DNA from: Psammoneis japonica
Lineage: Eukaryota
Length of the DNA: 64,000 nt
Direction: 5' to 3'
Assembly: GCA_008632985.1 (NCBI GenBank)
Contig: QPGO01000094.1
Coordinates: 230,721 to 294,720 of the forward strand
In this document: piece after piece, positions 1 through 64,000 of the stretch
Layout of the letters: every line of letters starts with the position of its first letter
How positions within the stretch are numbered: the first letter of the stretch is position 1
The notes under the pieces: generated by a model
Seen by the model: the letters and a program-made list of their open reading frames with translations, nothing else
Told to the model about the DNA's origin: nothing
The model's database searches: none
Made by a program: the position numbers and the translations under genes

Positions 1-3000
1 CTTCATCTGAAAACTGACCGGTCTCACCATCCGATATCTGATCATCTTCACATGAGGAATCGACAAATGAACTATTATCGGAGTGCGAGGGTTCATCCTC
101 TACAACAACGTCCTGCGAAAGTCCACTAGATCGAGTGCTTCGACCTGACACGGCAAGTACCGATTCTCTCGACAAGGCTTGAGATGAACGTGTTGTACGA
201 CGGCTTTCATGAGAGGGACCTGCCTGAGACGAACTTTGCGAAACTGACACCGCGCCCACGGACACTGGAGGCGGTAAATTCTCGAGTGACGTAGCTCCTC
301 CCAAACCACTTGGCAATCTTGACCGGGTGGAACGCGAACGCCTCGAGCTACGCGCATCCTCGTGGAGCTGGTGACTCTGGTTTCCCTCTAATGATGCCTC
401 TTGGTCAGAGTCGTTGAGTTTGTATATTTCGCATTTCGCGTATTCATACATTTCCATCGCACTCTGTGATACCTCACTCGCGGCACCGTTGTATTTGATG
501 CAATTGTCGCGAATAAGCTTAACATCTGAAAGAACGCTCAACTTGTTCGAGTAATAGCCTGTTTCTAGTCGATGCCTGATAAACGACATGTCCATTGGAA
601 CCTCGACTCTATTCGGGTAATCTGCAGTTCGAAACAAATGACGCGGATAGAAGGTGATGTGAGACAAGAAAATAAGAAGACGCGGCAGCATAATAAAACC
701 GGGTCTTACCCGAGTACCGACGCTCATCCACAGGATGCAAAAACCAATTTTGAACCCCATCACGCTCTTCTAAACTCCTGAGGATGCCCTTTATGTTTTT
801 TTTACCTGCTTCGCTTATGCAAGGTGGAGGAGGGCACAGTTTTGCTCTCTCTTCCACTACCATTTCCCAGGGGCTCATAAAGGAAGTTTCGCTATCCGGC
901 CATTGTACCTCTAACGCATCGTATCCGCTCCCACGGACATTATCACTGACATTTTCTCTCTTATTTGCGACACGAACAAGCTGTGCTCTGTACCTTTCCA
1001 TCGTCGAGTCCTCGCCCGCAGAATCGTCCGGCTGAAAATAAGTTAGAACTGGCAGTCCTTCAAATGCTTCGCCTCTATCCTTGATTGCACTTTCTAGCGT
1101 TTCCAATCTCCATCGATACAGTTGCTCCGGTATCACAAAGTCCGCGTCTAATCCTTCAAATAGACTAACCTGGAAATATCCAGAGTTTCCGTCACGGAGT
1201 GAGTGGTAAAGAAAGCAAAAGAAAATGGCGAAGCAAAGAATCATTGTACGACATACCTCGAACGTTATATTGGAAGAACGCGTGTTTGAGTTGCGCGCTA
1301 CGAAACGTGGCTTAGGCCACGGAAACATGCGATCCTGCGATATCTCTGGTATTCCCGTCACGTCAAGCGTCAAAATCGCAACAATAGAGATACATTGCGC
1401 ACCCCCGCCACTCTTATAATAGGACTCAAACGGAAACCTGTAGCGAATTTTTCGAATGGAACATCTTACGACAGGCCACGCGGAACTCCGCGGCCATTCC
1501 TGCCAAGGAGGCTTCAGCGAAGGGAAACTTTTAATCGTATCGCAATGTGCCCGAGGAATATATACCACTGAATCCCCGACTTGTGGTACATAGGTTTTTG
1601 TTCCCATGTAAGAGCTTCTACTCTCAACCCGCCGCAGCCACAGCCGCTTCACGATCCCAGAGTCGGGCAATCGAAAGAAGTGACCTGCCGAAGAATAATC
1701 TTCAACGTAAGGGCCAGAAGGGGTGTTGTTGGTACTCAGAAACTCATCGATGTCGTCATCCGATTCTGACTCATGATAAGGACCACTTAATGTATCTCGT
1801 CGTTGCTGCCTTGAAGAAGATCGCGTTGCCTGACTCACTGTTTGTCGATCATATTCCAACGAATGCTCTCGATCCCGTCGACGCCTCTCCATGCGTCTGG
1901 ACCGCGCCGATACGCGAAGTCTGGCAGATGGAGAATATTCTCTCGAGTCCTCGGAGGCGTCGTCCACGCCATCAAGACTCGAATCATCGTCACTTGAACC
2001 AACCTGTGCAGCAGTTTGATGTGTCACTGCGACAAAATCCTCGTCATCTGATTCCTCTTCGTTAATGCCATCGTCCTCCCGAAGTAAATCATCGTAGTCA
2101 CGCCATTGGTAGTTGGTTGAAAGCTGTCTGCTGCCTCGAGTGCTGGTCGAGCGTTGATTGACCGATGGTCGTTCCCTTTGTCCATCATTCTTCTCCGTGA
2201 TCTGGGAAGACACCACTTTCACGTTGGAGTTGAGGAGAATAGTTCTGTCGGCGTCGAACTCTGCTACAATGATTGTCCTCACTTCTTTAGCAGTTTCAAC
2301 AAGAGGGACCCGATCCATTCGAAGTCTCTTTGCCTTGGATCTAATAACTTCGCGATCCCATCGGCATTCTTGCTCGGTGAGCGGGAAGGGACCCACAAGC
2401 CGGTTAAAGGCACGGCTGATAACATCTGGGCACGGCGTTCCAGCATGCGAACATCGAGCGGCCCGGGGGGCAAGATGCGGGGGCAACTGCGATCCCTTCT
2501 CAATGCAGTAACCATTTGCGTCGTAGTGCAGCTCGTAGTAATCGTTGGCAAAATATTGTTCTTTCGTCCAAGAACATGCAAAACTTCTGTTATCAGCGAT
2601 TCCTGAATGTGAATCTGATTGTATGTGTTCGTTGCGTTTAAGAGTGTCCAAAACAGTAAATCTCCCACTGTCATCCGTAAGGACCAATCTAAGTCCGTCA
2701 GGGCTAAATGAGCCGTCGAGATACCCGCTTTTCTTTCCTCGGTCACTTGCTGGCTCGACTGGGCCGTGATCAACTGAGTTCTGATGGGTGACAATGCATC
2801 CCCCAATATCTAAATCCCAAATCTTAACGCGGCCGTCTGCTCCAGCTGAGCACAAGATGGAAGAATCAGTAGGATGGGGAACAAGAACATTGCAAGTTTC
2901 AGAGTGAGCATTTGCAATTCCCATTAAGCATCGCCCACTGCGACTGTCCCATATTAATAGAACTGAGAACCTGGGACAATATCGCTGGTTCCAGGTTTCG

Positions 3001-6000
3001 ATGGGCAACCCTGAGAAGTTATGATCTTAGAATCGTCCGAAGACCACACAGCAACGTCACAGTGCACGTTACAAGTAGAAATGCTTGCACCAGACTGCCC
3101 CCCAGTAGCCCTCCGTCGTGCTGAAGTCTGTGAACCGGCTGATGGAACACTTCTTTCCCGTGCTGGATGGGTAAGCTTTATCAGTATTTGACGCATGTCC
3201 GAAAATTTGCTCGCGTTCTGACCACTTGCACCAGCAACATGCTCATCTGCAACAGCTTCACTTCCCCAAGACCATATTCGAACCACGCCATCCTTTTGGC
3301 TTGCGGTCAAGATTCTGTCTCCGGAGTGCGAATAAGAAAGGTCCGTAATCGCGTTTACGTGACCAGCAAGTGTTGCCAGAAGAGAAGGATTGCTCAGATC
3401 TTTTTTAAGACGATACGAGGAACGAGATGAGAAAATCGCAATTCAGAAAGTCAAAATGCCCGCCCACGACAAACTTACCGTTGGAATCACCACCACGAGA
3501 TCGCAGCGGGCGGACGAACACTGACTCTCTTGCATTAAGTGTATCTAGCTTGGCAGAACGACTACCGTATTTCTTATCGAGGACCTCAACTCGATAATCA
3601 TCCATGTCCGCCCAAATCCGTCCCATGCCATCGTCGCTGCCCGTTACAAAATGCCCCCCTAGGGGACAGCGAGATACGCAGATAACCTTCACTGCCTTAC
3701 GCCTGGATCTGGTTGAGGGTCCGTGCTGGTTGTCCTCGATAACTTCGCCGTGTTGCAGCTGTGCGATCAGTCGCACGCCCTCATCGATAGCATTGCCAGC
3801 GACAAAGGATCCTTCCATAATTTCATTCTGGAGCTCTGCAGGTACATTTTCGCCAGCATCATTATTTGCATTCCCGTTATTTGAAGCGCCTCGAGGCGGC
3901 AGTGGAGGTACGGCTGCCGCAGGTGGCAGCGGCGGAATGACAGCAGCATTTCCGGGTTCACCATTTGTTTCCGGGAACCTTTGACCCGTTGTGGGAGCAT
4001 TTTCTCGTTGAGGCAAAGGAGGAAGAACGACGGCACTACTATCAACAGCATCAGCGTTCCTCTCACGACCCGTCTCTGCAATCGGAAGAGTGTAGTCCAC
4101 TCTTTTCCCTACGATTGCGCCGTATCTTTTAAGAGCAGCATCGCGTACATCCCAAATACGCGCAAAACCATCAGAAGCAATAGTTGTCAGCCTGTAAGGA
4201 GTCAATGTCGACCATGAGACCTGCAAGATTACAGAGGAAGCAGTGCATTAGCAGATTCCGTTGATGCCGATAATAATTGTGCAAGCATTAGAGAAATCAA
4301 CGCACCATATTTGCACCTCCTGCGTGCCCACGCAAGATTGCAACGGGACAACCGTCCTTCAATCCCCAGATTCTACAGTCTCCATCTTCTGACGCGGTCG
4401 CAAGCAACGCATTGTCAACGCTAACGTCAATATCACAAATGACCCCAGCGTGACCTCGGAGTGTGCAAACCAAGACAGGACGACGGCCATCCTCGTCAAA
4501 GATGCACCTCACTTTACGCGATTCCTCGTCTAGGGCCTGCTTCGACCCGGTTGGTCCCGAGCGGAAAAGTTTGACCAGATAGTCGTCTGCGCCAGTCACA
4601 AAGAATCTACCAGTTCGATCAAAGCACTGGCAATAAACAGGGTATGTGAGGTGGGCGTTGACGGTGACGGCATGGGAAAACTTTTGAGACGTAATGCCCC
4701 TTCGTCCTCGATTGGCTGCAACTTTGTTGGGTGGTCTTCCAAAACGTCGGAGCGATGACCCGGCTGGGTTCCAAGTACCACCCGTATACTGACGAGACGC
4801 GACACTTTGCAGTGCATGAAGCTTAGTCAGCCCAAAGTGCGACAGCGGAGCTGTCAATGTCGATGAAGGGTTCTGCTGGAAAAGATCACGTTGCTCCCAT
4901 CTTGCGACAACGGAGGCCTTACATATCGACATAGCGTCTTCTAACGCACTACTCTGCTCATCGCCTTTTCGGCCAAGGGATTCGACAAGCTCGGTTTGTC
5001 TTTTCAGAATGTGAGCGGTGACGCGTTCGCAGGAGATTTTCCGTGTGCTGATATCCATTAACTTTGCCTCAAGCTCCTTTGACGCCACGGCAGAAGCGGT
5101 GCGCGTTAGGGTTGAGTGGGCTAGTTCGAGTGGACCAACGGGGAGGGTGTTCACTATTCCATGTGATACACGCTGATGCTCTTCTCGTAACTGCCTTTCA
5201 ATCTCGCGCTGCTTCTCCAACGACTGGTCCAGCTGGATCAACTCCTTTTCTTCTTTGGTCTGCTTTTGCCGCAGCGAGAGCAGTCGTCGCATCGCTTCAC
5301 AAGCTCGCTGGGTGGTTCTTCTGTAATCCGATTCAACGAGCAATTCCAATTGTTGCTGACTGAGAGTTTCTTTCTTGTTTGACTTTGTTACCTTATCTAG
5401 CTGTAAGTCTTCATTCTGATGTGAGCTTGCGACAGTAGTAGGAGGATGTAGCGCAGAAACAACGAGAGGTGTAACGTCTTCCTGTTCTTGTGAATCATTT
5501 TCTGTAGCACTGCCTAGTCTTCGCCCACCGTCGGCCGTGGTTGACTTGGCTCTTGCTTCAATGGCATATTCCACAATCGACGATGATGGGATACTCTCAT
5601 GAGCGGCAGACTGTAACGCTGCGGTGTTTGAAGCGCTCGAACGAACGACGTTTTCGAGATGTCTCGTGGGTAACGCGGGCCAACGACGAGCCACGTCCGA
5701 AAACAAAACATTCCGATCCGTATCCAACTCTTCCCGTCCCGCCAAGCCCGCCTGTACCAAAATACACGACCCGTAAGAAAGCCATAGTGAGTAAATCGAA
5801 GTATAGTATCAACATAAGCTTAATATAACGCTTCAGTCGAACGGTGGTAGGCGAGTACACTTACATGACTGGCGGTGCCGTAGGCGCCTAGCTCGGAGAA
5901 GGCAGAAGCAATCTCTGAAGCTGCACGGCGTATTCGAAGCAGTGCATCTTGATTGGGTCGATCTTGACTTTCTGATGCTTCCCTTCTTTCCCCGTAATGT

Positions 6001-6110
6001 GCAAGCCAATGAGTAACGAGAAAAGGCAACTCGGCCACAGTCCTATCGTTGTTTCTGGGACGTGTCGCGGCCGTGTCTTCGTCGTTCGTGCCTTGTAATT
6101 CAGACGACAT
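1..6110 (-). CDS. BRWD1/PHIP-like WD40-repeat + bromodomain protein (multi-exon, runs off the left edge)
   Basis: N-terminal ELPFLVTHWL segment; WD40 repeats (VYCQCFDRTGRFFVTGADDYLVKLF, LRGHAGVICDIDVS, SAGADGRVKIWD); YVPQVGDSVVY region; after the intron at ~623-709 the frame reads DYPNRVEVPMDMSFIRHRLETGYY...IRDNCIKYN (bromodomain). GT-AG introns. One apparent 1-nt frameshift near 2960. Confidence 0.85.
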
Positions 6111-6774
6111 TTCGGCTCCTCGATTTACTGATACTGCTCTATTGCCTTGTAAAGACGTCCAGAAGATGAAGTGATAACACAAGAGGGACCCGCAGTGATG
6201 TTAGACGACACAAATCCCACAGATACGCCGCTGTCTTTGCTCTCATTGCGAAAATCGAAAAATCGAAAAAATGTCGATCGTCTGTCCGCTTTAGGTCTGT
6301 GCGCCAAAATCCACGGCGTTGCGACCCCTTTGCGCCCCAATCTCGTACTCAACGCATGTACTTTTCCACCTACTTCATTTGCCCGTGGGTTCGGTACATC
6401 TAGTTTGACGATTAGAATCTGGAATTTGGAATCACAAACATTTTCATACATATTATTGAAGGAAAACGTCGAACAATAGCTAATAAAATATTCACATATA
6501 GATAGAATGAATGTTACTTATTTCTTGAATAATAATCGAACATGTCCGTTCCGGAAATAATAATATAAAAATATCGTTACATTCATTTACGCTGAGACAT
6601 AAGTAGCGAGGAGAAGCGCGTACGTACGATTGCGTATGTTGAGCCAGTGACGTAGTGTTGTACGAGGAACGCACTACCATCGTAGCTGTCGTATCATTCC
6701 CTTGTGCCTCTTCAACCACCAATAAGAAGCGCCGTGTCCCAAACAGCTTTTCAGTCTGAACAACAGATGCCACC

Positions 6775-9183
6775 ATGGCGCTCTTGGGCGGCCTCGATTG
6801 CGGGGCAGGTGGTATACCTACTGGAGCAGCTGCCGCATTTGGCAGTATAGCTATGAATGGCGACGAGTACGTGCGTTGCAATCACTGTGGATACGGTGGC
6901 TGCGATGTGAGGGTGGCAGGTTGCGGCTGCACCCTTCATGCGGTGAGTTTTCTCGCGTTTTCTGGTACCGATTCCTACGTAGAGCCTACTCGTGAACGCA
7001 GGGAAAATGCGAAAAATACCGCTGCTCATCTCACTCGTTGTGTCTGCGTTTTCGTTTGTCTCAGCGATGTACTCGAGTAAAGAGGGAAGGCGCTTTATCA
7101 ACATGCCCTCAGTGTGCCAAGCCAACAACAGGTTTGGTCCTTTTTCCGATGTCTTTCCGTGAGATCGACGAGGCCCGCAAGACGGTTGCTGCACTCTCAA
7201 CGACTGGCCGTCGCGGTCGCAAGAGGAAGAGCTCGGGAGGCGACCCTGAGATCTCCAAGATCGAGGAGCAAGGAGCGTATATTTCGGACCGTCGTACTGG
7301 GCGCTGGACTACGGAAGAAATGGCTTATTGCGATAAGCTTATTGCCAAGTTTGGGTCGGGAGAACTTCCTCTCACCGACGGAATCAAGCTGAACGACTTT
7401 CTCGGCAATATGCTCAAGTCGAAGCAGTCGCGTTTGACAAAGAAGATGAAGAACGCAAAACTCAGTTCCAAGACTTTTGTGGCGACAAAGGGACACTTGG
7501 CTGATCCCAACGTTGCCCGCGAATTCTCTGATGCGGAGGATGCATTTTTCCACTCGATTCAGTGTCACCAAGAAAGAGCGGAGATCAAGTTCCACATGCA
7601 GAAGGAATGGCGCGAGCAGTTCAGCGCCTATTGCGCTTCTCTGGGTCAGCCTCTGGATGCTGACGCTTGGCTTAGCAGTGTTGAGGAGATGGACCGCCGT
7701 GCGTCAACAGCTAAGGACGCTGCTAGGATGGCTCGCCGTAAGCTCATGATGGGCTTTGCTTTGCAGAAGGACGCCAAGAACCCGGACCGAGGTGTCTTCA
7801 TTGAAAAAGCCCACGTAGACATGCGCGCAGCTGAAGCTGTTGCTCCAGTCACTTCAGGGGATGGTTTATCTACCGAAGCCAGCGATTCCGACGAGATACT
7901 TGCTCTTCTTGCTGACAAGACAATTTTCAACCCAGACGCGATCGATCACGGCGGACTCGTCAACGGCAAAAGCAGCCAGCTACACTCTGCACCTTTCCTA
8001 AGCAAGGTTATCGCATACATTCAGAGGCACAACATTCCCTTTGAACATGTTGATCTTTGGGTACCTTCCTTTGTTCCTGTCGGAGATGGTGCTATGGCTC
8101 CCGCCGCTGGAAGCAACACAGCCTGCAGGCTCTGTTTTGCGGGTAGTGCGACCACGGAAGTACAAGCTACTCCAGACGGCAAGGGCACCGTCACTCTCTC
8201 GAGTGAGGAGCAGTTCAACCTCCTTGCTTTTGGTGACTACAGTCAGAAGTTCTCTTTTGATGTCGGATGCGGCTTGCCCGGTCGGGTATACCAGAGTGGC
8301 CTTCCTACTTGGGAACAAAGCGTACAAAACGCGCCGCACCACCATTTTGAACGCTGCGGTGGCGCAAACCAGTGGGGTATCAAAACCGTTGTTGGTATTC
8401 CTATTGCTAGTCCCAACGTTGGCCGTATCGTTGTTATTCTCTACTCTCGTCTTGATCGTGAAAAGGATCAGGAAGTTGTCAGTCGCCTCTCTGATGAGTT
8501 CACAAGGGTACGAAGGGCGTGTTTTATATTTTCTTCACAGTGTCTTGATATAGCAAAAGCGTATTCTAACACTTACACTGTTTCTTTCTTTCTTGCAGCT
8601 AATGCCTTCGCCCAAGTGGAAACTTGTCGTTGACATTGGGGAGCCTGAACCTGAAGCAGCGTCCCCAGCCACGTCTTTGCTTACGAGTGACCCTGTGGCC
8701 GTGTCCGACAAGGATGACTCTGACAAGGGCGACAAGGACTCTCGCGTGGACGAAATAGTCTCTCTCCTAGGCCAGTACATGCCTTCCGATCCGTCGTCTC
8801 ATCTTGCGATGTATGTGCCGGGTTTTATGTCGCTCAGGCTTCTGCTACTACGTCCTACAAGGACTACAGATGAAGAAGACCTTGTTCGCACGATTCTTGG
8901 CTCCTACTCTTCCTACTCTACGGGTGGAAGGTCAAAGTGCGACATTGCCGTCATGCTTGCCAGAGACTTTATGTTTCTGACCCAACAGCAGCAACAGCAG
9001 AACCAGGCGCCGCCTTTTCTCGGCTTGGGGCAAAGCATGATGTCAGTGGCGCCATCGACAACGAATTTTAGCTTTTTCGGGCTGCCTTCCGGCTCGTCAA
9101 GCTTCCAGAACTCCCCTGCGTTGGCTCCTATTCCGGCTTCTGTCGGTGGCCTCGCTGATAATTTGTCGATTGTGTCGACATAG
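6775..9183 (+). CDS. RING-like Zn finger + conserved RTGRWT..SRLTKKMK domain + NLP-type GAF-like domain protein (exons ~6775-6942, 7065-8507, 8599-9183)
   Basis: Spliced Cys/His pattern CNHC..C....CGC.LH.RC...CPQC; GLPGRVYQSGLPTWEQSVQ segment resembling the GAF-like region of plant NIN-like proteins; GT-AG introns keep the frame. No RWP-RK motif seen. Confidence 0.7.
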
Positions 9184-9824
9184 CTTTGTTGCAGGGAAAT
9201 TTTTGGCGTGCTTTGCCCCTTACTTTTTGGTGCACCTCTATATGTTTTGGCAGCGGGGGCTGTCAGTTTTTCAGTTTTGTTTATTTCATGAGCCGAGGCG
9301 AAGGTTTCGAAGTAATTCAATTTAATTTTGTCACGGCAGGCCGCGAAGCGCATTTGTTACGCTTGCGTGCTTTGTACATATCACAACCTGTCCATCGATT
9401 CTTTTTTCGTTTTTGGGTAGACTAAGGTTCTGCCAACAGTTTTGCTTACATAAATTCCAATTGTTACATTACTTTTTTTACAGTACGTTTTACTAGTCGA
9501 TGACGTTAAGGGGCGGCTGCTTTACACGGACTACACGGAATGGTTGTGAAGAAACGGTGCTCATACAGTAATTCAAAGTGTCAACTACTGTGCGACTACA
9601 GTTGTTCTTAACTCTAGAGAGATATGCAGTTAACGAGCAGTACAATAAATAACAGTCGAATCAACCATAGGAGTAAACTAAGATTGGATTCTCTTTTTTT
9701 GTTTTCGTGCATACGGGGGGCTACTGAGAGGGAAAATATCGGCGCTGTCTGGGGAGACGAAAGCAGTTATAACCAGGCCGTTCATTTTGTAGGAGATCGG
9801 ATCGGATGACTATATGCGGTTCTA

Positions 9825-12149
9825 TCATGAGCCTTGGCTTTCATGGGGGTTGTGGGCAGAGTAGTGGTGAGCATCTTGTTTCAACGTGGCACCGGTATGC
9901 GAGGCGGACGCAGCTGCTTGTGACAGCATAGGAAGCATTGCTGCTTGTCCGATTCCTTCCAGAAAACCAAGAGCTGGCGAGCCAGCAGTACTCAGCATTT
10001 GTAACGGGGACATTTGCGCGAGCACCCTATCTACAGCTGTGCTTTGGTTTGAATGAATCGGTTGACGGGAAAGAAAAAGATAGTCCTGAACCAGCAGCGT
10101 CACCACCTCGCCCTTTGGACGACCAGTCGCCAAATACGAAGTGTAGGAATCAAGAAGTGATTTGATCAGATTCGTTTCTCCTTCTGTCTTGCATGCCTTT
10201 AGCAACGTAAGGCGGAGAGAAGTCAAACCCTGGGCCAAAGGAGCCGATGATGATGATGATGTCGGGGCGGCTAGCAAGTGTTCGCCAATAAGTGATGCAA
10301 TTTCATTTACCCGGCTATCTTGGTCGTCAGGTATTATACCAGCTGATGCATCTGCATCTGTCGGCGCCACGGGTTTGCTTTCGACGCTGTTGGCTGGACT
10401 ACCTATGTCAACCACGAGCTTCCACTTTGGGAATGGAAAGAACTGTAGACCATCCGTAAGAGAAACTGACTTAAGAAACAATCTCCAAGGAGAGCTCAAA
10501 TGTAAGATTTGTCACAACGCACCTTTGTAAGTCCATCGCAAAGCTTTGTAACGATGTCTTGGTTCTTGTTTCGGTCATACAGAGAGTAAAATACAACAAC
10601 AATTCGCCCGACATTTGGACTTGGGACTGGGATCGCCAGCGCTGTTTTGAGACCCCACTGGCTTGCGCCACCACACCGTTCAAAATGGCGATGCGGTGCG
10701 TTCTGCACGTTTTGCTCCCAGGACGATACTCCAGTCCGATACACTCTGCCTGGAAGTCCGCAACCGACGACGAAAGAAAACTTCTCGCTGTACTCTTCAA
10801 ATGCAGAAAGGTTCGATAGGTCATCGGGAGTTAATGGAGTCAATCCACGCCCATTCTCGGCAACTTTCTGATCAGCTGTCGCCGATCCCGCGAAGCAAAG
10901 CCTGCACTTCGTTTCATCGTGGTATTGCGATTTGTCTGAAGGAACAAATGAGGGCACCCAAGCATCAACGTACTCAAACGGAAAATTGTGACGACGCAAG
11001 AAGGAAATGGTTCTGGCTAAAAAAGGAGACGCTTGCAGTGCTTTCGTCCTTAGCGGTGCACGTGCCGAAGACGCGAGGCTTTTCGAGGTTTCGTTACCAT
11101 TCACATGTGTATTTGCGCCGCCTGCTTGCATTGCTATAGATCTCATTCGTTCTTCACCGCCAGTAGAACTCGAACGATCAATGATCACTCCTCGGTCGGG
11201 GTTCATACTGTCCTTACTTAGGGCGTAGCCCATCATGAGCTTCCTACGATGCATTCGTGCTGCATCCTTAGCGCGACTCATGCGACGGTCCAACTCCTCC
11301 ACGCTAAAGAGCCATGCAGCAGCATCTAAATTCCGGCTGGTATGAATACAGTAAGTGCTAAAGCGTTCTCGCCACTCCTTTTGAATATGAAATCGAATTT
11401 CAGCTCGTTCCATGGTGCAAGTTATCGATCGAAAGAATAAGTCCTCAAGCTCCGAGAAATGCCTTGCGGCATCAGGCTTCACGATGTATCCTGTCGAACG
11501 CTTAAAGATCCTCGTACTAAGTTTTGCGTTTTTCATTTTCTTTGTCAAGCGAGACTGTTTGGACTTGAGCATTTTGGCCAGGAATTCATTCAGTTTGACA
11601 CCTTCGACAAGAGGAAGCTCCCCCGAGCTAAACTTTTCAATCAGCTTGTCACAATATCGGGTTTCTTCGTGCGTCCAGCGACCGGTTCTTAGATCGTTCT
11701 CTTCGCTACTTCCTGATGATGTGTCATCAGTAACTGCAGCCGTCCCTTCTGGATGAAGTCGCGCAATGGTGGCACTTTTTCGTTTCTTCCCTCGTTTGCC
11801 GGAGACAGAGACCGACATTGCTGCTGCCGCTTTTCGAGCCGCGTCAAGTTCCTCGAACGACATCGGCAGAAGTTGCAACCCCTTCATCACAGAGCATCGA
11901 CACGTTGGGCAGCTCTTCAAGCTCTCCCCGGACGGTGTACATCTCTTGCAGCACAGACGAGAAGTTACATGTTAGAGACATGACAACACATCACACAACA
12001 GCATGTTCAAAAAGTTGCTCGGCCTTCCTCTACCCATGTTCACGGATCACAAAAACGATACAAATACATACCACATGAAGAGAGCAACCGCAGTCTGTTA
12101 TGCGGACATCGCATCCGTCGTATCCGCATCGACCACAACGCGCCGCCAT
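9825..12149 (-). CDS. Paralogue of the 6775-9183 gene (exons ~12149-12072, 11944-10523, 10442-9825)
   Basis: Same domains (RCGRCGYDGCDVR..CGCSLH, RTGRWTHEE..KSKQSRLTKKMKNAKLS, GCGLPGRVY, PKWKLVVDIG) and same two intron positions. Confidence 0.75.
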
Positions 12150-12766
12150 TGTCAATTTTCACTCTAAAAAATGAGAAAATTGGCTCGGTTTCGAGTTTTC
12201 GATGCAGTGGCTGGTATGTCTCAACTTCAACTAGACAGTTGTCTGATCTACTTGAGATTCAGTATACAAAATACGAACGTTAATTAGGGACATCTTCTTG
12301 AACATTTTCTATATATAGCTTTTAATAGGTATACTCTCTTCTCCGCACCAATCAAAATGCCGGAAGTTTCACGGAAGTTTCAGAGCCACTCAATCCCAGA
12401 AGAACGGCTAGACGGCCAGACTGGACCGTCCGTCGTGCCACGCCACAACTCCGTTGTGAAGTGCCGGTATGGTGGTGAACCGCGGCGCAGAGAGCATAGT
12501 TTCCGTAATCCTGACGACCTCTATTATCATACCGTACTCTCTACTCTCTAGCTAGGTTCCTACCTCTAGTAGCTAGCTCTAAATACAACTTTGATCCTTT
12601 AGGTCGATCCTGCATATACGTTCTGATAGCCTTGAGTAGGAGCAATGTGAGGCTTGACAGAACATTCCGTGCTGCAGTTCCTTTTCCATTTCCATTTCAA
12701 ACACATGTCTAATTCTAACTTAGAGTATATGCCTGTTCCTATCCTGTACAGCCTTCCTACTCTGTC

Positions 12767-14297
12767 TTACTCGAGCATTCTTAGGTGTTCGCCTGTCGCC
12801 TCTGATTCTCTCAATCGATAACCTAAGACTAGTTGCCATAGCGCTAGTTGTTGTAAAGCTGCACCGGGGACTTCCATCTCAATTTGATTTTTGTCACGTG
12901 CAACTTCGCCTCTTTTTGATGGAGGAACACCCTCGATGACATAATCTACTAGCAGCTTCATCGCATCCAGGACTTCGGGACTGATTCCCTTGGTCAAAGA
13001 CTGAACATCTCCTTGCAGCGAGGAGATATATGTAGCAATGCCTTCTGCACCTCCAGTCGGAGGACTGACGACAGAAGCTTCTCCTGACACAAGTCCTCCG
13101 GGCATCACATCTTCCCCGTCCTCTCTCCGAAGGCTCATTCTGAGCGCTTCAGCCTCTTTCTTTAAATCATTAATGTAATCCTTTGCCGAAACTTCAATCA
13201 CAGTCCCATCTTTGAGTTCCACTTCGATGTTCCCAGAAACGCTGGGCTCCGGGGCTTCAACTGGTGTGTCGGTCTCCCCGCCGTCCTCACTTTGCAACAG
13301 CGGCGTTTTTGAGGGAGCTTTCGCGCCGTTCTTCACCGCCATGGCTCCCAAGCCGCGTTCAAACTCCGCCCAGGAAATACGACCATCGTCGTTTTCATCA
13401 AAGAAACGCATAAATGATTCCACTTCAAACGCGGGAGGTTTGTCGTCGCCGTAAACATCACCCAAGAGGGCCTCAATTTCTCCAGCTTCTATAAATCCAC
13501 TCTTGTCACTATCCAATCTGTCAAATGCCTCTCTGTAGTCCTCCAGTGATGCTGAGCCATGAATGTTCATCAGGTCTTTCAACGCAAGCACATATTCGGC
13601 ATTTCTAAACATGTATCCGGTCATTTGCAGCTGAAAGCAGAGATTTCCAATCTTTTCCCCACTGGCCTTTACAACCGTCTCGATTCCCATTGATGGGTTT
13701 GTAAGTCCTCCCAGTAAAGATGTTACAGCAGACGCTGAACGTGCAAAGACGTAAAACATATGAGCAATCCATGGCGATGAGACAATCACGACAAAAACAT
13801 TATCCTAGGAGGAAGGGTGCAGTGGGGTAGTTGAACTCACACATTGCCGTAACAACTTGGGGTGAAGCTTTAGAGACAAATGAGGTTATCGCTTCATTTG
13901 GAGATTCTGATGTTAAGGATCGAAACAACGCATTAGAAGGTCCAACGCGGCCCGTTTCTTGATCGCCGATGCGATCTCGCAGAGTACCCAATGCCCCACC
14001 CCAGTCCACGGTCGTCGTTGGATGTGCCAAGCTTGAGTTTTCATTGTCTAAAAACTCAGAGGATGCAGCCTCCGTGTATGGGTCTGCACCTTCATCTTCT
14101 TCATCTTCCTCGTCGTCGTCAGGGAAGTTATCTTCGGTCAACGCATCGAACAACCGTGTACGCGTGAAGAACGCGTTGAAAGCGACCGCATCTCTCGTTG
14201 ATGACAAAAAAGCCGGACTGACCGGCGAAAAGCAAGAAGCATCCCACAATAAGAGGGGGGAAAATAATGTAAAAACCCAACACCGGCTTCGGATCAT
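12767..14297 (-). CDS. Plastid-targeted DUF760-like protein with two EF-hands (exons 14297-13841, 13734-12767)
   Basis: Signal peptide ending ASC-F; GNLCFQLQMTGYMFRNAEY and LALWQLVLGYRLRESE segments typical of DUF760; canonical EF loops DSDKSGFIEAGE and DENDDGRISWAE. Confidence 0.7.
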
Positions 14298-15235
14298 TCT
14301 TCGTGACTAGCAACTTGTTCTGAAGCGGTCGTCGTGCCGATGCGTCTCTTTCTCATCTCGTGGTTGAACGGCGTCGCGTTTCGCTGAACGCGTCGGATGG
14401 AGTTTTCGAGAATTCCAAAAAATCCAGCTGACGTCATCACCGTTGACGTACGTACACATTTGTTCATTGCCAAACCAGCACAGCCAAAAATAATTTGAAA
14501 ACCTTGACAGAACAACACAGCACTTTAGCTAGGAAGTAAAGTTCTGTTGATGTTATTCAACACGAAGCATTTCACCTCAGTTGTCTGCCCCCAATTTGTC
14601 AGATTGGCACTTCTTGTGCTGTGCAAGGTTGTTTCTTTTTTGTCAGAGAGCTCTGCTCCTTGTGCCTTTGCGTCATGTGTCGTGTGCTGTGCACGCAGCT
14701 GGCACACCAAGCAACTCTGGATCATGTGCCCTGCCTTTCCCACAGACTCCATTCAATGTCTGCACACAGACTCCAAAGGGCTTCAAAAGGCTTCAACTTT
14801 GACAAGTGACAAGGCAACAAAAAATTGTGTGGCGGTGGTGGCCACCACTGGCTCCCATCTGAGGGGGGCGGAGACTGTTGTTTGTCCGGTTGTCTCTGGC
14901 ACAGCTGCTTTTTACAGCAGGCAATGTGGTGCCCCATTGCTTTGATCTTCACCCACACTTGCAGGCAGACATTTGTTCTGTGTTCTTCATCCTTTTTAGA
15001 GGGTGCTGCCCCTGCTTCTCTCTGTGCCTGCAGGCAGTTTGGTGGTGCAGCTCTGTGTGTTTTAAGAAGCAAAACAGCGCATCTTCAATCCCTTCCAAAG
15101 CATGTGTGGCATCATGAAGCTCCCCCTTTTTCCCACAAGAGTGGCTGCTGCTTGCTCCTTTTCCTGTCATTGTCTGCAGAAATCTTTGCTTTAGAAAGAC
15201 TGCCACACCCCCCCTCCCCCTGCGGAGAGCCAAGA

Positions 15236-15480
15236 TGACAGAAAATGAAGATGACTGGGTGGAAGAAAACAACAACTCCTCACTGCTGTCTAAATGGCAG
15301 ATGAGTCTCCATGCAGAGACCATCACAGGAGCTGAAAGACTGGTGTCATGACATTGGTGCTGCTGTCATTGTTCTTGTGAGCCGTGTGGCTCGAAAGCAA
15401 ACCACATCGCACGATGTGCGCTGAACCAAGAGCACACATGATCATGTGTGACAAACTAAAATCTTGGTCAAATCCTGTCA
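15236..15480 (-). repeat. 3' LTR of copia A
   Basis: Direct repeat of 22056-22297, TG...CA ends, flanked by TSD and PPT. Confidence 0.9.
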
Positions 15481-18400
15481 CTCCCCAGTTTGCTTGAGGG
15501 GTCAACAGTGACAGATTTGAAGTCAGATTGGTTGAAAGCCCAGGGATCGAAGTTCCAAAACATCAGAGGACGAAGGAGGCTCCAGATTTGGGAGCAACCC
15601 CAATGCTTGCTGAGGATGTCAGCCGGGTTGCAGGAGCCTTTGACAAAATGAAACTCGAGGAAACCGGAGGCAATCGCCTCATGCACACGATGGAATGAGA
15701 GGGCGGTGTGTCGTTTGTGTGACTCGGAGTGCGGGATGGCAGCACTGTCCACAACCGACTTGTTGTCCCCAAACATGTGACATGTTTCACGAATGGGAAC
15801 ACCAAGGCAACGCAAAGTGATGCACAGATCAATGATCTGCTCAACCCACGTCCTTGCGGCAACAAACTCGGATCCATGTGCAGCAGCTTCAACTGTTGCT
15901 TGTTTCTTGGAGAACCAATCAGCCGGAAACTTGTTGAGGAAATGGAGGATGCCGGTGACAGAGCATCCAGAGATTGCAATGGAACAAGTTCGCATCAACG
16001 CAGTGTGTGGTGGTGACGAACTTGCCAAGCGGCTCGGGTGCATCTTGCGGGAGCAGCTCTTCTGCCTCCCCACACACAGATTGAGCCCAGTCATGCATGG
16101 GTTTGGGGAGGTCCGAACAGTCGGGCTCCTCGGTGCGCACTCGGAGGGCGCCATGACGCATCTTAGAGGAATCTGCAGATGCATTTGGCGTGGTCTCGGT
16201 GGCCTTGACGTGGTGCTGCATGGAAGCCAGACAGGGACATGACAGCCATGGTGATGTCAATGCAACCTGGAGACACGGCCCATTGCAGGGATCCAATCAA
16301 GGATTGGAGTTGGTGGATGCCGTCCGGTTTGAGCAGTTCGGAGGTGTCAAGCTCAGGGTGGTCACCCTTGTCAAGGGGTGAAAGCACATCAGTGCGGGGC
16401 TTCTCCCCAAAGAGGTGCACGTGGTTGTCAACCATGTGCTTGATGCACTTGCAGGGAGCAAGGCACAGAGTGCCATCTGGGTCACGGCAGGGTGTCTGCA
16501 AAAGCCTGGGGGTCCTTCATGGCGAAGGCTGGGTCGCCCACATGCACTGCCACGCATTCGCAGTGGTCGCCATTCCTGTGCAGCCAGATGTCGGGTTTGG
16601 CTTTGCATGGGAAGAAGCCTTCGGCACGCAAGCAATTGGCAAAGCATTCATGCCATCTGAGTCCGGAGCTGCGGAGTCCGTACAAAGCCTTGTGGATGAC
16701 AAGGATGTGTCCTTCCAGGTCGCCAAACTCGGGGCCTGCTGCGATGTGCAATTCTCCTTGGTCGTGGCTTCGAGGCAGGCATTCCCAATGTCAGTGGCCC
16801 AGGTCTCTAGTTCGTTGAGTTCGGCCAGGAAGATCATCCTTCGCAGGCCACGTAGAGACACTGCTCCGGAATGGACACTGTCAACAGGCACGTCTGTGAG
16901 GTGTCCATCAGCAACAAGCCTTGCTTTGTGCCATCCGTCATGTTTGACGTCGCAGACGAGGTGCACTCAGATCTTCTTGTGTCCTGATGGAGCACTGGAA
17001 TCCTTGTGGTGTCCGCAGTTGTGGAAGACCTTGCACTCATTAAGCTGAGTCATCTCAAGGTCTGTTGCGTCTCCCCACTTAAAGTTGCCGTTGCGCTCAT
17101 CAAGGGCCATGGCATGCTTGTGGTCCTGTGGCACTTCACACCCGCACTTGCATCGTGGCACAGTGTGAAAGGAGTGTAACTTGGCTTGGTTGGCCATGCG
17201 GAACAGCTTCTTCTGGCGAAGGGCTGTCTTGCAAAAACGTCTCCACCCTTCGGTTTCTAGAAGGCCGTGCTCATGTGCGTAGATGGCACAGGTGATGGGG
17301 TCGTCCTTGGCAATGATGGCAAGAGGTTCAGACGTGATCTCCCCATTCTCCCACTCAAGCATGACGTTGCAGCTTGAGCCTTTCCATGAGGGATCATGGG
17401 TTCGCAATGGTCCTTTGTGTGATGCGATGTGTCGGAACTTCCAGAGAGTGGTGTCCTCGTCTTCTTGCTCAATGCGGTGCATGATGTCATTGCAGGCCAG
17501 GACTTCCTCGCATTCGTCATTGTTGATGGAGCAAATGAACTTGACCAGTTCAGGATTGCCTCCGATTTTCCAGTCGTGGTCCTCAATGGCTTTGACGATG
17601 CGGGCTCTGTGGCATTGTCCATCCTCTTGTGGCTTCATGAGGAAGGTGCATCCCATGATGTCCTTGGGGTCAAAGACCGGCATTTTGGGCATCCTGATCG
17701 CCTCCCCATCTGGTCAATCTGGCAAATCCTTGGAGTCATGGCGGGATTTAATGACAGGGTCAGCAGATTTCTTGTCAGGAGGATCAAGACGCAGGTTTGG
17801 AGCAGATGGGTCACGGGCGGAGCGCACGTTGGAACAGTGGAGAATCTTCTGAGTGTCATCAGAAAGAATCTTGAACGTCATTTGGTGACCAACGTGTTTG
17901 GCGATGCCAACAAAGCAACCACACAATTCACGAGATTTGGGCGGCCAGTCGGAATCATCCAGGTGGCAGCACACGGGTTCCCACCATTGAAAGCGGAGGA
18001 GTGGGCTGATGTCAGGAGCAGAGCCGGACAGCCTTGGTGGGGGTGCGCCAGTGGAGCTTGGCAGATGCCGTGTGGTTGAGCACAAAACACACGCACATCA
18101 GGGTGAGCAGCCAGGTGCAAGCTGGGGACCCGAAGCGATCCATGACAGTGTCAGCCATGGTCTTCACAGTTTGGCAGCGGCATTCAGTGAAATTCTGATG
18201 CCGGTGGTGAGGCTTGCTTTGCCAACTGGAGATGAAGAGGGCACGAAGGATGACAAGAACCTTGTTGCTGATCTCAACCTGAGCACGGTCGCTGATGAGC
18301 TTGGACGGGGCACCGCGGTTACGAATGTTGTCTTCGAGGGTGTTGACAAATTCTTTGTCAGTTTTGGTGCCATGCACATCAGTGACGAGAGATTCCATGC

Positions 18401-19814
18401 CGACAAAGAGCTGGGCGCTGGTGCAACCAGAGTCAATGGCAGGGGGTGTCGGCACAGACCGTGTCGGCGGCAACGGGTTCATTGCGTCGGTGGACATTGA
18501 GAGCCGGGTTGGGTGATTTGCACGCCTTTTTCAGGTGCATGCTGGCTGGCATGTGGGTGCACTGCATCATGCAATCAAAAGTGCGGCGGACAGTGTCCTT
18601 CGGGAGAAAGCCAAAGCAGGGGCGGAAGGTGCAGATCTGGGCGGTTTCTCACCAGAACGGGCGGAAGGAGGCCGTTCAGGTGCCAGGAGATGTTGCAAGT
18701 CGCCGGGTGGCAGGGGCTTGTGCCTGGTGAAATGAGCCAGAATGGGGTTAGCATCAGCTGCATCGGCTGTGGCGTCGGATGGTGCAAGCTCCGATGCAAG
18801 ATCATGGGTGTTGGCAGGCAAGTTGATGTCGCCGTCACTGCCAAGACGGAGGTCGTGCAGGTTGACCATCGTTGAGTCATGGTGGTTGCTGGTGTGGGCA
18901 TTGCGCGAGCCAAGAATGATGGCCTTGGTGGACTGGGGCAAGGTGTCCCAAATGCGCTGATGGTCCAGCGGAATGCAACGCCATTGTTCCCTGGTGAGGG
19001 AGTTGCCACGGGTCTGTGCAGCATGAGCTTGGATGACGTCAACATCACTGTCGATGTTGAAGAATGCATCATCATGGGGGTCGTAAGGAACCAGGTCATG
19101 TTCGTAGATGGCACGGCGTGGAGCGCAAGGAGCAGTCTTGGGGGTGAACGTGCTGTCGCACTGTGCTGCAGCAGAAAGCAGAAATCCACAGTGCTCTTCG
19201 CAAGAGAGACCCTTTCCATTCTGTGTGCGGAACTGATCAGCTTGATTCTTTGCCAAACAGAGTTCTTTGACAGGATGAACGGCGTTCTCAAGCATGACAC
19301 ATTTCTGGCCAACAGAGAAGTGGTCCGCACCTGGGACAAGAGCTTCGTGCTTGTGAAGCTGGTCCTGCCAGTGAAGCATGAAGGCATGAGTGGATCCTTT
19401 CCATGTGCCATCACTGAGGCAAGCAGTGGTGAGGCACATGAGAAGGGTCGAGGACTCCAGGGATGTGCAAGTGGAAGCAAGGGCGCACTTGGAGAGGTCA
19501 CGACAGACCACTTGAGCATCAGAGGAGCCGACATGTTGACGGACAAGTGCCTTGCCTTTGTCATTCTGCAAGATCCATTTGAACACTGCAAACATGCACT
19601 TCTGTTGTTCATCAAACAGGGCCTTGTCCTCAGCTGCAGAGGGCTTGTGCGTTGGGTCGAGAGTGTGTGCGACGTCTTGGGAGCGGGCCTCTGTGATGAC
19701 GGAGGTGTGCCACGTGTGCCACTGTTTGTTGGACTTGAGAACCGCGAAGGCAAGTGGGTCACGTTTGATGCCTCATTTAAAGTCACGCACGGGATCACGT
19801 GGTTTGGGTGGCAA

Positions 19815-20854
19815 TGGGGTGTCCTGGCACGCGCGCTGGTTGGTTGGTTCGTTGGCTCGTGGAGGGAATCCTGAGGGAATTCTGCCAAATTTGTCTTGCT
19901 CGCGGGAGGATGCCTCGCACAGTGTGGTTCGTAACTTGGACTTTTCAGTCTTACAGACCAGCCGCAGCCGCTGAATGAAAACATGCCAAAAAAACAACCG
20001 CAGGGGCCACAGTAAAAATCAGCACTCCCATTCAGTCCCGGATTTCTCTTTTTTGTCGCTCCAGAAAATGATGAAAAAAAGAGCTTGGAGGTTTTGCCCA
20101 GTGCCAGCTGCAACATTTGTTGTGTACACACGACCTGCTTCGACCCACTTGACGAATGAAAACATTGAAAATGTGCACTTGCATCAGAGAAAGTGAACTG
20201 TTTCAGATTTGTCGTAGTGCCACCAACAAACTGCCGGCACGTGACGATCTGCCACCAAACTCCCAAAGCAATGATGGCGGCTGCAATTCGGGCAATCAAT
20301 TCCTCCGTCGTTGCACTGTTGAGACGTCACATTGAGACAGGGCATCATGCCAATGCCTCCAGTTTGTACGCCAACGTTTGTTGCGATGAATGATGTGGTC
20401 GTCAGCATCTTCTCGGTGTCGACGCCGAGAACGCCTTTGCCAAGGCATGCAGTGGCAGCCCTAAGAGGCAACAAAAACAACCCCGTCACAGTGCAAATGT
20501 TTGATGTGATTCATTTTTTTTGTGACTGTCGAGGTGCTAGATTAAAATTTTATTCACATGTGTCATGCCTTGAATCATGCAACGAGAAAAGGTTGTTGTG
20601 ATGCTTCATAAAATGTCCGTGTTGTGTGCAGGTGACCTGGACACATTCTGTGCACAAGACCGGATCGCATTCCACGGGACTGAGATGTTTTGACAAAACG
20701 GAAGCTCCAACCCACCGAGGGAAAATCTCACTTTGCACGGGCATTGATCAGATGGTCACACAGCTTCATGAACTCACGAACAGAAACAGAATCTTCGTGC
20801 GTGCCGCGCCAAACCAACCAACCAACCAACCAGCGCGCATGCTGGGACACCCTG
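19815..20854. mobile_element. Non-autonomous TIR DNA element inserted in gag of copia A
   Basis: ~35-bp inverted ends TGGGGTGTCCTGGCACGCGCGCTGGTTGGTTGG / CCAACCAACCAGCGCGCATGCTGGGACACCCTG; removing it rejoins gag in frame (SAPTPGL..LPPKPRDPVRDFK). Confidence 0.8.
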
Positions 20855-22055
20855 ACAAGCCAGGAGTGGGAGCAGATGGTGCTGTGCCCATGGAGAGGGA
20901 CGCTGCACACTCAGGACTAAGACAACAGTTGGTGAACTCCTCTTGTGTGAACAATTGAGGGTCATTGCTGACATCCGCGCTGCCGTGCGCTTTTGCCATG
21001 TACAGGCTAATCAACGCAGCTGTCTGTGCTTTGTAACCATGTGGCAAAGGCACATGACTGGTGCCGTCGTTGCACACAAGGGCATCCAATTGCATCGGAG
21101 TAAAAGTGAAAAGGTCCTGATGCAAATCGGTTCCATCAATGTTGAGGGCGGAGCACAGTGGACTGTCTGCGGCTTGATTCAGAACAGTGCCTAGAATGTG
21201 CTCGAGGCCATCGATTTGCTGTTGCCTGGTGAGAACCATGTTGCAACTGGGTGGGTGTCGGAACCAGCTAGAATCGGAGTGTGGGCTTGAAATGACTTGA
21301 AACTTGACTTGAATCTTGACTTGATGTCTTGAACTGTCTCAAGAGTCAGAAGCCGCTGGGCTGTGACATCCCGTTCGTAGTTGAGTGCTGAGCTTCCTGT
21401 CCGGTCCGTAGACTTGTGCCGGCATGTCCGAACCCGCAGCTGGTGATGCTTTGGGTTGCTTGAGAGCAGAGTGACGGGTTAAAAACCCCTGCTGACAAGC
21501 TGACCAGAGGTGGACAAGACCTCCGAACCGTTCTCATTTTATGTCGGTTGGATGACCCGATCAGGCCGGCCAAATTTGGCGCTGTGGAGGGATGAACAAA
21601 TGTGGGAAATGCACCCTCACCCCAACGCAGGCTGCAATCACGAACTGCTTCCTCTCACAGTTGTCCTTGTGGACCTTGTGGGACTGCAGAGGACCAGCAA
21701 TCCAGTGTGGATACAAGGCAGTAGACTTGGCGTGCGTGGAGCAGAGCCAGAGTCAGGGGTTTGTGTCGTGTGCGCGAGGATGCGAGCGGATGGATTGGTG
21801 GGATCCGCTGTGAGGAATCCGGAATCTCGGATGCTTGAGAATTTGGGAAATCCTGGTCAAACAAACATCTGGCGTTGAATGAACACATCCAACGATGGGA
21901 GGTGTTGGATAAATCCAAACATGTAGATTCAATCCAGCACCCAGCAGTGAAGAAGGTAGATGCATGCTTCCACCGCCAACGGTGCGCGTCGTCGAAAAAT
22001 TTCTCCATGACGATGATGAATGCTCAATGGACAATGAAGAGCAAGACTGTCAATC

Positions 22056-22297
22056 TCACAGAAAATGATGACTGGGTGGAAGAAAACAACAACTCCTTGC
22101 TGCTGTCTAAATGGCAGATGAGTCTCCATGCAGAGACCGTTGCAGGAGCCGAAAGACTGGTGTCGTGATGTCGGCACTGCTGTCATTGTTCTTGTGAGCC
22201 ATGTGGCTCAAAAGCAAACTACATCGCACGACTCGCGTGGAACTGAGAGCACACACAATTGTGTGTGACAAACTAAAATCTTGTTCAAATCCTGTCA
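22056..22297 (-). repeat. 5' LTR of copia A
   Basis: Direct repeat of 15236-15480, followed by TSD CAAGA. Confidence 0.9.
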
Positions 22298-25047
22298 CAA
22301 GAGCTGCACTCTTTTGTTGTCCCAACATCATTGGCCACTTTGTCATTGCTGCTGTTGACTGCAGCTCAGACGTCTTCACAATGTTTTCCCTGTCTGTGTG
22401 GGTTGGCTTCAAACCAAGTGGGCAATTTGCATTTCCCATGAAGTTGAGGTTGCTGGCAACTCTGTCCAGGCTGAGCAAGTTTGGCACCACCCAGATGTCA
22501 CACCGCATGGACTGCATTTTTTGTGCAGCAAGGGCAAGTCTCTTGAAATCTTCAAGGAGAAGACCAACATGTGTTTGAAAGCTGGTTGCCCCTCTGGTTC
22601 TTTTCTGTGTGCTTTGTCTCCATGGCAGACACCCAGTTTGCCAAAATGACTTTTCCAAAGACCTGGACTCTGTTTTCAACAAGTTCTCTGTCAGATCAAT
22701 GTTGTGTCTGCATTGAGTCACAGCACAGAGGGCCTTGGAGAAGCCTTCTCACCTGGGGCCTCTGACTGGCCATGCAATGGGCCACAAGGGTGGGGTGCAA
22801 CCTGCTTCCCACAGCTTGTTTTGGGGTTTGTCAGAAGACTTGCTGCTCTTTTGCTTCCAACAGCACAGCAATGCAAGAAAGGAGGCCTTCTAAACCTTGT
22901 GCTTTTTGCACCATGTGCTTGGTGTTGTGGGAGGAGTGTGTTGCAGGGACACCCATCCAGCAACCCACAATGATCCTTTGCCATCACAGGCTGGGGTGCT
23001 CTGTCTCCCATGCCCAAAAGCTGGATTTGGCAGAACTCTTGCATTTCACCAAAACAGCACACTTGCAACAGCAGAGGATTCTTGGTGAGAGCTCATTTCT
23101 GCTGCACTGCTGTGACCTGTGGTCATGTCACATCTTGCAGCTTGACAACAGCAAGGTCTTTGCCAAGAAATCTTCCTCCTGTGCAGTTGCCCTGGCTGAG
23201 TTGTAGTGGAGAGCAAAGAGATGGGGTCATCAGGTGGCTGCTGCTCTCTCTCTCTCTCTCTTCATCTTTGTTGGAGAGTTCTCCCTCCTCGCGTGCAGCC
23301 ATGAGATCAAGCAACATTGCCACACTCTCATGTGCAAGCAAACAGCACCAAGCACTCCTTTGCAATGCAGTGCACCCCAACATGCCAGCCTGTGACTCGC
23401 AACTCAGCCATTTTGCAAAGCCCTCTTGGACTTGTTCCTTGCATTGTCCACCAGCTGCTGTGCAGCATCCTCAGATGCTGTCCAAGCGGAAACTTGATCC
23501 CCTGCATTTTTCAACACAGGAGCAGCCCTGTCCTTCTGAAGAACATTTTGACAATGTGGCCTTGTTGCCCAACCCCCACCCCTCTTGGTGCTGCCAACGT
23601 GGTGCACTTTTGCCAGGCATGGTGGGATGCCAGCCAGAAAATGCATGTTTTTGTCTGTTCTTCCACTGTGTTCTGTGGAGCCACACAGTGGCACTGGCAG
23701 GTTTGGTGACAACAACACAAGGAATTTTGACAAGTTGATGTGTGCCCCACATGGCCCAGCTTTGTTGATTTGGTGCACCAGAGACTTGCAACAACCAGAC
23801 TCTCCATTGCAAGTCAAGCCAAAGCTGCAATGTGGGACAGAAGCTGCTCTCACTCCCAAAGCCCAAACTGGCATTGACAAGTGCCAAAACATCCAGGTGA
23901 TGAGGCTGGTGTGCTCCAAAAAAGGCACCTCTCTTTGCTCTTAACATGACAGTCATGGTGGCTGGAGAGCAAGCTGAGAAGTGGTTGGCACAGGCAAATT
24001 GTCATGCCTGTGGTTGCCCCCCCCCCGCCATGTGTGCAACAAAAAAAAGGTCTGCCCCTGCTCCTTCTTGACAGTGATCTGAGTGACACAATTGTGCAGA
24101 TGACATTTGGTGCAGCTGCTTTTCTGCAGCTCTTTCCTGTGCTGCCCTGGTGCCACAAATGTGACATCATTTTTGTGCAGCTCTTTGCAAACAGCTCTGC
24201 AATGTGAGGAATGAATGTGGGTCAAGAAGCCTGCGGCACTCACTCTTGAGTGTGATTCTCAACAGCACCCAGAAGAGCTGATGCCTGAATCAATGGACAC
24301 ATTTTGGCACGTTGTTCACCCATGAAAGGCACCCCAATGTGAGGGCACAAAAACCTGACAGCACTTGAAAGTCACTGAAATTGTCAACAAGCCTGTCAAT
24401 CCATGCTGAACAAAGGAGAGGCAATGTCTGCAAATTGTGAACAAAATGCAGCAGTTCCAACAACATTGTTTCTTCTGTCCTCGTGAAGCCAAAGTGCAGT
24501 GTGCATTGACAGACTTGCACTGGACAGCTCTAAAAACACTTTTGATTTTGTGGCTCATCATTTTCAAGGAATCTACAGATGGTTTGGAGTGCAATCTGGA
24601 GAATTGCCCCAGGTTTGTTGGCAGTGCATGGTGCACTGCAGTTTGTGTTAGATCCAATGTTGGCAGGGACAGATGAGTTGGCCCCTCTTTTTTCCTTGGC
24701 AGCTGCCTCTTTTCTTCAAGGAGGGGCCACAAAAGGCCACCACCCATGACCCCTCTCTGCAAGACTGCTCCCCCCAACTGGCCCAGCCCTGCTGGCTTGA
24801 GAAGACTCAACACTTGTTTTGCAGAAGGCCAGGGGGGTGAGACTTCTCTCCCCATGCCATGGCAACAGTGCTGGAGATGCTTTTTGAGGTGTCACAACTG
24901 TTGTCAGCTCCACTCTGTCTGCTTTGAACAGAGACACATCATTGTCAAATGCATCTGTCCTGTCTGGTGCATTGCCATCCTTTTTCTCAGTCTGCCATCA
25001 AACCATGTGCACTTTGTCAGTGAGTGTCTGTGGCTTCTGTTTTGTTG

Positions 25048-28000
25048 TGACAGACATCCGAGATGGGGAGCACACTCCCTTGTGTCGGACAGACTAGCAT
25101 GGACAGCATGGAGAGATCCGATGATCTCTCCTTTGCTCACTTTCTTTCTCATCCAGCACACGATTGTCATCTGTCCTAGACATCCGTTAGATTGTCCTGA
25201 TGCGCTAGTCTGTAAGGTTGTGAGCAGCAGTGCACTGTTCCTCTTCCTCTACACTCATCTGTTGCAACGCCTGTTGTGTGATTTGGCGGCTTTTTCTTCG
25301 TTGAAATCGTCATCATTGTCACAGCTGTTTTTTCACCTCTCGATTTGTGATCAAATGACCACTGCAGAACACATGCCAGAGCTCTACGTGGGAATTTGAT
25401 TTTTTTCCCGCGCAACCATGGTGAACAAAAATCAAAACGCCATCGATTTGACCAAGATCAAGACAGTGCGGGTTGAATTCAGCCCACATGATCGCTTGCC
25501 CGATGCCCGTGCTTTCCTGAACACCCTTTGTTTGGACGCGATCCCTGCTCCTGAAGATCTTTTGGATGGATTTGCCCCTCAAGGCCTCAAGAGCGATGCT
25601 CTTGCCATTCTCCGTCACAAGATCATTCAGAATCTCATCATCCCTGAAGCCACCCTGACCAAAGATCTTGCACGAATCGGACCGATCATTGAAAAGGCTC
25701 CTCTCTTTGCAGCCACCCCTCAAGGCTCCCCGGTTCGTCTGAACCTCAGCACTCTTCAGAATGCTGTGGTTGGAGCGATCACAGAGAACCACAGCACCAC
25801 AAAGGTGTGTGTTGGTGCTTTGTGTTTCCATTTCAGTCCTGATTTCCAGCATCATGATTGCTGGGATGACACCTCAGATGATCCGCATCCAGTCCCACTG
25901 GCTGCTCCAAGTTCTGCATCCCCATTGATTGCTGCTGCAGGTCCCACTCCTGAAGACTTTGCTGAGGCCCCAGCCACTCACTTGCATGGTCCAAAACAGT
26001 TTGAGCAAGCCATGACAAATGCATTGAAGAACTCTGCTCCCAAGGTGTCGTCTTCTGCACCGTCTGCCATGACTGCTGCTGGTGTGGCTTCTTCATCAAC
26101 CACTGCCAGTGCCACACACACCTTCAATCTGAAAGGACTTCCAAAGGATGTGCCAGCCTGCTGTCAGCACAAGGAAGCTGGGAAAGCAGCACTTGGCAAA
26201 TCTCTGGTGCCCCGCAAGTCTGGAAACCTTTGTTGCGAGGATGGCACTGAGCGTCTCATCCTCACTGATGGTTCACTTTTTGTTCATCGCACTGACTGGG
26301 ATGCAAAATCATTTCTTCGTGATCCTCTCACTTGTGATGACATCTCTCCTCAAGGAATCCGTGCATGGTGCATTGCTGCAACCCAACAAGCCTCGGCTTG
26401 TGGCACACACATGCATCCTCTGTGGTGTTTTATCAAGGATGGTGGAAATTGGGGTTTCACCTGTGGTGATGATCCCACCGATGATCTGCCTCTCCGGATG
26501 ATGGTGGCACTTGAAAGAATGAAACTGACTGTCTTCCAGCACATTCAGAAAGTTGGAATTTTTCCGGCAGACTCCAAGCACCCTGACATCGTTCACCAAT
26601 GTTGTGGTGATGGACACACGGCTGTCAAGATGATTCTCTTTGACATCCCACCGATTTGGATGAAGCGTCCATGTGAGTTGATCAAGAGCTGCCCGCACCA
26701 AAACAATCTTACGGTCCTCAGCTGTTGTGCTCCATTCAGAGACTGCCTCCAGCTATGAGCTGTCATCTCCAATGTTGATGCATCTCTTGATGACCCTGGT
26801 GAGCTTGATGTCTTTCTCAGCAATGCCCGCTGTGGCGAGCACCTTCACCGTAAAACAGCGGACGCCCAGGAAGACAAGACCAAACAACACAAGTTCACCC
26901 AGAAGAAGATTGTTGAAACTGTTAGTGCGATTCTCAAGGAACCGGACAGCCCAGCTCTGCGTGTCAAGGACCCTCCCAAATGTCCTCCACGTCATCTTCA
27001 CACTTCGCCTCCTCCTTCTCTCGCAGCTCCTGTTCGCGGTCTTGCCTCACTTCCCCAGGATGAAGTTTCTACTCCGCCTCCAGCGATTGAAGAGCCTCCC
27101 AAGGAATCTGACTCTCCTCCCACGGAAGAACCCACGGAAACTGTGGAACATTTTGTGAATGAACTTGCTGCTGTGGATGTTCCTGCAGATGATGATGCAC
27201 AAGCCCTCCATGGTGTCTACAAGGCCTGCATCTATGGGATCAAGTCCTTGCCTGCCATTGCACAGAACTGTCCATGTGTTGTTTGTGGCAACAACCACTT
27301 TTCCATGAGTGTCCTGTGTTGAACAATGCTGAGTGCCTGCGCACCCATCTTGTTCGGTTCTCCCAGTTTCTTCAACGTGACCAGCGTGCCCGTGATGCAC
27401 TTAAGTCTGGCACGGCCAAGAAGGATTTTTCCCAGGGCCACTGTCATGTTTGGACAAACAATGCCGCCCATCCTCCTCCAATCCGAAAACTCCTGCAAGC
27501 GGGGTAACTGTGAAAGAGGGTCCAAACGACTTGTTGCCTTCTGCTGCTCCTCCTCTTTCACCTGTCTCATTTGCTGCCCTTCTTTCGAGCTCGACGAAGG
27601 CTGGCACTCCTGATCCCAAGACAATTCCTGATGATGACCCTGGCAATCACAATCAGGGGAGGGAATTCGATCCTCCCACATTGGATGCTGATGCTCCATT
27701 GTCCACTGATCAAGACCAAGAATTTGAGCATCTTGATGTGACTGACACCCAGCATTTGTCGCCTCTCAGTGCCGCGTGCATCTCCCCGATTTTTTCTCCC
27801 CCGGAGTCACCTACGACCTTTGCATCCTTGGCTGCCCCAGTCATTCCCATCAATCATGTGCTTCGTGATTCAACGACACATCGTGCACAGATTGATGCTG
27901 GTGCTTGGGCATCCTGTGCAGGGGACAAGAACCTCCTCCACACCTGTGCTCCTTTTGGACCGGACAACCCATGCCCTTTGAAGATGCTTCCGGCTGCTGA

Positions 28001-31000
28001 AGGCTCTGATGCGGTTCCTCATGGCTTTGGTCACCTGCAGGTGCCTGCAGACAATCCTGAAGGCTTTCTTCTCGTGTGCACTTTTTACCATCCCAGTCCA
28101 TGTTCCACTTTGATTGATGAACGTGATTTTGCGCGGGCTTCTGGTTTCAAATCTCAGTCCATTCGCTCCGAGCTCCTTGAGAAGACATGTGCCAATGGCA
28201 CTTGCACTTACACTGCTTCCACTGACACACAAGCGGCAGTTGTCCATGGCGTGCTTCGACATGGCAAGGCATTCACACAACCCCTGGTTTCTCCATCTCC
28301 GTCTGGCATCCCTTCGACATCGACGACCCCTGACTTGTCCTTGGTTGATGACATTGATGATGCATGTCAACGTGCAGTCTTTTTTGTCAACATCCAACAA
28401 GGTCCATCTGATCCCTTGCTGATGGATGCTGAGCTGTTTTCGATGCAGTGTGACTCGGCTCCGTTGTCCACCCCTGCTCCTGTCCGCTCTCTCAAGGTTG
28501 AGACTGAACGTCTTCTGTGGCATCAACGCCTTGGACACCCCAGTGATCACTGCTTGTTCAATGCTCACAAGCATGTCAAGGGCGTCCCCAAGTTCCGTCA
28601 TGCCAATCCTGTCCTTGATGTGTGCCCTGCATGTGTCCAAGCCAAGCAAGTCAAGACTCCTGCTGGACCAAACACGACTTGGAAGGTGACCCAACCACAC
28701 CAAGGTCTCACTGTAGACTTTGCTTTTGCTGGCCAGACTTCCAAGAATGAAGCCCACAAGGTTGACCATCTTGGACACAATGGTGAAACCTGTTGGATTG
28801 CTGTCTATGATCATCACATGCGGATGCTCCATGGAGTGGCAAGGGTTTCAAAGGCCAGTCCTCTCAAGTGGCTTTGCCGATTCTTGGATCGACATTCACC
28901 AAATTGTCGTGACAAATGTGTGTTCATGGACCAAGGTGGGGAATCGTGCAAAAACCCCAAAGTTCGTGACCTCTTTGAATGAGAATTCCAGTGTGACATC
29001 TGTCCTTCTGGTGCTGGCGCATCCAACCAATGTGGGCCTGTTGAATGCTCACATTCAACTGTTGAAAACGCGATTCGCGCAATTTTAATTGGTGCCAACC
29101 TTCCGATCCGATTCTGGCCCTGTGCATTTTACCACTGCCTCCGCATCAAGAATGCCACTCCTGCAAAAGATCAAGATGTGGCACCCATCACTCTTGCTGC
29201 CAGAAAGGTCGAAGATTTTACCACTCTGAAGACTTTCGGATGTCGAGCATGGTCCAAACGGTCCACTGCTCGTTCTGCTGCCTTCCGGACCAATTCCAAG
29301 AAGAGTGTCTTCCTTGGTTGCCTTCCCAACACCCTCAAGAATGTCATGTGGTGGGATCCTGAGACTGATGAAGTCAAGACGGCCAAGCATGTGCGCTGCG
29401 ATGAAGGCACGAATGACCCATTTTTGGATCAACTCCCTCCCAATGCTGTCCATTTGCAGCGTGTGGAAAATGGTCAGCCTTTTCCAGCTGAAACACAGGA
29501 CACCACCGTTCCTGTGTTCACGTCTTCATCGAATCCGTTTGCTGCGACTGTTGCATGTACCATGAAACGTCCTCCAAAGGACCCTGCTCATGGTTTTGGA
29601 TTTTCTCAGTGTGCGCTAATGGACCGTGTCCATGTGTCGGAAATCAAGCAGCGCAGTCCTGCAGCTTCATTGTTTTCTTCCCTCCATGCCACTCGTAACA
29701 AGATTGTGGGTGCATGCGTTGTCTCTGTCAACAAGCGTGAAGTCTTTACTCCTTCGGATGCTGAAGAGGCCTCATCTCAGGTCTTCCATGATGTAACTCC
29801 GACTTTCGAGATTGCTTTTGCGCCGGAACGACGATTGGATTCTTGCACTCTTAACAAGGCATTTGAGGAAGCGGAGTCATTTGAGCCTGACACTGTGGAG
29901 GACGACTCTCATGTTCCTGAACTTGCTTTGGAAGATGTGCGATCTATTGCGGCTCTTCTCTGTCCTGATGATGATTTTTCGGATGAGGCCATTCCTGCAG
30001 ATGTCTTTTGTGCACATCTCAATGCGATTGGCTCCCGCTCACTCACTCCGGAGGAAGCTGCTCTTGACCATCTCACCCGTGCCAAGCTTCGTAAACTTGA
30101 CACATGGCCTGAATGGGAAGAAGGCGAGCAGCGTCAACTGGACCAATTTCATGCCCTGGGCATGTGTGGTCCTCCGCAACCACGTCCCCCTTGCGCGAAC
30201 GTCACGCGTCCGCATTGGGATTGCATGGCAAAGCCGGATGGCCAACGTCGCTCCCGACAATGTGGTGATGGTTCCAAGTCGGCAATGCCGGCCTTGCATG
30301 AGTTGACTTCCACCTGTTCGTCGTGTGTGGAACGTTCTGTCAAAAAGATGTTTTTCGCTCTCAGTGTGGCTGTGTCGCATCGTGTCTTCGGAGGCGATGC
30401 ACGGGATGCCTGTGCTCATTCTCCTGGCCCATCCCAACCGGTTTTTGTTGCCATTGATGATGCACATGCTGCCTGGCATGAAAAGAGATTTGGCAAGAAA
30501 GTGCCCCGCCATTGTGTTCTCCCGCTCAAGCATGCTCTCCAAGGCCATCCTGAAGCTGGTGTCCTCTGGGAGAAGCACATCAACTCGATTCTCACGGGTG
30601 CAAAACTTCTTTTCCGCAACACTGCTCATGACAAGTGCATCCATTCCGGTGAACATGATGGTGTCAAGGTCCTCCTCCTTTGTCAGGTTGATGATTTTGC
30701 TCTTGCTTGTCCATCTAAAAAGATTGCAAAAGAGATCTACGACCACATTGGCAGGGCTCTCCAGATGGAGAATGAGGACACTCCTCCCTTCAAGCATTTG
30801 GGCTTGGTTGCTGAATTCAATGGCATTGATGTCATTCAAAATGACGACTCAATCACTGTCAACATTGCCAGCTGCCTTGACCATGTTTTCAAGACCCATG
30901 GTTGGGATGCTCCCGCTGCGCATGAGTCTGATTCTGATTTCAAGGCTGCACCTGTTCCGGTTGATTGTGTTCCTGATCTGTGTGCCACTGAAGGTCCTGA

Positions 31001-32103
31001 AGAGGGTGCACCCAAGCATGATGCTCTTGCTGAGTCCCAAGGATTCTTGCGCCGTTCTGTCTTGGGTGAACTGGTCTTTGCCCACTCCTGTTGTCGTTTG
31101 GATGTTGGCTGTCCCATTGTCACCTTGTCCAAGTTTTCCAAGGCACCGGCTGAGCTCCATTGTGATTCACTCAAGCGCATGGCCAAGCATTTGCGGTGCA
31201 CCAAACATTGGGGACTGACCCACAAGAAGTCTGGGCGCGATCCCGGCCTGCCTCCTCGCGATTTTGAATGGCTTGAGGATGACCCATCTCTCCTGGATTT
31301 TCCTCGTGCTGTTGACCTTTTCCAACTTCTTGGATTCATTGATGCGGCACATGGCAATGAACTGTGGCATCGCCGTTCCACCACTGGACACGCGCATGTC
31401 CTTGCTGGTGCTGCGATTGACTGTCAATGCCGCATGCAAATGATTGCCGCTGCTAGTTCCACGGAAGCTCAGTTCCTCGCGGCTGTAACTGGTGCGAAAC
31501 AGACCCTGCACCTCCGCACAATTCTGGAAGAATTGGGTTTTCCCCAACGTGATCCCACTCCCTTGCACATTGACGACTCCTCTGCCATCCAGATGATCAA
31601 CAACAAGGTGCCTGCGGAGCGATCTCGTCATGTTGACATTCAACATTTTGCCATCCAAGACTGGCGTGACGCAGGCAAGATTGTCACTCGACATGTCCCG
31701 GGTGTCATTGACCCTGCTGATGCACTGACCAAGGCCGTGGGTTGGATGCTCCATTCCCGCCATGCCCGCCACTTGATGGGACACTGCCGTTGATTGTCAT
31801 CGGGTTTGTTGTGGATTGAGTCTTGGGTGTGTCTCTGTTTCATTTGTTTTGTTCTTTGCTGTTCTGGTCCTCTCTTTTTGTTCGGATTCTCTCTTTCTTT
31901 CTTGTTGAGCATTGCATTGCTCATCAGGGGAGGGTGACAGACATCCAAGATGGGGAGTGCACTCCCTTGTGTCGGACAGACTGGCATAGACAGCATGGAG
32001 AGATCCGATGATCTCTCCTTTGCTCACTTTCTTTCTCATCCAGTGCACAATTGTCATCTGTCCTGGATGTCCGTTAGATTGTCCCGATGCCGCTAGTCCG
32101 TAA
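25048..32103 (+). mobile_element. Ty1/copia LTR retrotransposon B, full length, inactivated
   Basis: LTRs 25048-25215 and 31935-32103; TSD TGTTG (25043-25047, 32104-32108); PBS-like GGTTGTGAGC at 25216; PPT AGGGGAGGG ending 31934; gag from 25418; LWHQRLGH..CPAC integrase Zn finger; RT (ALQGHPEAG, QVDDF); RNase H (DAAHG, SSTEAQF, DPADALTK) ending 31793. Confidence 0.95.
25418..31793 (+). pseudogene. gag-pol of copia B, broken by in-frame TGA stops (26756, 28980) and a frameshift near 27300
   Basis: ORFs 25418-26758, 27274-27507, 27450-28982 and 29178-31793 are collinear with copia gag-PR-IN-RT-RH. Confidence 0.85.
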
Positions 32104-32948
32104 TGTTGACTTCATTGCACCAGCCACTGGGAGGTGTGGAGTTAGCTGACTTGATTGAGCTGTTGTCAACAGTGACTTTTTCCTCTTCTGGCTCTGAATT
32201 GAAGGCTTGGCATGAAAAGACACTCCTTTGCACTGGCACATCTTGTGCCAAAGGCACAGTGGTGGCCATCAGGCCCTCCACTTCCCAATGCAATGAACAT
32301 GCTGTGGTCAAGTGCTCTGGCAAAAGAGCTGCCTCAGCTTTTCCTAAAAAAAACAACCATCACAGGAAAAAACAGGGGGGAGAGGGACAGAAAGCAATGA
32401 TGCAGCCTGCCTTGTGCCAAGAAAACAAGCGGGGCTGGTTGCTGTGAATGTTGAAAAAAGTTGGTGCAAGCTCAAGAACATCAGAAAGAAACAGATGGTG
32501 GCACCCCTCTCACTTCTTGTGGGAAAAAAAATGGCCCAGAAATGTTTGGGATTTCCAGAACACAAGCCAAGGGAACAGCCAGTCGGTCATCCACAAGATG
32601 CCACTCAAAAAGAGCTGGCCAACTGCACATGTTTTTGTGTTGTGTGTCCCTCTTTGGTGCACAGCCAGTCCCAACAAGCTCCTTTTGCAGATTGGCCAGT
32701 GTTGGGGGTTCATCTGTTACAAGCAAGGCAAAACAAGCAAAGTGAGAGAGCAGCTGGCTGTGGGCCCATGATCTCCAAAGCAAGCTGCCATCTGTGCCCA
32801 CCACCTTGCTTGGGTGTGCAGTCTTGCAAAGCTCCTCCCACGGATTGTGGGCATCAGACTCACACATTGCAAGTGAGACAAACTGTGCCACTTTGCTTCT
32901 TCTTGACTCAGGGTGTGGAGAAAGCACAGCTGTCAGCCAAAGGCACAC

Positions 32949-32955
<7 letters not shown>

Positions 32956-32980
<25 letters not shown>
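32956..32980 (+). repeat. (GA)n microsatellite
   Basis: Direct reading. Confidence 0.9.
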
Positions 32981-35900
32981 CAGTTGGCTGCAAACCACAA
33001 CAAGCTCAAACAACTGGCTGCACACACATGGGCTCACTCTGAGAGCTGTCTGTGCATGAGCAGGGTTGCCCAAGTTAGAAACTTTTGAAGCCTGTTTGAC
33101 TCATGTGTGCTGATGGGCATCTTGAAGAATGACTTTGCAACACAACCAACAACAGAATGACAGACCCTTTCACAATTGCTGACATGCACAGACAGCTCTG
33201 GCTGGCTTTCCCACTCAGGCTCATTCCAGCCAAACAGTTGCACACAGACTCTAAAGGGATTCAATGTTGATGAAGGAAACTCCAACAACAACCCTTTGCA
33301 TGGCAGCTGGATTTTTGCAGCACACAGTGTCATGTCCCATCACTTCCATCTCAACCTGGTGCCATCTTTCAAGCAAAATAACTCATCTTAAATCCCTGAA
33401 AACAAAGTCATGTGTGCAGGAGCATCCAGCTCCCTCTTTTCTCCACAAGAGTGGCCCAGCTGCCTTGCTCCACTTCTTCTCATTGTCCACAATCTTTGCT
33501 CTAGAAAGTCTTGTCACAAACCCTGTGGAGAGCCAACTGTGCACCTTGTTGTCAAACCATTGGCCCCTTTGTCTTGTTGCCACTCTGTTGGCTGCAGCCA
33601 AGACCTCTCGCTGCACAGTTTCCCATCTCTGTCAGAGTTTCCCATCTCTGTGAGAGGATTGACTTCAAACCAAGATTGTCACAACTCCCATTTCCCATGA
33701 AGTCAAAGTCAGTTGCTCTGTCTGGGCTTGCCAGCCAGATGTCACCAGACAGGTCATGTTTTTTCTGCAACAATGACAAATCTTTTGGAATCTCTCCAAG
33801 AAGAAGACCACGGTGTTCACAGGTCACTTCCTTGCAGTTTTTCTGCATGTGTTTCATCTGCTTGGGGCAGTTGGAGCTTTTGTGCTGGCATCACTTTTGG
33901 GGCATCTGGAGTGTTGAAGCCTTTGTGCCATCATCACTTGTGGTGGCTGGAAATTTTGCACTGGCATTGCTTCGGGTGGTTGGAGCTTTTGCACTGGTGC
34001 CACTTGGGGTGGTTGGAGCCTTTGAGCTGTTGTGCCATCATGCACAGTGGTTCGAGGCTTTGTGCCACTGGTGCTTGAGGTGGTTGGAGCACTTTGACTT
34101 TTAAAATGCACTTGTGGGACATTTTTGCATGTGGAAAAGTTGCTGCAGTCAACGTGGAATTGGAAGAAGCTTCACATCATGCCCCCCGCTGCTGTTCAGC
34201 TGTTGTCATTTCTTGGCTCACCATTTGCCAGACTGTTGTGCACTTGCTTCTGGTTTGATGGATCTTTGTGATTGCCAACACACAACAGCCCAACTTTGTG
34301 CTCAAACCAGTGCTTTTGGACATCAACGCAGGTGCAACTGAGTGTGATCTCTTGTTTCTTTCTGCTCTTTTTGTGGCATGGCACAATGGCCAATGACCTT
34401 TGTCACATCCAATGATTCACGCTGCATCAGATTTTCACCTTGGGCACCTGGTGACACCAGATGGGCAGTGCAAACATTTTTTCAGAAATTTCGCAGTCCG
34501 CGCCATTTCAGCATTGTTCCATGGACAAGACATGCTGAGTCATGCTGCAAGCATTGCCTTTGTCAATGACTGCAATGATGGATGCACTGCACACCAGTTG
34601 TTTTGGTGCAGCTGCTGTGGTGGAGAAAATCCAGGTGTTGGAGGGCTTTCAAGACCAAACACGCCATCAAAGTTTTCTGGATCATGTCTTTGCAGAGTGC
34701 AGCCAAAAGACAATTCCATTCAATGAGAGCATTGCATTGCATTGCATCGGACTGCTTGGGGAGCAACTGTTCATGCAGGAGACAAGGGGAGATGCCTCTC
34801 TTGAGGTTGCACAACATCACAGTGCAGACGATGACAGATGCCGCAAAAGATGACAAGACATGCCAAAGATGAAGATTGTGAGAAGATCTCTTGCTTGGAT
34901 CTGAGCAACAAATTGGGCCAATGGTCAATGATGTCACTCCAACCACTGTCACTGGAAGACTTGGCAGACATTTCTTCCAGAAGAAGATGTGACAAAATCT
35001 GTGAGACAAAATGAGTCATCACCTTCTGTGAGTCAGACTTGTGACTCAACTGTGGCTCATCTCTGGGAATTCATGTGGATTTCACACAAACCAAGGTGTC
35101 CTTTTTCAGCAACCAATTGACTCGTGTGTTTTTGAGTGGACATGATGGAACAAAGAAAGTCCTTGTGCATGAAAATTTAAAGCCCAGTGAATCAGCTGAG
35201 ACAAGCACTTTCCCCCGATGCTTTTTTGTCACCTGCAACCAATCCAAAAACATTTGATGAGAATTTTGAGTCAGCACTGATTTTGATGGCAATGAGCCTT
35301 TTCATGTTGAGCTGCAGCAAAAGTGTGGCCACCAGTTGAGAGCACCACAAAAAATGCAGCCTTGTTGACAACAATGTCAAATGACATTGAGACCAGTCTG
35401 TCCCAGTGGCGTGCTCCACATGGGACACATCAACAGCACAAGCTCACACTCACAAAAGCAAGGGCTGCACCACTGAATGCCTCAATGATTGTGTGAATGA
35501 TGGCACAGAATTAGCACAAAGCATTGCTTGTTTGTCATGTGCAGGGGTGGCCCATCATGCACACAAGTGCTTTTGTGCAAATGGCTTCTGCCACATTTAC
35601 AAAGAGGCTGGTGGCACAACTCTGCCAGGTGCCTCAATGGTTCACTTGACCACTCATTGGTTGTCCAGTGCCTTGGCTGCACGCATCACCCACCACCAGT
35701 GGGGGAGGGCTCATTGAGCTCTGTTTCAAATTTGTGTGGTGAAGTCTTGACCAAGCAGCAGCTGGAAAATTGATTGTGTGCCCCACTTGTTGTGTGCAAG
35801 ACCCAGACAAGTGACCCATGTGAGTTTGAACAAATTTCATGTTTCCATGGTCTCTCTTCAGTAAAATGGTGTGAGCAAAACATGACACTTGGGGTTTTCT

Positions 35901-36545
35901 GTTCATGTGACAGGGCATGGGCACAGTCTTGTTTTGGTTCAGAAGAAGGAAGGGCTCCAGTTTTGGGTGGTTGAGACAAACACTTGTGAGCAAGAAAGAA
36001 GAAGTGTGGGCAGTGTGTGCCTTCTTTTCAGCACCTTGCAAAGAAGCTGAGTGTGAAAAGTTTAGATGATGAACAAGAAAGGCATCAAATGATGAAGATC
36101 CCTTGCCTTGGGACCCATGCCCTGTGATTGCAATGAGGTTTTAACAGACTCTCCAGGTGTTTCTCAACAAAGCACCTCAGAGGAGACATGCTGTTTTGGG
36201 CTGCAAGCCAGAAAACACTCCCAAAATCATTCCACAGGGCAAAACAAAACTCTGAATTGACACAGATTTGGTTGGGTTCTGCCAGGCCATGTAGAAAATG
36301 AATGGGTTGAAATCTCCGGCATGCCCATTTTCACATGATGAGAGATCAGCAGAGAGCTTTTGGAGACTGTGGTGTCATTGCTGTTGTTGTTTGCTCTGTC
36401 CTCATTGTGCAACAGAACAGATTGTGAGAACAGGAATCAACTGACACCATCACAGCTGGTGGTGCTGATGATTTTTTTGCAGCTGTTGAATGGGGACAAG
36501 AGGTGAATTGAGTTCAAAGCATTCTTCAAGCAGGACAGGACTTGA

Positions 36546-37030
36546 GTGCTGCAGGATGGCTCACTGGAGGACACTCCAATCTTTTTGGCTTTCAGAGTCC
36601 AAAATGATGACATGTTGGAGTTCCTCCTGGGGTGCAATGCCAACGTGAACCATGTTTTGACACACGCTGAATGTCACCATTTTGTGCCACTGCACAACAC
36701 CACTTGCTCCAGACAAATGCCCACAGCAGCCAACAAAGCACAGTTGCTGCTGTCCCATGGGGCTGAAGTGGATGCTGCAGATGACAGGGGCTCCACGCCT
36801 CTGCGCGCAGCTGCCTCATGCAGTGATGGCACTGTTGCCAAAGTCTTGACACAAAATGGCTCTGATTTGAGTGCAGTTGACAGATGTGGAGACAGACCCT
36901 GCTGCACAATGCATGCTTTGGCATGCATGAAAATGCAGCATGGGTGCTGATTGAAGAAGAAGCAAAATTTGAATGCCAGTGACAGCACTGGGTGCTGCAC
37001 TCTGACTCATGTTGCAATCAGAATGGCCTG
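36546..37030 (+). pseudogene. Decayed ankyrin-repeat gene fragment
   Basis: TPIFLA..MLEFLLGCNANVN, LLLSHGAEVDAADDRGSTPLRAAA, VLTQNGSDLSAVDRCG ankyrin-like repeats, then stop or frameshift. Confidence 0.75.
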
Positions 37031-37941
37031 CAAACCCATGAGTTTGGTTTTGATGGAAGCTCATGCAAAACATTTGTTGGCTGTTGACGGTGCCCATGAT
37101 GATGGTGTGTGGGTGCAAGCACACCAGTGGGACACAAGAAAACCCAAGAAGGCTGAGTTTGCTGTTTTCCATGCTTCAACAGAAACCCAATTTGTTTGAC
37201 TGCTTGCAACAAGAGCCGAATCTAAGGAAGTGCAAGAGGTCCAGCTGATTTGTTCCTTCCTTCCCATGATTCAGTGTGCTTTCAAACCACAGAAAAACAG
37301 TTTGTTGTTCTTTGAGCAGTGCCAGTTTGTTTCTGTTTCAGAGCATGCTGCAATTTTCCACTCGCACAAAGTTCATCACAAATGGTGTTGCATTCAATGC
37401 CGTGCTTGTTCCTCAAAGGGAGTTGGACTAGAGCACAAAGCAGAGCACCTCATGTCTCTAAAGAAGTCAAAAAGTGGCATCCTCTTTTTGAAATGAACAA
37501 TTGGGAAAAGACAATTGAAGTCCAGAAATGATCACGAGAAATGCGTGTGCCATTCTGTTGCAGCTGGGCAATCTTTTGTGTCTTTCATTTGATCAAGAGG
37601 AGCAGAGTCTTGTGCAACACATTGCACAAACAAAAAAAATGTCAACACTGTGCTGCATCTCATGGCAAACTTGTTTGAGCAGCACAAACCCCTTCGACTG
37701 CCATTTGCCCACACATGCTGGCATCACAGAGCAGTTGTTTTGAGTTGACACTTCAAGCAATGATCTGGTGCACATGACAACTTGGTGCACAATGTCAGGC
37801 CACAATCTTTTCTGGAAAATTTGAGTGCAGCATTCCTTGGAGCTGTTCACGCTCATGTTGTTGTTGGCACTGTCCTTGTTTGTCTCCAGTGCAATGTGTG
37901 CAACATCTTTGAGCTTTGCGGATGATGCTGTTGCTGTCAAC

Positions 37942-37970
37942 TGTTGTTGTTGTTGTTGTTGTTGTTGTTG
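37942..37970 (+). repeat. (TGT)n microsatellite
   Basis: Direct reading. Confidence 0.9.
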
Positions 37971-40900
37971 CAGCAGCGGCAGAGGACAACCAGCCCAAGT
38001 TCTTTGTGCAGCAGGCTCTCCAAAGCACCATTGTGTCTTTCTTGTGGTCCTTGCACAGGTCACCAATCTCCCTTTTTTTAAGCTTTTTGAGCAATCTGAG
38101 TTTCTTTCTTGCCACCTCCTCTGACAGGACTGTCCCCAAAGCTAGATCTTGCAGGAGGCAAAGGATGAGGTCATCAGGAGACCAAGAGGTTCTCCAGAGG
38201 TGGCCTTCTCAAGGAAGTTCTTCCCTTTGTTCTCACTGTCTGCATCAAGTTGTTCATCAAATGAGGGGCCATGCTCAAAGTTTGTGAATCCACCAGATTT
38301 GACATTGATGATTTGCAAGCCTTGATCACCCTCTGCATTGCAGATGTGTTGGCATCGGTCCCAAGAATGAAGCCCACACAGGATCATGCATTCAAACCTT
38401 TCTTTTTGGCCCCAATGACACCTGCCAGGAGGGTGGCCCCTGTGTTGTTTGCAACCACAATCTTCACATTTAGCCCATTCAGCACTTGCTTGAGAGCCCA
38501 ATGCCAACCTTGTTGCCCACCATCCCGGGAGTGCCAATCTCTTCAGTCCAGCACTCCAGAATTCCCTCATGATTGTTGGCAGCAATGGCAGGAAATGAGA
38601 AGCAGAAGCCAATTTTTCCAAACCAACAATCATTCATCTGCTTGAGCTTGGTCACCAAGACACTGCAAAAGTCCTCTGCAGTCAACCCTTCTTCTTCTTT
38701 TTCCTGTCCAGGCATGTGCTGTGGATTTCCCATGATGAGAATGATCTTTCTGCTGCCAGGCCAATTTTCAGGATGGTTCTGCCAGCATCAATTGTTGCTG
38801 CAGTCTTGTTCCAAGGCACTGCTTCCAGGCCTTTTGCCAAAGCATGTGCTGGAAACATGCCCAGAGAACTCTGGTGTTTCCTTTGTGTCTCTGCTGTTGC
38901 CATCAAGAAGGATGATCACAATTTCTCAATGGCCCCAGTTCCCGCCATCTTTGGACAGGGCGTTGCACCCAATCTTTTAAGACTTCACAGCTTCTCTGTC
39001 ATTTTGATTCCTGCTGGTGATCTGCATGTGACATTCTCCTTTGAGAGTCATCATCTGTGTCATCCAAATGACTGGGTTTGGCCATTTGCTGTCACTCTCT
39101 CATGGCTCCAAGGCAATGTCCTTGTCCATCCAAGTGTCACTGCCATCAGTTGACACTGCTTGTTGCACTTTGGCAAGATCATGATGATGCCTGTTTGGAT
39201 CGAATTTCCCATCTTTTGTGTCTTTGCATTCATCCAATTTGCTGCTGCTGGGCAGAGAAAAAAGAGCTTGTTCTTTCCATCAGTGGGTGCGTCAACCAAC
39301 CAGCTGTCCAAGAGGTTTTGGCCTTCTTCTCTCTGATTGTAGATGTCTTGAGAGCTGCACACTTGATGGCAAGAAATTCTTTGAGACAATCAATGCTGTG
39401 TCTGCAGTGAGCACCAGCACTGCAGGCCTTGAAAAAGACTTTGTGTAGAGCCTCTGACTGGCTCACACCTCTTTCTGGGATCTGTCAAAAAACTCTTTTT
39501 TGTGCCACCAACATTCCTTCAGTGCAGAAAATGAGGCAATCTGTGCTGTGCATTTTGAGCACATTGGTGACTTTTGCAGCACCAGCAGGCTTTCCTTGTC
39601 AAGACTGGCAAAACCACCAAGGCGAAGATCACCCACAGAGCTCCTCCACTCTTGCCCCCCTTCAACATCTGTGGCAATGCATGGCTCTGCTCAACCAAGT
39701 GGCAAGCATCAACTGTGCTTTTGTGTTGGCCAGCACTTGCTGCTCTTCTTTGGTGTTGGGGTGGTTGGTTTGTGCACCAGCAGGAGCCGGGCATGTGCAC
39801 AAGCTCCGTGGAGCTTGGGGGCTGAATCACAGTGTGGTCATGTTTGCTTGATCATGCTGAAGTTTGTCCCTGAACTTGGGGTGTTTTTGTTCACTCTGTG
39901 GCCAGCTTTTGGGCTGGCTCTTGTTCTTCTTCTCCCTCATCAGCCTTTTCTTCATCAGGCAGGTTTGTGCTGCACACAGCATCATTTTTCAACTCTTGCA
40001 GCTGCGCCGGCCAAATGCCAATGCACTGGAGTGGACAGAGACACCATGATGTGCATTGCTGGCCATGACTGCAAGAACTTTGTGGGCCACCTCCAATGCC
40101 AGCAAAGCCAACTGTGGCAGCTTTTTGTCTGGGAGTTTTGTCTGGGAAGTCAGGCAAAAGCAACTTGGTGCCTGATTTCTTGTAACTCAATTTTTTGCTT
40201 TCCTCTCACTGCAGTCTTTTGCACATGGTGGGCCACTCTCATGAACTCAGCCATGAAGCCACTCTGCAGAATGCACCCATCCTCCTTCAGCACTTTCATT
40301 TGGTGCTTTTCTCTGCTTCATTCCCATCCAAGGTGGTTGCTGGAAGCACACAAGAGGAAGAGCCGCTTTCCACTCCAAAACTCTGCTTTCTCATCCTGAG
40401 ACTCAAACATCTTGAGGCAAAAGTCAAAAGCAGTTTTTGCATGAGTCTCTGCAGAGGCTGACTGACATGTGGAAGTTGCAGCTTGTGCACAGCAAGCACT
40501 GCATTTTGCACTCAACTCTCTTCCATCAAAGCCTCTTGTTTTGCCAGATCTTTTCTTTTCTTTCCAGAGCCTGTGTTGATGGTCTTTCTCTTTGACAATT
40601 GCTGGCGGTGCTTCAGCAATTTGTTGACTCTGTTGGCATTCTTTGTGTTTGGTGGCTGTTGTGGAAAACTGAAGTGCCTCCATGGAGCCAGGTGCACTGG
40701 TGTGGGGGCCTTTGCAGCAGGAGAGCAAGCAAGCAAAGTGAGCCCCCCCCGGCCTCACACCCCTGCCCCCACAATCAACTGCCTGATTGCAGACTCCACA
40801 ATGAGAACAGAACTGAGGGCAAGAAATTGATGATCTGTTTTTGCAGGGAGACTTCTTGGCGAACATTTTTCTGGCCGCTTGCAGCTTCTTGCTGCAGCAA

Positions 40901-41823
40901 GGTGATCTTGATGCACAGCTCTTCTGTCACAAGTGGCACAACAAAAGAACCATGAAAGTGATGAGATGAAAGAGGGCTTGTGTCTGTTGTCATAAAATGG
41001 CAGCACTTGTTGTTTTGGGATCACCGCGGACATTCATCCAGCAGCTGACAGTCTTTTGCAATCGAAAAACCTGATGTGCTTGTCAGTTGGTTTTGAGGGA
41101 CACTTGGATTTGCCAAAACAGCCTTTGCAACAGGGGGGCTCTTTGAGAGAGTTGAGCTCCATTGTGCTGTGACTGGTGATCATGTCATCTGCACTTTGCA
41201 GATCATGAAACAGTGAGGTCTTCACCAAAGAAATCTTGCTCCTCTGGGTCATTGTTGTTCTGTTTGTCTTCGTTGGAGGAATCTTCCTCCTGTCAAACGA
41301 CTTCATGAAAACAACATGACCTCACTCTCAGGCACAAGCACCAAGCACTCAGTACTGCAATGCAAACCTGCAACAACGTTTGATACATCTGCCAGTTTCA
41401 CACAGCTTGCTTCATCATTTCACAAAACCTTGCTCTGATGTGGACTGTTTTGATCCTCCGAGGCTCGGACAACTTTTTGCAGATGTCACGCTCAAAATCA
41501 TCATGCTCTATACAAGCTTCCTGAGCGCGTTGTCCTCTTTGAGGAAGTCGTTGCTTTGTTTTATTGGGTGTCAGGGGTTGAAGACAGAGCGATTTGGACT
41601 TACGTAATATCTCAAGCATGCAAAGTGTGTCAAACTGTCTCAAAACAATGGCATCTCAACACCGAGGGCTTGAGGTTCCTCGCTCGAAATAGAAAGAAGC
41701 TATATCGCCTAATCTATTGTCAATGTCCCATATTCAAAAACAACATTATACGACTTATTCTCCGAATTGCGTCTGCTGTGGATTCAAAGGTACCGTCATA
41801 CGAAAGTGTCGGAAACTGTATGG

Positions 41824-42288
41824 TTAATAATCCCCGCCGTCGTCCCCTCCAAACATATCCATACCACCTCCGATGTCCGCCTCTTCCTCTTCTACCTTCT
41901 CCTCTTCCTTTTCTTCCTCTGCGTCTCCTCCGGCGCCAGCATCGCCGCCGCCGCCTCCACCTCCGCCACCACCGGCTCCACCGGGTGTGGAGATCAACTC
42001 TGCAACCTTTTCGGGCGAAGACAGGTAGTTCGCGAAAATGATGGGGTAAAACTTTTCGACTTCGGTGTTACCAGTTGCCTCAAGCAGCGCATTAATCTGT
42101 TCAGAAGTAATTTCCGCCTGATTCGTATTGAAACCATCACACAAAAAAGACTGGGTTAGTTCGCACCGGCACCAAGGCGGTGGCTTCACTCAAACATGCA
42201 TGTACCGACTCACTCCTCCGTCGTAGAGTGCCAAGATGGAGAACGCAGTGGCGTACTCGTCCTTTTGTTCCTTCGTAAGACTGTCCAT
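41824..42288 (-). CDS. RPLP1: 60S acidic ribosomal protein P1 (exons 42288-42214, 42117-41824)
   Basis: MDSLTKEQKDEYATAFSILALYDGG|AEITSEQINALLEATGNTEVEKFYPIIFA, Gly-rich hinge, acidic tail EEEEADIGGGMDMFGGDDGGDY. Confidence 0.9.
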
Positions 42289-42635
42289 TTTTAAAAACTG
42301 TAGGCAGGTTTGTTGACAACTCAGGCAAGTTTAAGTCCTTGGACGGCTTGAGTGTTGTGTCTCTTGTTGAGAAGAGGTCGTCGAAACGGGGGCGCGACGT
42401 GCGGGTCTCGCTACGCAAATAACCACCGTAGCAGTCTGGTACTGGTCTACAGGAAATCCGATGTTAGTAATCGGTAAGTTTTGATCGAATGAGTCGTCGT
42501 CAGCGTGATGAGAGATGAGAGATGATTGCAGAACACAACACAAAACAAAAAGGAAGGTTTCGATTTGGATTGAGAGGTAGATTTCTCATTCACTGCTGCT
42601 TCGAACAATTCGTCACATAGCTTAGATCGAACGAC

Positions 42636-44278
42636 ATGTCGAGGTCTGCTCTCTGGCGTCAAGATGCGAATGTGCAGGAAAGAGAACGGAAGGCACAGGA
42701 GACATTTCTCGCCGCAATTGACGAGGGTCGTGTGAGTGAACGATTGCTGGCAGTTTTGATCGCCGCTCCAACTCGATCTGCCTGTTATTTTATTATTTTA
42801 TTCGCATTGTCGAACTTCCACTTCTTACAGTTTTACGTTTTTACTCTTTTGTCACTCAGAATTGTCGAGCAAAAGGTGTAATACCATTGCATGGCCCTGA
42901 CGATACTTTCAACATTCATCCTGTGCTGATCGAGGGAATCCGGAAGTCTCCGTATTTTCAGAAGTGTTTTGAACTTAAAGACTGGACCGCCCTTGTCGAC
43001 CAAATCTACTATGAAGTCAAACATGTGGAGCCTTGGGTAGTAGGTGAGTGAATTGTTCAGAGGGGTTGAAAAAACAAAGTACGAAACAGATTCTCTGTCG
43101 GTTATTAGTATGAGCTTCAGCGAAGAAGGGCCTTTTGGTGTGTAGGCATAAGTGATCGAGATATGGTGTGTATCCAAACTTTGTGCTTCATGACGCGTCG
43201 TTTAACATATCGTCTTCCTTGTTTAAAAATTGCAGGTCCAAAAAAGGTACCCTCGACGGCATTCTGTCTTCTCTTCCGTCTTTTCACCATTCGATGCACG
43301 GAGAAACAGATGAAGCTAATGCTAGATCATGTTGATTCTCCTTACATCCGATGTATCGGCTTTCTTTACCTTCGCTATGGTGCTGACCCCAAGACTTTGT
43401 GGCGATGGTTTCAGCCGTATTTATTCGATGAAGAAAAGGTGCGAATAGAAGCCAACACTGCCAAGCCCGAGACGACGGTTGGGGCGTTCGCACGCAGCCT
43501 GTTGACCGATATGGACTTCCATGGCACTCTGCTCCCACGGCTCCCCATGGCTGTTGAAAAGGATATCAAAAACAACTTAAGTGAGGCAGAACGTATTCAG
43601 GATCGTGCTCAACACCACATGAACAACTCACACACAATGGACTATCTGATGAAGGTTGGGAACAAAGTGCAAGCTCTGTACGGAGACGAAGAAAACCCAA
43701 TCACGTGGTACGATGCTGTTATCGACCGAGTCATTGTGCGCGATACAGAGACGGGTGAAAAGTTAAAGGTCCCCAAATTTTTCGTGACGTTTCCAGAATA
43801 TGGCAACTCAGAAGTTGTGACACTTGGCGAAGTCGATTTGCCTGGCGGCAGTCGAAATTATCCGAGCACCGACCGTCGCGGTAATAGAGCTCGCGGTGAT
43901 GGCGGGGGCAAATACAGTGGTGGGGGTGGAAGTGATGGACGCTCGGCAGATCGGTACTCGAGTGGAAATCGGAGACGGAACGATTACGGCCGCGCTTCTG
44001 ACAGGGACTACAGGGGCTACCGTGATGAGGATCGGGGCTCTTCGAGAAGCCATGATTGGGACCGCCGGGACTACAGTCACCAGCGTCGTCATGAAGGAAG
44101 AAGGGAAGATCGTTATACAGGACAAAAAAGAGCCGCAGATTACGACCATCGACAGACGGATGTTGCGCGTGCTCCTCCAGATAAAGCGATGCCAGACCCC
44201 GCTCCAGGACCAAAGAATCCAAGGGACTCGGCCGCCGTTGCAGAGAAAAAGAGAAAGCTAATGGCGAAATACGGATAA
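42636..44278 (+). CDS. PRP38: Pre-mRNA splicing factor PRP38(B)-like with Tudor-like segment and R/D-rich tail (3 exons)
   Basis: IRKSPYFQKCFELKDWTALVDQIYYEVKHVEPW, PSTAFCLLFRLFTIR, DSPYIRCIGFLYLRY; GT-AG introns at ~42731-42859 and ~43043-43235. Confidence 0.85.
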
Positions 44279-45547
44279 TCTAGAGCAGTGATCGGGCGCT
44301 GGACTGACTGAACTTGCTCATAACCCAGCGCCAGCCGAAGCCAAGAAGCGGGAAAGGTGCTGTTGTTTGCTATTTCCTGGTCCATACGAGTGTGATGTTT
44401 TTAGCAATATCATTAGTATTGACGTTGATTAGCAATAACTTGTCAAAACATCACGCTCATACTCATCGCTTCTGGCAAACGACATCGTCGAAAGCAACGG
44501 CAACTCACCATTTTTTTTCACGGTGCAGCATGGAAAAAATTGGTTTTTGCGTTGGCCTGCACCAGAGATATATAACACATACATATAACCGCGCACACGT
44601 GCGCGAGATTAAAACACTCATGGTACAAAGTCAAATTTGGGTTCAAAACTGGAGATGTGGACCGCTTGCATTGGACAACGGTTTAGGAGGTGTGCACTCA
44701 CTGGTTGTGGACAGAAAGGGCGTCGTGTTTGATGCCAGGAAGCTGGCGCATTTTTTTGAGCAACAAGTCCAGCGAGATGGACCTTGCAGGTTGTGGCGAT
44801 GCGACGAATTGGAGTTCTTTGAATTGACACCAAGGACGGTTGACGGTTGGATCTTGGAAATCATCGAGAAAATGGACTTGGGTGGGGGTTCCAACTGTTG
44901 TTGTGACGATGAAAAGGAGAGGAAATGACAGAGACAATGTCCAAAAAAGAAGAAAGAAAAGATCCATCATCATCATGTCAAGCGTTTCGTTGGTTGTGTT
45001 CATGAGGCAACAAGCGCGTTTGATCGCATGACTGACCGCTCATGTGAGGGGAGGCACAGCAATTTTGTCGCTGTCCATTTAGAGGAGGATGCAATGGAAG
45101 AAGTGCACCAGAGATCGATTTTGGCGCCGGGTGTCTGTCAGGGGTTAAGAGCGCATGGAGCACGGGTGCAAACTTCAGCCCTGTGGGGATCAATGTTCAT
45201 GTGCAATTCTGCACAATTCAAAGTTTCAAATGGAATGATCCAGCCACATGTTAAATTTGTCATTGACAATCAATTGCAACATCCAAATGGAACATTTTGT
45301 CTCTTGAGCTGAAATGAATGCAACCAAGGATGTGGTTTTCAAAGTCAAATGATGAACAATGCTGATTGTGATCATTTGGGAATGATGTGACAGTTGACAA
45401 TGCACAAGGAAGGGGAGGTGGCATTGCCATCAGAGTGTTGGGAAACAGGTTTGAAATTTTGCAAAGACGGTCTTCCTCTGAAGAGCTGTTGTGCTGCACG
45501 ATTGCAGCAACTGGAGGAACTGACGGTGACACAATGAGTCAAGGGCA

Positions 45548-46742
45548 ATGGGAAGGAGGAAGAAAGCAGCAAAGAAGGATGCTGCACCAGGGGCAGAGGG
45601 AGCACCCAACAGCCCGAGGCTCACAGCAGCGTTGCAGCTGTCGTGGGCTGCTGCTGATCACCAGTCACTGAAGAGAGAGGTGGAAGAGGTGGCATGGAGA
45701 GAGCTGTTCCCAGAGGCAAAATTCCTTGTGAAGGCGGACATGGCAAGTGGTGGCAAGGTGTCATGGCCAATGCGCAAAAACAAAGCAGATGGCAAGTTCA
45801 GCAAGTGCGAGCGGGTGGGATCATGGGAGGACTGGGCTAAAAAAAGTGTGCTCAATGAAATCAATGCAAAAAGAAACACCGTGTGTCAAACGATGATGAA
45901 GAGTGTGATGAGCAGCAAGTGAGGTGGAGTGGGGCATTTCCGAAGCGGAAACAGATGTGGTGCTGCTGATGAATTTCTTGTTTGCTGCAGTCGTTGTGAC
46001 AGAAAAACAAGCAAGGGAAATCCATGACAAAAAGAAGAAAGAAGCAAGGAAGAAGGCATCCGGAAAGAAGTGGAAAAAGGATGAAGCTGACATTGAAGAA
46101 GAGTTCATTGCAACTTGGGAGGATGGGACGGTGGACACAATTGTGTTTGAGAAGCGAAAGAACAGGGAGGCGCACGCATGGTTCTGTGACAACGTCCCAA
46201 AATTCATGAAGAGCACTGCGATGTGGAGGAGGATGGCAGAGTCCAGCAGCACCAAGGCCACAGATCTGTCTGCTGCAAGCGACGAGGCACTGGCCCTGTT
46301 GATGATGGAAAACTGCTGGAAGGTTGGGGAGTGCAAGAAAGTGCAGGAGGGAAATGACGAAGGGAGCAAAAAGGGGAAACCGGCTCATTGCACACAGACC
46401 CGTCACGACAGCATGACTCTTGGAAGGATGAAGGAACAGCGCACTTCAACGAATTGCCAAAGGAGGCAAAGGAAGACAGGGCGGTGTGAGCAGGGTGTGC
46501 ATTTCGACACGTGGCACACAGACGAAAAGAAAAAGGAGAGCAAAGGCAAAGGAAAAAAGGGAAGAAACACTCAAGAACCAGCGAAAACAAAGATGAGAAA
46601 GCAAGCAACAACAGAACTTTCTAGTGAGGATGAGGAGGATGATGAAGCAACGGATGCACCAGGTGGCAAAGGAGATGAGGAGGAAGATGCAGCCAGCCAG
46701 GAAGACAGTGACGAAAGCAAAGGAACTGAGACTCCAGTGTGA
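45548..46742 (+). pseudogene. Decayed ORF, probably a DNA-transposon accessory protein
   Basis: Two consecutive Lys/Glu-rich ORFs (45548-45922, 45924-46742) with SDEALALLMMENCW and an acidic tail; no Tyr in either. Family assignment is from recollection only. Confidence 0.4.
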
Positions 46743-47750
46743 GCAAATTGGAAATGCAGGACAACCAGGACAGCAGCATTGACTCAGTGTTGTTTGACAG
46801 TGAATGTTAAAAAGCTGTGGCGATGCACCACTGTTGATTGCAAAGAGCAGAACAAATTCATTGCATTTGTCACTTTAAATGATGAAACAAGCACATGATG
46901 TAAAAATCACTGACGACATTGATTGTCAGCTGTTGTGTTGAACAAAGGCACATGCCAAATGGGAAAAGAGGGGGGCGTTTGCATGGTTAAAGTTGTTTTC
47001 TTGTGGATGAAAAGAGGCATCTCCACAGTTAAAAAAATCACCTGTCATGGATTAAAATTTGTTGCCAGCTGCACAACTGATGAGGTTTGAAACTGCAAAA
47101 ATTTTGTCTGTTAAAGAAATAAAAATCACAATGAAAAGGCAAGGCCGGGTCACTGTGTTGCACCCTCTGATGTGCGCGCAAACCCCCAACATGTGCGCAA
47201 ACCCCCCAAGATGCATTCATGGTGAAATCGTGTGGAGCGCATGACAGGGGACACCCAACATGTCGATTTCACTCCCCCATCACATCATGCAACATGGGTT
47301 GATCTCATTTCCTGTGGATGCTGAGATGATGTCATTCCTGAGCTGCTCAATCAGGAGCACCATGAAGCTGTGGTTTTCAGTCATCAAGCCCTGGACATGT
47401 TTGGTGATGACACCGTCTTTGAAACCAATGATGACTCTTCTCTTGTTTCAGACTTGTCAGCTCCTCTCTGAAGTGTCTTTCTTGCTTGTGTGATCTCCAT
47501 CTGCATCTTTCACAGTGCACCTCATTTTGCATTTTATTTCTCTGCTTCATTTTTACAAACATTTGCCAAATTTATTTTGCATCTGACTTCAGCTCTGCAC
47601 TTCACCCCCACTTCCCATTTCCAAATTCCTTTTCCCTTCTCAGCTTTGCTTTCCCTTTGGCCTTGCTTTTTGGCTTTTGCCCGCTGCCCAAACCCCAACC
47701 CTGACCCTGAACAAAGGAAGCACACAAGTCAAGATGAAAAGCAAAAGACA

Positions 47751-48620
47751 TGCCGACACCCTGACACCCCGACTCGCCAACACCCTGACACGCCGGCACC
47801 CTGACACCCCAACACCCCGACTTGCCGACACCCCGACTTGCCGACACCCCGACTCGCCGACACCCCGACTCGCTGACACCCCGACTCGCCGACACCCCGA
47901 CTCGCCGACATGCTGACACCCGACGTGTTCCAGGTCCAGGTGGGACCTCACACTGCTGAACTGTGACATCGATGGTTTTTTGAATCGCGTCGCATGTTGC
48001 AAATGTAGATTTCCATGTGATTTTTGCGATGTTTTGTGTCATTTTACGGTGCACTTGTTGAGCGATCCATCCAACAACTTTTGACATTTTTTGTTGCAGC
48101 GCAATTCTACAATGTCTTAAGAATCGCGCAGGGCAGGCGCACTTGCAAAAACGTCGAGTGGTGTGAGGCACAATTGCACCACAAACTTGGCTGTTCATTT
48201 GACGTTGAAGACAAACATGTCCATTGATTAAATTCTCACACTGCAGAGCTCGCACATGGAATTCTGCGGGCCCAATGTCACACGGAGTCCCACCCAGGGC
48301 TGGAACGCGTCACCCTGACAAGCTGACATCCCAACTTGCCGACATCCCGACTCGCCGACACCCCGACTCGCCGACACCCCGACTCGCCAACACCCCGACT
48401 CGCCGACACCCCAACTCGCCGACACCCCAACTCGCCAACACACTGACACCCTGCCGACACCCCGACTCGCCGACACCCCGACTCGCCAATGCCCCGACTT
48501 GCCGACACCCCGACTCGCCGACACCCCGACTTGCCGACATCCCGACTCGCTGACACCCCGACTCACCGACACCCCGACACGCTGACACCCCGACACACTG
48601 ACGCCCCAACACCCCAACTC
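47751..48620 (+). repeat. 16-bp minisatellite (CCGACACCCCGACTCG)n, split by a MITE at 47922-48311
   Basis: Tandem copies at ~47751-47921 and ~48312-48620. Confidence 0.9.
47922..48311. mobile_element. MITE, TIR GACGTGTTCCAG, 4-bp TSD ACCC
   Basis: GACGTGTTCCAG...CTGGAACGCGTC flanked by ACCC on both sides. Confidence 0.75.
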
Positions 48621-50235
48621 ATCAAATCTTTTTAGAGGCACGTGCCACAGCTGCACTCTTGAGCATGGGCCCAAACAGCTCCACTCCAAAAACCATCAGC
48701 AAAATCTTCCATGTTGTCAAATTTGACATCATCTCTTCCATGTTGGCAAAATTGATCGGACCAAAGTCAACCTTGCATGCAGGTGGAGCAAAGTCATTGG
48801 CTGCCATGAGCCCTGAAAACCCATGCATGCGATTTCTTGCACGCGATGCATGAGCTGGGTTGGGTTCCACAAATTGCACAAAATCACTCGCTCCATGACA
48901 CGGCAGCTGACGGAGAAACATTTGTCACTCTTCTGACTCCTCTCTTTTCTTTCTTGCAATTCGTCCTGTCAAAGATGTTGAAAGCACCTTCCATTGCTGG
49001 CCAAATGTTTCCTCCAATCCAAAGCTCCAAATCAAAAGCACATTTCAAGGGCCAACAAAGGCAGGTCGATTCTTTGGTTTTGCATCAAAAACGATTTGCA
49101 AGGTCACCTCTGCTGACTCACTGCCCCTGTGATTGTGCCTCCTCAGTGCACACTCAAATTGTGGTTTGCTCATGGCACTGGGCAGCAGTCAAATGGCCAT
49201 GAGCTGCTCAATCTGGAGCACCATGAAGCTGTGGTTTTCAGTCATCAAGCCCTGGACATGTTTGGTGATGACACTGTCCTTGAAACCAACAACAACTCTT
49301 CTCTTGTTTCAGACTTGTCAGCTCCTCTCTGAAGTGTCTTTCTTGCTTGTGTGATCTCCATCTGCATCTTTCACAGCGCACCTCATTTCTGCATTTTATT
49401 TGTCTGCTTCATTTTCACAAACATTTGCCAAATTTATTTGCATCTGACTTCAGCTCTGCACTTCACCCCCACTTCCCATTTCCCATTTCCTTTTCCCTTC
49501 TCAGCTTTGCTTTCCCTTTGGCCTTGCTTTTTGGCTTTTGCCCACTGCCCAAACCCCAACCCTGACCCTGAACAAAGGAAGTGCACAAGTCAAGATGAAA
49601 AGCAAAAGACATGCCGACACCCTGACACCCGACACGCTGACGCCCCAACACCCCAACTCGTCAAATCTTTTTAGAGGCATGTGCCACAGCTGCACTCTTG
49701 AGCATGGGCCCAAACAGCTCCACTCCAAAAACCATCAGCAAAATCTTCCATGTTGTCAAATTTGACATCATCTCTTCCATGTTGGCAAAATTGATCGGAC
49801 CAAGGTCAACCTTGCATGCAGGTGGAGCAAAGTCATTGGCTGCCATGAGCCCTGAAAACCCATGCATGCGATTTCTTGCACGTGATGCATGAGCTGGGTT
49901 GGGTTCCACAAATTGCACAAAATCACTCACTCCATGACACGGCAGCTGACGGAGAAACATTTGTCACTCTTCTGACTCCTCTCTTTTCTTTCTTGCAATT
50001 TGTCCTGTCAAAGATGTTGAAAGCACCTTCCATTGCTGGCCAAATGTCTCCTCCAAAGTTCCAAATCAAAAGCACATTTCAAGGGCCAACAAAGGCAGGT
50101 CGATTCTTTGGTTTTGCATCAAAAACAATTTGCAAGGTCACCTCTGCTGACTCATTGCCCCTGTGATTGTGCCTCCTCAGTGCACGCTCAAATTGTGGTT
50201 TGCTCGTGGCACTGGGCAGTGGTCAAATGGCCATT
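48600..50235 (+). repeat. Tandem segmental duplication with ~1.04-kb period (48600-49199 ~ 49640-50232; 49200-49630 ~ 47339-47770)
   Basis: Near-identical sequence and duplicated ORF translations. Confidence 0.9.
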
Positions 50236-50818
50236 CAGAGCCAGTGCTCTTTTTTTTTGTCCAGCGGGTGACTCGAATTCCTGTCCCATTTGCTGCATGA
50301 CAACACACGGGGCCAAAGCAATTTTGGAGCCCTGCCCCAGGGCTTTTTCAAAATGAGCCACATGAACAAGCTGACAAACCAAGGGAAAATGCTCAGGCAT
50401 TGATGTTTCTGTGCTTCTGAACAAGTGCACCAGCAAAAAAGAGACTCAGCTTGCCACCACTTGCAACCCGTGCTGCCCCTCTTGTGAAACACTTGCAAAA
50501 ATTCAGCAGACACAGGGGCTGCTGGAAAAAGCTGGCATCACACCCATGAGCATTTTTTGCAGTGTCGCCAAACCAGCTCAGAAAAGAAAAAAAACAGACG
50601 TCTTCATGAACGAGAGCAACACAAACAAACATGCAATGAAGCCACTCAAGATTGCAAGGCTGTTTGGTTTGTGTTGGACACCATGTTTGAAGATGCTGTG
50701 AAAGCGTGCAAGAACTCAGCACACCCAACAGTGCTTGACCATGCAGCTGCAATGAAATGGATGAAGGACAGCAACACTGAATGCCGCAGGTCTCCTTTTG
50801 CACTTTGCTCCTCAAAGA

Positions 50819-51341
50819 GACGTGCTCCAGCCACATGTGGACCAAACCATGCACAAAAACAACATTTGCATGATTTTTGCACAGTCCCCAACTTGCGATC
50901 GATCTTTCACCACCAAAAGCACAGATTCACACAAACACAAATGATTTGCAACTCCAACAAGACTCATGTGAGTGTTGCAACATCATTGTTTTTGTGCAAT
51001 CTGTGTTGTTTTTTGCAACAAACAAGTCGCAACACAATGGATGATTCTCGGTGAAATTGTTGCCATCACTTTGAAGTCGACACAAACAATTTTTCTGCGA
51101 TGATGTCACGTGTGGGTTCCACCTGCATGCAAGCATTGAGTCTGCTGAGGGAGTTTGTGACACATGTCCCATGAGGACTTGCACACCTGTGAAAAACCCA
51201 GCCAAATGTGCACACTCTTGACACCTGCAAAAACCCCTCCCTTCGAGCATTTTACATGCAAATGCTTCACACACAAGAGATTCACAATTTGTGTTCAAAA
51301 TTGATTGTCGTCTTGTGCATCACCTGGGATTGGAACACACC
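50819..51341. mobile_element. MITE (GACGTG.TCCAG family), TSD AAGA
   Basis: GACGTGCTCCAG...TTGGAACACACC flanked by AAGA (50815-50818, 51342-51345); homologous to 52720-53277. Confidence 0.75.
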
Positions 51342-51699
51342 AAGAACAAGCACAAACGAAAGTGGAGTGAAGTGCAAAAAGTGAAAATTGTGAGAGATTG
51401 GATTTTGCTCAATCATTTTGGGATTCTCGGAACAAGTTCTCAATGGCCCAAAGCTTCTGTGCTGCTTCTGCAGACCAAAGGCTTTTTGGAGAATGTGTCC
51501 TCCATGACAACAGATTGTCTGGATGTGATTGCTGCTGACACATGAGATGTCAACATCGTCAAGTGATTGCATTCACAATTTCCGACATCCAATCATTTCT
51601 GTGTGACTGATCTGTCCTTTGCACGAACCCACAATTGACGTGTGATTGAGAGCACAACAATGTTGATGTGTGAACATGTGCACAAAACAATGCACATTG

Positions 51700-52021
51700 C
51701 ATTTGCCTTCCCAATTGCACATCAAAGTCATTTGTCAAATGGCACAATGCAACAGACATTGACAGTGTCAACCATGTCACCACATTTGATCTGTGCTGTG
51801 CCATCAGTGTGTGCCGTTGTCATGGCGTGTGGTCCAGCATGTGGCTGTTCTAATTTTTGGGAGCATTTTTTGAGTGGTGTCTTTTCTCTTGCTCTGCTCG
51901 TGCATGGAGTGTGTTGAGTGTTCTTTTGAGCATTGTTTTTGTTTTTGATTTGTTGTTTCTGTTTCTGGACTGGCTTCCAATCAGCAATGTGTTGGACATT
52001 AAAAATCATGTCTCCATTGAA
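51700..52021 (-). mobile_element. Ty3/gypsy-like integrase C-terminal fragment
   Basis: VFNGDMIFNVQHIADW...KLEQPHAGPHAMTTAHTDGTAQIKCG..DTVNVCCIVPF resembles the gypsy pol end (FGRDM..W, P(Y).GP(Y), NGTV, N.RR..P); cut by a MITE-type end at 52022. Confidence 0.6.
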
Positions 52022-52719
52022 GACATGTTCCAACTCCAGGTGGGAGACGTGCTCCAGCTCTGGGTGGGACCTCGCACTTCTGAACTGTGACACAAATGTT
52101 TTTTGTCATCCGTCGCATGTTTTGCATGTGCATTTCTGCATGTTCTGTCACAAAAATTGTTCCACACTGCCTTTTTTATGAAGCCAAAGGCTTTCAAACA
52201 TTCCAAGAACTGTTTCAGTGGATCCTTGACTCCAGCCGAGTGCGTGCTCCTGTGCCACTCTCCGGCCAAGACACGTTTGTCATGGGAAACAAACTGGAAA
52301 GAGTTTCCATCAGTGCACTGTGACGAGGTGTTTTTGTGCCAAGCTTGGGTGCAATGCCACAATGCCTTTCGACAAATGCGACAATGTCATTGCACAGGTG
52401 GAGCAGCGCTCTGCACAGTCATCCATCAGCTTGCTCAGCTCCACACAGGCCCCGTTTGGGTTGCTCAATGACAACAAGCTGGTGAAGGCAACCTCGGTGG
52501 GGTGTTGGTAAATCTTGCCCAATCTGCTGTCATCCAACAGAGAGGAAATGTTCCCTTGAGACGCTTGCATGTCATCTGTCTCATTGCCGTTGGAAAGATC
52601 CATGGTGACGTCCGGAAGCGTGGCAAAAGAGTTCACTTCTGAATTGCTGCTTTCGTCTGAAAGCATCTCCAGTGACATGAAATTGGCATCATCTGGGCCA
52701 CAAATGGAGGAGAGAGGGG

Positions 52720-53277
52720 GGCGTGTTCCAGCCACACGTGAACCAAATTGGGCACAAAAACGACATTTGTGCAATTTTTGCGCGGTCCCTAACTTGTGAT
52801 CGATCTTTCACCACCAAAAGTGTGGATTTGTGCAAATGTGAAAGTTTTGCAACACCAACAAGACTCGTGTGAGTGTTGCAACATCATTGTTGCTTGTTGT
52901 GCTGTCTGTGTTTTTCACTGCGTCAAAAGATTCGCAACACAACGGATGATTTTTGGTGAAAATGTTGCCGTTGTTTGGATGTCACCCAAATGTGTCTTTC
53001 TGCGATGCCACTTGGTGGGTTTTCCACCCACAAAGAAATCTCAGCATAAATCCACTGATGCACAATCAGCATTGAGTCTGCTGAGGAAGTTTGTGACACA
53101 TGTCCCATGAGGACTTGAGTGCCCCTCAAAAAACTGTTTAAATGTTCACACTCTAGAAGCCTGCAAAAGTCAACATGTCTGAGCATTTTGTGTGAAAATG
53201 CTGCACACACTAAAAGACACACAAATCAAACTCAAAATTGATTGTCGTTTTGTGCGTCACCTGGGACTGGACACGTC
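52720..53277. mobile_element. MITE (same family), TSD GGGG
   Basis: GGCGTGTTCCAG...CTGGACACGTC flanked by GGGG. Confidence 0.75.
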
Positions 53278-53298
53278 GGGGATGTGTTGTCTTCGAAT

Positions 53299-53370
53299 GC
53301 TGGTGACCATGGAGCATCAGAAGGTTGTTCGGACGCTGGTGACCATGGAGCATCAGAAGGTTGTTCGGAC
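53299..53370 (+). repeat. Perfect 36-bp tandem duplication
   Basis: GCTGGTGACCATGGAGCATCAGAAGGTTGTTCGGAC x2, no spacer. Confidence 0.9.
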
Positions 53371-55262
53371 GACCGGGTGGAGCCAGCCATGTGGGCATTG
53401 GAAATGGAGGCTCCTCATCTTGACCATCTCAATCCATGTGCGGAGGTGTCATTTGACAACGAGGAAGAATCGAGTCCCCGAGAACTTCTTTTGTGCAAAT
53501 TTGCATTCCTGGAGGTGCTCCGCCTGCCAACCACTTTGACACAATCATCGGGAAACAAGTTGGGTCCCGACACACCTTGTGCCACCAAGTTTGACATTTT
53601 GCAAGTGACAGAGAGACATTGTGGATTGCGATTTAAGTTTGCCGAGCATGTGCTGGAAGGAGCGCTGGCAACAAAGACAGGCAATTGCTTCTTTGCCCTC
53701 GTTGTCAGACTGCAGCAGCTCCATTTTGGGGTTTTTGTGGAAAGAAACAGTCGCGCATTGGTGAGAGCAATTGTGCAAATGGTTCTGGCCAAGGTTTGGT
53801 CATGTGGACAGTGTGTGTTGTGAGGGGCGGCAGGATGCAAGACATGAAATTGGCACAAAAATTGTGCTCATTTGTTTTTTTGCATTGACGAATGCTTTTG
53901 CAGTCGCCTGTCAAAAGAATGAGCTGGGATCATTGAACACTTTCGGGCTGCACAACAAATGAGAATGTGAGAATTGCCAACAGAAAGGAAAGAGCAAGTT
54001 GGAGCACAGTCTTCAGAATGTTTTGTGGTCACCACTCACTGTCAATTCTTTAACTTGCGCATGCAGTGAAAAGACGGACGTTGTTCCACGGCCGTTGGTT
54101 CCACCAGCGGCACGGCATCAACGCATCAAGAACAACACCCGTTCTGCCACAACTTGACAAGTGACCTGCAGTTCCACCATGGCTTCCATTGTCCAGAACA
54201 ATTTGTTGCTGGCATGCTGGCCTGATGACTGCTGGAGGAAACTGGCTGAGGCGAAGAGTCTGAAACAAGAAACAAGAGAAGAAAAGATGGAGGCGGACTG
54301 CAGCGCAGCCAAAAAAGAGCCAAGTTGATGGTTGGGCACGGGGAGGAAGGAACCATCCAAGGACCCCCACTTGTGAAGAGACTGCATGGACATGTGTCAT
54401 TTAACTGGCTCATGCAGCAAGGTCATGTGCGGCGACTTGGGCAACGAGCCCGCAGACGTCAGTGCAATTTGGGAGATTCATTTGAAAAACATGGAGAGGG
54501 GTGAACAAACCATCAAGGAGAAATGGAAGGAACTGTGGGAAACCAAAGACAACATTGTGAGCCGGGTGCATGAGAACATGCATGGATGGACCATGGAGGT
54601 GAGGGAATGCACGCATGCCACCCAGGCCATGTTCTCCAAAAACAACAAGGACGAGCGATCAAGTTTGATCATCGAGCAAGCGAGGAATGCTCACAGCCAA
54701 AACATGGCAGTGTTGGAACTCAACAGCAATGCACCTTGACAGGTGGGGAGAACAGCACCGTGCAAGCGGATGGCCAAACGACCACAGCAATGAGCTCGTG
54801 GATCTTTTGGCAGCTGGGTCAAGGGATGGCAAGCTTCGTCTGGCGATTGACAAGCAAGATGTTGATGCGTTGAGAGAGGAATCAACCATCAGCTTGCCCA
54901 CATGTGGAGTGGACCAAAGCGGCAGTTTTGAACCCAATTGGCAGTTTTGAACCCAACTGGGTTCAAAACTGCAATTTTGAACCCAAGCAACGGGTCCAAA
55001 ATTGCAGTTTTCGACCCGCCCCGAAAAAGGGAGAGGCACGCGCTTCTCACGAGGCGGCAGGCGATCTGTGCACCTTTCCCATCAGCTTGAACTGCACTCA
55101 AGTGGGCGGTGAAAGTGCACGCTGATCGGAAATCTTTCGTCGGTATCTTTCTCCTTTCTCGCTTCTGGCACACATCGAAGCCACCGAAGTCGAAGTCAGT
55201 GTTTAGCGTTGCATTTTCTCACAAATCTCAAGTTTCTTTCGCGTGGGAAACGAAGAGACACT

Positions 55263-56234
55263 ATGAAGCTGACTGCTAAAGTTTGCGCCGTTTCCTTGTG
55301 TTTGTCAATCGACTACGCTTCTGCGTTTGTCGAGCCATTGTCGTCCCCTCGTGCATTAGCATCCAAGTCACAGCTCCACGAGAAATCGTTTGCTCAGTCT
55401 GCACTCAGTATCGCCGACGCTGCAGCTTCTCTAAAGAATCAAATCGTCGTGATCAAGTATGGAGGTAATGCCATGACCTCACCGGAACTAGCCCTCGGCT
55501 TTTGCCAGGACGTTGCTGCGCTTCAAAGTCTTGGTATCCGTGTCGTTGTCGTACACGGAGGTGGTCCTCAGATCTCCAGCATGTTGGAAAAGGTGGGCGT
55601 GGAGAGTAGGTTTGAAGGCGGTATGCGTGTCAGCTCTCCGGATGTCGTAGATACTGCCGAGATGGTTTTGTGCGGTTCGGTCAACAAGAAGATCTCCGCT
55701 GGTATTTGCAGTGCGGGTGGCAGAGCTATCGGCCTCTCTGGACGTGATGACTCCCTTCTCCAATGTACCAAGCAAGAGAACAAGGACGGATACGACTTGG
55801 GCTTTGTAGGTAAGGTGGAGACGGTCAACACTGACTTGTTGCGAAGCCTGTTGGATATTGGTGTGACGCCAGTAGTTTCTCCGATCGGCACTGGAATTGG
55901 AGAAGAAGCCAACGTTGCCTACAACGTCAACGCGGACGTCGCGGCTGGGCGCATTGCTGGCGACCTGGGAGCTGCCCGTGTCGTCTTTCTTACGGACATT
56001 GCTGGAGTCTTGGATAAGGAGATGAATTTGCTGCAGAACCTCGACACCGAGCAAGTTTCTGCGCTGATAGATGACGAGACTATCTCTGGAGGCATGATTC
56101 CAAAAGTGACGTATGCAACTGATGCACTTCAGCTAGGTGTCAAAGGTGCTTTCATCACAGATGGAAGAGTACCGCATGCTGTTCTAAATGAGGTTCTGGG
56201 ACCTGGTGGCGGAGGGACCATCATCACTCGCTAA
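55263..56234 (+). CDS. argB: Acetylglutamate kinase, plastid-targeted, intronless
   Basis: VIKYGGNAM, VVVHGGGPQI, YNVNAD, FLTDIAGVL, ISGGMIPK; signal peptide ending ASA-F. Confidence 0.95.
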   Translation: MKLTAKVCAVSLCLSIDYASAFVEPLSSPRALASKSQLHEKSFAQSALSIADAAASLKNQIVVIKYGGNAMTSPELALGFCQDVAALQSLGIRVVVVHGGGPQISSMLEKVGVESRFEGGMRVSSPDVVDTAEMVLCGSVNKKISAGICSAGGRAIGLSGRDDSLLQCTKQENKDGYDLGFVGKVETVNTDLLRSLLDIGVTPVVSPIGTGIGEEANVAYNVNADVAAGRIAGDLGAARVVFLTDIAGVLDKEMNLLQNLDTEQVSALIDDETISGGMIPKVTYATDALQLGVKGAFITDGRVPHAVLNEVLGPGGGGTIITR

Positions 56235-56686
56235 CAAGTGATTCTACAAGAGCGAAGCCAAGTCTACCGAACGCATTACGAGGAATAGAAGTAGTTTAAC
56301 ACAAAATAAGTAGAGCTGCCCGTCAGGATTTAGACAGCAGTCTTTCATCACTTTCTTGCCGCAGTGCTATTGATCTAGTGAAGGTTGGCCCCTAAACCGG
56401 ATTCCAGATTACAATAAAGTTGCATATTCGAGCAATACGTAAAACAAACGCTCTTGTTCGAAGAATCATCATCGAAATCCAAAATCATTGCGCTCGCTCG
56501 GGGAGTTGCCACACCTTCTAGCCTAATTATTTTACCTTCAGGCCCTACAGTACTTTCTACAGAGCTCTGATAGCTCCATGTTGGACAATGGCATTGTACA
56601 AGCCAGTCCAACATGCAAACATTCGGCCGGGCAGCAGTGTTCGAGAAAGGTCGAAGATCACTACAAGTGTTACTTAATATTTGGCA

Positions 56687-58144
56687 TCAATAATCTTCCC
56701 TTGGGCGCTTGCGAGAATAATAGTCATAGTGATTTCCTCGTCCTCCGCGTCCCATGCCTTGCGGCGGCGGTCGTTGTTGGTATCCACCCCTCCCACCAGA
56801 ATATCCCCCACGTCGAGGACGAAATTGCGACGAGGCGTATTGACTGTTGGCATCATATCTCCCTCTGTCATATTCGTTTCCACCATGCCAATCATTTCTG
56901 TACCCATAACTGACATCTTGATTCCGGGTATAATGGCGATCGTCCTCGTAACGAGAATTGTGTCGATACCTATCTTCGCGATGATCGGTCTCAAACGATT
57001 CCCTATCATTCGTCCATTCTTGGTCAGATGCTTGCCTTTGCGGTTCTTTCGGTGTCGCTGTCGTTGTTTGGGGCTTCCCTTGCTCTTCAATTAGTTTCGC
57101 CAGAACTGAGTCCGGTGCCACTCCAGCGCCCCATGCACCCCCGGTGCCCACGTGCTTTACATCAGATGCGCTGGCAGCTCCAGAAGTTATGCTATCTTTT
57201 GCTTCACCAGCTCTAGAGGATGAGGCAGATGTGGGGCCCTGTTGAACTAAAGCTGGACCAATCATTGCGCTTTCCCCACTGGGCTGCTCGCCTTCGGCCG
57301 CATTATCTCCTTCCTCGGCATTGCCGGAAGTTGAGGACACTACAGCAACCTTTGGATTCTGCTTTTGGGGTGCCCGCGGAGCAACTGGGACAATTGCAGG
57401 ATCCGGGAGACGACGCTGTCGACTGGCGTCGGTCAACTCTTGGCGAATTTGTAGCTGCGTGTGGGAGTACTCCGACCAATCTTCTTCGGTCATATTGTAA
57501 TTGAAAAAGTCCCGCATATCTCCGCCACGTACCCAAGGTTTGTCTTCAATTTGGTCCATTCGAATATCAAAAGCCGTCCGTTTCGAGAAAAGGCAGGGGT
57601 CCCGGCCCGCATTCTCCTCTGATTCCAGACGGCGGGCTGACTCTTTTGCTTCTTCGAGCTTGCGCTGCTTCTCAGCCAAAAGACGTGCAGCCCGCTGCGC
57701 TGGGTCGAGCTTTGCCATCTCCTCTTCTTCCTGCTGTCGACGCCGTTCTTCAAACTCTTCGGAAGTCGGCTGCACTTGGTCTTCATCCTGTGACGAGTCT
57801 TTTTTTTCACTGCGAACCCATTGGCGGTTCTGTTGCTGCAGTATGGACGGGTGCCCTCCACGTCGCATCATACCCATCCGAGACGCTGAAAGAACAATAT
57901 CTACTTCACTGCTGCCATCGTCTTCTTCTTCCTCGCTACCATCAGAGACGTAGATCTCCGCTTCATAGATATCGCCGCTGTGAGACGTCATGGCGTATCC
58001 ACTCGAGGTTGCAGGCTTTTTATCATCCGGTTCAACCGCAAGAACGTCTCGTGATTGAGACGTATCATCCTGCTTCGTTTCAGCAGCCGTTTCCACCACG
58101 ACTGCTGGGGGGTCATTCTGCACCTTACGCTTCTTCCGTCCCAT
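56687..58144 (-). CDS. FIP1: Pre-mRNA 3'-end processing factor FIP1-like
   Basis: Fip1 motif AFDIRMDQIEDKPWVRGGDMRDFFNYNMTEEDWSEY; acidic N-terminus, R/G/Y-rich tail. Confidence 0.88.
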   Translation of the reverse strand: MGRKKRKVQNDPPAVVVETAAETKQDDTSQSRDVLAVEPDDKKPATSSGYAMTSHSGDIYEAEIYVSDGSEEEEDDGSSEVDIVLSASRMGMMRRGGHPSILQQQNRQWVRSEKKDSSQDEDQVQPTSEEFEERRRQQEEEEMAKLDPAQRAARLLAEKQRKLEEAKESARRLESEENAGRDPCLFSKRTAFDIRMDQIEDKPWVRGGDMRDFFNYNMTEEDWSEYSHTQLQIRQELTDASRQRRLPDPAIVPVAPRAPQKQNPKVAVVSSTSGNAEEGDNAAEGEQPSGESAMIGPALVQQGPTSASSSRAGEAKDSITSGAASASDVKHVGTGGAWGAGVAPDSVLAKLIEEQGKPQTTTATPKEPQRQASDQEWTNDRESFETDHREDRYRHNSRYEDDRHYTRNQDVSYGYRNDWHGGNEYDRGRYDANSQYASSQFRPRRGGYSGGRGGYQQRPPPQGMGRGGRGNHYDYYSRKRPREDY

Positions 58145-58749
58145 CGCGTTGTCAATTTCTTCCCTGCTCTCTTGCTTGTGAACAGTACTGGCGGTATGTT
58201 GCTGTGAACGGTACGTTCGCCCATTGTGAGGAGATCTATCTATCGAACCAATCGATTCAACACGGTCTGTCCTTGTGTCTGTTGTTTGTTTGCTTACGCA
58301 CCCTATTTAGTCTACACCGTGCCGTACCGGTAGTAGCTACATTACCTGCACTCTCTCTTCTACTCTCTCTCTAGAGTAGAGCTTGTCTCAACTCTACTCT
58401 AGCTACTATCTAGAGAGTAGAGTACCGGTAGCAGAGAGGAAGCTAAAAGGAGAGGAAGAAACTTGAAGTTGGAGCGCGGTGGTTGTTGGTGATGGCTACG
58501 TAGGAATTTACAAAAGCATTTCGTAATCATGGCAGTACTACCAATATCAAACTTATTATTCAGCCTCTACTCAATCTATTGTACTTTCTTCCACAACAAA
58601 CACTCAATCACACCGCATGATCGTACTGCGAGAACGGGGAAAAGATACGAACTGCTCTCAAGTGGATGCTTGTGCAAAAGAGCATTCCAAACGGCTGCTC
58701 ACGACGCTCTGAAGCACAAGATGCCGAAAGCCGTTCGAGCAAGTGATCC

Positions 58750-60083
58750 TTAGCCAAACAATCTCGTCACGACATCACGTGCCAACAACTTCAAGTTGCG
58801 CCTTGCTGTCTCTTTTCCTTCGTTTTCTTCCTTCTGTCGATACCCGACTTCGAATTCTTCTGGCGTCCAGCCGAATTGCCTGAGGGCTTTCCGGTGATGT
58901 TCGTCATCAATCAAATGCATCATTCGGTATTTGTTCAACTGGTCCTTCCACTTATTCATGTATTCTTTGTGGTGAAGCATGTTGTTAAGGATGGCGTCGT
59001 ATCGAGCATCAGTCTGCTCCTGTCTTTTCTGAGTCCAGTATTCTGGATCATCAACTTCACCCGTGGATAGAAGCGAGCGTTGTCCCTTGAGTTTACGCAC
59101 GATGTCCCAACTGAGGGCTATCTTGAGTGAACGACGCAACTCTTTCTCTCTCTTCAATACATCCATCAGCTCAGATCGGTCCCATCGCAAGAGCTTCACG
59201 TCGCCGCCGGCAACAATCTTGCAACAAGATTCCACCGTCCCCTGAAGCAATAATCCCGAGTGTAGGCCAGATTCTGATACAAAATTTCCTTCCTCTAAGT
59301 TGTAAGTGTGAACTCCGTCTCGAATCGCCTTGAGCTTTCCAGATAGCACGAGTCGAATGTACTTATTTGGTTCGCCCTAATAACAGTTTTTCAAAGTGTG
59401 GCGTCAGTTCTGTCACTTCTTGACATCCACTACAACAACCTCTTACAGACCACCTGTACACTTACCTGTTCAACAACCACATCTCCATCTCTATAAGTTT
59501 CCCGTGTTCCGAGTCTATCTAATTTGGCAAAATCTTTCAAGTCCACGGCGTAGAAGTGATGATTGCGAACACGGACCATATCCTCTGGTAGCGATTCCGC
59601 CTGCCATTGGTCCATTAACACCCTTCCAATTCGATAAGAGTTGATTGCAATAAACAATGCATTCCATTTGAAAGGCAGCCACAGCACCCGGCCATGCGGG
59701 TGAAAGTATGTGAAAAACAGCATGGCCGTAGATCCTGCAACAGCAATGATACGAAGTTGCAAAAAATCATCAACAGAATATGAAATAGCCACCAGCACGA
59801 AGGAAGAGTGCCCAAAGATCTCAGACAAAGTCACCTCGTAGTGCCTGGGTGTTATCCAACGAGGCACCGGGACGGTTCTGGGTCTCAGAAGTGTTGCATG
59901 AAGCGAGGTGCGAAAGGACTGAAAGATACGGTTGCTTTCAAAATACGGTGATTCCGCCGTGGGTTGTGCAGTTGACTTGAGACGACGGTTGACGCCCCTG
60001 GTGGCATGCCCCGTTTGTCTAGCGCCGATTGAGGCGAGTCGTCGCTGCGTCAATAAACGAGAGGAAAGATGTGCAGCAGTCAT
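58750..60083 (-). CDS. Membrane protein with Popeye/cyclic-nucleotide-binding-like domain (exons 60083-59466, 59376-58750)
   Basis: Three hydrophobic helices (FGHSSFVLVAISY..LQLRIIAV..WNALFIAINSYRI) then YRDGDVVVEQ|GEPNKYIRLVLSGK..EGNFVSE (cNMP-fold pattern); Arg/Ser-rich N-terminus. Start codon uncertain. Confidence 0.65.
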
Positions 60084-60736
60084 TGGAGTCAGTGTTGACG
60101 TTTTCTTCCCTAATTGAACCCTCAGGCCGCCGAGAAAGCGCTGAGGTAACACATGCCTTGTCATGTTCAAGATTAAACTTGTTTCGAGACCGTTGCTGGA
60201 CAACTTTTTCGATCTTTCACACGTGTCGACGATGCCTCATCGTATAACAAAGTGAAAATGCACGCCAACTCATTGTCGTGTGTCGTGTCTCGTGTCGGAA
60301 GCAGATGCAAGAATTCGAATTGCGAGCGCGCGCGCGCGTTGTGCTGGGCAGGCGTGTGGCGAGCAGACGCAGAGAATGGTGTGAATACCTGTATGGGCAC
60401 CAAGAACATGCGAGACAGCCAATCGAACATACATTCGGCAGACGTCATTTTCGCGCGCACTTTTTCGTCCCAACATCGAACATCGAACGACATCAGCCCA
60501 CCTCACAACATGCACACACAGCACTCTCATCCAACTCATCATCGATCATCAATAGTTGTAAGGCCGAGGTAGAAGGTAGAATCCTCCGCTCGACGATCCG
60601 AATCCGAGGTTGTCGGCTTTAGACTCCAGGAAATAACGGCTTCTTGTCATACGTAGCTTGCTTTCACCACCCCTCTTTCCTCGAATCCCAAACTCAATCC
60701 GCAATCTTTTACAAAGTCGCACGAGAAACGAGTGGG

Positions 60737-63700
60737 ATGCCGATTTCTCAGAATCTCAAGTCGACGCAACATCCATCGAGACGTGGAGTTGCACTCAGGA
60801 AAATGGTGATTGCCTGGCTGTGCGTTTCTTCCACAACACCGATTTCGAATCGCGTTTGCGCTGCCTTTGTGAGGGGCTCAGCCTCTACCCGATCGGCTGC
60901 GTTTGTGAGCTCATTTTCCGCTGTTAGGAAATCGGGGTTGCGGCAGAAAGCCCCAATCGGGCCGTGGCGAAGCGGCGCATTGTTGCTTTCTTCTTCAACT
61001 GCAACAGAGTCGTCCACAGCTTATGATATCAAAAATAGACAAGAAGGCCTCGACAAGTATGAGCCATCGTCTTTTGAATCCGACATTTACAAGTGGTGGG
61101 AAAACTCAGGCTGCTTTGACCCTGATGCCAAACAGAAAAAGAGCGCAGACGAAAAGAAGCCGTATGTTCTCCCTATGCCCCCGCCAAATGTAACTGGTCG
61201 GTTGCACATGGGGCATGCCATTTTTGTGGCCCTTCAGGATGTGTTGGCCCGATTTCATCGTATGCGCGGACGACCTGTACTCTGGTTGCCTGGTAAGTTG
61301 AACGTGATGTAAAGTAGTATGAACGTGGTTTGTTTTTGAGAGTGAGCGCAACAAATACATTTCCGCCGCATCCCCTGCAGGAACCGATCACGCCGGAATT
61401 GCCACTCAACTCCAGGTTGAGAAAGCGCTGATTGAGGAAGGCACGAGCCGGGAAGAAGTAGGACGAGAGGAGTTTTTGAAGCGCACTTGGGAGTACAAAG
61501 AGGAGCAGGGCGGCCACATCACGCGACAATTGCGTTCCCTTGGAGCTTCTGCAGACTGGAGTCGGGAACGATTTACGATGGATCCGGAGTTGAGTGAGGG
61601 TGTGGTAGAGGCCTTTGTTCGATTGCACGAGAAAGGACTTATCTATCGCGGAGAATACATGGTGAATTGGGCACCGCTTCTTAAAACAGCTGTTAGTGAT
61701 TTGGAAGTGGATTATTCTGACGAGGAGGGGAAGCTATACTACTTCAAGTACATGGTGAAAGGATCCGATGGTAGGTCAAGGACACAAGTCGTGTACAGTG
61801 ATTGGATTGCCGTACTCACCTTTCACTGCCATGGCTTTGTGACAATGTTGGGCAGAATTCCTTCCGGTTGCAACTACAAGACCTGAAACAATATGTGGTG
61901 ATACTGCTGTCTGCGTGCATCCCGAAGATGAAAGATATAAACACTTGGTGGGGAAAGAAGCTGTAGTTCCAATGTCTGGTGGGCGATCGATCCCAATCAT
62001 TGCGGATGAGTACGTTGATATGGAATTTGGAACTGGGGCGCTCAAAATCACTCCTGGTCACGACCCAAACGACTACAACATTGGCAAGAAGTTTGACCTT
62101 CCCATCATTAACATTATGAACAAGGATGGATCGTTGAATGCCAATGCTGGGGCCTATGACGGCTTGGATCGGTTTGATGCTCGAGAGAAGCTGTGGCAAG
62201 ATATGGAGGAGAATGATCTTACGATTAAGGTGAGCTCCTTTAGGGTGCTTAGTACTCATGACGTGCTTGCGGGCTATGCAGCTAATTTTTTGTTTTTATA
62301 GGTTGATCCGCACACCCAGCGAGTGCCCAGGTCTCAGCGTGGGGGCGAGGTCATCGAGCCGCTGGTTAGCAGCCAGTGGTTTGTGAAGACGGAGGGTATG
62401 GGCGCTAAAGCACTTGCGGCCGTGGAGGAAGGGGATATTCAGATTGTTCCTCAGCGCTTCGATAAGATCTGGAGAAATTGGCTAACCGACATTCACGACT
62501 GGTATGTCTAAATAGGTACTTTGAGTGTTTTTCTTTCAATCTTTCCGCTAAGTGTCAGTTTCCATTTTTGCTTCAGGTGCATTTCACGTCAACTTTGGTG
62601 GGGCCATCGCATTCCGGTTTGGTACGTCGGAGAGACTGGCGAGTCGGAGTACATAGTCGCACGGAACGAGGATGAAGCTAGAGAGAAAGCAGTGGCGAAC
62701 GGTCACCCAAACGATGTTGTTCTGCGACAAGAAGACGATGTCCTAGACACGTGGTTCAGCTCTGGATTATGGCCTTTTGCGACTGTTGGATGGCCGCAAA
62801 ACGAGGGCGTCGAGGATTCCGACCTCAATAGGTTTTATCCAGGAACTTGTCTGGAGACTGGGTATGACATTATTTTCTTTTGGGTTGCAAGGATGGTAAT
62901 GATGGGAATAGAATTGACTGGAAAGAGTCCATTCAGTGTCATTTACTTGCATGGTCTTGTTCGTGCTGCAGATGGTAGTAAGATGTCGAAGACAAAAGGC
63001 AACGTAATTGACCCGCTGGATACTGTGGCGACGTATGGCGCGGACAGTCTGCGGTATTCCCTAGTGACAGGTGTCACGCCGGGACAGGATATTCCACTCA
63101 ACATGGAGAAGATCGAGGCCAATCGTAATTTTGCAAACAAGCTTTGGAATTGTTGCAAGTTTGTAACGGGCAATGCTTTGAGAGACTTGAGCGAATCGGA
63201 CTTATCTGAGCTGAGTGTAGGTGGACCAATGACAGAAGAAGAATTCAATACTCTTTCTCTTCCGGAACGCTATATCATCACGAAATGCCATCGTCTTGTA
63301 GCTTCGGTGACGGATGATATCGAGAGGTACCAGTTAGGGGCTGCTGGAAGCAAGGTGAGCTTCTGAAGACTGACAACAGACAACGTCTGGAAATGGTTGT
63401 TATCTAACTTAACTGGGACACTGCTAATTGTTTTTGCAGGTCTATGAGTTTTTGTGGGATCAATATGCAGACTGGTACATTGAAATTTCGAAGACTCGCC
63501 TTTACGAAGGAGCCGGAGGAGGCGGAAAAGAGGAAGCAAAAGCCGCTCGACGCGTTCTTGTCTATGTTTTGGACACGAGTTTGCGTCTGCTGCACCCCTA
63601 CATGCCTTACGTGACTGAGAAGTTGTGGCATCATCTCCCACGATCCGGTCCTACTGCCGACCAGGCTGCTCATTCACTGATGCTTGCGGATTGGCCTCAG

Positions 63701-64000
63701 ATGGAAGATTCCGATCTCGTGACAAGTGATGAAGCTGTCAGAAGTTTCGAATGTTTTCAGGCTCTTACTCGAAGTATCCGTAACGCGAGGGCTGAGTACA
63801 ACGTTGAGCCGGGGAAGCGAATCAGTGCGACTGTCGTCGCGAGCGAAGATCTGCTTGAGGATATTGAAACAGAGCTCAAATCTCTTGTTGCTCTTGCTAA
63901 GCTCGACCCGGATAAGGTAGCTGTTCATGCAGCTGGAAGTAAAGAGGCGCAAGAAGCGATGGAGATGGGCGAATCTGTTAAGATCGTGGTCCAAGATGGC
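60737..64000 (+). CDS. valS: Valyl-tRNA synthetase, organellar type (multi-exon, runs off the right edge)
   Basis: [37 protein letters not shown] (across an intron), [22 protein letters not shown]-terminal targeting-like extension. Confidence 0.95.

Follow-up and report, generated by a model that had tools for sequence, protein, structure and literature searches.

Two domains within a 64,000-nucleotide stretch of the Psammoneis japonica genome (contig QPGO01000094.1; the whole of this stretch is referred to as the window) were almost devoid of the dinucleotide TpA and carried an excess of TpG and CpA, and these end states very probably record a DNA-level, domain-targeted hypermutation of TpA. 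Conversion was confined to contiguous domains with sharp edges. The earlier note on this DNA had presented the pattern as a new system. As the same TpA to TpG/CpA hypermutation is described in published passages of a 2026 preprint on Bigelowiella natans (Mettrop et al., bioRxiv 10.64898/2026.01.13.699255), that claim was unsupported; the present case adds a new lineage to a kind that had only just been described and is no new kind in itself.

Composition was compared between the pooled blocks (14560-41450 and 44700-55140; 37,332 bp) and the flanks (26,352 bp). TA occurred 165 times in the blocks (observed/expected, o/e, 0.07) compared to 1045 times in the flanks (0.62), whereas approximately 1,480 would be predicted for the blocks at flank density. 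CG was also reduced (952, o/e 0.41, compared to 1658, o/e 1.04), with TG (4078, 1.69 compared to 1827, 1.09) and CA (3712, 1.65 compared to 1784, 1.11) raised. General AT loss was excluded by the undepleted AA (o/e 1.25 in blocks and 1.15 in flanks), TT (1.20 and 1.12) and AT (0.86 and 0.92), and GC content was equal (0.497 and 0.492). These values confirm the near-absence of TA, the TG/CA excess and the persistence of AA/TT runs described in the earlier note, whose hand counts of TA were exact (1 in 30001-30600, 2 in 22801-23400, 31 in 1201-1800 and 15 in 7501-8100). All 1-kb bins from 14001-40001 and 45001-54001 had a TA o/e of 0.00-0.26, with 0.36-0.87 in the other bins. Borders lay at approximately 14,555, 41,450-41,600, 44,690 and 55,140 (100-bp resolution) and were sharp to 100-200 bp, with ordinary genes adjoining. 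The single span proposed previously, 14550..55130, was right at its 55,130 end; it takes in a normal gene island (approximately 41.6-44.65 kb), which the note's own phrase "both repeat blocks" implies. The note had also under-stated the loss of CpG, which was depleted within the same TA-poor domains (o/e 0.45-0.65 in the LTR elements, falling to 0.05-0.2 at 22.3-25.0 kb and at 32.1-41.5 kb). The features of the window were:

14560..41450, unstranded: hypermutated block 1, with sub-blocks at TA o/e 0.04-0.12, CG 0.06-0.64 and TG/CA 1.5-1.85
15238..22298, minus strand: Element A, an old Copia-type LTR retrotransposon (LTRs 15238-15481 and 22058-22298)
15597-15962: C-terminal remnant of the Element A pol
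25047..32108, plus strand: Copia B, a Ty1/copia LTR retrotransposon (LTRs 25047-25220 and 31934-32108)
32109..41450, unstranded: most deeply converted stretch (TA 0.05, CG 0.11)
36546..36947, plus strand: ankyrin-repeat relic inside the most converted stretch (Ank_2, E = 3.2e-9)
38145..38787, minus strand: hexokinase pseudogene relic, Hexokinase_1 upstream of Hexokinase_2, colinear and in different frames
41600..44650, unstranded: unmutated island of genes separating the blocks (TA 0.62, CG 1.10)
42732-42859: GT..AG intron in the gene island, skipped by a contig of run X2
43109-44278, plus strand: PRP38-family gene in the gene island
44700..55140, unstranded: hypermutated block 2 (TA 0.04-0.08, CG 0.48-0.60)
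55113..56234, plus strand: acetylglutamate kinase gene, beginning at the right border of block 2

The elements in the blocks bore stops and frameshifts. The hexokinase relic scored narrowly above the cut-off for both of its domains (Hexokinase_1, ORF 38482-38787, 26.0 bits, cut-off 24.3; Hexokinase_2, ORF 38145-38633, 27.8 bits, cut-off 24) and matched PDB hexokinases at E ~1e-6. No recognisable protein domains were found in block 2, which consisted in part of internal duplications (47339-47794/49200-49654; 48568-49200/49608-50234; 50821-51334/52722-53271) and 16-bp tandem arrays. The best named relatives of the adjoining acetylglutamate kinase were all diatoms. Both converted blocks are probably silenced domains of a diatom chromosome, in which Copia LTR retrotransposons and unclassified repeats lie together with trapped pseudogenes of cellular origin.

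The direction of change was read from the Copia polymerase. The pol ORF of Copia B (28983-31793) has only 2 Tyr in 936 residues, and none of the 17 conserved Tyr columns was kept in the window copy compared to 236 of 306 other conserved columns (Fisher p = 6e-11). Seven of these columns had become His (CAY) and six Cys (TGY), the others being Arg (CGC), Trp, Ser and Phe (one each), so that TAY to TGY/CAY accounts for 13 of the 17 at a His:Cys ratio of 7:6. Among the 87 changed conserved columns, 22 were single TA steps and 8 single CpG steps; the remaining 57 fit neither process. The relatives used for polarity were just 36-50% identical. All four Ile to Val changes were preceded by T and were single TA steps. 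Of 80 environmental relatives, with a TA o/e of 0.29-0.83, 75 loci could be scored, and 35 of these retained at least 90% of the Tyr columns. The related intact Copia elements were neither TA-poor (o/e 0.66) nor Tyr-poor, and the depletion is thus no inherent trait of this family. Graded cases were also found (Tyr kept in 3/13 columns in L023/L025, 3/13 in L052 and 5/13 in L022), their losses being nearly all to His or Cys, and one Tyr column was resolved differently among copies of a single family. Partly converted copies were each skewed in their Cys:His outcome (21:6 for three related copies taken together; 0:4 in L073).

Paired copies within the window place this change after integration. 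The LTRs of Element A are 87.7% identical, and interchanges among TA, TG, CA and CG make up 22 of their 27 mismatches, including seven CA/TG double sites; for the Copia B LTRs the figure is 13 of 14. Together the LTR pairs held 10 CA/TG double sites and four TA/TG or TA/CA sites, and in the four paired copies 16 CA/TG double sites were found compared to 0.85 in simulation (maximum 5; none of 5000 simulations reached 16). Such interchanges were 61 of the 81 paired-copy differences; CG/TG and CG/CA differences occurred between the pairs. Transitions accounted for 69 of the 81 mismatches and for 266 of 296 variant places in the reads, with C>T/G>A from CpG decay mixed in. Because LTR pairs and duplicates differ mainly at CA/TG double sites, the change was made in DNA, post-integration and on both strands, and TpA to TpG/CpA conversion acted copy by copy. 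Other divergence was approximately 1.3%, with 85-95% of TA lost, and these end states indicate a TpA mutation rate apparently far above background. Copies of the family in the reads mostly have TA where the window has CA/TG (25710, 27677, 31233, 31880), and the reads show CG at places where the window has TG/CA. The proposal of A:T>G:C transitions at TpA on either strand was therefore borne out by the Tyr to His/Cys changes, the LTR double sites and the TA retained in most family copies.

A slower decay of CpG to TpG/CpA co-occurred in these domains. Compared to intact relatives, Copia B retained 72% of the CG level and 14% of the TA level, and TG and CA were each up by 0.34; CpG decay accounts for only some of the excess of TG/CA and for no loss of TA. 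R-T-A-Y was converted first and Y-T-A-R slowest, the window and relatives data sets agreeing on RTAY, with flanking genes (window) and 21 loci keeping most conserved Tyr (relatives) as baselines that are proxies for the true ancestors. Retention of ATAA/TTAT was discordant (0.06-0.09 in the window, 0.83 in the partial copies). As TpA is self-complementary, the effects of a purine at -2 and a pyrimidine at +1 are inseparable in RTAY.

Conversion had been described as repeat-restricted, which the reads did not support. The Copia B family is multi-copy (summed k-mer depth ~1,080-5,400 compared to 64 for single-copy sequence), whereas 32.1-41.5 kb, with its hexokinase and ankyrin relics, stood at single-copy depth (59-110; one bin 233) at a likeness of at least 90%, a level that heavily converted old repeats would no longer reach, so that they too would seem single-copy. 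The tract covers this stretch and its pseudogene relics, and targeting therefore looks domain-based and not strictly repeat-based. We infer that it followed chromatin state, that of a CpG-methylated silent domain, and not sequence repetition as such.

Contigs assembled by Logan from run X1 spanned 32076-44402 at a depth of ~64, as in neighbouring genes, and each contig (0.9-6.4 kb) showed 0-3 differences. This DNA run shares its sample and study with the best-matching run and could itself have supplied the reads behind the assembly; no library type is recorded for it. The raw reads agreed with the assembly, and like the TA and Tyr content of intact relatives this went against the refuting conditions named in the earlier note. 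Modified bases can give systematic long-read errors and the sequence was found in runs of only one sample, but an artefact of assembly, polishing or base-calling over chemically modified repeat DNA is barely credible, since the converted sequence was recovered at single-copy depth in independently built contigs from a different pipeline, and the same decay of Tyr to His/Cys is seen in related elements from independent metagenome assemblies. Just as little room is left for an inherent composition of these elements, for selection (UpA avoidance, codon usage) or for untargeted bias (GC-biased gene conversion, Pol-eta WA>WG repair). TA is mildly under-represented everywhere, as in the flanks, but catalytically conserved Tyr residues were lost, the elements are disabled and their intact relatives are not depleted. 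Untargeted bias is further opposed by the like GC content of blocks and flanks. With AA undepleted, A>G did not affect TA and AA alike, so the Pol-eta candidate of the earlier note was unsupported; with AT also undepleted, neither WA>WG nor a general AT>GC drive fits. Hyper-editing of A to I in retrotransposon transcripts or dsRNA by an ADAR/ADAT-like enzyme, fixed by reverse transcription, is very unlikely. It would suit the two affected Copia elements. Animal ADAR and APOBEC likewise direct deaminase-type hypermutation at mobile or foreign nucleic acid, ADAR sharing the 5' U preference. These enzymes, however, act on RNA or on pre-integration reverse-transcription intermediates, and APOBEC makes C>T/G>A changes, whereas LTRs that were identical at integration now differ mostly at CA/TG, TA/TG and CG/TG sites. 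Non-retroelement DNA (inter-element sequence, the frame-split hexokinase relic) was equally converted, the tract runs unbroken across element borders, and His and Cys outcomes in the window copy are balanced. Passages of the B. natans preprint note that RNA adenosine deaminases are known for A>G changes that favour a 5' U (bioRxiv 10.64898/2026.01.13.699255), and Illumina-sequenced B. natans lines showed these mutations arising, which also opposes an artefact.

The mutator very probably acted on the DNA of the silent domain, changing A:T to G:C at the A of TpA, whichever strand carried it. As to its chemistry, our leading guess, a tentative one, is an ADAT2/TadA-type enzyme that would turn adenine in DNA into hypoxanthine by deamination. 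The tRNAs on which ADAT2/TadA naturally act all present A34 behind an invariant U33, in effect "TpA", and TadA's own site U-A-C corresponds to "TAY"; the mostly purine +1 position in substrates of eukaryotic ADAT2/3, however, is a misfit with TAY. As the earlier note said, no causal gene was visible in the window. The main rival, which we consider rather improbable, is a heritable thymine modification at TpA in silent chromatin (TET/JBP-type, giving 5hmU/5fU or a derivative) that would pair with G at replication and lead to T>C, seen on the opposite strand as A>G; this would be the counterpart at TpA of what 5mC decay does at CpG. Both 5fU and 5hmU mispair with G, TpA is palindromic like CpG, as is the best context RTAY, and TA was lost in the same domains as CpG. 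To our knowledge, though, no thymine modification is known in diatoms, and the per-copy Cys:His skew better fits one-strand episodes than a symmetric mark. In dinoflagellates, which are also of the SAR lineage, published passages describe 5hmU made by a TET/JBP homologue as repeat-enriched and TE-silencing (PMC11572971), but give no mutational signature or TpA specificity. Such a mark would be a possible chemical route to T>C. Early work on 5hmU gave TA and TC contexts, although no sequence motif emerged when the mark was mapped at base resolution in Breviolum, according to passages of a single paper (PMC11071213). An ADAT2-like enzyme is proposed in the B. natans preprint, whose passages show its authors preferring a deaminase (bioRxiv 10.64898/2026.01.13.699255). 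The elements end up irreversibly inactivated, with Tyr codons turned to Cys/His and Ile to Val, and every element in the domain is crippled, as happens under fungal RIP.

The closest known case is that of the B. natans mutation-accumulation lines, where TpA to TpG/CpA hypermutation of integrated viral or foreign DNA was measured directly. In the passages of that preprint, changes are near-exclusively A>G/T>C at TpA with a strand-dependent TpG or CpA outcome, discrete regions of foreign or mobile origin lie beside normal genes, RT and DDE domains are over-represented in genes poor in TpA, a region can be hit without being repeated (an NCLDV insert is single-copy) and TpA is depleted and CpA/TpG enriched in the long term (bioRxiv 10.64898/2026.01.13.699255). 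The window shares the base changes, the discrete regions and the long-term composition, and we infer that the process is the same. It differs in its host, a diatom (Stramenopila) and not a chlorarachniophyte (Rhizaria), in its targets, LTR retrotransposons and cellular pseudogene relics, and in completeness (conversion being far more advanced here, at a TA o/e of 0.04-0.12, than in the preprint, where Rho is 0.45 for the NCLDV region and clusters are cut off at 0.43). De novo events were measured there and end states alone here; CpG decay and the RTAY preference were found here, whereas the preprint's main text contains neither "CpG" nor context beyond TpA, and its supplements may hold flanking-base data.

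Fungal RIP is likewise a post-integration, DNA-level, dinucleotide-directed transition process that acts on either strand and leaves sharp tracts in mobile elements and duplicated genes. It changes C>T at CpA and therefore creates TpA, giving a TpA excess and AT-rich isochores, whereas here TpA was destroyed and GC unchanged; RIP also requires duplication and a sexual phase, and part of the present tract appears single-copy in the reads. Deamination of 5mC at CpG shares a palindromic dinucleotide, the TG/CA products and the same domains (CG o/e 0.06-0.64), but it cannot remove TpA and was slower here than TpA loss. The earlier statement that neither RIP nor 5mC decay explains the TA loss was upheld.

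With one earlier description, in a distantly related alga, the finding points to a widespread RIP-like defence of opposite chemical direction. It is conceivable, and we suggest it with reserve, that diatoms and chlorarachniophytes have in common an ancient dedicated defence, possibly SAR-wide, in which silent CpG-methylated chromatin is read and the A (or T) of R-T-A-Y is edited in DNA, in strand-coordinated episodes, until all TpA is gone. If true, a shared pathway would destroy transposons and integrated viruses along with any cellular gene that the domain happened to contain, and in function it would mirror fungal RIP, with a natural DNA adenine editor at its core.

The dinucleotide composition of the window was measured in a per-kb table, with a 100-bp profile at the block edges. 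The observed/expected ratio (o/e) of TA was 0.00-0.26 in all 1-kb bins of the ranges 14001 to 40001 and 45001 to 54001, and 0.36-0.87 in all remaining bins of the window. Pooled over the two depleted blocks (37,332 bp) only 165 TA were counted (o/e 0.07), compared to 1045 (o/e 0.62) in the flanks (26,352 bp). TG and CA were in excess (o/e 1.69 and 1.65 in the blocks, 1.09 and 1.11 in the flanks), AA, TT and AT displayed no depletion and GC content was equal between blocks and flanks. This confirmed the near-absence of TA, the excess of TG/CA and the lack of a general AT loss described in the earlier note, whose four hand counts of TA were exact on recount. The loss of CpG in the same tracts had been under-played there: pooled o/e was 0.41, with 0.06-0.11 in 22.3-25.0 kb and 32.1-41.5 kb and 0.48-0.64 in the other parts of the blocks. 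TAA fell from 8.9 to 1.9 per kb and TAG from 8.3 to 1.3 per kb, with TGA increasing to become nearly the sole stop left in 14560-41450 (block 1) and 44700-55140 (block 2). Because TAA and TAG were lost, long meaningless ORFs are abundant, with 101 stop-to-stop ORFs of at least 110 aa in the blocks outside the Copia B element, nearly all of them domain-free. Such ORFs are a trap for gene predictors, as the near-absence of TAA/TAG in converted DNA gives gene finders spurious long ORFs, and transposable element (TE) libraries made from converted copies would miss active families.

Ordinary eukaryotic genes, encoding WD40, two bHLH-MYC_N, PRP38, amino-acid kinase and Fip1 proteins, occupy the flanks and the 3-kb island that separates the blocks. 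The amino-acid kinase, whose ORF opens at 55113, is an acetylglutamate kinase, and its best named relatives are all diatoms (Nitzschia, Cylindrotheca, Seminavis, Fragilariopsis, Chaetoceros and Helicotheca; 66-83% identity). Named relatives of the Copia polyprotein are from Nitzschia inconspicua and Cylindrotheca fusiformis. These matches make the host a diatom, in all probability pennate, rather than Bigelowiella. The following features were identified.

Features of the window
6996-8633, plus strand, and 10496-11971, minus strand: bHLH-MYC_N paralogue pair, inverted and diverged, with 67-72% nucleotide identity over 230-515 bp
15238-22298, minus strand: element A, an LTR retrotransposon whose LTRs are 244 bp long, with a remnant of the pol C-terminus at 15597-15962
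25047-32108, plus strand: Copia B, an LTR retrotransposon with gag-pre-integrase, SH3 and RVT_2 signatures and 175-bp LTRs
In 32.1-41.5 kb, minus strand: hexokinase pseudogene, with Hexokinase_1 and Hexokinase_2 pieces colinear in differing frames
36546-36947, in 32.1-41.5 kb: ankyrin-repeat relic (E = 3e-9)
47763-47910 and 48325-48594, inside block 2: 16-bp tandem arrays of the unit GACACCCCGACTCGCC
44639-44651 and 54921-55004, also 745, 7921 and 51291: sites of the motif GGGTTCAAAAYTG

The DNA between and beyond the two retrotransposons of block 1 was without TE signatures. Both hexokinase pieces exceeded the Pfam cut-offs, with solved hexokinases matching at E of about 1e-6, and these pieces and the ankyrin fragment are relics of cellular-type genes. 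Pfam searches of the 101 ORFs and of a further 127 shorter ones (45-109 aa) in 32.1-41.7 kb returned only these two relics and a few sub-threshold chance matches, and no recognisable domain was detected in the ORFs of block 2, which consists in part of internal duplications and the tandem arrays. No tRNA genes or Rfam families were found in the window. The array unit contains no TA and both its CpGs are kept, which accounts for the CG o/e of 0.92 in the 48-49 kb bin. At 20001-22000, within element A beside its upstream LTR, more TA was left than elsewhere in the block (10-15 per kb, o/e 0.16-0.26); the sequence there may have inserted more recently, or may be rich in the slow YTAR contexts.

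On sequence comparison, three independent lines (protein, paired copies and reads) polarise the change. The pol ORF of Copia B (28983-31793) encodes 2 Tyr in 936 residues (0.2%), compared to 2.5-5.2% in 21 relatives. It was aligned with 20 relatives of 36-50% identity, picked for query coverage from 150 listed, and in 17 columns at least 70% of these 20 had Tyr. The window pol retained Tyr in none of these 17, compared to 236 of 306 other conserved columns (Fisher p = 6e-11). The lost Tyr were replaced by His (CAY) in seven columns, Cys (TGY) in six, and Arg (CGC, a double hit), Trp, Ser and Phe in one each. The 87 changed conserved columns comprised 22 single TA>TG/CA steps, eight single CpG steps and 57 that were neither; the 22 include every Ile>Val change, four in number, all of them directly behind a T (a cross-codon TpA).

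Paired copies within the blocks (the LTR pairs of both elements plus two duplications; 1,509 aligned columns) displayed 81 mismatches, 61 of which were interchanges of TA, TG, CA and CG at one dinucleotide, the remaining divergence being 20 columns (1.3%). CA in one copy faced TG in the other at 16 sites, compared to 0.85 in simulation (maximum 5; none of 5000 runs reached 16). CpG decay alone would yield about four such sites, by a hand estimate from CG/CG and CG/x counts, so most come from TA. A two-state model of LTR divergence with equal rates at all TA sites predicted too few CA/TG sites and was dropped, because rates clearly depend on context. As an element integrates with two identical LTRs, the changes arose later, in chromosomal DNA. 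In the sequencing reads, among the best 40 of 296 entries, most family copies had TA where the window has CA or TG at 25710, 27677, 31233 and 31880, the reverse (window TA, most copies CA) was found at 29696, and copies were split between TG and CA at 27351, 27605 and 28307; within the same 40, at least 12 places in Copia B had CG in the copies and TG or CA in the window. TG and CA were each up by 0.34 over intact relatives, and this equal rise together with the His/Cys balance indicates both strands were hit. The excess of sense-strand TG over CA is ancestral, being present in 21 intact loci (1.32 vs 1.07). The Tyr replacements, the CA/TG pair differences and the TA of the family copies thus bear out the proposal that A:T>G:C change was aimed at TpA on either strand.

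The converted sequence is present in raw reads. Run X1 is a public DNA run of unrecorded library type from the same study and sample as runs X2 and X3, possibly the source of the assembly, and contains 90% of sampled words of 38001-46000. Its Logan contigs, built from run reads by a separate pipeline, were aligned to 25001-45000. Five of them (0.9-6.4 kb; 0, 2, 0, 2 and 3 differences) together spanned 32076-44402, and their word depth of 62-78 was equal to that of the gene island (64). Reads and assembly therefore agree, and converted sequence at single-copy depth was not made by an assembler or polisher. Copia B had a summed depth of about 1,080-5,400 in X1 and is therefore a member of a multi-copy family, and 266 of the 296 variant places in X1 were transitions. 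An X2 contig skips 128 bases with GT..AG ends at 42731-42860 in the gene island. This gap marks a spliced intron, and X2 accordingly looks like an RNA data set, though not recorded as such. X2 covered five gene-island bins and, at low depth, two in-block bins (4.24 and 1.87), which says nothing on expression, and its zero cover of the rest of the blocks cannot be read as absence of expression.

The loss of TA depended strongly on its neighbours. Survival in the blocks relative to the flanks was 0% for ATAT and GTAT, 2% for ATAC, 5% for GTAC, 1-9% for ATAG/CTAT and ATAA/TTAT, 8-17% for GTAG/CTAC and GTAA/TTAC, 25% for CTAG and CTAA/TTAG, with 49% of TTAA kept; values agreed within reverse-complement pairs and an additive model fitted. 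In a second set, four partly converted environmental copies compared to 21 intact ones, the earliest losses were at ATAT (12% left), GTAC (16%) and ATAC/GTAT (22%), with about 80% of CTAG and CTAA/TTAG kept; ATAA/TTAT was discordant between the two sets. The preference is for R-T-A-Y over Y-T-A-R, in which the effects of a -2 purine and a +1 pyrimidine are inseparable because TpA is self-complementary. Copia B has 14% of the TA level and 72% of the CG level of intact relatives left, and non-TA/CG divergence between its LTRs is 1 in 175, so that TpA loss, as estimated indirectly and with wide error, outpaces CpG decay several times and background by roughly two orders of magnitude.

The converted tract runs unbroken across element borders, takes in single-copy-depth DNA with cellular gene relics, and stops within 100-200 bp of normal genes, TA being back at 55144. 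The description 'repeat-restricted' in the earlier note was thus probably too narrow. A silent chromatin domain as the target fits better than strict repeat recognition; we infer such domain targeting only, because old converted repeats would also drop below 90% likeness. TA and CG levels are normal in the bHLH-MYC_N paralogues, which means that hypermutation spared an inverted gene duplicate close by. The motif GGGTTCAAAAYTG occurred nine times (up to one mismatch) compared to 0.19 expected, with one copy at the left edge of block 2 and a further five, alternating in orientation, at the right edge immediately ahead of the return of TA. It resembles the B-box/T-loop core GGTTCRA, clusters of which serve in fission yeast as barriers to heterochromatin; the window contains no tRNA gene. 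Equally, the motif could be the end of a repeated element, because read depth climbs to about 745 in 44344-45000.

The TE clade is not in itself poor in TA and Tyr. Out of 428 confirmed matches from a scan by conserved peptides that favours intact copies, 80 environmental contigs with coding sequence for relatives were kept. Their TA o/e was 0.29-0.83, and 35 of the 75 loci scored (a minimum of 6 among 13 Tyr columns aligned; five dropped) kept at least 90% of Tyr, so that intact relatives leave the claim of hypermutation unrefuted. Conversion to varying degrees was found in a minority, including L023 and its near-duplicate L025 (3 of 13 Tyr kept; 2 His, 8 Cys), L052 (3 of 13; 3 His, 6 Cys), L022 (5 of 13; 1 His, 7 Cys) and L073 (7 of 12; 4 His), with 0.78-0.96 of non-Tyr conserved residues kept in all loci. 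L023, L052, L022 and L066 form one family (81-89% nucleotide identity) in which a given Tyr column was converted to His or to Cys depending on the copy, indicating the same process acted copy by copy in other independently assembled diatom-type genomes. Cys:His was lopsided per copy (21:6 over three related copies, 0:4 in L073), a mere hint that single episodes may strike one strand. In L023 (3001-5739) and L022 (351-3149) conversion has spared the first three conserved Tyr columns and reached nearly all of those that follow, so it can stop inside an element, with an internal border; at a TA-density step at about 2 kb in L052 no element end was identifiable. In the protein libraries Tyr was at or below 1.5% in seven of 150 representatives and two of 117 near relatives. 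Six proteins named as Nitzschia inconspicua or Cylindrotheca fusiformis had normal Tyr (2.9-4.5%), and the signature was not found in a second named species among the Copia protein relatives. Two full-length diatom-type Copia polyproteins (P0286 and P0301), 50-52% identical to that of the window, are labelled in NCBI as Flammeovirgaceae bacterium MAG proteins; this probably reflects eukaryotic contigs placed in a bacterial bin.

The process is a DNA-level, post-integration, TpA-specific A:T>G:C change on both strands, favouring RTAY, bounded by domains and running alongside CpG decay. RNA editing before reverse transcription is contradicted by LTRs that were identical at integration and now differ, and the Pol-eta (WA>WG) candidate of the earlier note falls on the undepleted AA of the blocks. 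Compared to fungal RIP the window is a chemical mirror image, and RIP's defining test failed. The leading candidate chemistry, put forward tentatively, would be deamination of the adenine in TpA by an ADAT2/TadA-type enzyme. The known natural substrates of these enzymes all place A behind the invariant U33, the TadA site being U-A-C, and the lopsided strand ratios per copy would fit a deaminase that acts on single strands. The main rival, in which thymine at the palindromic TpA step would carry a mutagenic modification, appears less likely. TET/JBP-made 5hmU on dinoflagellate repeats, as described in PMC11572971, makes a thymine route plausible, as do old reports of TA/TC contexts for 5hmU, related in PMC11071213, which the later mapping related there did not recover.

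The literature search returned a single description of this signature, a 2026 preprint on the rhizarian alga Bigelowiella natans (Mettrop et al., bioRxiv 10.64898/2026.01.13.699255), by which the candidate new system of the earlier note has been overtaken. According to its text, 231 of 302 new single-nucleotide mutations in mutation-accumulation lines fell in one region of integrated giant virus and one virophage region, and all but one of the 231 were A>G or T>C, those all at TpA, at a rate of about 6e-7 per site per generation (1000-fold over background) and confined to some lines. The genome has 124 TpA-depleted, CpA- and TpG-enriched clusters, with enrichment of reverse-transcriptase and DDE domains, and an ADAT2-like DNA adenine deaminase is proposed; CpG, diatoms and flanking context are absent from the main text (bioRxiv 10.64898/2026.01.13.699255). 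The window is a further case of a kind known from that preprint alone. Compared to the published account its lineage is new, its targets differ, its end state is far more complete and further detail is gained, and we infer that the same pathway would be at work in both. For diatoms and other stramenopiles no account of TpA>TpG/CpA hypermutation was found in the full-text search, which had most subscription journals outside its scope.

The observation and core inference of the earlier note were right, and the window is the first evidence of a TpA mutator at work in diatoms and the clearest picture to date of its saturated end state and sequence preference. To our knowledge hardly any natural A:T>G:C editing of genomic DNA has been described, and the adenine base editors in use that we know of are all laboratory-evolved TadA variants. 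The diatom case means the process is not a one-species curiosity, occurring in at least two SAR lineages including a main ocean primary producer, and that LTR retrotransposons and trapped cellular genes are targets in addition to integrated viruses. It supplies testable detail in the RTAY preference, the coupling to CpG-depleted domains, the sharp gene-side borders and a possible strand bias per copy, and diatoms are genetically tractable organisms in which the enzyme could be found.

Follow-up and report, generated by a model that had tools for sequence, protein, structure and literature searches.

The window analysed here, a stretch of 64,000 nucleotides, holds two long domains from which the dinucleotide TA has been nearly erased. 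The left one (14600..41300), with a TA observed/expected ratio (o/e) of 0.03-0.15 in every unit, houses two LTR retrotransposons, copia A and copia B, and an older matrix; the right one spans 44690..55100. The genic flanks of the window have TA o/e 0.59-0.63 and CG o/e 0.98-1.10, and TA erasure is limited to these inserted or foreign-type domains (14.6-41.3 kb and 44.7-55.1 kb), the adjoining genes being without it. A CG-rich 16-bp array persists within the erased domain. The features are as follows.

15236..22297, minus strand: copia A, older of the two elements; LTR pair at 15236-15480 and 22056-22297, target-site duplication (TSD) CAAGA at 15231-15235 and 22298-22302
16967..16969, minus strand: TGA in the copia A frame, Arg in 29/30 homologues (CGA>TGA)
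19773-19775: second TGA of the same type in copia A, Arg in 20/30 homologues
22303..25042, unstranded: older matrix between copia A and copia B; 6 TA and 11 CG in 2740 bp, TA o/e 0.04, CG o/e 0.06
25048..32103, plus strand: copia B, younger of the two elements; LTR pair at 25048-25215 and 31935-32103, TSD TGTTG at 25043-25047 and 32104-32108
26756..26758, plus strand: TGA interrupting copia B's gag-side frame; C at 26756 (giving CGA) in 9/9 contigs of other genomic copies
27510..31784, plus strand: copia B pol, a single frame with one stop and no frameshift over 4.3 kb
28980..28982, plus strand: TGA, the sole in-frame stop of copia B pol, opposite an alignment gap in 21/22 homologues
32109..41300, unstranded: older matrix right of copia B; TA o/e 0.03-0.05, CG o/e 0.09-0.13
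36546-36947, plus strand: ankyrin-repeat relic, a Pfam match inside the right-hand matrix
38145-38787, minus strand: hexokinase relic, a Pfam match inside the right-hand matrix
43109-44278: PRP38 gene, in a genic segment outside the erased domains with TA o/e within 0.59-0.63
47339..50234, plus strand: young duplication of ~1 kb, 47339-49200 against 49200-50234, 96-98% identical
55113-56234: amino-acid-kinase gene, in a genic segment outside the erased domains with TA o/e within 0.59-0.63

Copia B is structurally complete, as the initial annotation had proposed: its 168-bp LTRs are paired, the 5-bp TSD flanks each end, and just ahead of the 3' LTR stands a purine tract, GGGGAGGG (31927-31934). 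The right end previously given, 31800, has to be moved, since the 3' LTR puts it at 32103. Direct LTRs, TSD, purine tract and the domain order gag-pre-integrase, integrase SH3, RVT_2 identify a Ty1/copia element; the RVT_2 match, at 24.6 bits, is under the Pfam cut-off of 31.6 because of mutations. The element aligns full length to 22 copia polyproteins, its pol is 49% identical to the intact homologue P0001, and its family carries QVDD instead of YxDD. Tyrosine makes up 0.4% of its pol versus 2.4-4.3% among the 22 homologues. The gag-side TGA at 26756, suspected earlier of being a decayed CGA, is supported as such by the other genomic copies; in the homologue alignment it pairs with Ser, a weak 25% match.

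Copia A is older than copia B, with five frame changes in its pol versus none and an LTR identity of 88% versus 92%. The B-family HMM matched it in only two short C-terminal pieces, which was too little, so copia A was compared with a separate homologue set of its own; the Arg in this set bears out the earlier reading of the stop at 16967 as CGA>TGA. A 583-aa ORF in copia A (18578-20326, minus strand) found no match among 1.84 billion representatives and was rejected as a spurious frame. Raw CG o/e is higher in copia A (0.64) than in copia B (0.55) despite the greater age of copia A; therefore, composition alone cannot rank the two by age.

The TSDs place both elements as insertions into single-copy, CpG-poor matrix. 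Copies were compared through one DNA sequencing run (X1), taken as contigs, with 40 of 453 differing places listed. In this run both element families, A and B, occur in many copies (summed depth 1,300-55,000 vs ~65 for unique DNA), while the erased matrix, including 22303..25042, is single copy today. A Pfam scan of 89 matrix ORFs left 80 without a match, including all 28 in 14560-15236 and 22299-25045; the nine matches all fall within 32105-41321, where the credible ones are the ankyrin and hexokinase relics and the rest are weak (E ~0.007). A word-indexed search with the hexokinase relic gave no relatives, and its PDB alignments are too short for counting Tyr and Arg.

What became of the missing TA? 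In erased DNA, TA o/e is 0.03-0.12, and dinucleotides other than CG, TG and CA hold normal levels. The sum of the four pyrimidine-purine (YpR) steps is flat, at 0.229-0.258 per base across 18 units and 0.238-0.240 in genic DNA. In the matrix the gain of TG+CA (+0.093 per base) balances the loss of TA+CG (0.099), as it does in copia B (+0.060 vs 0.064). The initial annotation had attributed the TG/CA-rich texture of this block to two converging processes, and these balances bear it out.

The two losses are ordered. Cutting the whole window into 128 bins of 500 bp gives 45 TA-normal bins, 13 TA-mid and 70 TA-low. CG is normal in 45/45 of the TA-normal bins; the TA-mid bins include two CG-mid and no CG-low; the TA-low bins divide into 6 CG-normal, 37 CG-mid and 27 CG-low. 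Bins with normal TA and depleted CG number 0/128. From TA-normal bins through TA-low bins with normal, mid and low CG, mean G+C runs 0.491, 0.530, 0.503 and 0.482. The six bins in which TA is low and CG normal fit a TA loss independent of CpG decay. Within units inside the window, TpA o/e set against CpG o/e, the comparison proposed beforehand, is low throughout erased DNA while CG is graded.

The counts from which this order had first been suggested are exact: 1 TA (30092) and 35 CG (12+17+6) in 30001-30600, within copia B, and 2 TA (22891, 23204) and 3 CG in 22801-23400, within the matrix. To measure loss from a known ancestral state, codons were anchored on homologue columns with ≥10 homologues and ≥70% agreement. 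Copia B has 28 Tyr columns, of which 2 keep Tyr, 14 read Cys (TGY) and 9 His (CAY), 3 Phe being dropped; TAY loss is thus 23/25 (92%). At its 54 Arg columns, 30 keep CGN, 7 have become TGN and 3 CAN (1 AGR and 13 others dropped), a CGN loss of 10/40 (25%). In copia A the 44 Tyr columns give 2 Tyr, 24 Cys and 13 His (5 others dropped; TAY loss 37/39, 95%), and the 59 Arg columns give 32 CGN, 12 TGN and 10 CAN (4 AGR and 1 other dropped; CGN loss 22/54, 41%). Varying the agreement threshold over 0.5-1.0 moved TA loss within 0.82-1.00 and CG loss within 0.08-0.30 for B and within 0.41-0.43 for A. Across A+B, 60/64 informative Tyr columns turned Cys or His, that is, by A:T>G:C transitions, and Arg CGN decay hits both strands (TGN:CAN 19:13). 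We rejected the possibility that the family is TA-poor by compositional descent, because conserved Tyr codons were converted to Cys and His.

TA loss is not a by-product of CpG loss, as had been claimed: within the same codon set of copia B, 23/25 TAY versus 10/40 CGN were lost (Fisher p = 1e-7). The accompanying claim, that CpG loss is slower and follows age, is likewise upheld, by losses of 25% (B), 41% (A) and ~90% (matrix, where TA and CG are lost alike); the contrast between A and B taken alone is not significant (Fisher p = 0.13). Assuming simple exponential loss, TA loss outpaces CpG loss by a ratio of at least 6-9. The age series comprises three strata (B, A and matrix) in one window.

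Could something other than age separate copia from matrix? The CpG contrast might instead come from differing methylation or targeting, or from a matrix that was innately CpG-poor. CG o/e is, after all, 0.64 in the older A against 0.55 in B, the CG-rich 16-bp array survives in an erased domain, and the strata are just three. Nevertheless, the matrix gained +0.093 TG+CA per base, close to the 0.099 predicted from loss of genic-level TA+CG, and it contains relics of host-type genes. Codon-anchored CG loss climbs from B to A alongside indels and LTR divergence, and two of the three differences between the window and unique matrix contigs, among the differing places listed, are CpG transitions. 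We regard this alternative as quite improbable and take age as the variable.

A different objection concerns the number of mutators. A single repeat-directed deaminase, strong on TpA and weak on CpG, would account for CpG depletion being found only inside TA-erased DNA (CG-low bins 0/45 among TA-normal and 0/13 among TA-mid, CG-mid 2/13 among TA-mid). The young duplicate, already TA-poor, also differs mainly at CpG (12 one-sided CG, 4 CA|TG, 1 TA, 9 other); its CpG sites show ~50-100x more changes per site than others, on small counts (12 one-sided and 9 retained vs 9 other in ~1040 bp). An ADAT2 able to edit A as well as C in DNA is cited in the main text of a preprint on Bigelowiella natans (Mettrop et al., bioRxiv 10.64898/2026.01.13.699255). 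Against a single enzyme, the six bins and a 550-bp stretch at the left edge of the right domain (44650-45200; TA n=3, CG n=25, CG o/e 0.81) are TA-erased yet normal in CG. Moreover, CG survival by flanking base does not track TA survival by flanking base, and TpA and CpG changes are unlike in chemistry as well as in the position targeted. One mutator is therefore an unlikely reading, and we retain two processes.

How far TA is erased depends on its 3' neighbour, the A of T-A-pyrimidine being preferred. RTAY sites, with R a purine and Y a pyrimidine, are virtually gone (observed/expected survivors 6/176 in A+B, 0/147 in the matrix and 0/135 in the right block; 0-3%). YTAR sites (TTAA, CTAG, CTAA) hold 23-32% at every age (23/100, 25/84 and 22/69, respectively) and outlast CpG. 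These survival ratios use a genic baseline, which may differ from the ancestral composition of the elements; relative to genic DNA, survival in the matrix is 9-14% for CG and 0-30% for TA, by context. The earlier claim that TpA loss is fast and nearly saturating thus stands where a pyrimidine follows TA, whichever the strand, as in copia B with 23/25 Tyr lost and one stop, and fails for YTAR, which is refractory.

Coding positions follow the same rule. Tyr codons preceded by a pyrimidine have become Cys:His in a ratio of 21:7, and those preceded by a purine in a ratio of 17:15, from which it follows that the two strands are hit to the same extent. Where T now precedes an A-initial codon, the codon has become G-initial in 19/21 cases whose second base is a pyrimidine versus 2/5 in which it is A, and where first-position A>G occurs at conserved codons for I, M, T, N and K, T precedes in 21/28. 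Some observations fit less well. Among the three one-sided changes in the LTRs, one (ATAG>ATGG) is contrary to the T-A-Y preference, and a composition-based test of direction fits the T-A-Y rule in the matrix only, giving no fit, and being uninformative, for A+B. Naive TA loss in the copia B LTRs is 1/3, the same as CG loss there; nothing but the context rule reconciles this equality.

When did the changes arise? The LTR pair of copia B has three one-sided TA/TG sites, and its CA-versus-TG double differences number 3 versus 0.9 expected from one-sided counts; in copia A they number 7 versus 2.1 expected (P = 0.006). As the two LTRs of either element disagree at sites of the TA type, these changes arose after integration. 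CpG loss since insertion, estimated from the LTRs at 0.33 for B and 0.54 for A, matches the interior losses of 0.25 and 0.41, indicating that, around the time the elements inserted, their interiors were intact.

These dates bear on the idea that A and B were dead on arrival, their TA lost to ADAR- or APOBEC3-like editing of RNA or cDNA before integration, so that TA loss coming first would be a birth defect. ADAR hyper-editing and APOBEC3 hypermutation resemble the present case in producing deaminase-type transition clusters that inactivate retroelements, and ADAR prefers a 5' U; before integration they act on RNA or single-stranded cDNA, leaving marks on one strand, whereas the changes in the window lie on both strands, follow integration and extend to non-retroelement relics. 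Pre-integration editing would suit an element such as copia B, in which TA loss is saturated and other damage minimal (4.3 kb with a single stop and without frameshift), and whose LTRs keep 9 TA (o/e 0.43) while the interior (25221-31933) has TA o/e 0.08 and CG o/e 0.55. The TAs kept in those LTRs, however, sit in refractory or mixed contexts (6/9 YTAR; 3/9 mixed, GTAA twice and ATAG once). Single-strand editing would not yield 17 Cys:15 His at favourable sites, nor would editing before integration produce TA-type differences between the LTRs of one element, and erasure reaches single-copy matrix with hexokinase and ankyrin relics. We consider death on arrival very improbable, and erasure after insertion is the reading carried forward.

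Taken together, it is likely that two separate transition processes of very different speeds act on silent inserted DNA of this diatom-like genome. The first would be a TpA-targeted A:T>G:C hypermutation of both DNA strands after insertion, favouring the A of 5'-T-A-pyrimidine-3' and stripping ~90-95% of TA while only a quarter of CpGs decay. The second would be a slower CpG>TpG/CpA decay that runs on in TA-stripped DNA until CpG is ~90% gone. Both would conserve pyrimidine-purine steps, giving a TG/CA-rich end state and a G+C content that goes up first and then back down. Of this picture, the data of the window show the order of the losses, their direction, the symmetry between strands, the timing after insertion and the context rule. 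By analogy, enzymatic deamination of adenine in DNA may be the chemistry of the first process, and TA erasure may serve as genome defence.

The modified base could also be thymine. Oxidised thymine, such as 5-hydroxymethyl- or 5-formyl-uracil, can pair with G, and oxidation of T in 5'-R-T-A-3' would likewise end in A:T>G:C and follow an identical context rule on the other strand: the altered base of the pair is indistinguishable from sequence, T-A-Y being R-T-A on the complementary strand. The only published proposal, that made for B. natans in the preprint's main text (10.64898/2026.01.13.699255), is adenine deamination, and we give thymine modification a small chance.

Hypermutation of this kind has itself been described, in one 2026 preprint. 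According to the main text of the same preprint, integrated giant-virus and virophage DNA in B. natans undergoes TpA>TpG/CpA hypermutation, with adenine deamination in DNA as the proposed cause; mutation-accumulation lines measured the signature directly, at a per-generation rate ~1000-fold over background (10.64898/2026.01.13.699255). As here, nearly all changes are A>G or T>C, they fall only at TpA and only within foreign DNA, and the lasting footprint is TpA depletion with CpA+TpG enrichment. The systems differ in their targets, which are viral DNA in B. natans and, in the diatom-like host of this window, LTR retrotransposons and old single-copy relics. They differ also in extent, erasure being near-complete here (TA o/e 0.03-0.12) against a Rho of 0.45 in the B. 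natans viral region, and in what is measured, a per-generation rate there and here a relative one, TA at least 6-9x faster than CpG. The words CpG, diatom, context and trinucleotide are absent from the preprint's main text, whose supplements may list flanking bases (10.64898/2026.01.13.699255). Our full-text literature search found no account of TpA erasure in diatoms, nor of its order relative to CpG decay. Relative to that main text and this search, the new elements are the order, TA before CpG, and the 3'-neighbour rule.

Repeat-induced point mutation (RIP), as it occurs in Neurospora and other ascomycetes, introduces local, near-saturating transitions into repeats, on both strands and with a dinucleotide preference, and destroys their coding. 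The present case shares with RIP the near-saturating two-strand transitions of repeated or foreign DNA, the dinucleotide preference and the lost coding capacity. The direction is opposite: RIP turns CpA into TpA (C>T), so that TpA goes up and G+C down, whereas here TpA becomes CpA/TpG. Rather than the TpA gain and AT-rich product that are the hallmark of RIP, we find TpA down 10- to 20-fold and a G+C of 0.53 in TA-low, CG-normal bins. RIP also depends on duplicated sequence and on a sexual phase; here the element families have many copies in run X1 and the erased matrix one. RIP is named in the discussion of the B. natans preprint (10.64898/2026.01.13.699255).

For the second process the comparison lies elsewhere, and it is probably deamination of methylated cytosine, with the role of methylation taken from the pattern of change. 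Methyl-CpG decay occurs in silenced transposons, and diatom transposons are methylated. Like the slower layer seen here over TA erasure, methyl-CpG decay converts CG to TG and CA on both strands, grows with age and persists in old DNA; methylation in this window is presumed from sequence. The excess of CpG changes over other substitutions is tens-fold here, on small counts, which is higher than expected for methyl-CpG decay.

If the order holds genome-wide, it would change how such DNA should be read. The vanishing of TAA and TAG stops would account for the many long spurious ORFs of the erased domains, and dating by LTR identity would be badly biased here. TA erasure would then be the primary, rapid means of transposon inactivation in this diatom lineage and CpG decay a later overlay, and the two losses would form a two-speed clock that gives the relative age of dead DNA and can be used to date insertions. 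The T-A-Y specificity, sparing TTAA and CTAG, would make the hunt for the enzyme and the comparison with B. natans directly testable. Tentatively, and with somewhat less than an even chance of being right in full, we picture a diatom DNA editor that converts A to G in T-A-pyrimidine on both strands of new insertions, as the first transposon-inactivating step, well before methyl-CpG decay becomes visible. Because it would leave YTAR sites refractory, TA loss by context and CpG loss would together provide the two-speed clock for every dead insertion, and its trinucleotide rule a fingerprint for a deaminase or thymine modifier. The same system in a chlorarachniophyte would point to an old and widespread eukaryotic defence, the mirror image of RIP.

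In this window of diatom-like eukaryotic DNA, two blocks have lost nearly all of their TA steps, and the left one carries two nested LTR retrotransposons, copia A and copia B, inside an older CpG-poor matrix.

Erased domains, elements and relics
~14.6-41.3 kb: left TA-erased domain, TA o/e 0.00-0.26 per kilobase
~44.7-55.1 kb: right TA-erased domain, TA o/e 0.00-0.26 per kilobase
15236-22297 (-): copia A, TSD CAAGA
25048-32103 (+): copia B, 168-bp LTRs, 5-bp TSD TGTTG identical on both sides
14600-15230, 22303-25042, 32109-41300: matrix, older, host to both copias
36546-36947 (+): ankyrin-repeat relic in the matrix, Pfam E = 3e-9
38145-38787 (-): hexokinase relic in the matrix, two frames, Pfam E = 2e-6 and 9e-6, with PDB hexokinase matches

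The genic flanks, with genes for PRP38 and an amino-acid kinase among them, have a TA o/e of 0.36-0.87 per kilobase. Every unit of the erased domains has 0.03-0.15 except the short copia B LTRs (0.43), and CG o/e is 0.06-0.19 in the matrix, 0.55 in copia B and 0.64 in copia A. The initial annotation had proposed that TA is erased before CpG from the counts in 30001-30600 (1 TA, 35 CG) and 22801-23400 (2 TA, 3 CG), both of which are exact. The TA-erased piece with the least CpG decay in the window is 44650-45200, 550 bp with 3 TA, 25 CG and a CG o/e of 0.81, which starts ~400 bp past the end of the PRP38 gene and straddles the left edge of the right domain (~44690). The two relics are host-type genes, and the old matrix around them is without most of its TA and CG.

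What is the relative age of these units? Copia B has a purine tract upstream of its 3' LTR, and its pol aligns to the intact homologous polyprotein P0001 in a single frame (27510-31784) with one stop; a search with its polyprotein found 36 relatives, the named ones from Nitzschia inconspicua and Cylindrotheca fusiformis. Copia A belongs to a different family (polyproteins ~1,900 residues), and its pol lies in six pieces of alternating frame. Together with the nesting and the LTR identities (88% in A, 92% in B), these frame breaks order the units as matrix (oldest), A and B (youngest). In one sequencing run the matrix is single copy at a depth of ~62-87; summed contig depths of ~1,300-1,800 for copia B and up to ~55,000 for copia A, against ~65 for the matrix, make both families multi-copy. 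Solo-LTR-like members of the A family, running from LTR to LTR, are suggested by contigs in which 15366 is joined to 22189.

Losses were read at codons anchored on intact homologues; a column was used if it had 10 or more homologues and 70% or more agreement. The 28 Tyr columns of copia B now read Tyr in 2, Cys (TGY) in 14, His (CAY) in 9 and Phe in 3 (dropped), and its 54 Arg columns read CGN in 30, TGN in 7, CAN in 3, AGR in 1 and other codons in 13 (dropped). TA loss is thus 23/25 (92%, 95% CI 74-99) against a CG loss of 10/40 (25%, CI 13-41), in keeping with the fast, nearly saturating TA loss proposed initially. Copia A has lost 37/39 TA (95%) and 22/54 CG (41%, CI 28-55). The contrast is significant within each copia (p ~1e-7) and holds at agreement thresholds from 0.5 to 1.0. 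CG loss is greater in A than in B, as expected, a difference not significant on its own (p = 0.13). Tyr makes up 0.4% of copia B pol versus 2.4-4.3% among 22 homologues. If both losses are taken as simple exponentials, TA goes 8.8 times as fast as CG in B and 5.7 times as fast in A, both lower bounds because TA is saturated.

The same order appears in 128 bins of 500 bp across the window. CG is normal in all 45 TA-normal bins, and none of the 58 TA-normal or TA-intermediate bins is CG-low, while the 70 TA-low bins span every CG class (6 normal, 37 mid, 27 low). Mean G+C is 0.491 in TA-normal bins and, among TA-low bins, 0.530, 0.503 and 0.482 as CG goes from normal through mid to low; such a rise and fall is predicted if TA is lost first and CG second. 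A young 1-kb duplication (47339-49200 versus 49200-50234) was TA-poor beforehand, and its copies differ at 12 one-sided CG, 4 CA|TG, 1 one-sided TA and 9 other sites; since they differ largely at CG, CpG decay goes on once TA erasure is complete. Although counts are small, the 12 one-sided and 9 retained CG stand against 9 other changes over ~1040 bp. One copy contains a 16-bp tandem repeat (unit GACACCCCGACTCGCC) in two arrays (47763-47910, 9 copies; 48325-48594, 17 copies), CG-rich and TA-free, the densest CpG spot of the erased domain.

When did erasure begin? Counts in the LTR pairs are small: copia B has 3 shared TA and 3 one-sided TA/TG sites, 4 shared and 4 one-sided CG, 3 CA-versus-TG doubles and 1 transversion; copia A has 2 shared and 1 one-sided TA, 3 shared and 7 one-sided CG, and 7 doubles. 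One-sided counts predict only 0.9 doubles in B (P = 0.06) and 2.1 in A (P = 0.006), and the excess indicates that one site class changed independently in both LTRs. By alignment, all three copia B doubles have R_Y flanks, the fast TA context. Estimated CpG loss since insertion (0.33 in B, 0.54 in A) is near that of the interiors (0.25, 0.41), so the interiors were intact around insertion and TA loss came later. TA erasure, according to the LTR pairs, postdates insertion. Editing of a single RNA or cDNA strand is argued against by symmetry: where both strands are favourable, 17 Cys and 15 His result, which points to a double-stranded DNA substrate.

Of the three probable CGA>TGA stops noted earlier, the one at 16967-16969 (-) is confirmed, 29 of 30 homologues having Arg there. 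That at 26756 has C, hence CGA, in 9/9 contigs of other genomic copies; the stop at 28980 lies opposite an alignment gap, where homologues are uninformative. A further copia A stop, 19773-19775, is Arg in 20/30 homologues. Other copies differ from the window at 453 places; of the best-supported 40, 11 are CG in the others and TG or CA in the window, 3 are TA kept by the others, 1 is CG kept by the window, 8 rows form 4 CA/TG doubles and 17 are unclassified.

The surviving TA are non-random, and the preference maps to the nucleotide on the 3' side of the mutated A.

TA survival by context (observed/expected from genic DNA, an uncertain baseline for these ratios)
RTAY (ATAT, ATAC/GTAT, GTAC): copia A+B 6/176; matrix 0/147; right block 0/135
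Mixed: copia A+B 45/260; matrix 12/257; right block 14/191
YTAR (TTAA, CTAG, CTAA/TTAG): copia A+B 23/100; matrix 25/84; right block 22/69

Near-saturation holds for TA followed by a pyrimidine on either strand and fails for YTAR, whose survival does not change with age and in the matrix exceeds that of CG (9-14%). Tyr codons after a pyrimidine became Cys in 21 cases and His in 7. Conserved A-initial codons now after T are G-initial in 19/21 cases if the second base is T or C and in 2/5 if it is A. Essentially all mixed-context TA lost from the matrix is recovered as YTGY/RCAR; this composition test misfits in A+B, for which genic DNA is a doubtful baseline. The rule accounts for the 9 TA kept by the copia B LTRs (6 YTAR, 3 mixed: GTAA twice, ATAG once). 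Copia A keeps 22 TA in its 5' 1.75 kb (20300-22052), upstream of the part alignable to homologous polyproteins, versus 20 in the remaining 4.8 kb. Of the 22, 19 are in refractory or mixed contexts; this may reflect less exposure of that part or more such contexts in it.

The summed frequency of TA, CG, TG and CA is constant at 0.229-0.258 per base (genic DNA 0.238-0.240), and the gain in TG+CA matches the loss of TA+CG (0.093 versus 0.099 in the matrix, 0.060 versus 0.064 in copia B). The TG/CA texture, attributed from the outset to both losses, is thus made by transitions among pyrimidine-purine steps. With TAA and TAG erased, TGA is the sole remaining stop, so long spurious ORFs crowd the erased domains. 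In several frames, 26 ORFs of at least 200 aa overlap the interval 14000-56000, a few from flanking genes; one of 583 aa (18578-20326, -) has no relatives among 1.84 billion proteins.

The signature agrees with the TpA hypermutation described for Bigelowiella natans in the preprint text (Mettrop et al., 10.64898/2026.01.13.699255), where it was measured in mutation-accumulation lines and an ADAT2-like DNA adenine deaminase was proposed; that main text makes no mention of CpG, diatoms or flanking context. On sequence grounds, adenine deamination and thymine modification may both fit here. Compared with fungal RIP the process runs in mirror image, and the C>T changes with TpA enrichment that define RIP were not found in the erased domains. 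A full-text literature search found no description of TpA erasure in diatoms. Within one window and three age strata, the new elements are the quantified order of TA and CpG losses, the evidence that CpG clock and insertion time agree, and the 3'-neighbour context rule. Per site, CpG transitions appear tens of times quicker than other substitutions in the erased domains, and dating by LTR identity would be strongly biased here.

What the first reader, a model, noticed from the sequence alone, without database searches (positions are those of the whole stretch)
25048..32103. LTR pair of copia B shows the mutations arose in DNA after insertion
Seen: over ~168 bp the two LTRs differ by ~13 substitutions and one indel. 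All substitutions are transitions within pyrimidine-purine steps: TA/TG (GACTAGCATGGAC vs GACTGGCATAGAC, reciprocal; CCTAGA vs CCTGGA), CA/TG at three sites and CG/CA or CG/TG at four. Established: LTRs are identical at integration. The copia A LTRs show the same pattern with more sites. Consequence: standard LTR-divergence dating would overestimate the age of these elements.
Basis: partly seen in the sequence, partly recalled or inferred. Interest (0 to 1): 0.8.

Follow-up and report, generated by a model that had tools for sequence, protein, structure and literature searches.

The report
TpA and CpG hypermutation of diatom retrotransposons
In this diatom-like genome, the DNA of silenced transposon islands is rewritten after insertion so that nearly every TA and many CG steps become CA or TG, a defence-like mutation process so far reported only once, in an unrelated alga.

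Summary
Element B is a Ty1/copia retrotransposon. Its LTRs are 25048-25215 and 31935-32103, flanked by the duplication TGTTG. They differ by 13 substitutions and one indel. All 13 are transitions inside pyrimidine-purine steps: CG/CA 2, CG/TG 2, TA/TG 3, CA/TG doubles 3.

This is one symptom of a window-wide pattern. Transposon islands (14600-41500, 44700-55050) have TA observed/expected 0.07 and CG 0.41. Genes beside them have 0.61 and 1.04, and the boundaries are sharp.

The direction is TA loss. Of 18 conserved Tyr codons in B's pol, 1 survives, 10 became Cys and 6 His.

Metagenome contigs of a related diatom copia family show the same process in graded form. They include a second LTR pair (locus L020) with 15 of 15 transitions in such steps, 9 of them TA/CA or TA/TG.

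The target is T-A-pyrimidine. Both strands are hit, and sites mutate independently.

The best explanation is post-insertion, DNA-level, island-restricted TpA to TpG/CpA hypermutation, probably adenine deamination, plus CpG decay.

The closest precedent is a 2026 preprint on Bigelowiella natans. I found no diatom report. LTR dating is inflated.

The parts
25043..25047 (+). Target-site duplication TGTTG, left copy, of element B
   Evidence: Read from the alignment and sequence. It is identical to 32104-32108.
25048..25215 (+). 5' LTR of copia B (168 bp), with ends TGACAGAC...GTCTGTAA
25216..25230 (+). Putative primer-binding site GGTTGTGAGCAGCAG directly behind the 5' LTR
   Evidence: Sequence. 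The related element L020 has GGTTGCGAGCC at the same place. It was not compared with any tRNA.
25400..31793 (+). Degraded gag-pol reading frame of copia B. It has in-frame stops at 26756 and 28980 and a frame change between 27322 and 27405. Integrase lies before reverse transcriptase.
   Evidence: ORFs. Pfam finds gag_pre-integrs, SH3_retrovirus and RVT_2. tblastn with P0001 gives 49% identity over 27510-31784. Tyr makes up 0.3% of residues.
31935..32103 (+). 3' LTR of copia B (169 bp)
32104..32108 (+). Target-site duplication TGTTG, right copy
15238..15484 (-). Left LTR of element A (the 3' LTR if the element is read on the minus strand); boundaries approximate
22058..22301 (-). Right LTR of element A; boundaries approximate
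15485..22057 (-). Internal part of element A. Its copia-like nature rests only on weak tblastn hits to the RNase H end of copia polyproteins at 15597-15962.
   Evidence: E 9e-6 and 7e-4. Pfam found nothing in four ORFs.
14600..41500 (.). Transposon island 1. TA and CG are depleted and CA/TG enriched. It holds A, B and older relics that are now single-copy. The relics are the most depleted: 22001-25000 and 32001-41000 have TA o/e 0.01-0.09 and CG 0.05-0.22.
44700..55050 (.). Transposon/repeat island 2 with the same dinucleotide signature
   Evidence: Its internal duplicates show the same kinds of difference.
41501..44699 (.). Spared gene island (PRP38-family gene) between the two hypermutated islands, with TA o/e about 0.5-0.6 and CG about 1.0-1.2

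Best explanation
The LTR differences record a hypermutation that acts on chromosomal DNA after insertion and is confined to silenced transposon islands. Two processes feed the same sink, CA/TG.

(1) TpA becomes TpG or CpA, an A:T to G:C transition at 5'-TA-3'. It prefers T-A-pyrimidine (equivalently purine-T-A on the other strand). It hits both strands about equally, and sites mutate independently of one another.

(2) CpG becomes TpG or CpA, as expected from deamination of 5-methylcytosine in methylated transposons.

Together they erase both self-complementary YR dinucleotides. Tyr codons become Cys or His, Arg codons become Cys, His, Trp or stop, and TA-containing stop codons are removed.

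Shown here: the direction, the dinucleotide and flanking specificity, the use of both strands, the restriction to islands, and that the changes arise after integration.

Inferred: that step (1) is enzymatic deamination of adenine to inosine in DNA by a TadA/ADAT-like deaminase recruited to repressed chromatin (my odds about 0.4), and that it serves as a genome defence. The confidence given is for the process-level statement, not for the enzyme.
For: LTR pair of B. 13 of 13 substitutions are YR-step transitions, there are 0 at the 88 other positions, and the TSD is identical.

Islands. 37,252 bp have TA o/e 0.07 (165 TA) and CG 0.41. The 26,748 bp of gene DNA have 0.61 and 1.04. The boundaries are sharp to 100-200 bp.

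Direction.
- At 435 columns conserved in 13 relatives, Tyr is kept at 1 of 18 (10 Cys, 6 His, 1 Phe). Trp is kept at 12 of 12 and His at 20 of 21.
- Unambiguous single-base changes: TA>TG 21, TA>CA 8, CG>TG 7, CG>CA 3, CA>TA 1.
- CA and TG themselves are stable: 0 flips at 52 conserved His/Cys/Gln/Trp.

Not an assembly error. Contigs of run X1 at depth about 62 match the window at 2806 of 2807 bases in the TA-poor stretch 22270-25076 and at 2262 of 2262 in 13001-15262.

Independent DNA.
- 80 metagenome loci of related diatom copia elements span TA o/e 0.18-0.81, and Tyr>Cys/His rises as TA falls.
- In 57 aligned copies, TA loss is 0.07-0.71 per copy while CA/TG>TA is 1-6%.
- TA loss rises with background divergence (rho 0.51, p 5e-5).
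- L020 (TSD CCCTC) has an LTR pair with 15 of 15 transitions in YR steps: CA/TA 6, TA/TG 3, CA/TG 2, CG/TG 2.

Context.
- TA>TG runs at 0.39 (TAC) and 0.31 (TAT) against 0.15 (TAA) and 0.16 (TAG).
- RTAY sites are lost at 0.70-0.77, against TTAA 0.15 and CTAG 0.23.
- This matches the TAs that survive in the window: ATAT 0 against 79 in genes, ATAC 1 against 158, TTAA 32 against 46.

Precedent. TpA-only A>G/T>C hypermutation arising de novo in the DNA of mutation-accumulation lines of Bigelowiella natans (bioRxiv 10.64898/2026.01.13.699255; abstract, Results and Discussion read).
Against: B's own LTR pair could not be polarised. Its three TA/TG sites are all T[A/G]G, the slow context, and could in principle be TG>TA gains.

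Its three CA/TG doubles fit CpG decay if CpG rates are heterogeneous. The excess of doubles (31 observed against 8.1 expected) assumes homogeneous rates.

The TA poverty of B's internal part could partly predate this insertion, because the whole genome was not available and the table of paralogue letters was truncated.

The metagenome family belongs to another host and family, so it shows the process exists but not that it acted on B.

Run X1 may be the very sample the window was assembled from.

No enzyme, no DNA modification and no methylation was observed. The adenine-deaminase step is inference.
Confidence: 0.8

Rival explanations
1. The process and targeting are the same, but the chemistry is on thymine. 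A modified T at TpA (for example a hydroxymethyl-uracil-type base written onto silenced DNA) mispairs with G and gives T>C at purine-T-A.
For: In double-stranded DNA, T>C at R-T-A is the same event as A>G at T-A-Y, so fit both. TpA is self-complementary, like CpG, which suits a symmetric writer enzyme. That such bases sit at TpA in some protists is recalled, not tested.
Against: No modification data are available. No thymine-modifying enzyme is known to me in diatoms (recalled). The only experimental precedent proposes adenine deamination, and it too lacks proof.
Confidence: 0.15
2. Only ordinary CpG-methylation decay acts after insertion. The TA poverty was inherited from already TA-poor master copies, and the three TA/TG LTR differences are TG>TA gains or noise.
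For: Four LTR substitutions are certainly CpG decay and six more may be. A simple two-copy CpG model with p 0.57-0.79 per copy roughly reproduces the doubles (my calculation). In the young duplicates of island 2, only 1 TA-involving difference is seen.
Against: A master copy that had lost 16 of 18 conserved Tyr is unlikely to be functional. Old single-copy relics are even poorer in TA (0.01-0.09) than A and B (about 0.1), so loss continues in place. The L020 LTR pair has 9 TA-involving differences against 2 CpG ones while 10 CGs are kept. CA/TG doubles exceed the homogeneous CpG expectation, 31 against 8.1.
Confidence: 0.07
3. Editing happens before integration. The element's RNA or cDNA is hyper-edited (ADAR- or APOBEC-like), so copies are born mutated.
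For: Copy-specific degrees of TA loss (0.07-0.71) would also arise this way. A 5' U preference is known for ADARs (as cited in the preprint).
Against: LTRs made from one template would be identical, yet they differ at YR steps along their whole length in B and L020. Both strands are hit, 289 TA>TG against 210 TA>CA, interspersed at random. Single-copy relics and flanks within the islands are depleted too. The same insertion in two records differs at one TA/CA site and one TG/CG site. A 3' G is disfavoured here, whereas metazoan ADARs favour it (recalled).
Confidence: 0.05
4. It is a sequencing or assembly artefact: modified bases in the islands are systematically miscalled as CA/TG.
For: Base modifications can cause motif-specific miscalls in long-read assemblies (recalled). 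Random resolution of such sites would also give CA/TG swaps between repeats.
Against: Contigs of run X1 at depth about 62 agree with the window at 5068 of 5069 unique bases, including a stretch with TA o/e about 0.04. The same Tyr>Cys/His signature occurs in several metagenome assemblies.
Confidence: 0.02

Closest known systems
TpA-restricted hypermutation of integrated viral DNA in Bigelowiella natans (Mettrop et al., bioRxiv 10.64898/2026.01.13.699255; abstract, Results and Discussion read; supplements closed)
   Same: A>G/T>C occurs only at TpA, giving TpG/CpA. It arises in nuclear DNA. It is confined to foreign DNA regions next to normally mutating host DNA. The long-term signature is low TpA with high CpA+TpG, and reverse-transcriptase and transposase domains are enriched among TpA-poor genes.
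   Different: The host is a chlorarachniophyte, not a diatom-like stramenopile. Targets shown there were giant-virus and virophage inserts, with only moderate depletion (Rho TpA 0.45 in the NCLDV region). Here LTR retrotransposons and whole islands are at 0.07, coupled with strong CpG loss. A 3' pyrimidine preference is not described in the sections I read. Their evidence is experimental (mutation-accumulation lines); mine is comparative.
Repeat-induced point mutation (RIP) of fungi
   Same: Both are DNA-level hypermutation after integration that inactivates transposons, has a dinucleotide preference and inflates LTR divergence.
   Different: RIP is C>T, mostly CpA>TpA, so it makes DNA AT-rich and TA-rich. 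Here TA is destroyed and GC stays near 0.50. RIP needs duplicated DNA, whereas here relics that are now single-copy are the most depleted.
CpG decay of methylated transposons (vertebrates, plants; CG-methylated transposons of diatoms, recalled)
   Same: The CG>TG/CA component, CG o/e 0.05-0.7 in the islands against about 1.0 in genes, looks like it.
   Different: It cannot produce A>G at TpA. In the metagenome family, TA loss and CG loss are only weakly related (rho 0.23, p 0.08).
Editing of retroelements by ADAR (A>I on RNA) or APOBEC3 (C>U on cDNA)
   Same: Both are deaminase-type transitions that cripple retroelements. ADARs prefer a 5' U.
   Different: Those act before integration and on one strand, so the LTRs stay identical. 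Here the LTRs differ, both strands are hit, and non-transposed flanks are included.

Membership tests
Ty1/copia LTR retrotransposon (element B) | Two LTRs in direct orientation flanked by a 5-bp target-site duplication | tested here: met
   LTRs of 168 and 169 bp, 92% identical, with TGTTG on both sides.
Ty1/copia LTR retrotransposon (element B) | pol order with integrase before reverse transcriptase (RVT_2 type) | tested here: met
   gag_pre-integrs lies in 27405-28979; SH3_retrovirus then RVT_2 lie in 28983-31790. RVT_2 scores below Pfam's cut-off (24.6 against 31.6 bits). There is 49-53% identity to full-length diatom copia polyproteins.
Ty1/copia LTR retrotransposon (element B) | LTR termini TG...CA | tested here: inconclusive
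   The 5' end is TG and the 3' end reads TAA. The ends do form an inverted repeat in 7 of 8 positions. In L020 the 3' ends read TA and CA in the two LTRs, so the terminal CA may itself be subject to these changes.
TpA-targeted A:T>G:C hypermutation of foreign DNA (B. natans type) | Changes are almost only A>G/T>C, and only at TpA | tested here: met
   In B, 29 of 36 inferred A>G/T>C changes are at TpA. In hypermutated copies the per-base TA rate is 0.19-0.36, against 0.04-0.07 at other A/T sites. A CpG component is present in addition.
TpA-targeted A:T>G:C hypermutation of foreign DNA (B. natans type) | Confined to foreign or silenced DNA, with host genes alongside unaffected | tested here: met
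   TA o/e is 0.07 in the islands against 0.61 in genes, with boundaries within 100-200 bp.
TpA-targeted A:T>G:C hypermutation of foreign DNA (B. natans type) | Arises in chromosomal DNA, not in an RNA or cDNA intermediate | tested here: met
   LTR pairs of single insertions differ at YR steps (B; L020 with 9 TA-involving sites). One insertion found in two records differs at a TA/CA site. De novo events were not observed directly.
TpA-targeted A:T>G:C hypermutation of foreign DNA (B. natans type) | Episodic activity at about 1000-fold the background rate | not testable with these tools
   This needs mutation-accumulation lines or pedigrees.
Fungal RIP | C>T at CpA, giving TpA enrichment and AT-rich DNA | tested here: not met
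   TA is depleted 9-fold, GC is 0.498 in the islands, and CA>TA occurs once against 29 TA losses.
5-methylcytosine deamination at CpG | CG>TG/CA with CG depletion limited to the methylated compartment | tested here: met
   CG o/e is 0.41 in the islands against 1.04 in genes. CG>TG 7 and CG>CA 3 in B's pol. A TGA stop at 26756 reads CGA in the paralogue contigs.
5-methylcytosine deamination at CpG | Cytosine methylation is present on the islands | not testable with these tools
   No methylation data are available.
ADAR/APOBEC-type pre-integration editing | Changes on one strand only, identical in both LTRs | tested here: not met
   Both strands are hit (289 against 210), outcomes are randomly interspersed, and the LTRs differ.

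The most novel reading that the evidence does not exclude
Diatoms run a chromatin-targeted DNA adenine-deaminase defence, an A>G counterpart of fungal RIP. It recognises silenced transposon islands rather than repeats as such. It edits T-A-pyrimidine on both strands until TpA is all but erased. It works alongside 5mC deamination, so that both self-complementary YR dinucleotides vanish. Because the same TpA signature occurs in a rhizarian, the system would be old within the SAR supergroup and could be widespread in algae whose transposons have been dated and annotated without allowing for it.
Probability: 0.35. Interest if true: 0.9.

Novelty: new member of a known kind. Interest (0 to 1): 0.78.

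Why it matters
Only one report of TpA-directed hypermutation exists in the library I searched: a 2026 preprint on viral inserts in one chlorarachniophyte. This window and the metagenome loci show the same signature in diatom-type LTR retrotransposons. Here it is taken almost to completion, with a defined flanking motif (T-A-pyrimidine), use of both strands, sharp island boundaries, and LTR-pair proof that it acts on integrated DNA.

That makes the question of a eukaryotic DNA adenine-editing genome defence testable in diatoms, some of which can be transformed (recalled).

There are also practical consequences:
- LTR or consensus-identity dating of diatom transposons with one constant rate, as in bioRxiv 10.1101/2025.10.24.684338 (passages read), will overestimate ages.
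- Hypermutated copies escape domain searches. Pfam missed the integrase core of B and all four tested ORFs of A.
- Loss of TA removes stop codons and creates long false ORFs on all six frames.

Tried and rejected
- **Earlier notes of this scan.** None by place, words or sequence.
- **Sequencing runs.** One holder, X1 (share 0.63), and two more runs of the same sample. No RNA holder is listed, so nothing can be said about expression.
- **Read laying.** Its table of other letters showed 40 rows, with 1488 not shown and none inside B's LTRs. The LTR differences therefore could not be polarised from paralogues. The summed depths over A and B (about 1,450-55,000 against about 62 in the flanks) suggest many related copies, but the tool warns they are not copy numbers.
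- **A against B.** There is no DNA similarity between their internal parts, so neither serves as outgroup for the other.
- **Pfam on four minus-strand ORFs of A.** Nothing found.
- **Viral-contig scan.** No relative found.
- **Genome-contig scan.** Six distant copia loci in records titled as bacterial MAGs, with TA o/e 0.53-0.78, so not hypermutated.
- **Strand-coordinated or clustered mutation (a processive single-strand enzyme).** Rejected. Runs tests on 8 hypermutated copies were all unremarkable, with one-sided P 0.28-0.97.
- **Direct one-step CA<>TG flips as the source of the doubles.** Rejected. There are 0 such flips at 52 conserved His/Cys/Gln/Trp positions.
- **CpG flank preference.** Only mild (TCGA 0.21 to CCGA 0.56 of gene density). 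Not pursued.
- **Literature.**
  - Searches found no paper on TpA loss in diatom transposons.
  - The 'TpA' hit in PMC4504042 was 'Tpase'.
  - PMC2806351 has none of the terms deamination, dinucleotide or point mutation.
  - Subscription journals are not covered.
Full report
**1. What is at the coordinates**

The only long direct repeat around the finding is 25047-25203 against 31934-32090, at 92% identity. The alignment gives a 5' LTR at 25048-25215 and a 3' LTR at 31935-32103. The termini are inverted, TGACAGAC...GTCTGTAA. An identical 5-bp target-site duplication, TGTTG, lies at 25043-25047 and 32104-32108.

Between the LTRs lies a long, slightly broken reading frame on the + strand. It carries gag_pre-integrs, SH3_retrovirus and RVT_2 in that order. 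It is 44-53% identical to full-length copia polyproteins. Two of these carry diatom names given by their sources, Cylindrotheca fusiformis and Nitzschia inconspicua.

So element B is a Ty1/copia retrotransposon from a single insertion, in a diatom-like host. The host genes in the window fit that reading. They are long, intron-poor ORFs: WD40, DUF760 with EF-hand, PRP38, amino-acid kinase, Fip1 and a class I tRNA synthetase.

**2. The observation**

The LTRs differ by 13 substitutions and one indel. All 13 are transitions and all 13 lie in pyrimidine-purine (YR) steps: CG/CA 2, CG/TG 2, TA/TG 3, and CA/TG double changes 3. None of the 88 positions outside YR steps differs.

With 47-48% of positions in YR steps, chance gives 6e-5. 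Counting each double as one event, it gives 6e-4.

Element A has LTRs at about 15238-15484 and 22058-22301. It reads on the minus strand, and only weak tblastn hits to a copia RNase H region support its family. It shows 22 of 26 transitions in YR steps, with 7 CA/TG doubles, plus 8 transversions.

Other duplicated segments inside the repeat islands behave alike (dup1-dup3). A pair of host-gene paralogues does not: 77 transitions, 80 transversions, and 45 transitions outside YR steps.

**3. The larger pattern**

A 1-kb profile splits the window into two kinds of DNA, with boundaries sharp to 100-200 bp.

| DNA class | Coordinates | Size | GC | TA o/e | CG o/e | CA o/e | TG o/e |
|---|---|---|---|---|---|---|---|
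| Gene DNA | 1-14599, 41501-44699, 55051-64000 | 26,748 bp | 0.492 | 0.61 | 1.04 | 1.11 | 1.09 |
| Transposon islands | 14600-41500, 44700-55050 | 37,252 bp | 0.498 | 0.07 (165 TAs) | 0.41 | 1.65 | 1.69 |

Within the islands, the now single-copy relics are the most depleted. At 22001-25000 and 32001-41000, TA is 0.01-0.09 and CG 0.05-0.22. The younger elements A and B have TA about 0.1 but CG still 0.43-0.73. Loss therefore continues in place, and TA goes faster than CG here.

**4. Direction**

B's pol (28983-31790) was aligned with 13 relatives, giving 435 columns conserved in at least 80% of them.
- Tyr is kept at 1 of 18 columns (10 Cys, 6 His, 1 Phe).
- Trp is kept at 12 of 12, His at 20 of 21 and Glu at 17 of 18.
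- Against one intact relative over the whole polyprotein, 49 Tyr give 1 Tyr, 18 Cys, 15 His and 7 Phe.
- Tyr makes up 0.3% of B's frame, against 2.9% in host genes and 2.1-4.3% in the 36 relatives.

Codon parsimony gives TA>TG 21, TA>CA 8, CG>TG 7, CG>CA 3 and CA>TA 1. 6 of 7 Ile>Val and 4 of 4 Thr>Ala changes have a T just before the mutated A.

So A>G happens behind T and hardly anywhere else, and the flow is TA to CA/TG. This is the opposite of RIP.

CA and TG themselves are stable, with 0 flips at 52 conserved His/Cys/Gln/Trp. The CA/TG differences between LTRs must therefore be two independent decays of a TA or a CG ancestor. They are more frequent than a homogeneous CpG-decay model predicts, 31 against 8.1 over five repeat pairs. 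That fits a fast TA contribution, though uneven CpG rates would also do it.

**5. Not an artefact**

Contigs of a public run (coded X1, word depth about 62) match the window at 2262 of 2262 bases in 13001-15262. They match at 2806 of 2807 bases in 22270-25076, a stretch with TA o/e about 0.04. The single difference is CA against CG.

Over A and B the laid contigs differ from the window at 1332 transition places against 192 transversion places. In the few rows shown, paralogue contigs read as follows:
- CGA where B has the in-frame stop TGA (26756);
- TA where A has TG (18884, all 22 contigs);
- CA or TG where B has the opposite (26467-8, 28307-8).

The run may be the sample the window came from.

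**6. Independent evidence from other DNA**

A metagenome scan returned 80 loci with related copia genes. Their TA o/e runs from 0.18 to 0.81, and Tyr>Cys/His scales with it.
- L064 keeps 6 of 43 Tyr, with 14 Cys and 11 His.
- L020 keeps 9 of 49, with 22 Cys and 5 His.
- L001 keeps 38 of 49, with 1 Cys and 1 His.

Sixty-one loci belong to one family, at least 78% identical to L018 over at least 800 bp. The other 19 loci were not used. Four near-duplicates (L019, L076, L038, L061) were dropped, leaving 57 copies, which I polarised by majority rule.

| Measure, per copy | Range or value |
|---|---|
| TA loss | 0.07-0.71 |
| CG loss | 0.14-0.38 |
| CA/TG>TA | about 1-6% |

TA loss rises with background divergence (rho 0.51, p 5e-5). 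It is only weakly tied to CG loss (rho 0.23, p 0.08).

In the nine most affected copies, the per-base TA transition rate is 0.19-0.36, against 0.036-0.072 at other A/T sites. In the six least affected, it is 0.033-0.039 against 0.025-0.045.

L020 carries a complete element with 207-bp LTRs (965-1171 and 9074-9280) and the TSD CCCTC on both sides. Its LTRs differ by 15 transitions, all in YR steps, and 1 transversion: CA/TA 6, TA/TG 3, CA/TG 2, CG/TG 2. Ten CGs and 7 TAs are kept in both.

Here the post-insertion differences are mainly at TA, which B's pair alone could not show.

The same insertion in a second record (L019) differs at 3 of 9104 bases: TG/CG, TA/CA and TC/CC.

Six distant copia loci from other hosts are not TA-poor.

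**7. How it works**

Context, from the nine hypermutated copies (962 TA sites):
- TA>TG runs at 0.39 for TAC and 0.31 for TAT, against 0.15 for TAA and 0.16 for TAG.
- TA>CA runs at 0.32 for ATA and 0.28 for GTA, against 0.17 for CTA and 0.17 for TTA.
- RTAY sites are lost at 0.70-0.77, TTAA at 0.15 and CTAG at 0.23.

The 23 least affected copies show no such contrast.

The TAs that survive in the window's islands mirror this, counted against gene DNA:

| Context | Islands | Genes |
|---|---|---|
| ATAT | 0 | 79 |
| ATAC | 1 | 158 |
| ATAG | 5 | 102 |
| GTAC | 5 | 79 |
| TTAA | 32 | 46 |
| CTAG | 15 | 41 |

The TAs left in B's LTRs are all of the slow kinds: TTAG, CTAG and GTAA.

Both strands are used, with 289 TA>TG against 210 TA>CA. 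Outcomes and hits are randomly interspersed along the elements (runs tests). The events are therefore many and independent, on duplex DNA, not processive runs on one strand.

My reading is a site-by-site A:T>G:C conversion at 5'-T-A-Y-3', directed to repressed transposon chromatin, with ordinary 5mC deamination at CpG beside it.

Adenine deamination to inosine by a TadA/ADAT-like enzyme is the most economical chemistry. The T-A-C preference recalls the natural TadA substrate, but that is recalled, not tested. A thymine-modification route gives the same double-strand signature and cannot be excluded.

No enzyme, modification or methylation was seen here.

**8. Comparison with what is known**

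The closest precedent is the preprint on Bigelowiella natans (bioRxiv 10.64898/2026.01.13.699255; abstract, Results and Discussion read). In its mutation-accumulation lines:
- 231 of 302 nuclear single-nucleotide mutations fell in two integrated viral regions.
- All but one were A>G or T>C, all at TpA.
- The rate was about 1000 times the background, and the process was active in only some lines.
- An ADAT2-like candidate was proposed.

The present case shares the dinucleotide, the direction, the DNA level and the restriction to foreign DNA. It differs in host lineage, in targets (LTR retrotransposons and whole islands), in completeness (0.07 against their 0.45), in the coupled CpG loss, and in the defined 3' pyrimidine preference.

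It is not RIP, which runs in the opposite direction. It is not pre-integration ADAR or APOBEC editing, because the LTRs differ and both strands are hit.

Seven full-text searches found nothing on this in diatoms. Two diatom transposon papers were checked by term search and do not mention it. One of them dates LTR elements with a single constant rate.

**9. Verdict**

B's raw LTR divergence of 7.7% lies entirely at hypermutable steps. At the other 88 positions it is 0, with an upper bound of about 3.4%. Clock dating therefore overstates B's age by an unknown but probably large factor.

The finding is a new member of a very recently described kind, and an unusually clear one.

Noticed in passing
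window 14500-33000 (and both islands generally): Loss of TA removes TAA and TAG, so long open frames appear on all six frames: 58 ORFs of at least 120 aa in 18.5 kb, many overlapping on both strands. Most are surely not genes. Gene finders would over-call here.
   Followed up: partly
window 26756-26758: The in-frame stop TGA in B's gag-pol reads CGA (Arg) in all 15 paralogue contigs laid there. This is a CpG>TpG change private to this copy.
   Followed up: yes
window 47339-50234 and 47683-48620: Segmental tandem duplications at 94-98% identity, and arrays with an 8-bp period, lie inside island 2. Their nature was not determined.
   Followed up: no
window 6996-8633 (+) and 10496-11971 (-): Two inverted paralogous genes with a weak bHLH-MYC_N match, 67-72% identical at the DNA level. 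I used them as a non-island control. They show an ordinary mix of transitions and transversions.
   Followed up: partly
window 23322: This is the only difference between the window and the run's contigs over 5069 unique bases. The window has CA and the contig has CG. It may be an allele or a recent CpG change.
   Followed up: no
L019 and L020 (1-9104): The same hypermutated insertion with its flanks occurs in two metagenome records, with 3 differences in 9104 bases. L062, L071 and L025 share long runs of identical TA outcomes, so some hypermutated copies were duplicated, or are alleles, after being mutated.
   Followed up: partly
P0005; L081-L086: Eukaryotic copia polyproteins sit in records titled as bacterial MAGs (Flammeovirgaceae, Alphaproteobacteria, Lamprobacter, Woeseiaceae). 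These are probably mis-binned eukaryotic contigs.
   Followed up: no
window 25216-25230 and L020 1172-1185: The sequence just inside the 5' LTR is shared between the two families, GGTTGTGAGC against GGTTGCGAGC. It differs by one CG/TG change and is likely the primer-binding site. The matching tRNA was not sought.
   Followed up: no

Follow-up and report, generated by a model that had tools for sequence, protein, structure and literature searches.

Fungal RIP and the APOBEC and ADAR editing of animals are the only well-studied forms of targeted hypermutation directed against mobile DNA. RIP changes C to T, mainly at CpA, creates TpA and lowers the GC content; ADAR prefers a 3' G. A search of the literature for hypermutation at TpA yielded no report on a diatom and a single precedent, in Bigelowiella natans, issued as a preprint in 2026. 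Mutation-accumulation lines of this alga are reported to have acquired 231 new mutations in two integrated viral regions; 230 of these were A>G or T>C, every one at TpA. The long-term signature reported is a depletion of TpA with an enrichment of CpA and TpG, and the TpA-poor coding sequences are enriched in reverse-transcriptase and DDE domains (Mettrop et al., bioRxiv 10.64898/2026.01.13.699255).

A TpA-erasing process with the same kind of signature is found in a stretch of diatom DNA of 64,000 nucleotides (the window). As described for B. natans, A>G and T>C changes occur at TpA only, and give TpG or CpA according to the strand. The host is here a diatom (a stramenopile) instead of a chlorarachniophyte (a rhizarian), the targets are blocks of LTR retrotransposons instead of integrated viral regions, and depletion is near saturation, with an observed/expected ratio (obs/exp) of 0.07 against the Rho of 0.45 given for the B. 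natans NCLDV region. The diatom blocks are also poor in CpG, a feature unreported in the Results and Discussion of the preprint; a per-strand preference for the 3' neighbour (T>C>G>A) was derived here, whereas the terms "context" and "trinucleotide" are absent from the text on B. natans. The reported evidence for B. natans is de novo mutation in culture, and that presented here is comparative only.

The element on which the analysis was centred, copia B, shows the LTR retrotransposon trait of a coding region flanked by two direct long terminal repeats (LTRs), located, with approximate ends, at 25047..25220 and 31934..32108 (+ strand), the 3' LTR being 91% identical to the 5' LTR over 175 nt. 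A gag-side frame (25400..27319, +), interrupted by one TGA at 26756, is followed in a different frame by the whole pol frame (27405..31793, +), which includes protease, integrase, RT and RNase H and extends over 1463 codons with an internal TGA at 28980. The N-terminal 233 aa of one homologue (P0060) align at 26558-27298, on the gag side. Within pol, gag_pre-integrs (aa 363-415 of 27405-28979) and SH3_retrovirus (aa 78-143 of 28983-31790) score above the Pfam cut-off; owing to sequence decay, RVT_2 (aa 512-638 of 28983-31790) reaches 24.6 bits against a cut-off of 31.6. The copia order, with integrase upstream of an RVT_2-type RT, is present. Full-length homologues with PF13976, PF25597 and PF07727 were retrieved with E down to 1e-198; the top homologue is 56% identical, and the best named matches to pol, from the diatoms Cylindrotheca fusiformis and Nitzschia inconspicua, show 45-55% identity. 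No close unmutated copy of copia B was found in a first metagenome scan. Copia B, a Ty1/copia retrotransposon of diatom origin that is now dead, lies within a transposon-rich block.

The original prediction concerned the end of pol (29178..31793, +; integrase end, RT and RNase H), where Tyr seemed to have been almost entirely replaced by Cys or His. As predicted, this frame encodes 871 aa followed by a TGA stop, its sole Tyr being the TAC at 30738, in KEIYDH; the ten peptides quoted from it were all found in place. In the frame 27405-31793, which contains 21 TA in 4389 nt, there are 5 Tyr (0.34%), 57 Cys (3.9%) and 75 His (5.1%), and the corresponding medians for the 120 homologues among the matches listed are 3.67%, 1.57% and 4.28%. 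At a Tyr rate of 3.67%, the probability of finding at most one Tyr in 871 aa is 2.5e-13. Copia B pol was aligned with 45 intact diatom homologues of at least 1250 aa, and 532 columns showed conservation in 80% or more of these. At the 21 conserved Tyr columns copia B has Tyr in 2, Cys in 10, His in 6, Phe in 2 and Arg in 1, whereas at conserved non-Tyr columns the residue is retained in 408 out of 511 (Fisher p = 3e-11). That intact homologues might already carry Cys or His at these columns is contradicted by the alignment, in which they have Tyr.

Nine motifs, put forward as sites of former Tyr, were compared with 17 homologues. The proposal holds for eight of them (LGMC, STC, DAC, (KC)IH, PFKH, AKH, TTGH and PLH), whose columns hold Tyr more often than any other residue (9-17 of 17 homologues) and otherwise mostly Phe. 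The His of DIQHFAI is no converted Tyr, since His occupies this column in 10 of the 17 homologues (Tyr in 4, Phe in 3); the second His of RRSTTGHAH falls on a Phe column (14 of 17). Conserved columns also show Arg>Cys (2) and Arg>His (3), and part of the Cys and His excess stems from Arg CGY codons through CpG decay.

Over the 122 changed conserved columns, 35 fit TA>TG/CA and 12 fit CG>TG/CA, the others being 20 other single transitions, 25 transversions and 30 multi-step changes. Of the 29 inferred A>G changes in pol, 25 are preceded by T; of the 14 T>C changes, 10 are followed by A. Ile>Val (8 of 9) and Thr>Ala (6 of 7) come after a codon ending in T, and therefore the TA rule crosses codon borders. 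The tabulation of codons that had been suggested as a check was carried out per 1000 codons, by comparing ten intact relatives with the window at 30120-31790. Codons containing TA nearly disappear (TAT from 20.6 to 0, TAC from 26.9 to 1.8, TTA from 9.7 to 0, CTA from 16.1 to 0, ATA from 10.5 to 0, GTA from 9.4 to 1.8), as do T|A junctions between codons (from 63.2 to 3.6); TGT, CAT, TTG, CTG and GTG are more frequent than in the relatives.

The mutation process covers blocks of 27 kb and 10 kb, beyond copia B pol alone. Block 1 (14555..41350), where TA obs/exp is 0.01-0.27 per kb window, and block 2 (44690..55100), with internal duplications and an 8-nt tandem array, are both depleted of TpA and CpG; between them lies an island of normal composition (41500..44690), with a PRP38-family ORF at 43109-44275. 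Copia A, copia B and unclassified decayed sequence make up the contents of block 1. Copia A (15238..22298, -; LTRs at 15238-15481 and 22058-22298) is a more decayed copia-like element, with weak RNase H-region matches at 15546-15962 and 17243-17443. The same block holds an ankyrin-repeat ORF (36546..36947, +), a non-transposon domain, and a Hexokinase_2 fragment (38145..38633, -; 27.8 bits, cut-off 24). TA density switches at about 14555, at 41350-41500, at 44690 and at about 55100, and the block edges adjoin normal ORFs (WD40, DUF760/EF-hand, PRP38, acetylglutamate kinase, Fip1, tRNA-synthetase). The acetylglutamate kinase ORF (55113..56231, +), which starts at the edge of block 2, has a normal composition, and its top named relatives are diatoms. 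In this one 64 kb window, mutated TpA is confined to mobile or foreign-type DNA, and the neighbours are normal.

Dinucleotides of blocks and flanks were compared after strand symmetrisation. TpA obs/exp is 0.07 in the blocks vs 0.61 in the flanks, CpG 0.41 vs 1.04 and TG/CA 1.67 vs 1.10; the other dinucleotides do not change between blocks and flanks (AA/TT 1.22 vs 1.14, AG/CT 1.00 vs 1.00), nor does the GC content (0.498 vs 0.492). Ascomycete RIP offers a parallel in its DNA-level transitions in repeated or mobile DNA, on both strands, with sharp limits and dead elements. Unlike in RIP, TA is here erased and GC is unchanged. RIP-like TG>TA mutation, against which the original prediction had argued, is contradicted by these values, as fungal RIP would raise TA; it was rejected on the TpA and TG/CA ratios and the constant base composition. 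The TA>TG/CA polarisation is borne out by the agreement of the TpA ratio, the direction of change in a related family (see below), the cross-codon rule and the loss of TA codons.

CpG obs/exp varies between sub-blocks (0.05-0.2 vs 0.43-0.71), while TA loss is about equal. Transposons of diatoms are reported to be CpG-methylated via DNMT5a (PMC9998398). The CpG ratios of 0.05-0.7, and the 35 CG-vs-TG/CA differences in repeat pairs (see below), are like those of methylated-CpG decay; such decay is unable to remove TpA, and TA has been lost more completely than CpG, and evenly over sub-blocks that differ in CpG.

Among 79 related metagenome loci, TA obs/exp ranges from 0.23 to 0.84, with a median of 0.65; in 500-nt windows, values of 0.07-0.46 are found in L011, L069, L033/L034 and the element part of L006, next to which the flank of L006 is normal. 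The direction of change was tested on 11 metagenome copies of one family related to copia B, whose consensus has 76 TA. L033 has lost 53 of them (31 to TG, 22 to CA) and L006 44, against 4-21 in each of the nine other copies; reverse changes, from TG/CA to TA, number 13 in L033 and 8 in L006, at 359 sites. Sites mutated in both show the same outcome in 19 cases and the opposite one in 11, the first nine outcomes being in common. The presumed ancestral state of copia B itself rests on protein conservation and on this different, related family. Along the two partly mutated relatives, TG and CA outcomes form 30 runs vs 27.7 expected, and 26 vs 24.4. That both strands were hit, as claimed from the presence of both outcomes in one frame, is confirmed by this random mixing, together with the 10 Cys and 6 His at conserved Tyr.

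The surviving TA fit independent mutation of each strand at 5'-TAN, with a preference T>C>G>A. In a four-parameter model, where survival is the product over the two strands and ancestral TA contexts are assumed to be like those of flanks or intact relatives, the 10 strand-collapsed NTAN classes are reproduced; modelled survival under the two ancestral proxies is 0.69-0.73 for TAA, 0.39-0.45 for TAG, 0.20-0.22 for TAC and 0.06-0.07 for TAT. L033 is mutated at 22 of its 24 RTAY sites and at 4 of its 14 YTAR sites. At Tyr codons of the window, TAY gave 8 Cys and 2 His after Y, and 2 Cys and 4 His after R. No preference for a 3' pyrimidine is seen in L006, where YTAY sites gave TG in 9 cases and CA in 10.

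The timing of the changes was read from repeat pairs. The copia B LTRs differ by 3 TG/CA doublets, 3 TA/TG, 2 CA/CG, 2 TG/CG, 1 transversion and 1 indel; apart from the indel, just one difference lies outside TA, CG, TG and CA dinucleotides. The copia A LTRs are 88% identical, with 7 TG/CA doublets. Altogether, the 6 LTR or duplicate pairs of the window show 31 TG/CA doublets, 35 CG-vs-TG/CA and 9 TA-vs-TG/CA differences, besides 41 other transitions and 58 transversions. Since the pairs differ mostly at TA, CG, TG and CA, the DNA was mutated after insertion. Editing restricted to the transcript, against which the original prediction had also argued, is excluded by the copia B LTRs, identical at insertion and now different at TA/TG and at TG/CA doublets. 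ADAR hyperediting and APOBEC cDNA editing are likewise deaminase-type transition hypermutation of retroelements, but they act on RNA or single-stranded cDNA in strand-coordinated clusters, whereas here both strands are hit, with random mixing, after integration. ADAR-like hyperediting fixed by reverse transcription was rejected on the presence of both outcomes in one frame, the lack of strand runs and the differing LTRs. ADAR is reported to favour a 5' U (bioRxiv 10.64898/2026.01.13.699255); the 3' preference found here, T>C>G>A, is different from its 3' G.

Direction, dinucleotide specificity, action on both strands, timing after insertion and sharp block edges are documented by these comparisons, and targeted hypermutation of TpA in the DNA of transposon blocks, with a slower CpG decay, probably explains copia B. 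After integration, the A of 5'-TpA-3' would be changed to G on either strand, giving TG or CA; each strand would be mutated independently, with the 3' preference T>C>G>A, and the process, now nearly saturated, would halt within a few hundred bases of host genes. The same blocks would undergo a slower decay of methylated CpG to TG/CA. Within coding sequence, TAY (Tyr) would become TGY (Cys) or CAY (His), the TTA, CTA, ATA and GTA codons would be lost, and Ile>Val and Thr>Ala would follow T-ending codons; as TAA and TAG vanish, long frames would stay open. It is also possible that one process acts on both palindromic pyrimidine-purine steps, TA and CG, as CpG loss coincides with TA loss; the unequal CpG ratios of sub-blocks with about equal TA loss argue against it.

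For the chemistry, the leading guess is that adenine is deaminated in DNA by a deaminase, whether ADAT2/TadA-like or of another type. Amphioxus BjADAT2 is reported to deaminate A and C in DNA, in 5'-GAA-3' and 5'-TCG-3' contexts, respectively, with hairpin loops favoured (PMC10354150). These contexts are unlike the 5'-TAY-3' of the diatom blocks; ADAT2/ADAT3 are a candidate enzyme class because of such natural activity on DNA. By analogy with what was proposed for B. natans, the process may serve to defend the host against mobile or foreign DNA. The broader view, that diatoms possess a RIP-like defence of opposite chemical direction, old and SAR-wide, in which an adenine deaminase or base modifier converts 5'-TA(Y) to TG, is tentative, with chances somewhat short of even; a DNA-acting enzyme would be directed to transposon or foreign chromatin and work on either strand until TA is exhausted.

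The same outcome would be produced by a modified base at TpA that mispairs in replication, such as 5-hydroxymethyluracil, a base-J-like thymine pairing with G, or N6-methyladenine. Hydroxymethyluracil of dinoflagellates is enriched at TpA. An A>G change on one strand leaves the same sequence as a T>C change on the opposite one, the rule 5'-TA[T>C>G>A] can just as well be written 5'-[A>G>C>T]TA with thymine as the target, and sharp-edged blocks suit a DNA-modifying enzyme targeted to chromatin. The sole precedent paper proposes deamination, as a proposal only, and a modified base is considered unlikely.

It is improbable that the changes were made during retrotransposition, by A>I editing of the RNA genome and/or editing of single-stranded cDNA, and then inherited. 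Most family copies in contigs from one sequencing run share some mutated states (at 26467-8, for example, the window has TG and every other contig CA), and L033 and L006 agree in their first nine outcomes, so that part of the load is inheritable by copying. Some mutation may accordingly predate the spread of the copies, or a doublet may arise in one lineage through a TA intermediate. However, LTRs of both elements and non-LTR duplicates differ, TG and CA are interspersed without strand runs, the blocks hold ankyrin and hexokinase fragments lacking a retroelement signature, a pol deprived of 19 of 21 conserved Tyr is unable to drive its own further copying, and the events reported in B. natans took place in integrated single-copy DNA.

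Error-prone patch repair by polymerase eta at WA motifs, set off in methylated transposons by the T:G mismatches that deamination of 5-methylcytosine leaves, would place TA and CpG losses in the same blocks, as observed. WA is the hotspot of this polymerase in somatic hypermutation, and both TA and AA are expected to be hit. AA, which is half of WA, is undepleted and AG/CT unchanged (ratios above), and TA loss is as complete where CpG loss is mild as where it is severe; AA not being a hotspot, WA mutagenesis of this type was rejected as very improbable.

A sequencing or base-calling artefact, in which modified bases of heterochromatin would be systematically misread as TG/CA and the true DNA would hold TA and CG, is a still more remote explanation. 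The one run carrying the stretch, whose library type is unrecorded, is perhaps from the same sample as the assembly and is therefore not independent support. Against an artefact, the 1463-codon frame is free of frameshifts, contigs derived from that run reproduce 54% of sampled 31-mers, with 623 of 3342 contigs at least 99% alike, and the two copia B LTRs show different outcomes at the same site. The signature also recurs in metagenome contigs of other studies, where its level is intermediate and the flank of L006 is normal, and among 266 related proteins of public sets, 8 of which have Tyr below 1.5% with raised Cys.

Selection on the element lineage to avoid UpA and CpG in RNA, a pair of dinucleotides that cytoplasmic RNAs and RNA viruses commonly shun (PMC3829696), would agree with the TA obs/exp of about 0.65 in intact relatives, but is scarcely credible, as residues conserved in 80-100% of relatives were destroyed, RVT_2 fell under its cut-off, and the changes extend to non-coding DNA, to LTR pairs once inserted and to unrelated sequence throughout the 27 kb and 10 kb blocks.

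If targeted TpA hypermutation is confirmed, it would be no oddity of a single alga, and, taken with B. natans, could be an old defence spread over the SAR supergroup. The question would shift to diatoms, where knock-out tools and mutation-accumulation practice are available, and the per-strand rule T>C>G>A would be a fingerprint for an enzyme hunt in genetically tractable species. The saturated end-state allows specificity to be read: TA only, per strand, with a graded 3' preference and edges within a few hundred bases. GC-based scans overlook TpA-poor blocks, since GC content is unchanged; loss of TAA and TAG opens long false ORFs in all six frames. The decayed transposon proteins, which have lost Tyr and miss Pfam thresholds, may explain some unannotated diatom sequence.

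The downstream part of the copia B pol frame (29178-31793, forward strand) encodes 871 aa with a single Tyr, as the original prediction had stated; the probability of finding one Tyr or fewer is 2.5e-13. The whole frame (27405-31793, forward strand; 1463 codons, closed by a TGA and interrupted by another TGA at 28980) holds 5 Tyr among 1461 residues (0.34%), with 3.9% Cys and 5.1% His, versus medians of 3.67%, 1.57% and 4.28%, respectively, in the 120 homologues returned. Copia B pol was aligned with 45 homologues, each 1250 aa or longer, and the 532 columns showing at least 80% agreement were evaluated. At 21 of them the conserved residue of the homologues is Tyr, not Cys or His, and copia B has Tyr at 2, Cys at 10, His at 6, Phe at 2 and Arg at 1. 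All conserved His (23/23) and Trp (14/14) are retained, and the remaining residue types are kept at 48-92% of their columns; Tyr retention (2/21) differs from that of all other residues (408/511) with p = 3e-11. Nine motifs had been predicted to contain former Tyr positions: among 17 homologues, Tyr is the commonest residue for eight of them, while the column of the His in DIQHFAI is His, Tyr and Phe in 10, 4 and 3 homologues, respectively. Apart from this wrong example, and from a CpG contribution left unmentioned, both the observation and the reading drawn from it were right.

All together, 122 conserved columns are changed in copia B pol. The change fits TA>TG at 25 and TA>CA at 10, CG>TG at 8 and CG>CA at 4; the rest are 20 other single transitions, 25 transversions and 30 multi-step changes. 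The preceding codon ends in T for 8 of 9 Ile>Val and 6 of 7 Thr>Ala changes, so the TA rule holds across codon borders. Codon usage in 30120-31790 was compared with that of relatives from metagenomes: 15 intact-looking ones were picked, 5 with in-frame stops were removed, and the remaining 10 supplied 5539 codons. TA-containing codons are near absent from this segment. Per 1000 codons, the values for the relatives and the segment, respectively, are 20.6 and 0 for TAT, 26.9 and 1.8 for TAC, 9.7 and 0 for TTA, 16.1 and 0 for CTA, 10.5 and 0 for ATA, 9.4 and 1.8 for GTA, and 63.2 and 3.6 for T-A codon junctions; conversely, they are 7.4 and 26.9 for TGT, 21.3 and 52.1 for CAT, 4.9 and 21.5 for TTG, 6.7 and 19.7 for CTG, and 4.7 and 10.8 for GTG. 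The deficit of TAT plus TAC (47.5 per 1000) is matched almost wholly by the gain of TGT plus CAT (+50 per 1000), TGC and CAC being nearly unchanged; either TAT was the ancestor's main Tyr codon, or a third-position C was changed as well, for example in TAC followed by G, via CpG decay.

What was noted in one protein is a local trace of a process directed at transposons, by which both strands lose TpA. In a 1 kb profile, the two depleted blocks (14555-41350 and 44690-55100) show TpA observed/expected ratios mostly of 0.00-0.16, with a maximum of 0.27 in one 1-kb window, CpG ratios of 0.05-0.92, and TG and CA ratios of 1.3-2.05; in the rest of the window TA is 0.36-0.87 and CpG about 1. After strand symmetrisation, blocks and flanks differ only in TA (0.07 vs 0.61), CG (0.41 vs 1.04) and TG/CA (1.67 vs 1.10), with AA/TT, AG/CT and all others within 10%; the proportions of the four bases are equal. 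TpA being lost, not gained, the earlier argument against fungal RIP is upheld: the logic is alike, but the chemical direction is opposite, and the TpA gain that defines RIP is not seen in the window.

At about 14555, 41350-41500, 44690 and 55100, TA density switches over a span of a few hundred bases. The parts of normal composition carry host ORFs (WD40, DUF760/EF-hand, PRP38, acetylglutamate kinase, Fip1, class I tRNA synthetase); the best named relatives of the flanking acetylglutamate kinase ORF (55113-56231) are from Nitzschia, Cylindrotheca, Seminavis and other diatoms, at 65-83% identity, which marks the host as a diatom. The blocks contain copia B, bounded by direct LTRs at 25047-25220 and 31934-32108 (91% identical), a second, more decayed copia element, copia A, in the first block (LTRs at 15238-15481 and 22058-22298), internal duplications, and sequence without a Pfam name. 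Among the 103 block ORFs of at least 110 aa outside copia B pol, including the gag side (25400-26755), only an ankyrin-repeat ORF (36546-36947, forward strand) and a Hexokinase_2 fragment (38145-38633, reverse strand) exceed Pfam cut-offs, which leaves copia A and the rest unclassified. Both lie inside the first block, and neither is a domain of transposons; they may stem from decayed copies of host genes, from gene capture, or from a foreign element that integrated.

The G+C content is 0.498 in blocks and 0.492 in flanks: AT>GC changes at TpA and GC>AT changes at CpG cancel out, so that GC-content scans would miss the blocks. With TAA and TAG erased, nearly every stop codon in the blocks is TGA, and open frames of 110-580 aa run along both strands and frequently overlap. 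Gene prediction would yield false genes in such sequence, and true decayed domains drop under Pfam cut-offs. In copia B pol, gag_pre-integrs and SH3_retrovirus exceed their cut-offs, and RVT_2 scores 24.6 bits versus a cut-off of 31.6.

Full-length copia polyproteins in the public protein collection match copia B pol at no more than 56% identity, the named matches being from the diatoms Cylindrotheca fusiformis and Nitzschia inconspicua; an exhaustive HMMER search was concordant. Two of the proteins, P0016 and P0044 (50-53% identical), carry a public label that assigns them to a metagenome-assembled genome of a Flammeovirgaceae bacterium; the probable cause is binning of diatom DNA with a bacterial genome. 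A metagenome scan with the window's own protein as query gave 89 pattern matches and no relatives; an alignment-based scan found relatives at only 37-57% protein identity, none of them alignable to the window as DNA. Contigs from one public run, in which 54% of window words are present, contain many diverged relatives of the element, with differences at 687 transition and 103 transversion places; TG/CA doublets recur among the difference places inspected (40/790). These contigs serve only to show that diverged relatives are many and differ mostly by transitions, their summed depth not being a copy number, and the run, which may be the source of the assembly, is not independent support. Two further runs of the same sample hold next to no window words, and no RNA run was listed with the stretch.

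Since the metagenome scans provide no close DNA relative of copia B, changes were polarised at the nucleotide level in a different, related family. Over 79 related metagenome loci, whole-locus TA observed/expected is 0.23-0.84 (median 0.65), and several loci are partly TA-depleted. Eleven loci with 76-90% DNA identity formed the family, and its consensus was the column majority (at least 7/11). One copy, L033, has changed 53 of 76 consensus TA (31 to TG, 22 to CA), and another, L006, 44 of 76, versus 4-21 in the nine others. Reverse changes, from TG/CA to TA, affect only 13 and 8 of 359 sites in L033 and L006, respectively, in agreement with the predicted direction; outside TA, L033 shows A>G at 21/542 and T>C at 27/477. 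Of the sites mutated in both copies, 19 show the same outcome and 11 the opposite one, and the hits are thus at least partly independent. Among 266 related public proteins, 8 have less than 1.5% Tyr with raised Cys; P0049, encoded on the L006 contig, carries Cys or His at the window's Tyr columns, often with the opposite outcome. The TpA signature is therefore real and recurs, and its direction is from TA to TG/CA. In L006, TA observed/expected is 0.21-0.46 in the copia part (1-3500) and 0.5-0.95 in the flank (4500-8483), an edge resembling those of the window blocks.

The contexts of the 167 TA surviving in the blocks are non-random. Loss relative to flanks reaches 98.7% at RTAY, about 90% at YTAY and RTAR, and 68% at YTAR. 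A four-parameter model, in which the strands are hit independently at a rate set by the base 3' of that strand's A, reproduces 10/10 strand-collapsed classes. The model gives a per-strand survival of 0.69-0.73 for TAA, 0.39-0.45 for TAG, 0.20-0.22 for TAC and 0.06-0.07 for TAT, the ranges spanning two ancestral proxies (flanks, or 52 intact-like relatives). In L033, RTAY is mutated at 22/24 sites and YTAR at 4/14, and YTAY yields TG 14 times and CA 5 times; L006 lacks this bias (TG 9, CA 10), the one exception to the agreement of the polarised data. At the window's former Tyr codons, a preceding pyrimidine goes with Cys in 8 cases and His in 2, a preceding purine with Cys in 2 and His in 4. 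The copia B LTRs keep 4-5 TA each, and 5 TA in 175 nt, where the ORF rate predicts 0.84 (p = 0.002), might have indicated mutation of the internal region prior to insertion; this was rejected, the LTR sites being the resistant CTAG, TTAG and GTAA.

An element inserts with identical LTRs; those of copia B now differ by 3 TG/CA doublets, 3 TA/TG, 2 CA/CG, 2 TG/CG, 1 transversion and 1 indel. Over six repeat pairs in the blocks, 31 TG/CA doublets, 35 CG-vs-TG/CA and 9 TA-vs-TG/CA differences were counted, along with 41 other transitions and 58 transversions, mostly in the two oldest pairs. To produce a TG/CA doublet, a site must pass through TA or CG, both palindromic, and be resolved differently in each copy; chromosomal DNA was thus changed after duplication, on either strand. 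Transcript editing, against which the original prediction had argued, is excluded as the sole cause, and the presence of both Cys (10) and His (6) at conserved Tyr columns likewise bears out its claim that both strands were hit. In the partly mutated metagenome relatives, TG and CA outcomes are not clustered in a strand-coordinated manner (30 runs vs 27.7 expected; 26 vs 24.4). The excess of TG over CA on the copia B sense strand was rejected as a mutational strand bias, intact relatives being alike (TG about 1.4, CA about 1.15).

CpG loss accompanies TpA loss unevenly. At equally low TA, CpG observed/expected is 0.05-0.2 at 22-25 kb and 32-41 kb and 0.43-0.71 in copia B (25-32 kb). As its level varies by sub-block in this way, we read the blocks as the product of two processes, ordinary methylated-CpG decay and a faster, saturating TpA process; a several-fold CpG difference at about equal TpA loss suggests different ages or methylation histories under the latter. 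Diatom transposons are described as CpG-methylated through DNMT5a (PMC9998398). One process may instead act on both palindromic pyrimidine-purine steps, TA and CG. At the left edge of the second block, TA vanishes at about 44690 and CpG density is normal until about 45170, so the two signatures do not have an exactly common edge.

The results show a process that is specific to TA, directed to TG/CA, hits each strand independently, acts after integration, and has its limits beside intact genes. Such erasure would fit a defence aimed at mobile or foreign DNA, and in chemical terms adenine in DNA may be deaminated to hypoxanthine. If TpA instead carried a modified base that mispairs, the outcome would be the same and indistinguishable by sequence alone; this reading is considered the less probable of the two. 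Repair-polymerase errors at WA motifs are unlikely, AA being untouched in blocks relative to flanks. Also unlikely is a sequencing artefact: the copia B pol frame has no indels, its LTRs carry discordant outcomes, and the same signature is found in assemblies from other studies. Selection against UpA is highly improbable, as conserved residues were lost and non-coding DNA changed too.

In a literature search, TpA-specific hypermutation was found described only in the Bigelowiella natans preprint of Mettrop et al. (bioRxiv 10.64898/2026.01.13.699255), and the window is a further instance of this phenomenon. According to the preprint text, mutation-accumulation lines gained 231 new mutations in two integrated viral regions, of which 230 were A>G or T>C changes, every one at TpA, and TpA-poor, CpA+TpG-rich clusters of the genome are enriched for reverse transcriptase and DDE domains. 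The same chemistry is proposed there, with an ADAT2-like protein as a candidate. The one natural ADAT2 described in PMC10354150 as deaminating DNA prefers GAA and TCG, unlike the TAY preference found here. The preprint text mentions neither diatoms nor flanking context; the present case differs in belonging to another supergroup lineage, in being at saturation, and in adding a context rule. Term look-ups in two papers on diatom transposons (PMC2806351; bioRxiv 10.1101/2025.10.24.684338) returned no mention of dinucleotide bias, RIP or hypermutation.

Two further features of the window were recorded. In the second block, two tandem arrays with an 8-nt period (47683-48540; 42 overlapping copies reported) are enclosed by duplications that are 96-98% identical (47339-50234). 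In the left flank, ORFs at 6996-8630 (forward strand) and 10499-11971 (reverse strand) each show a weak match to bHLH-MYC_N (29 bits vs a cut-off of 30.2), and are probably paralogous host genes.
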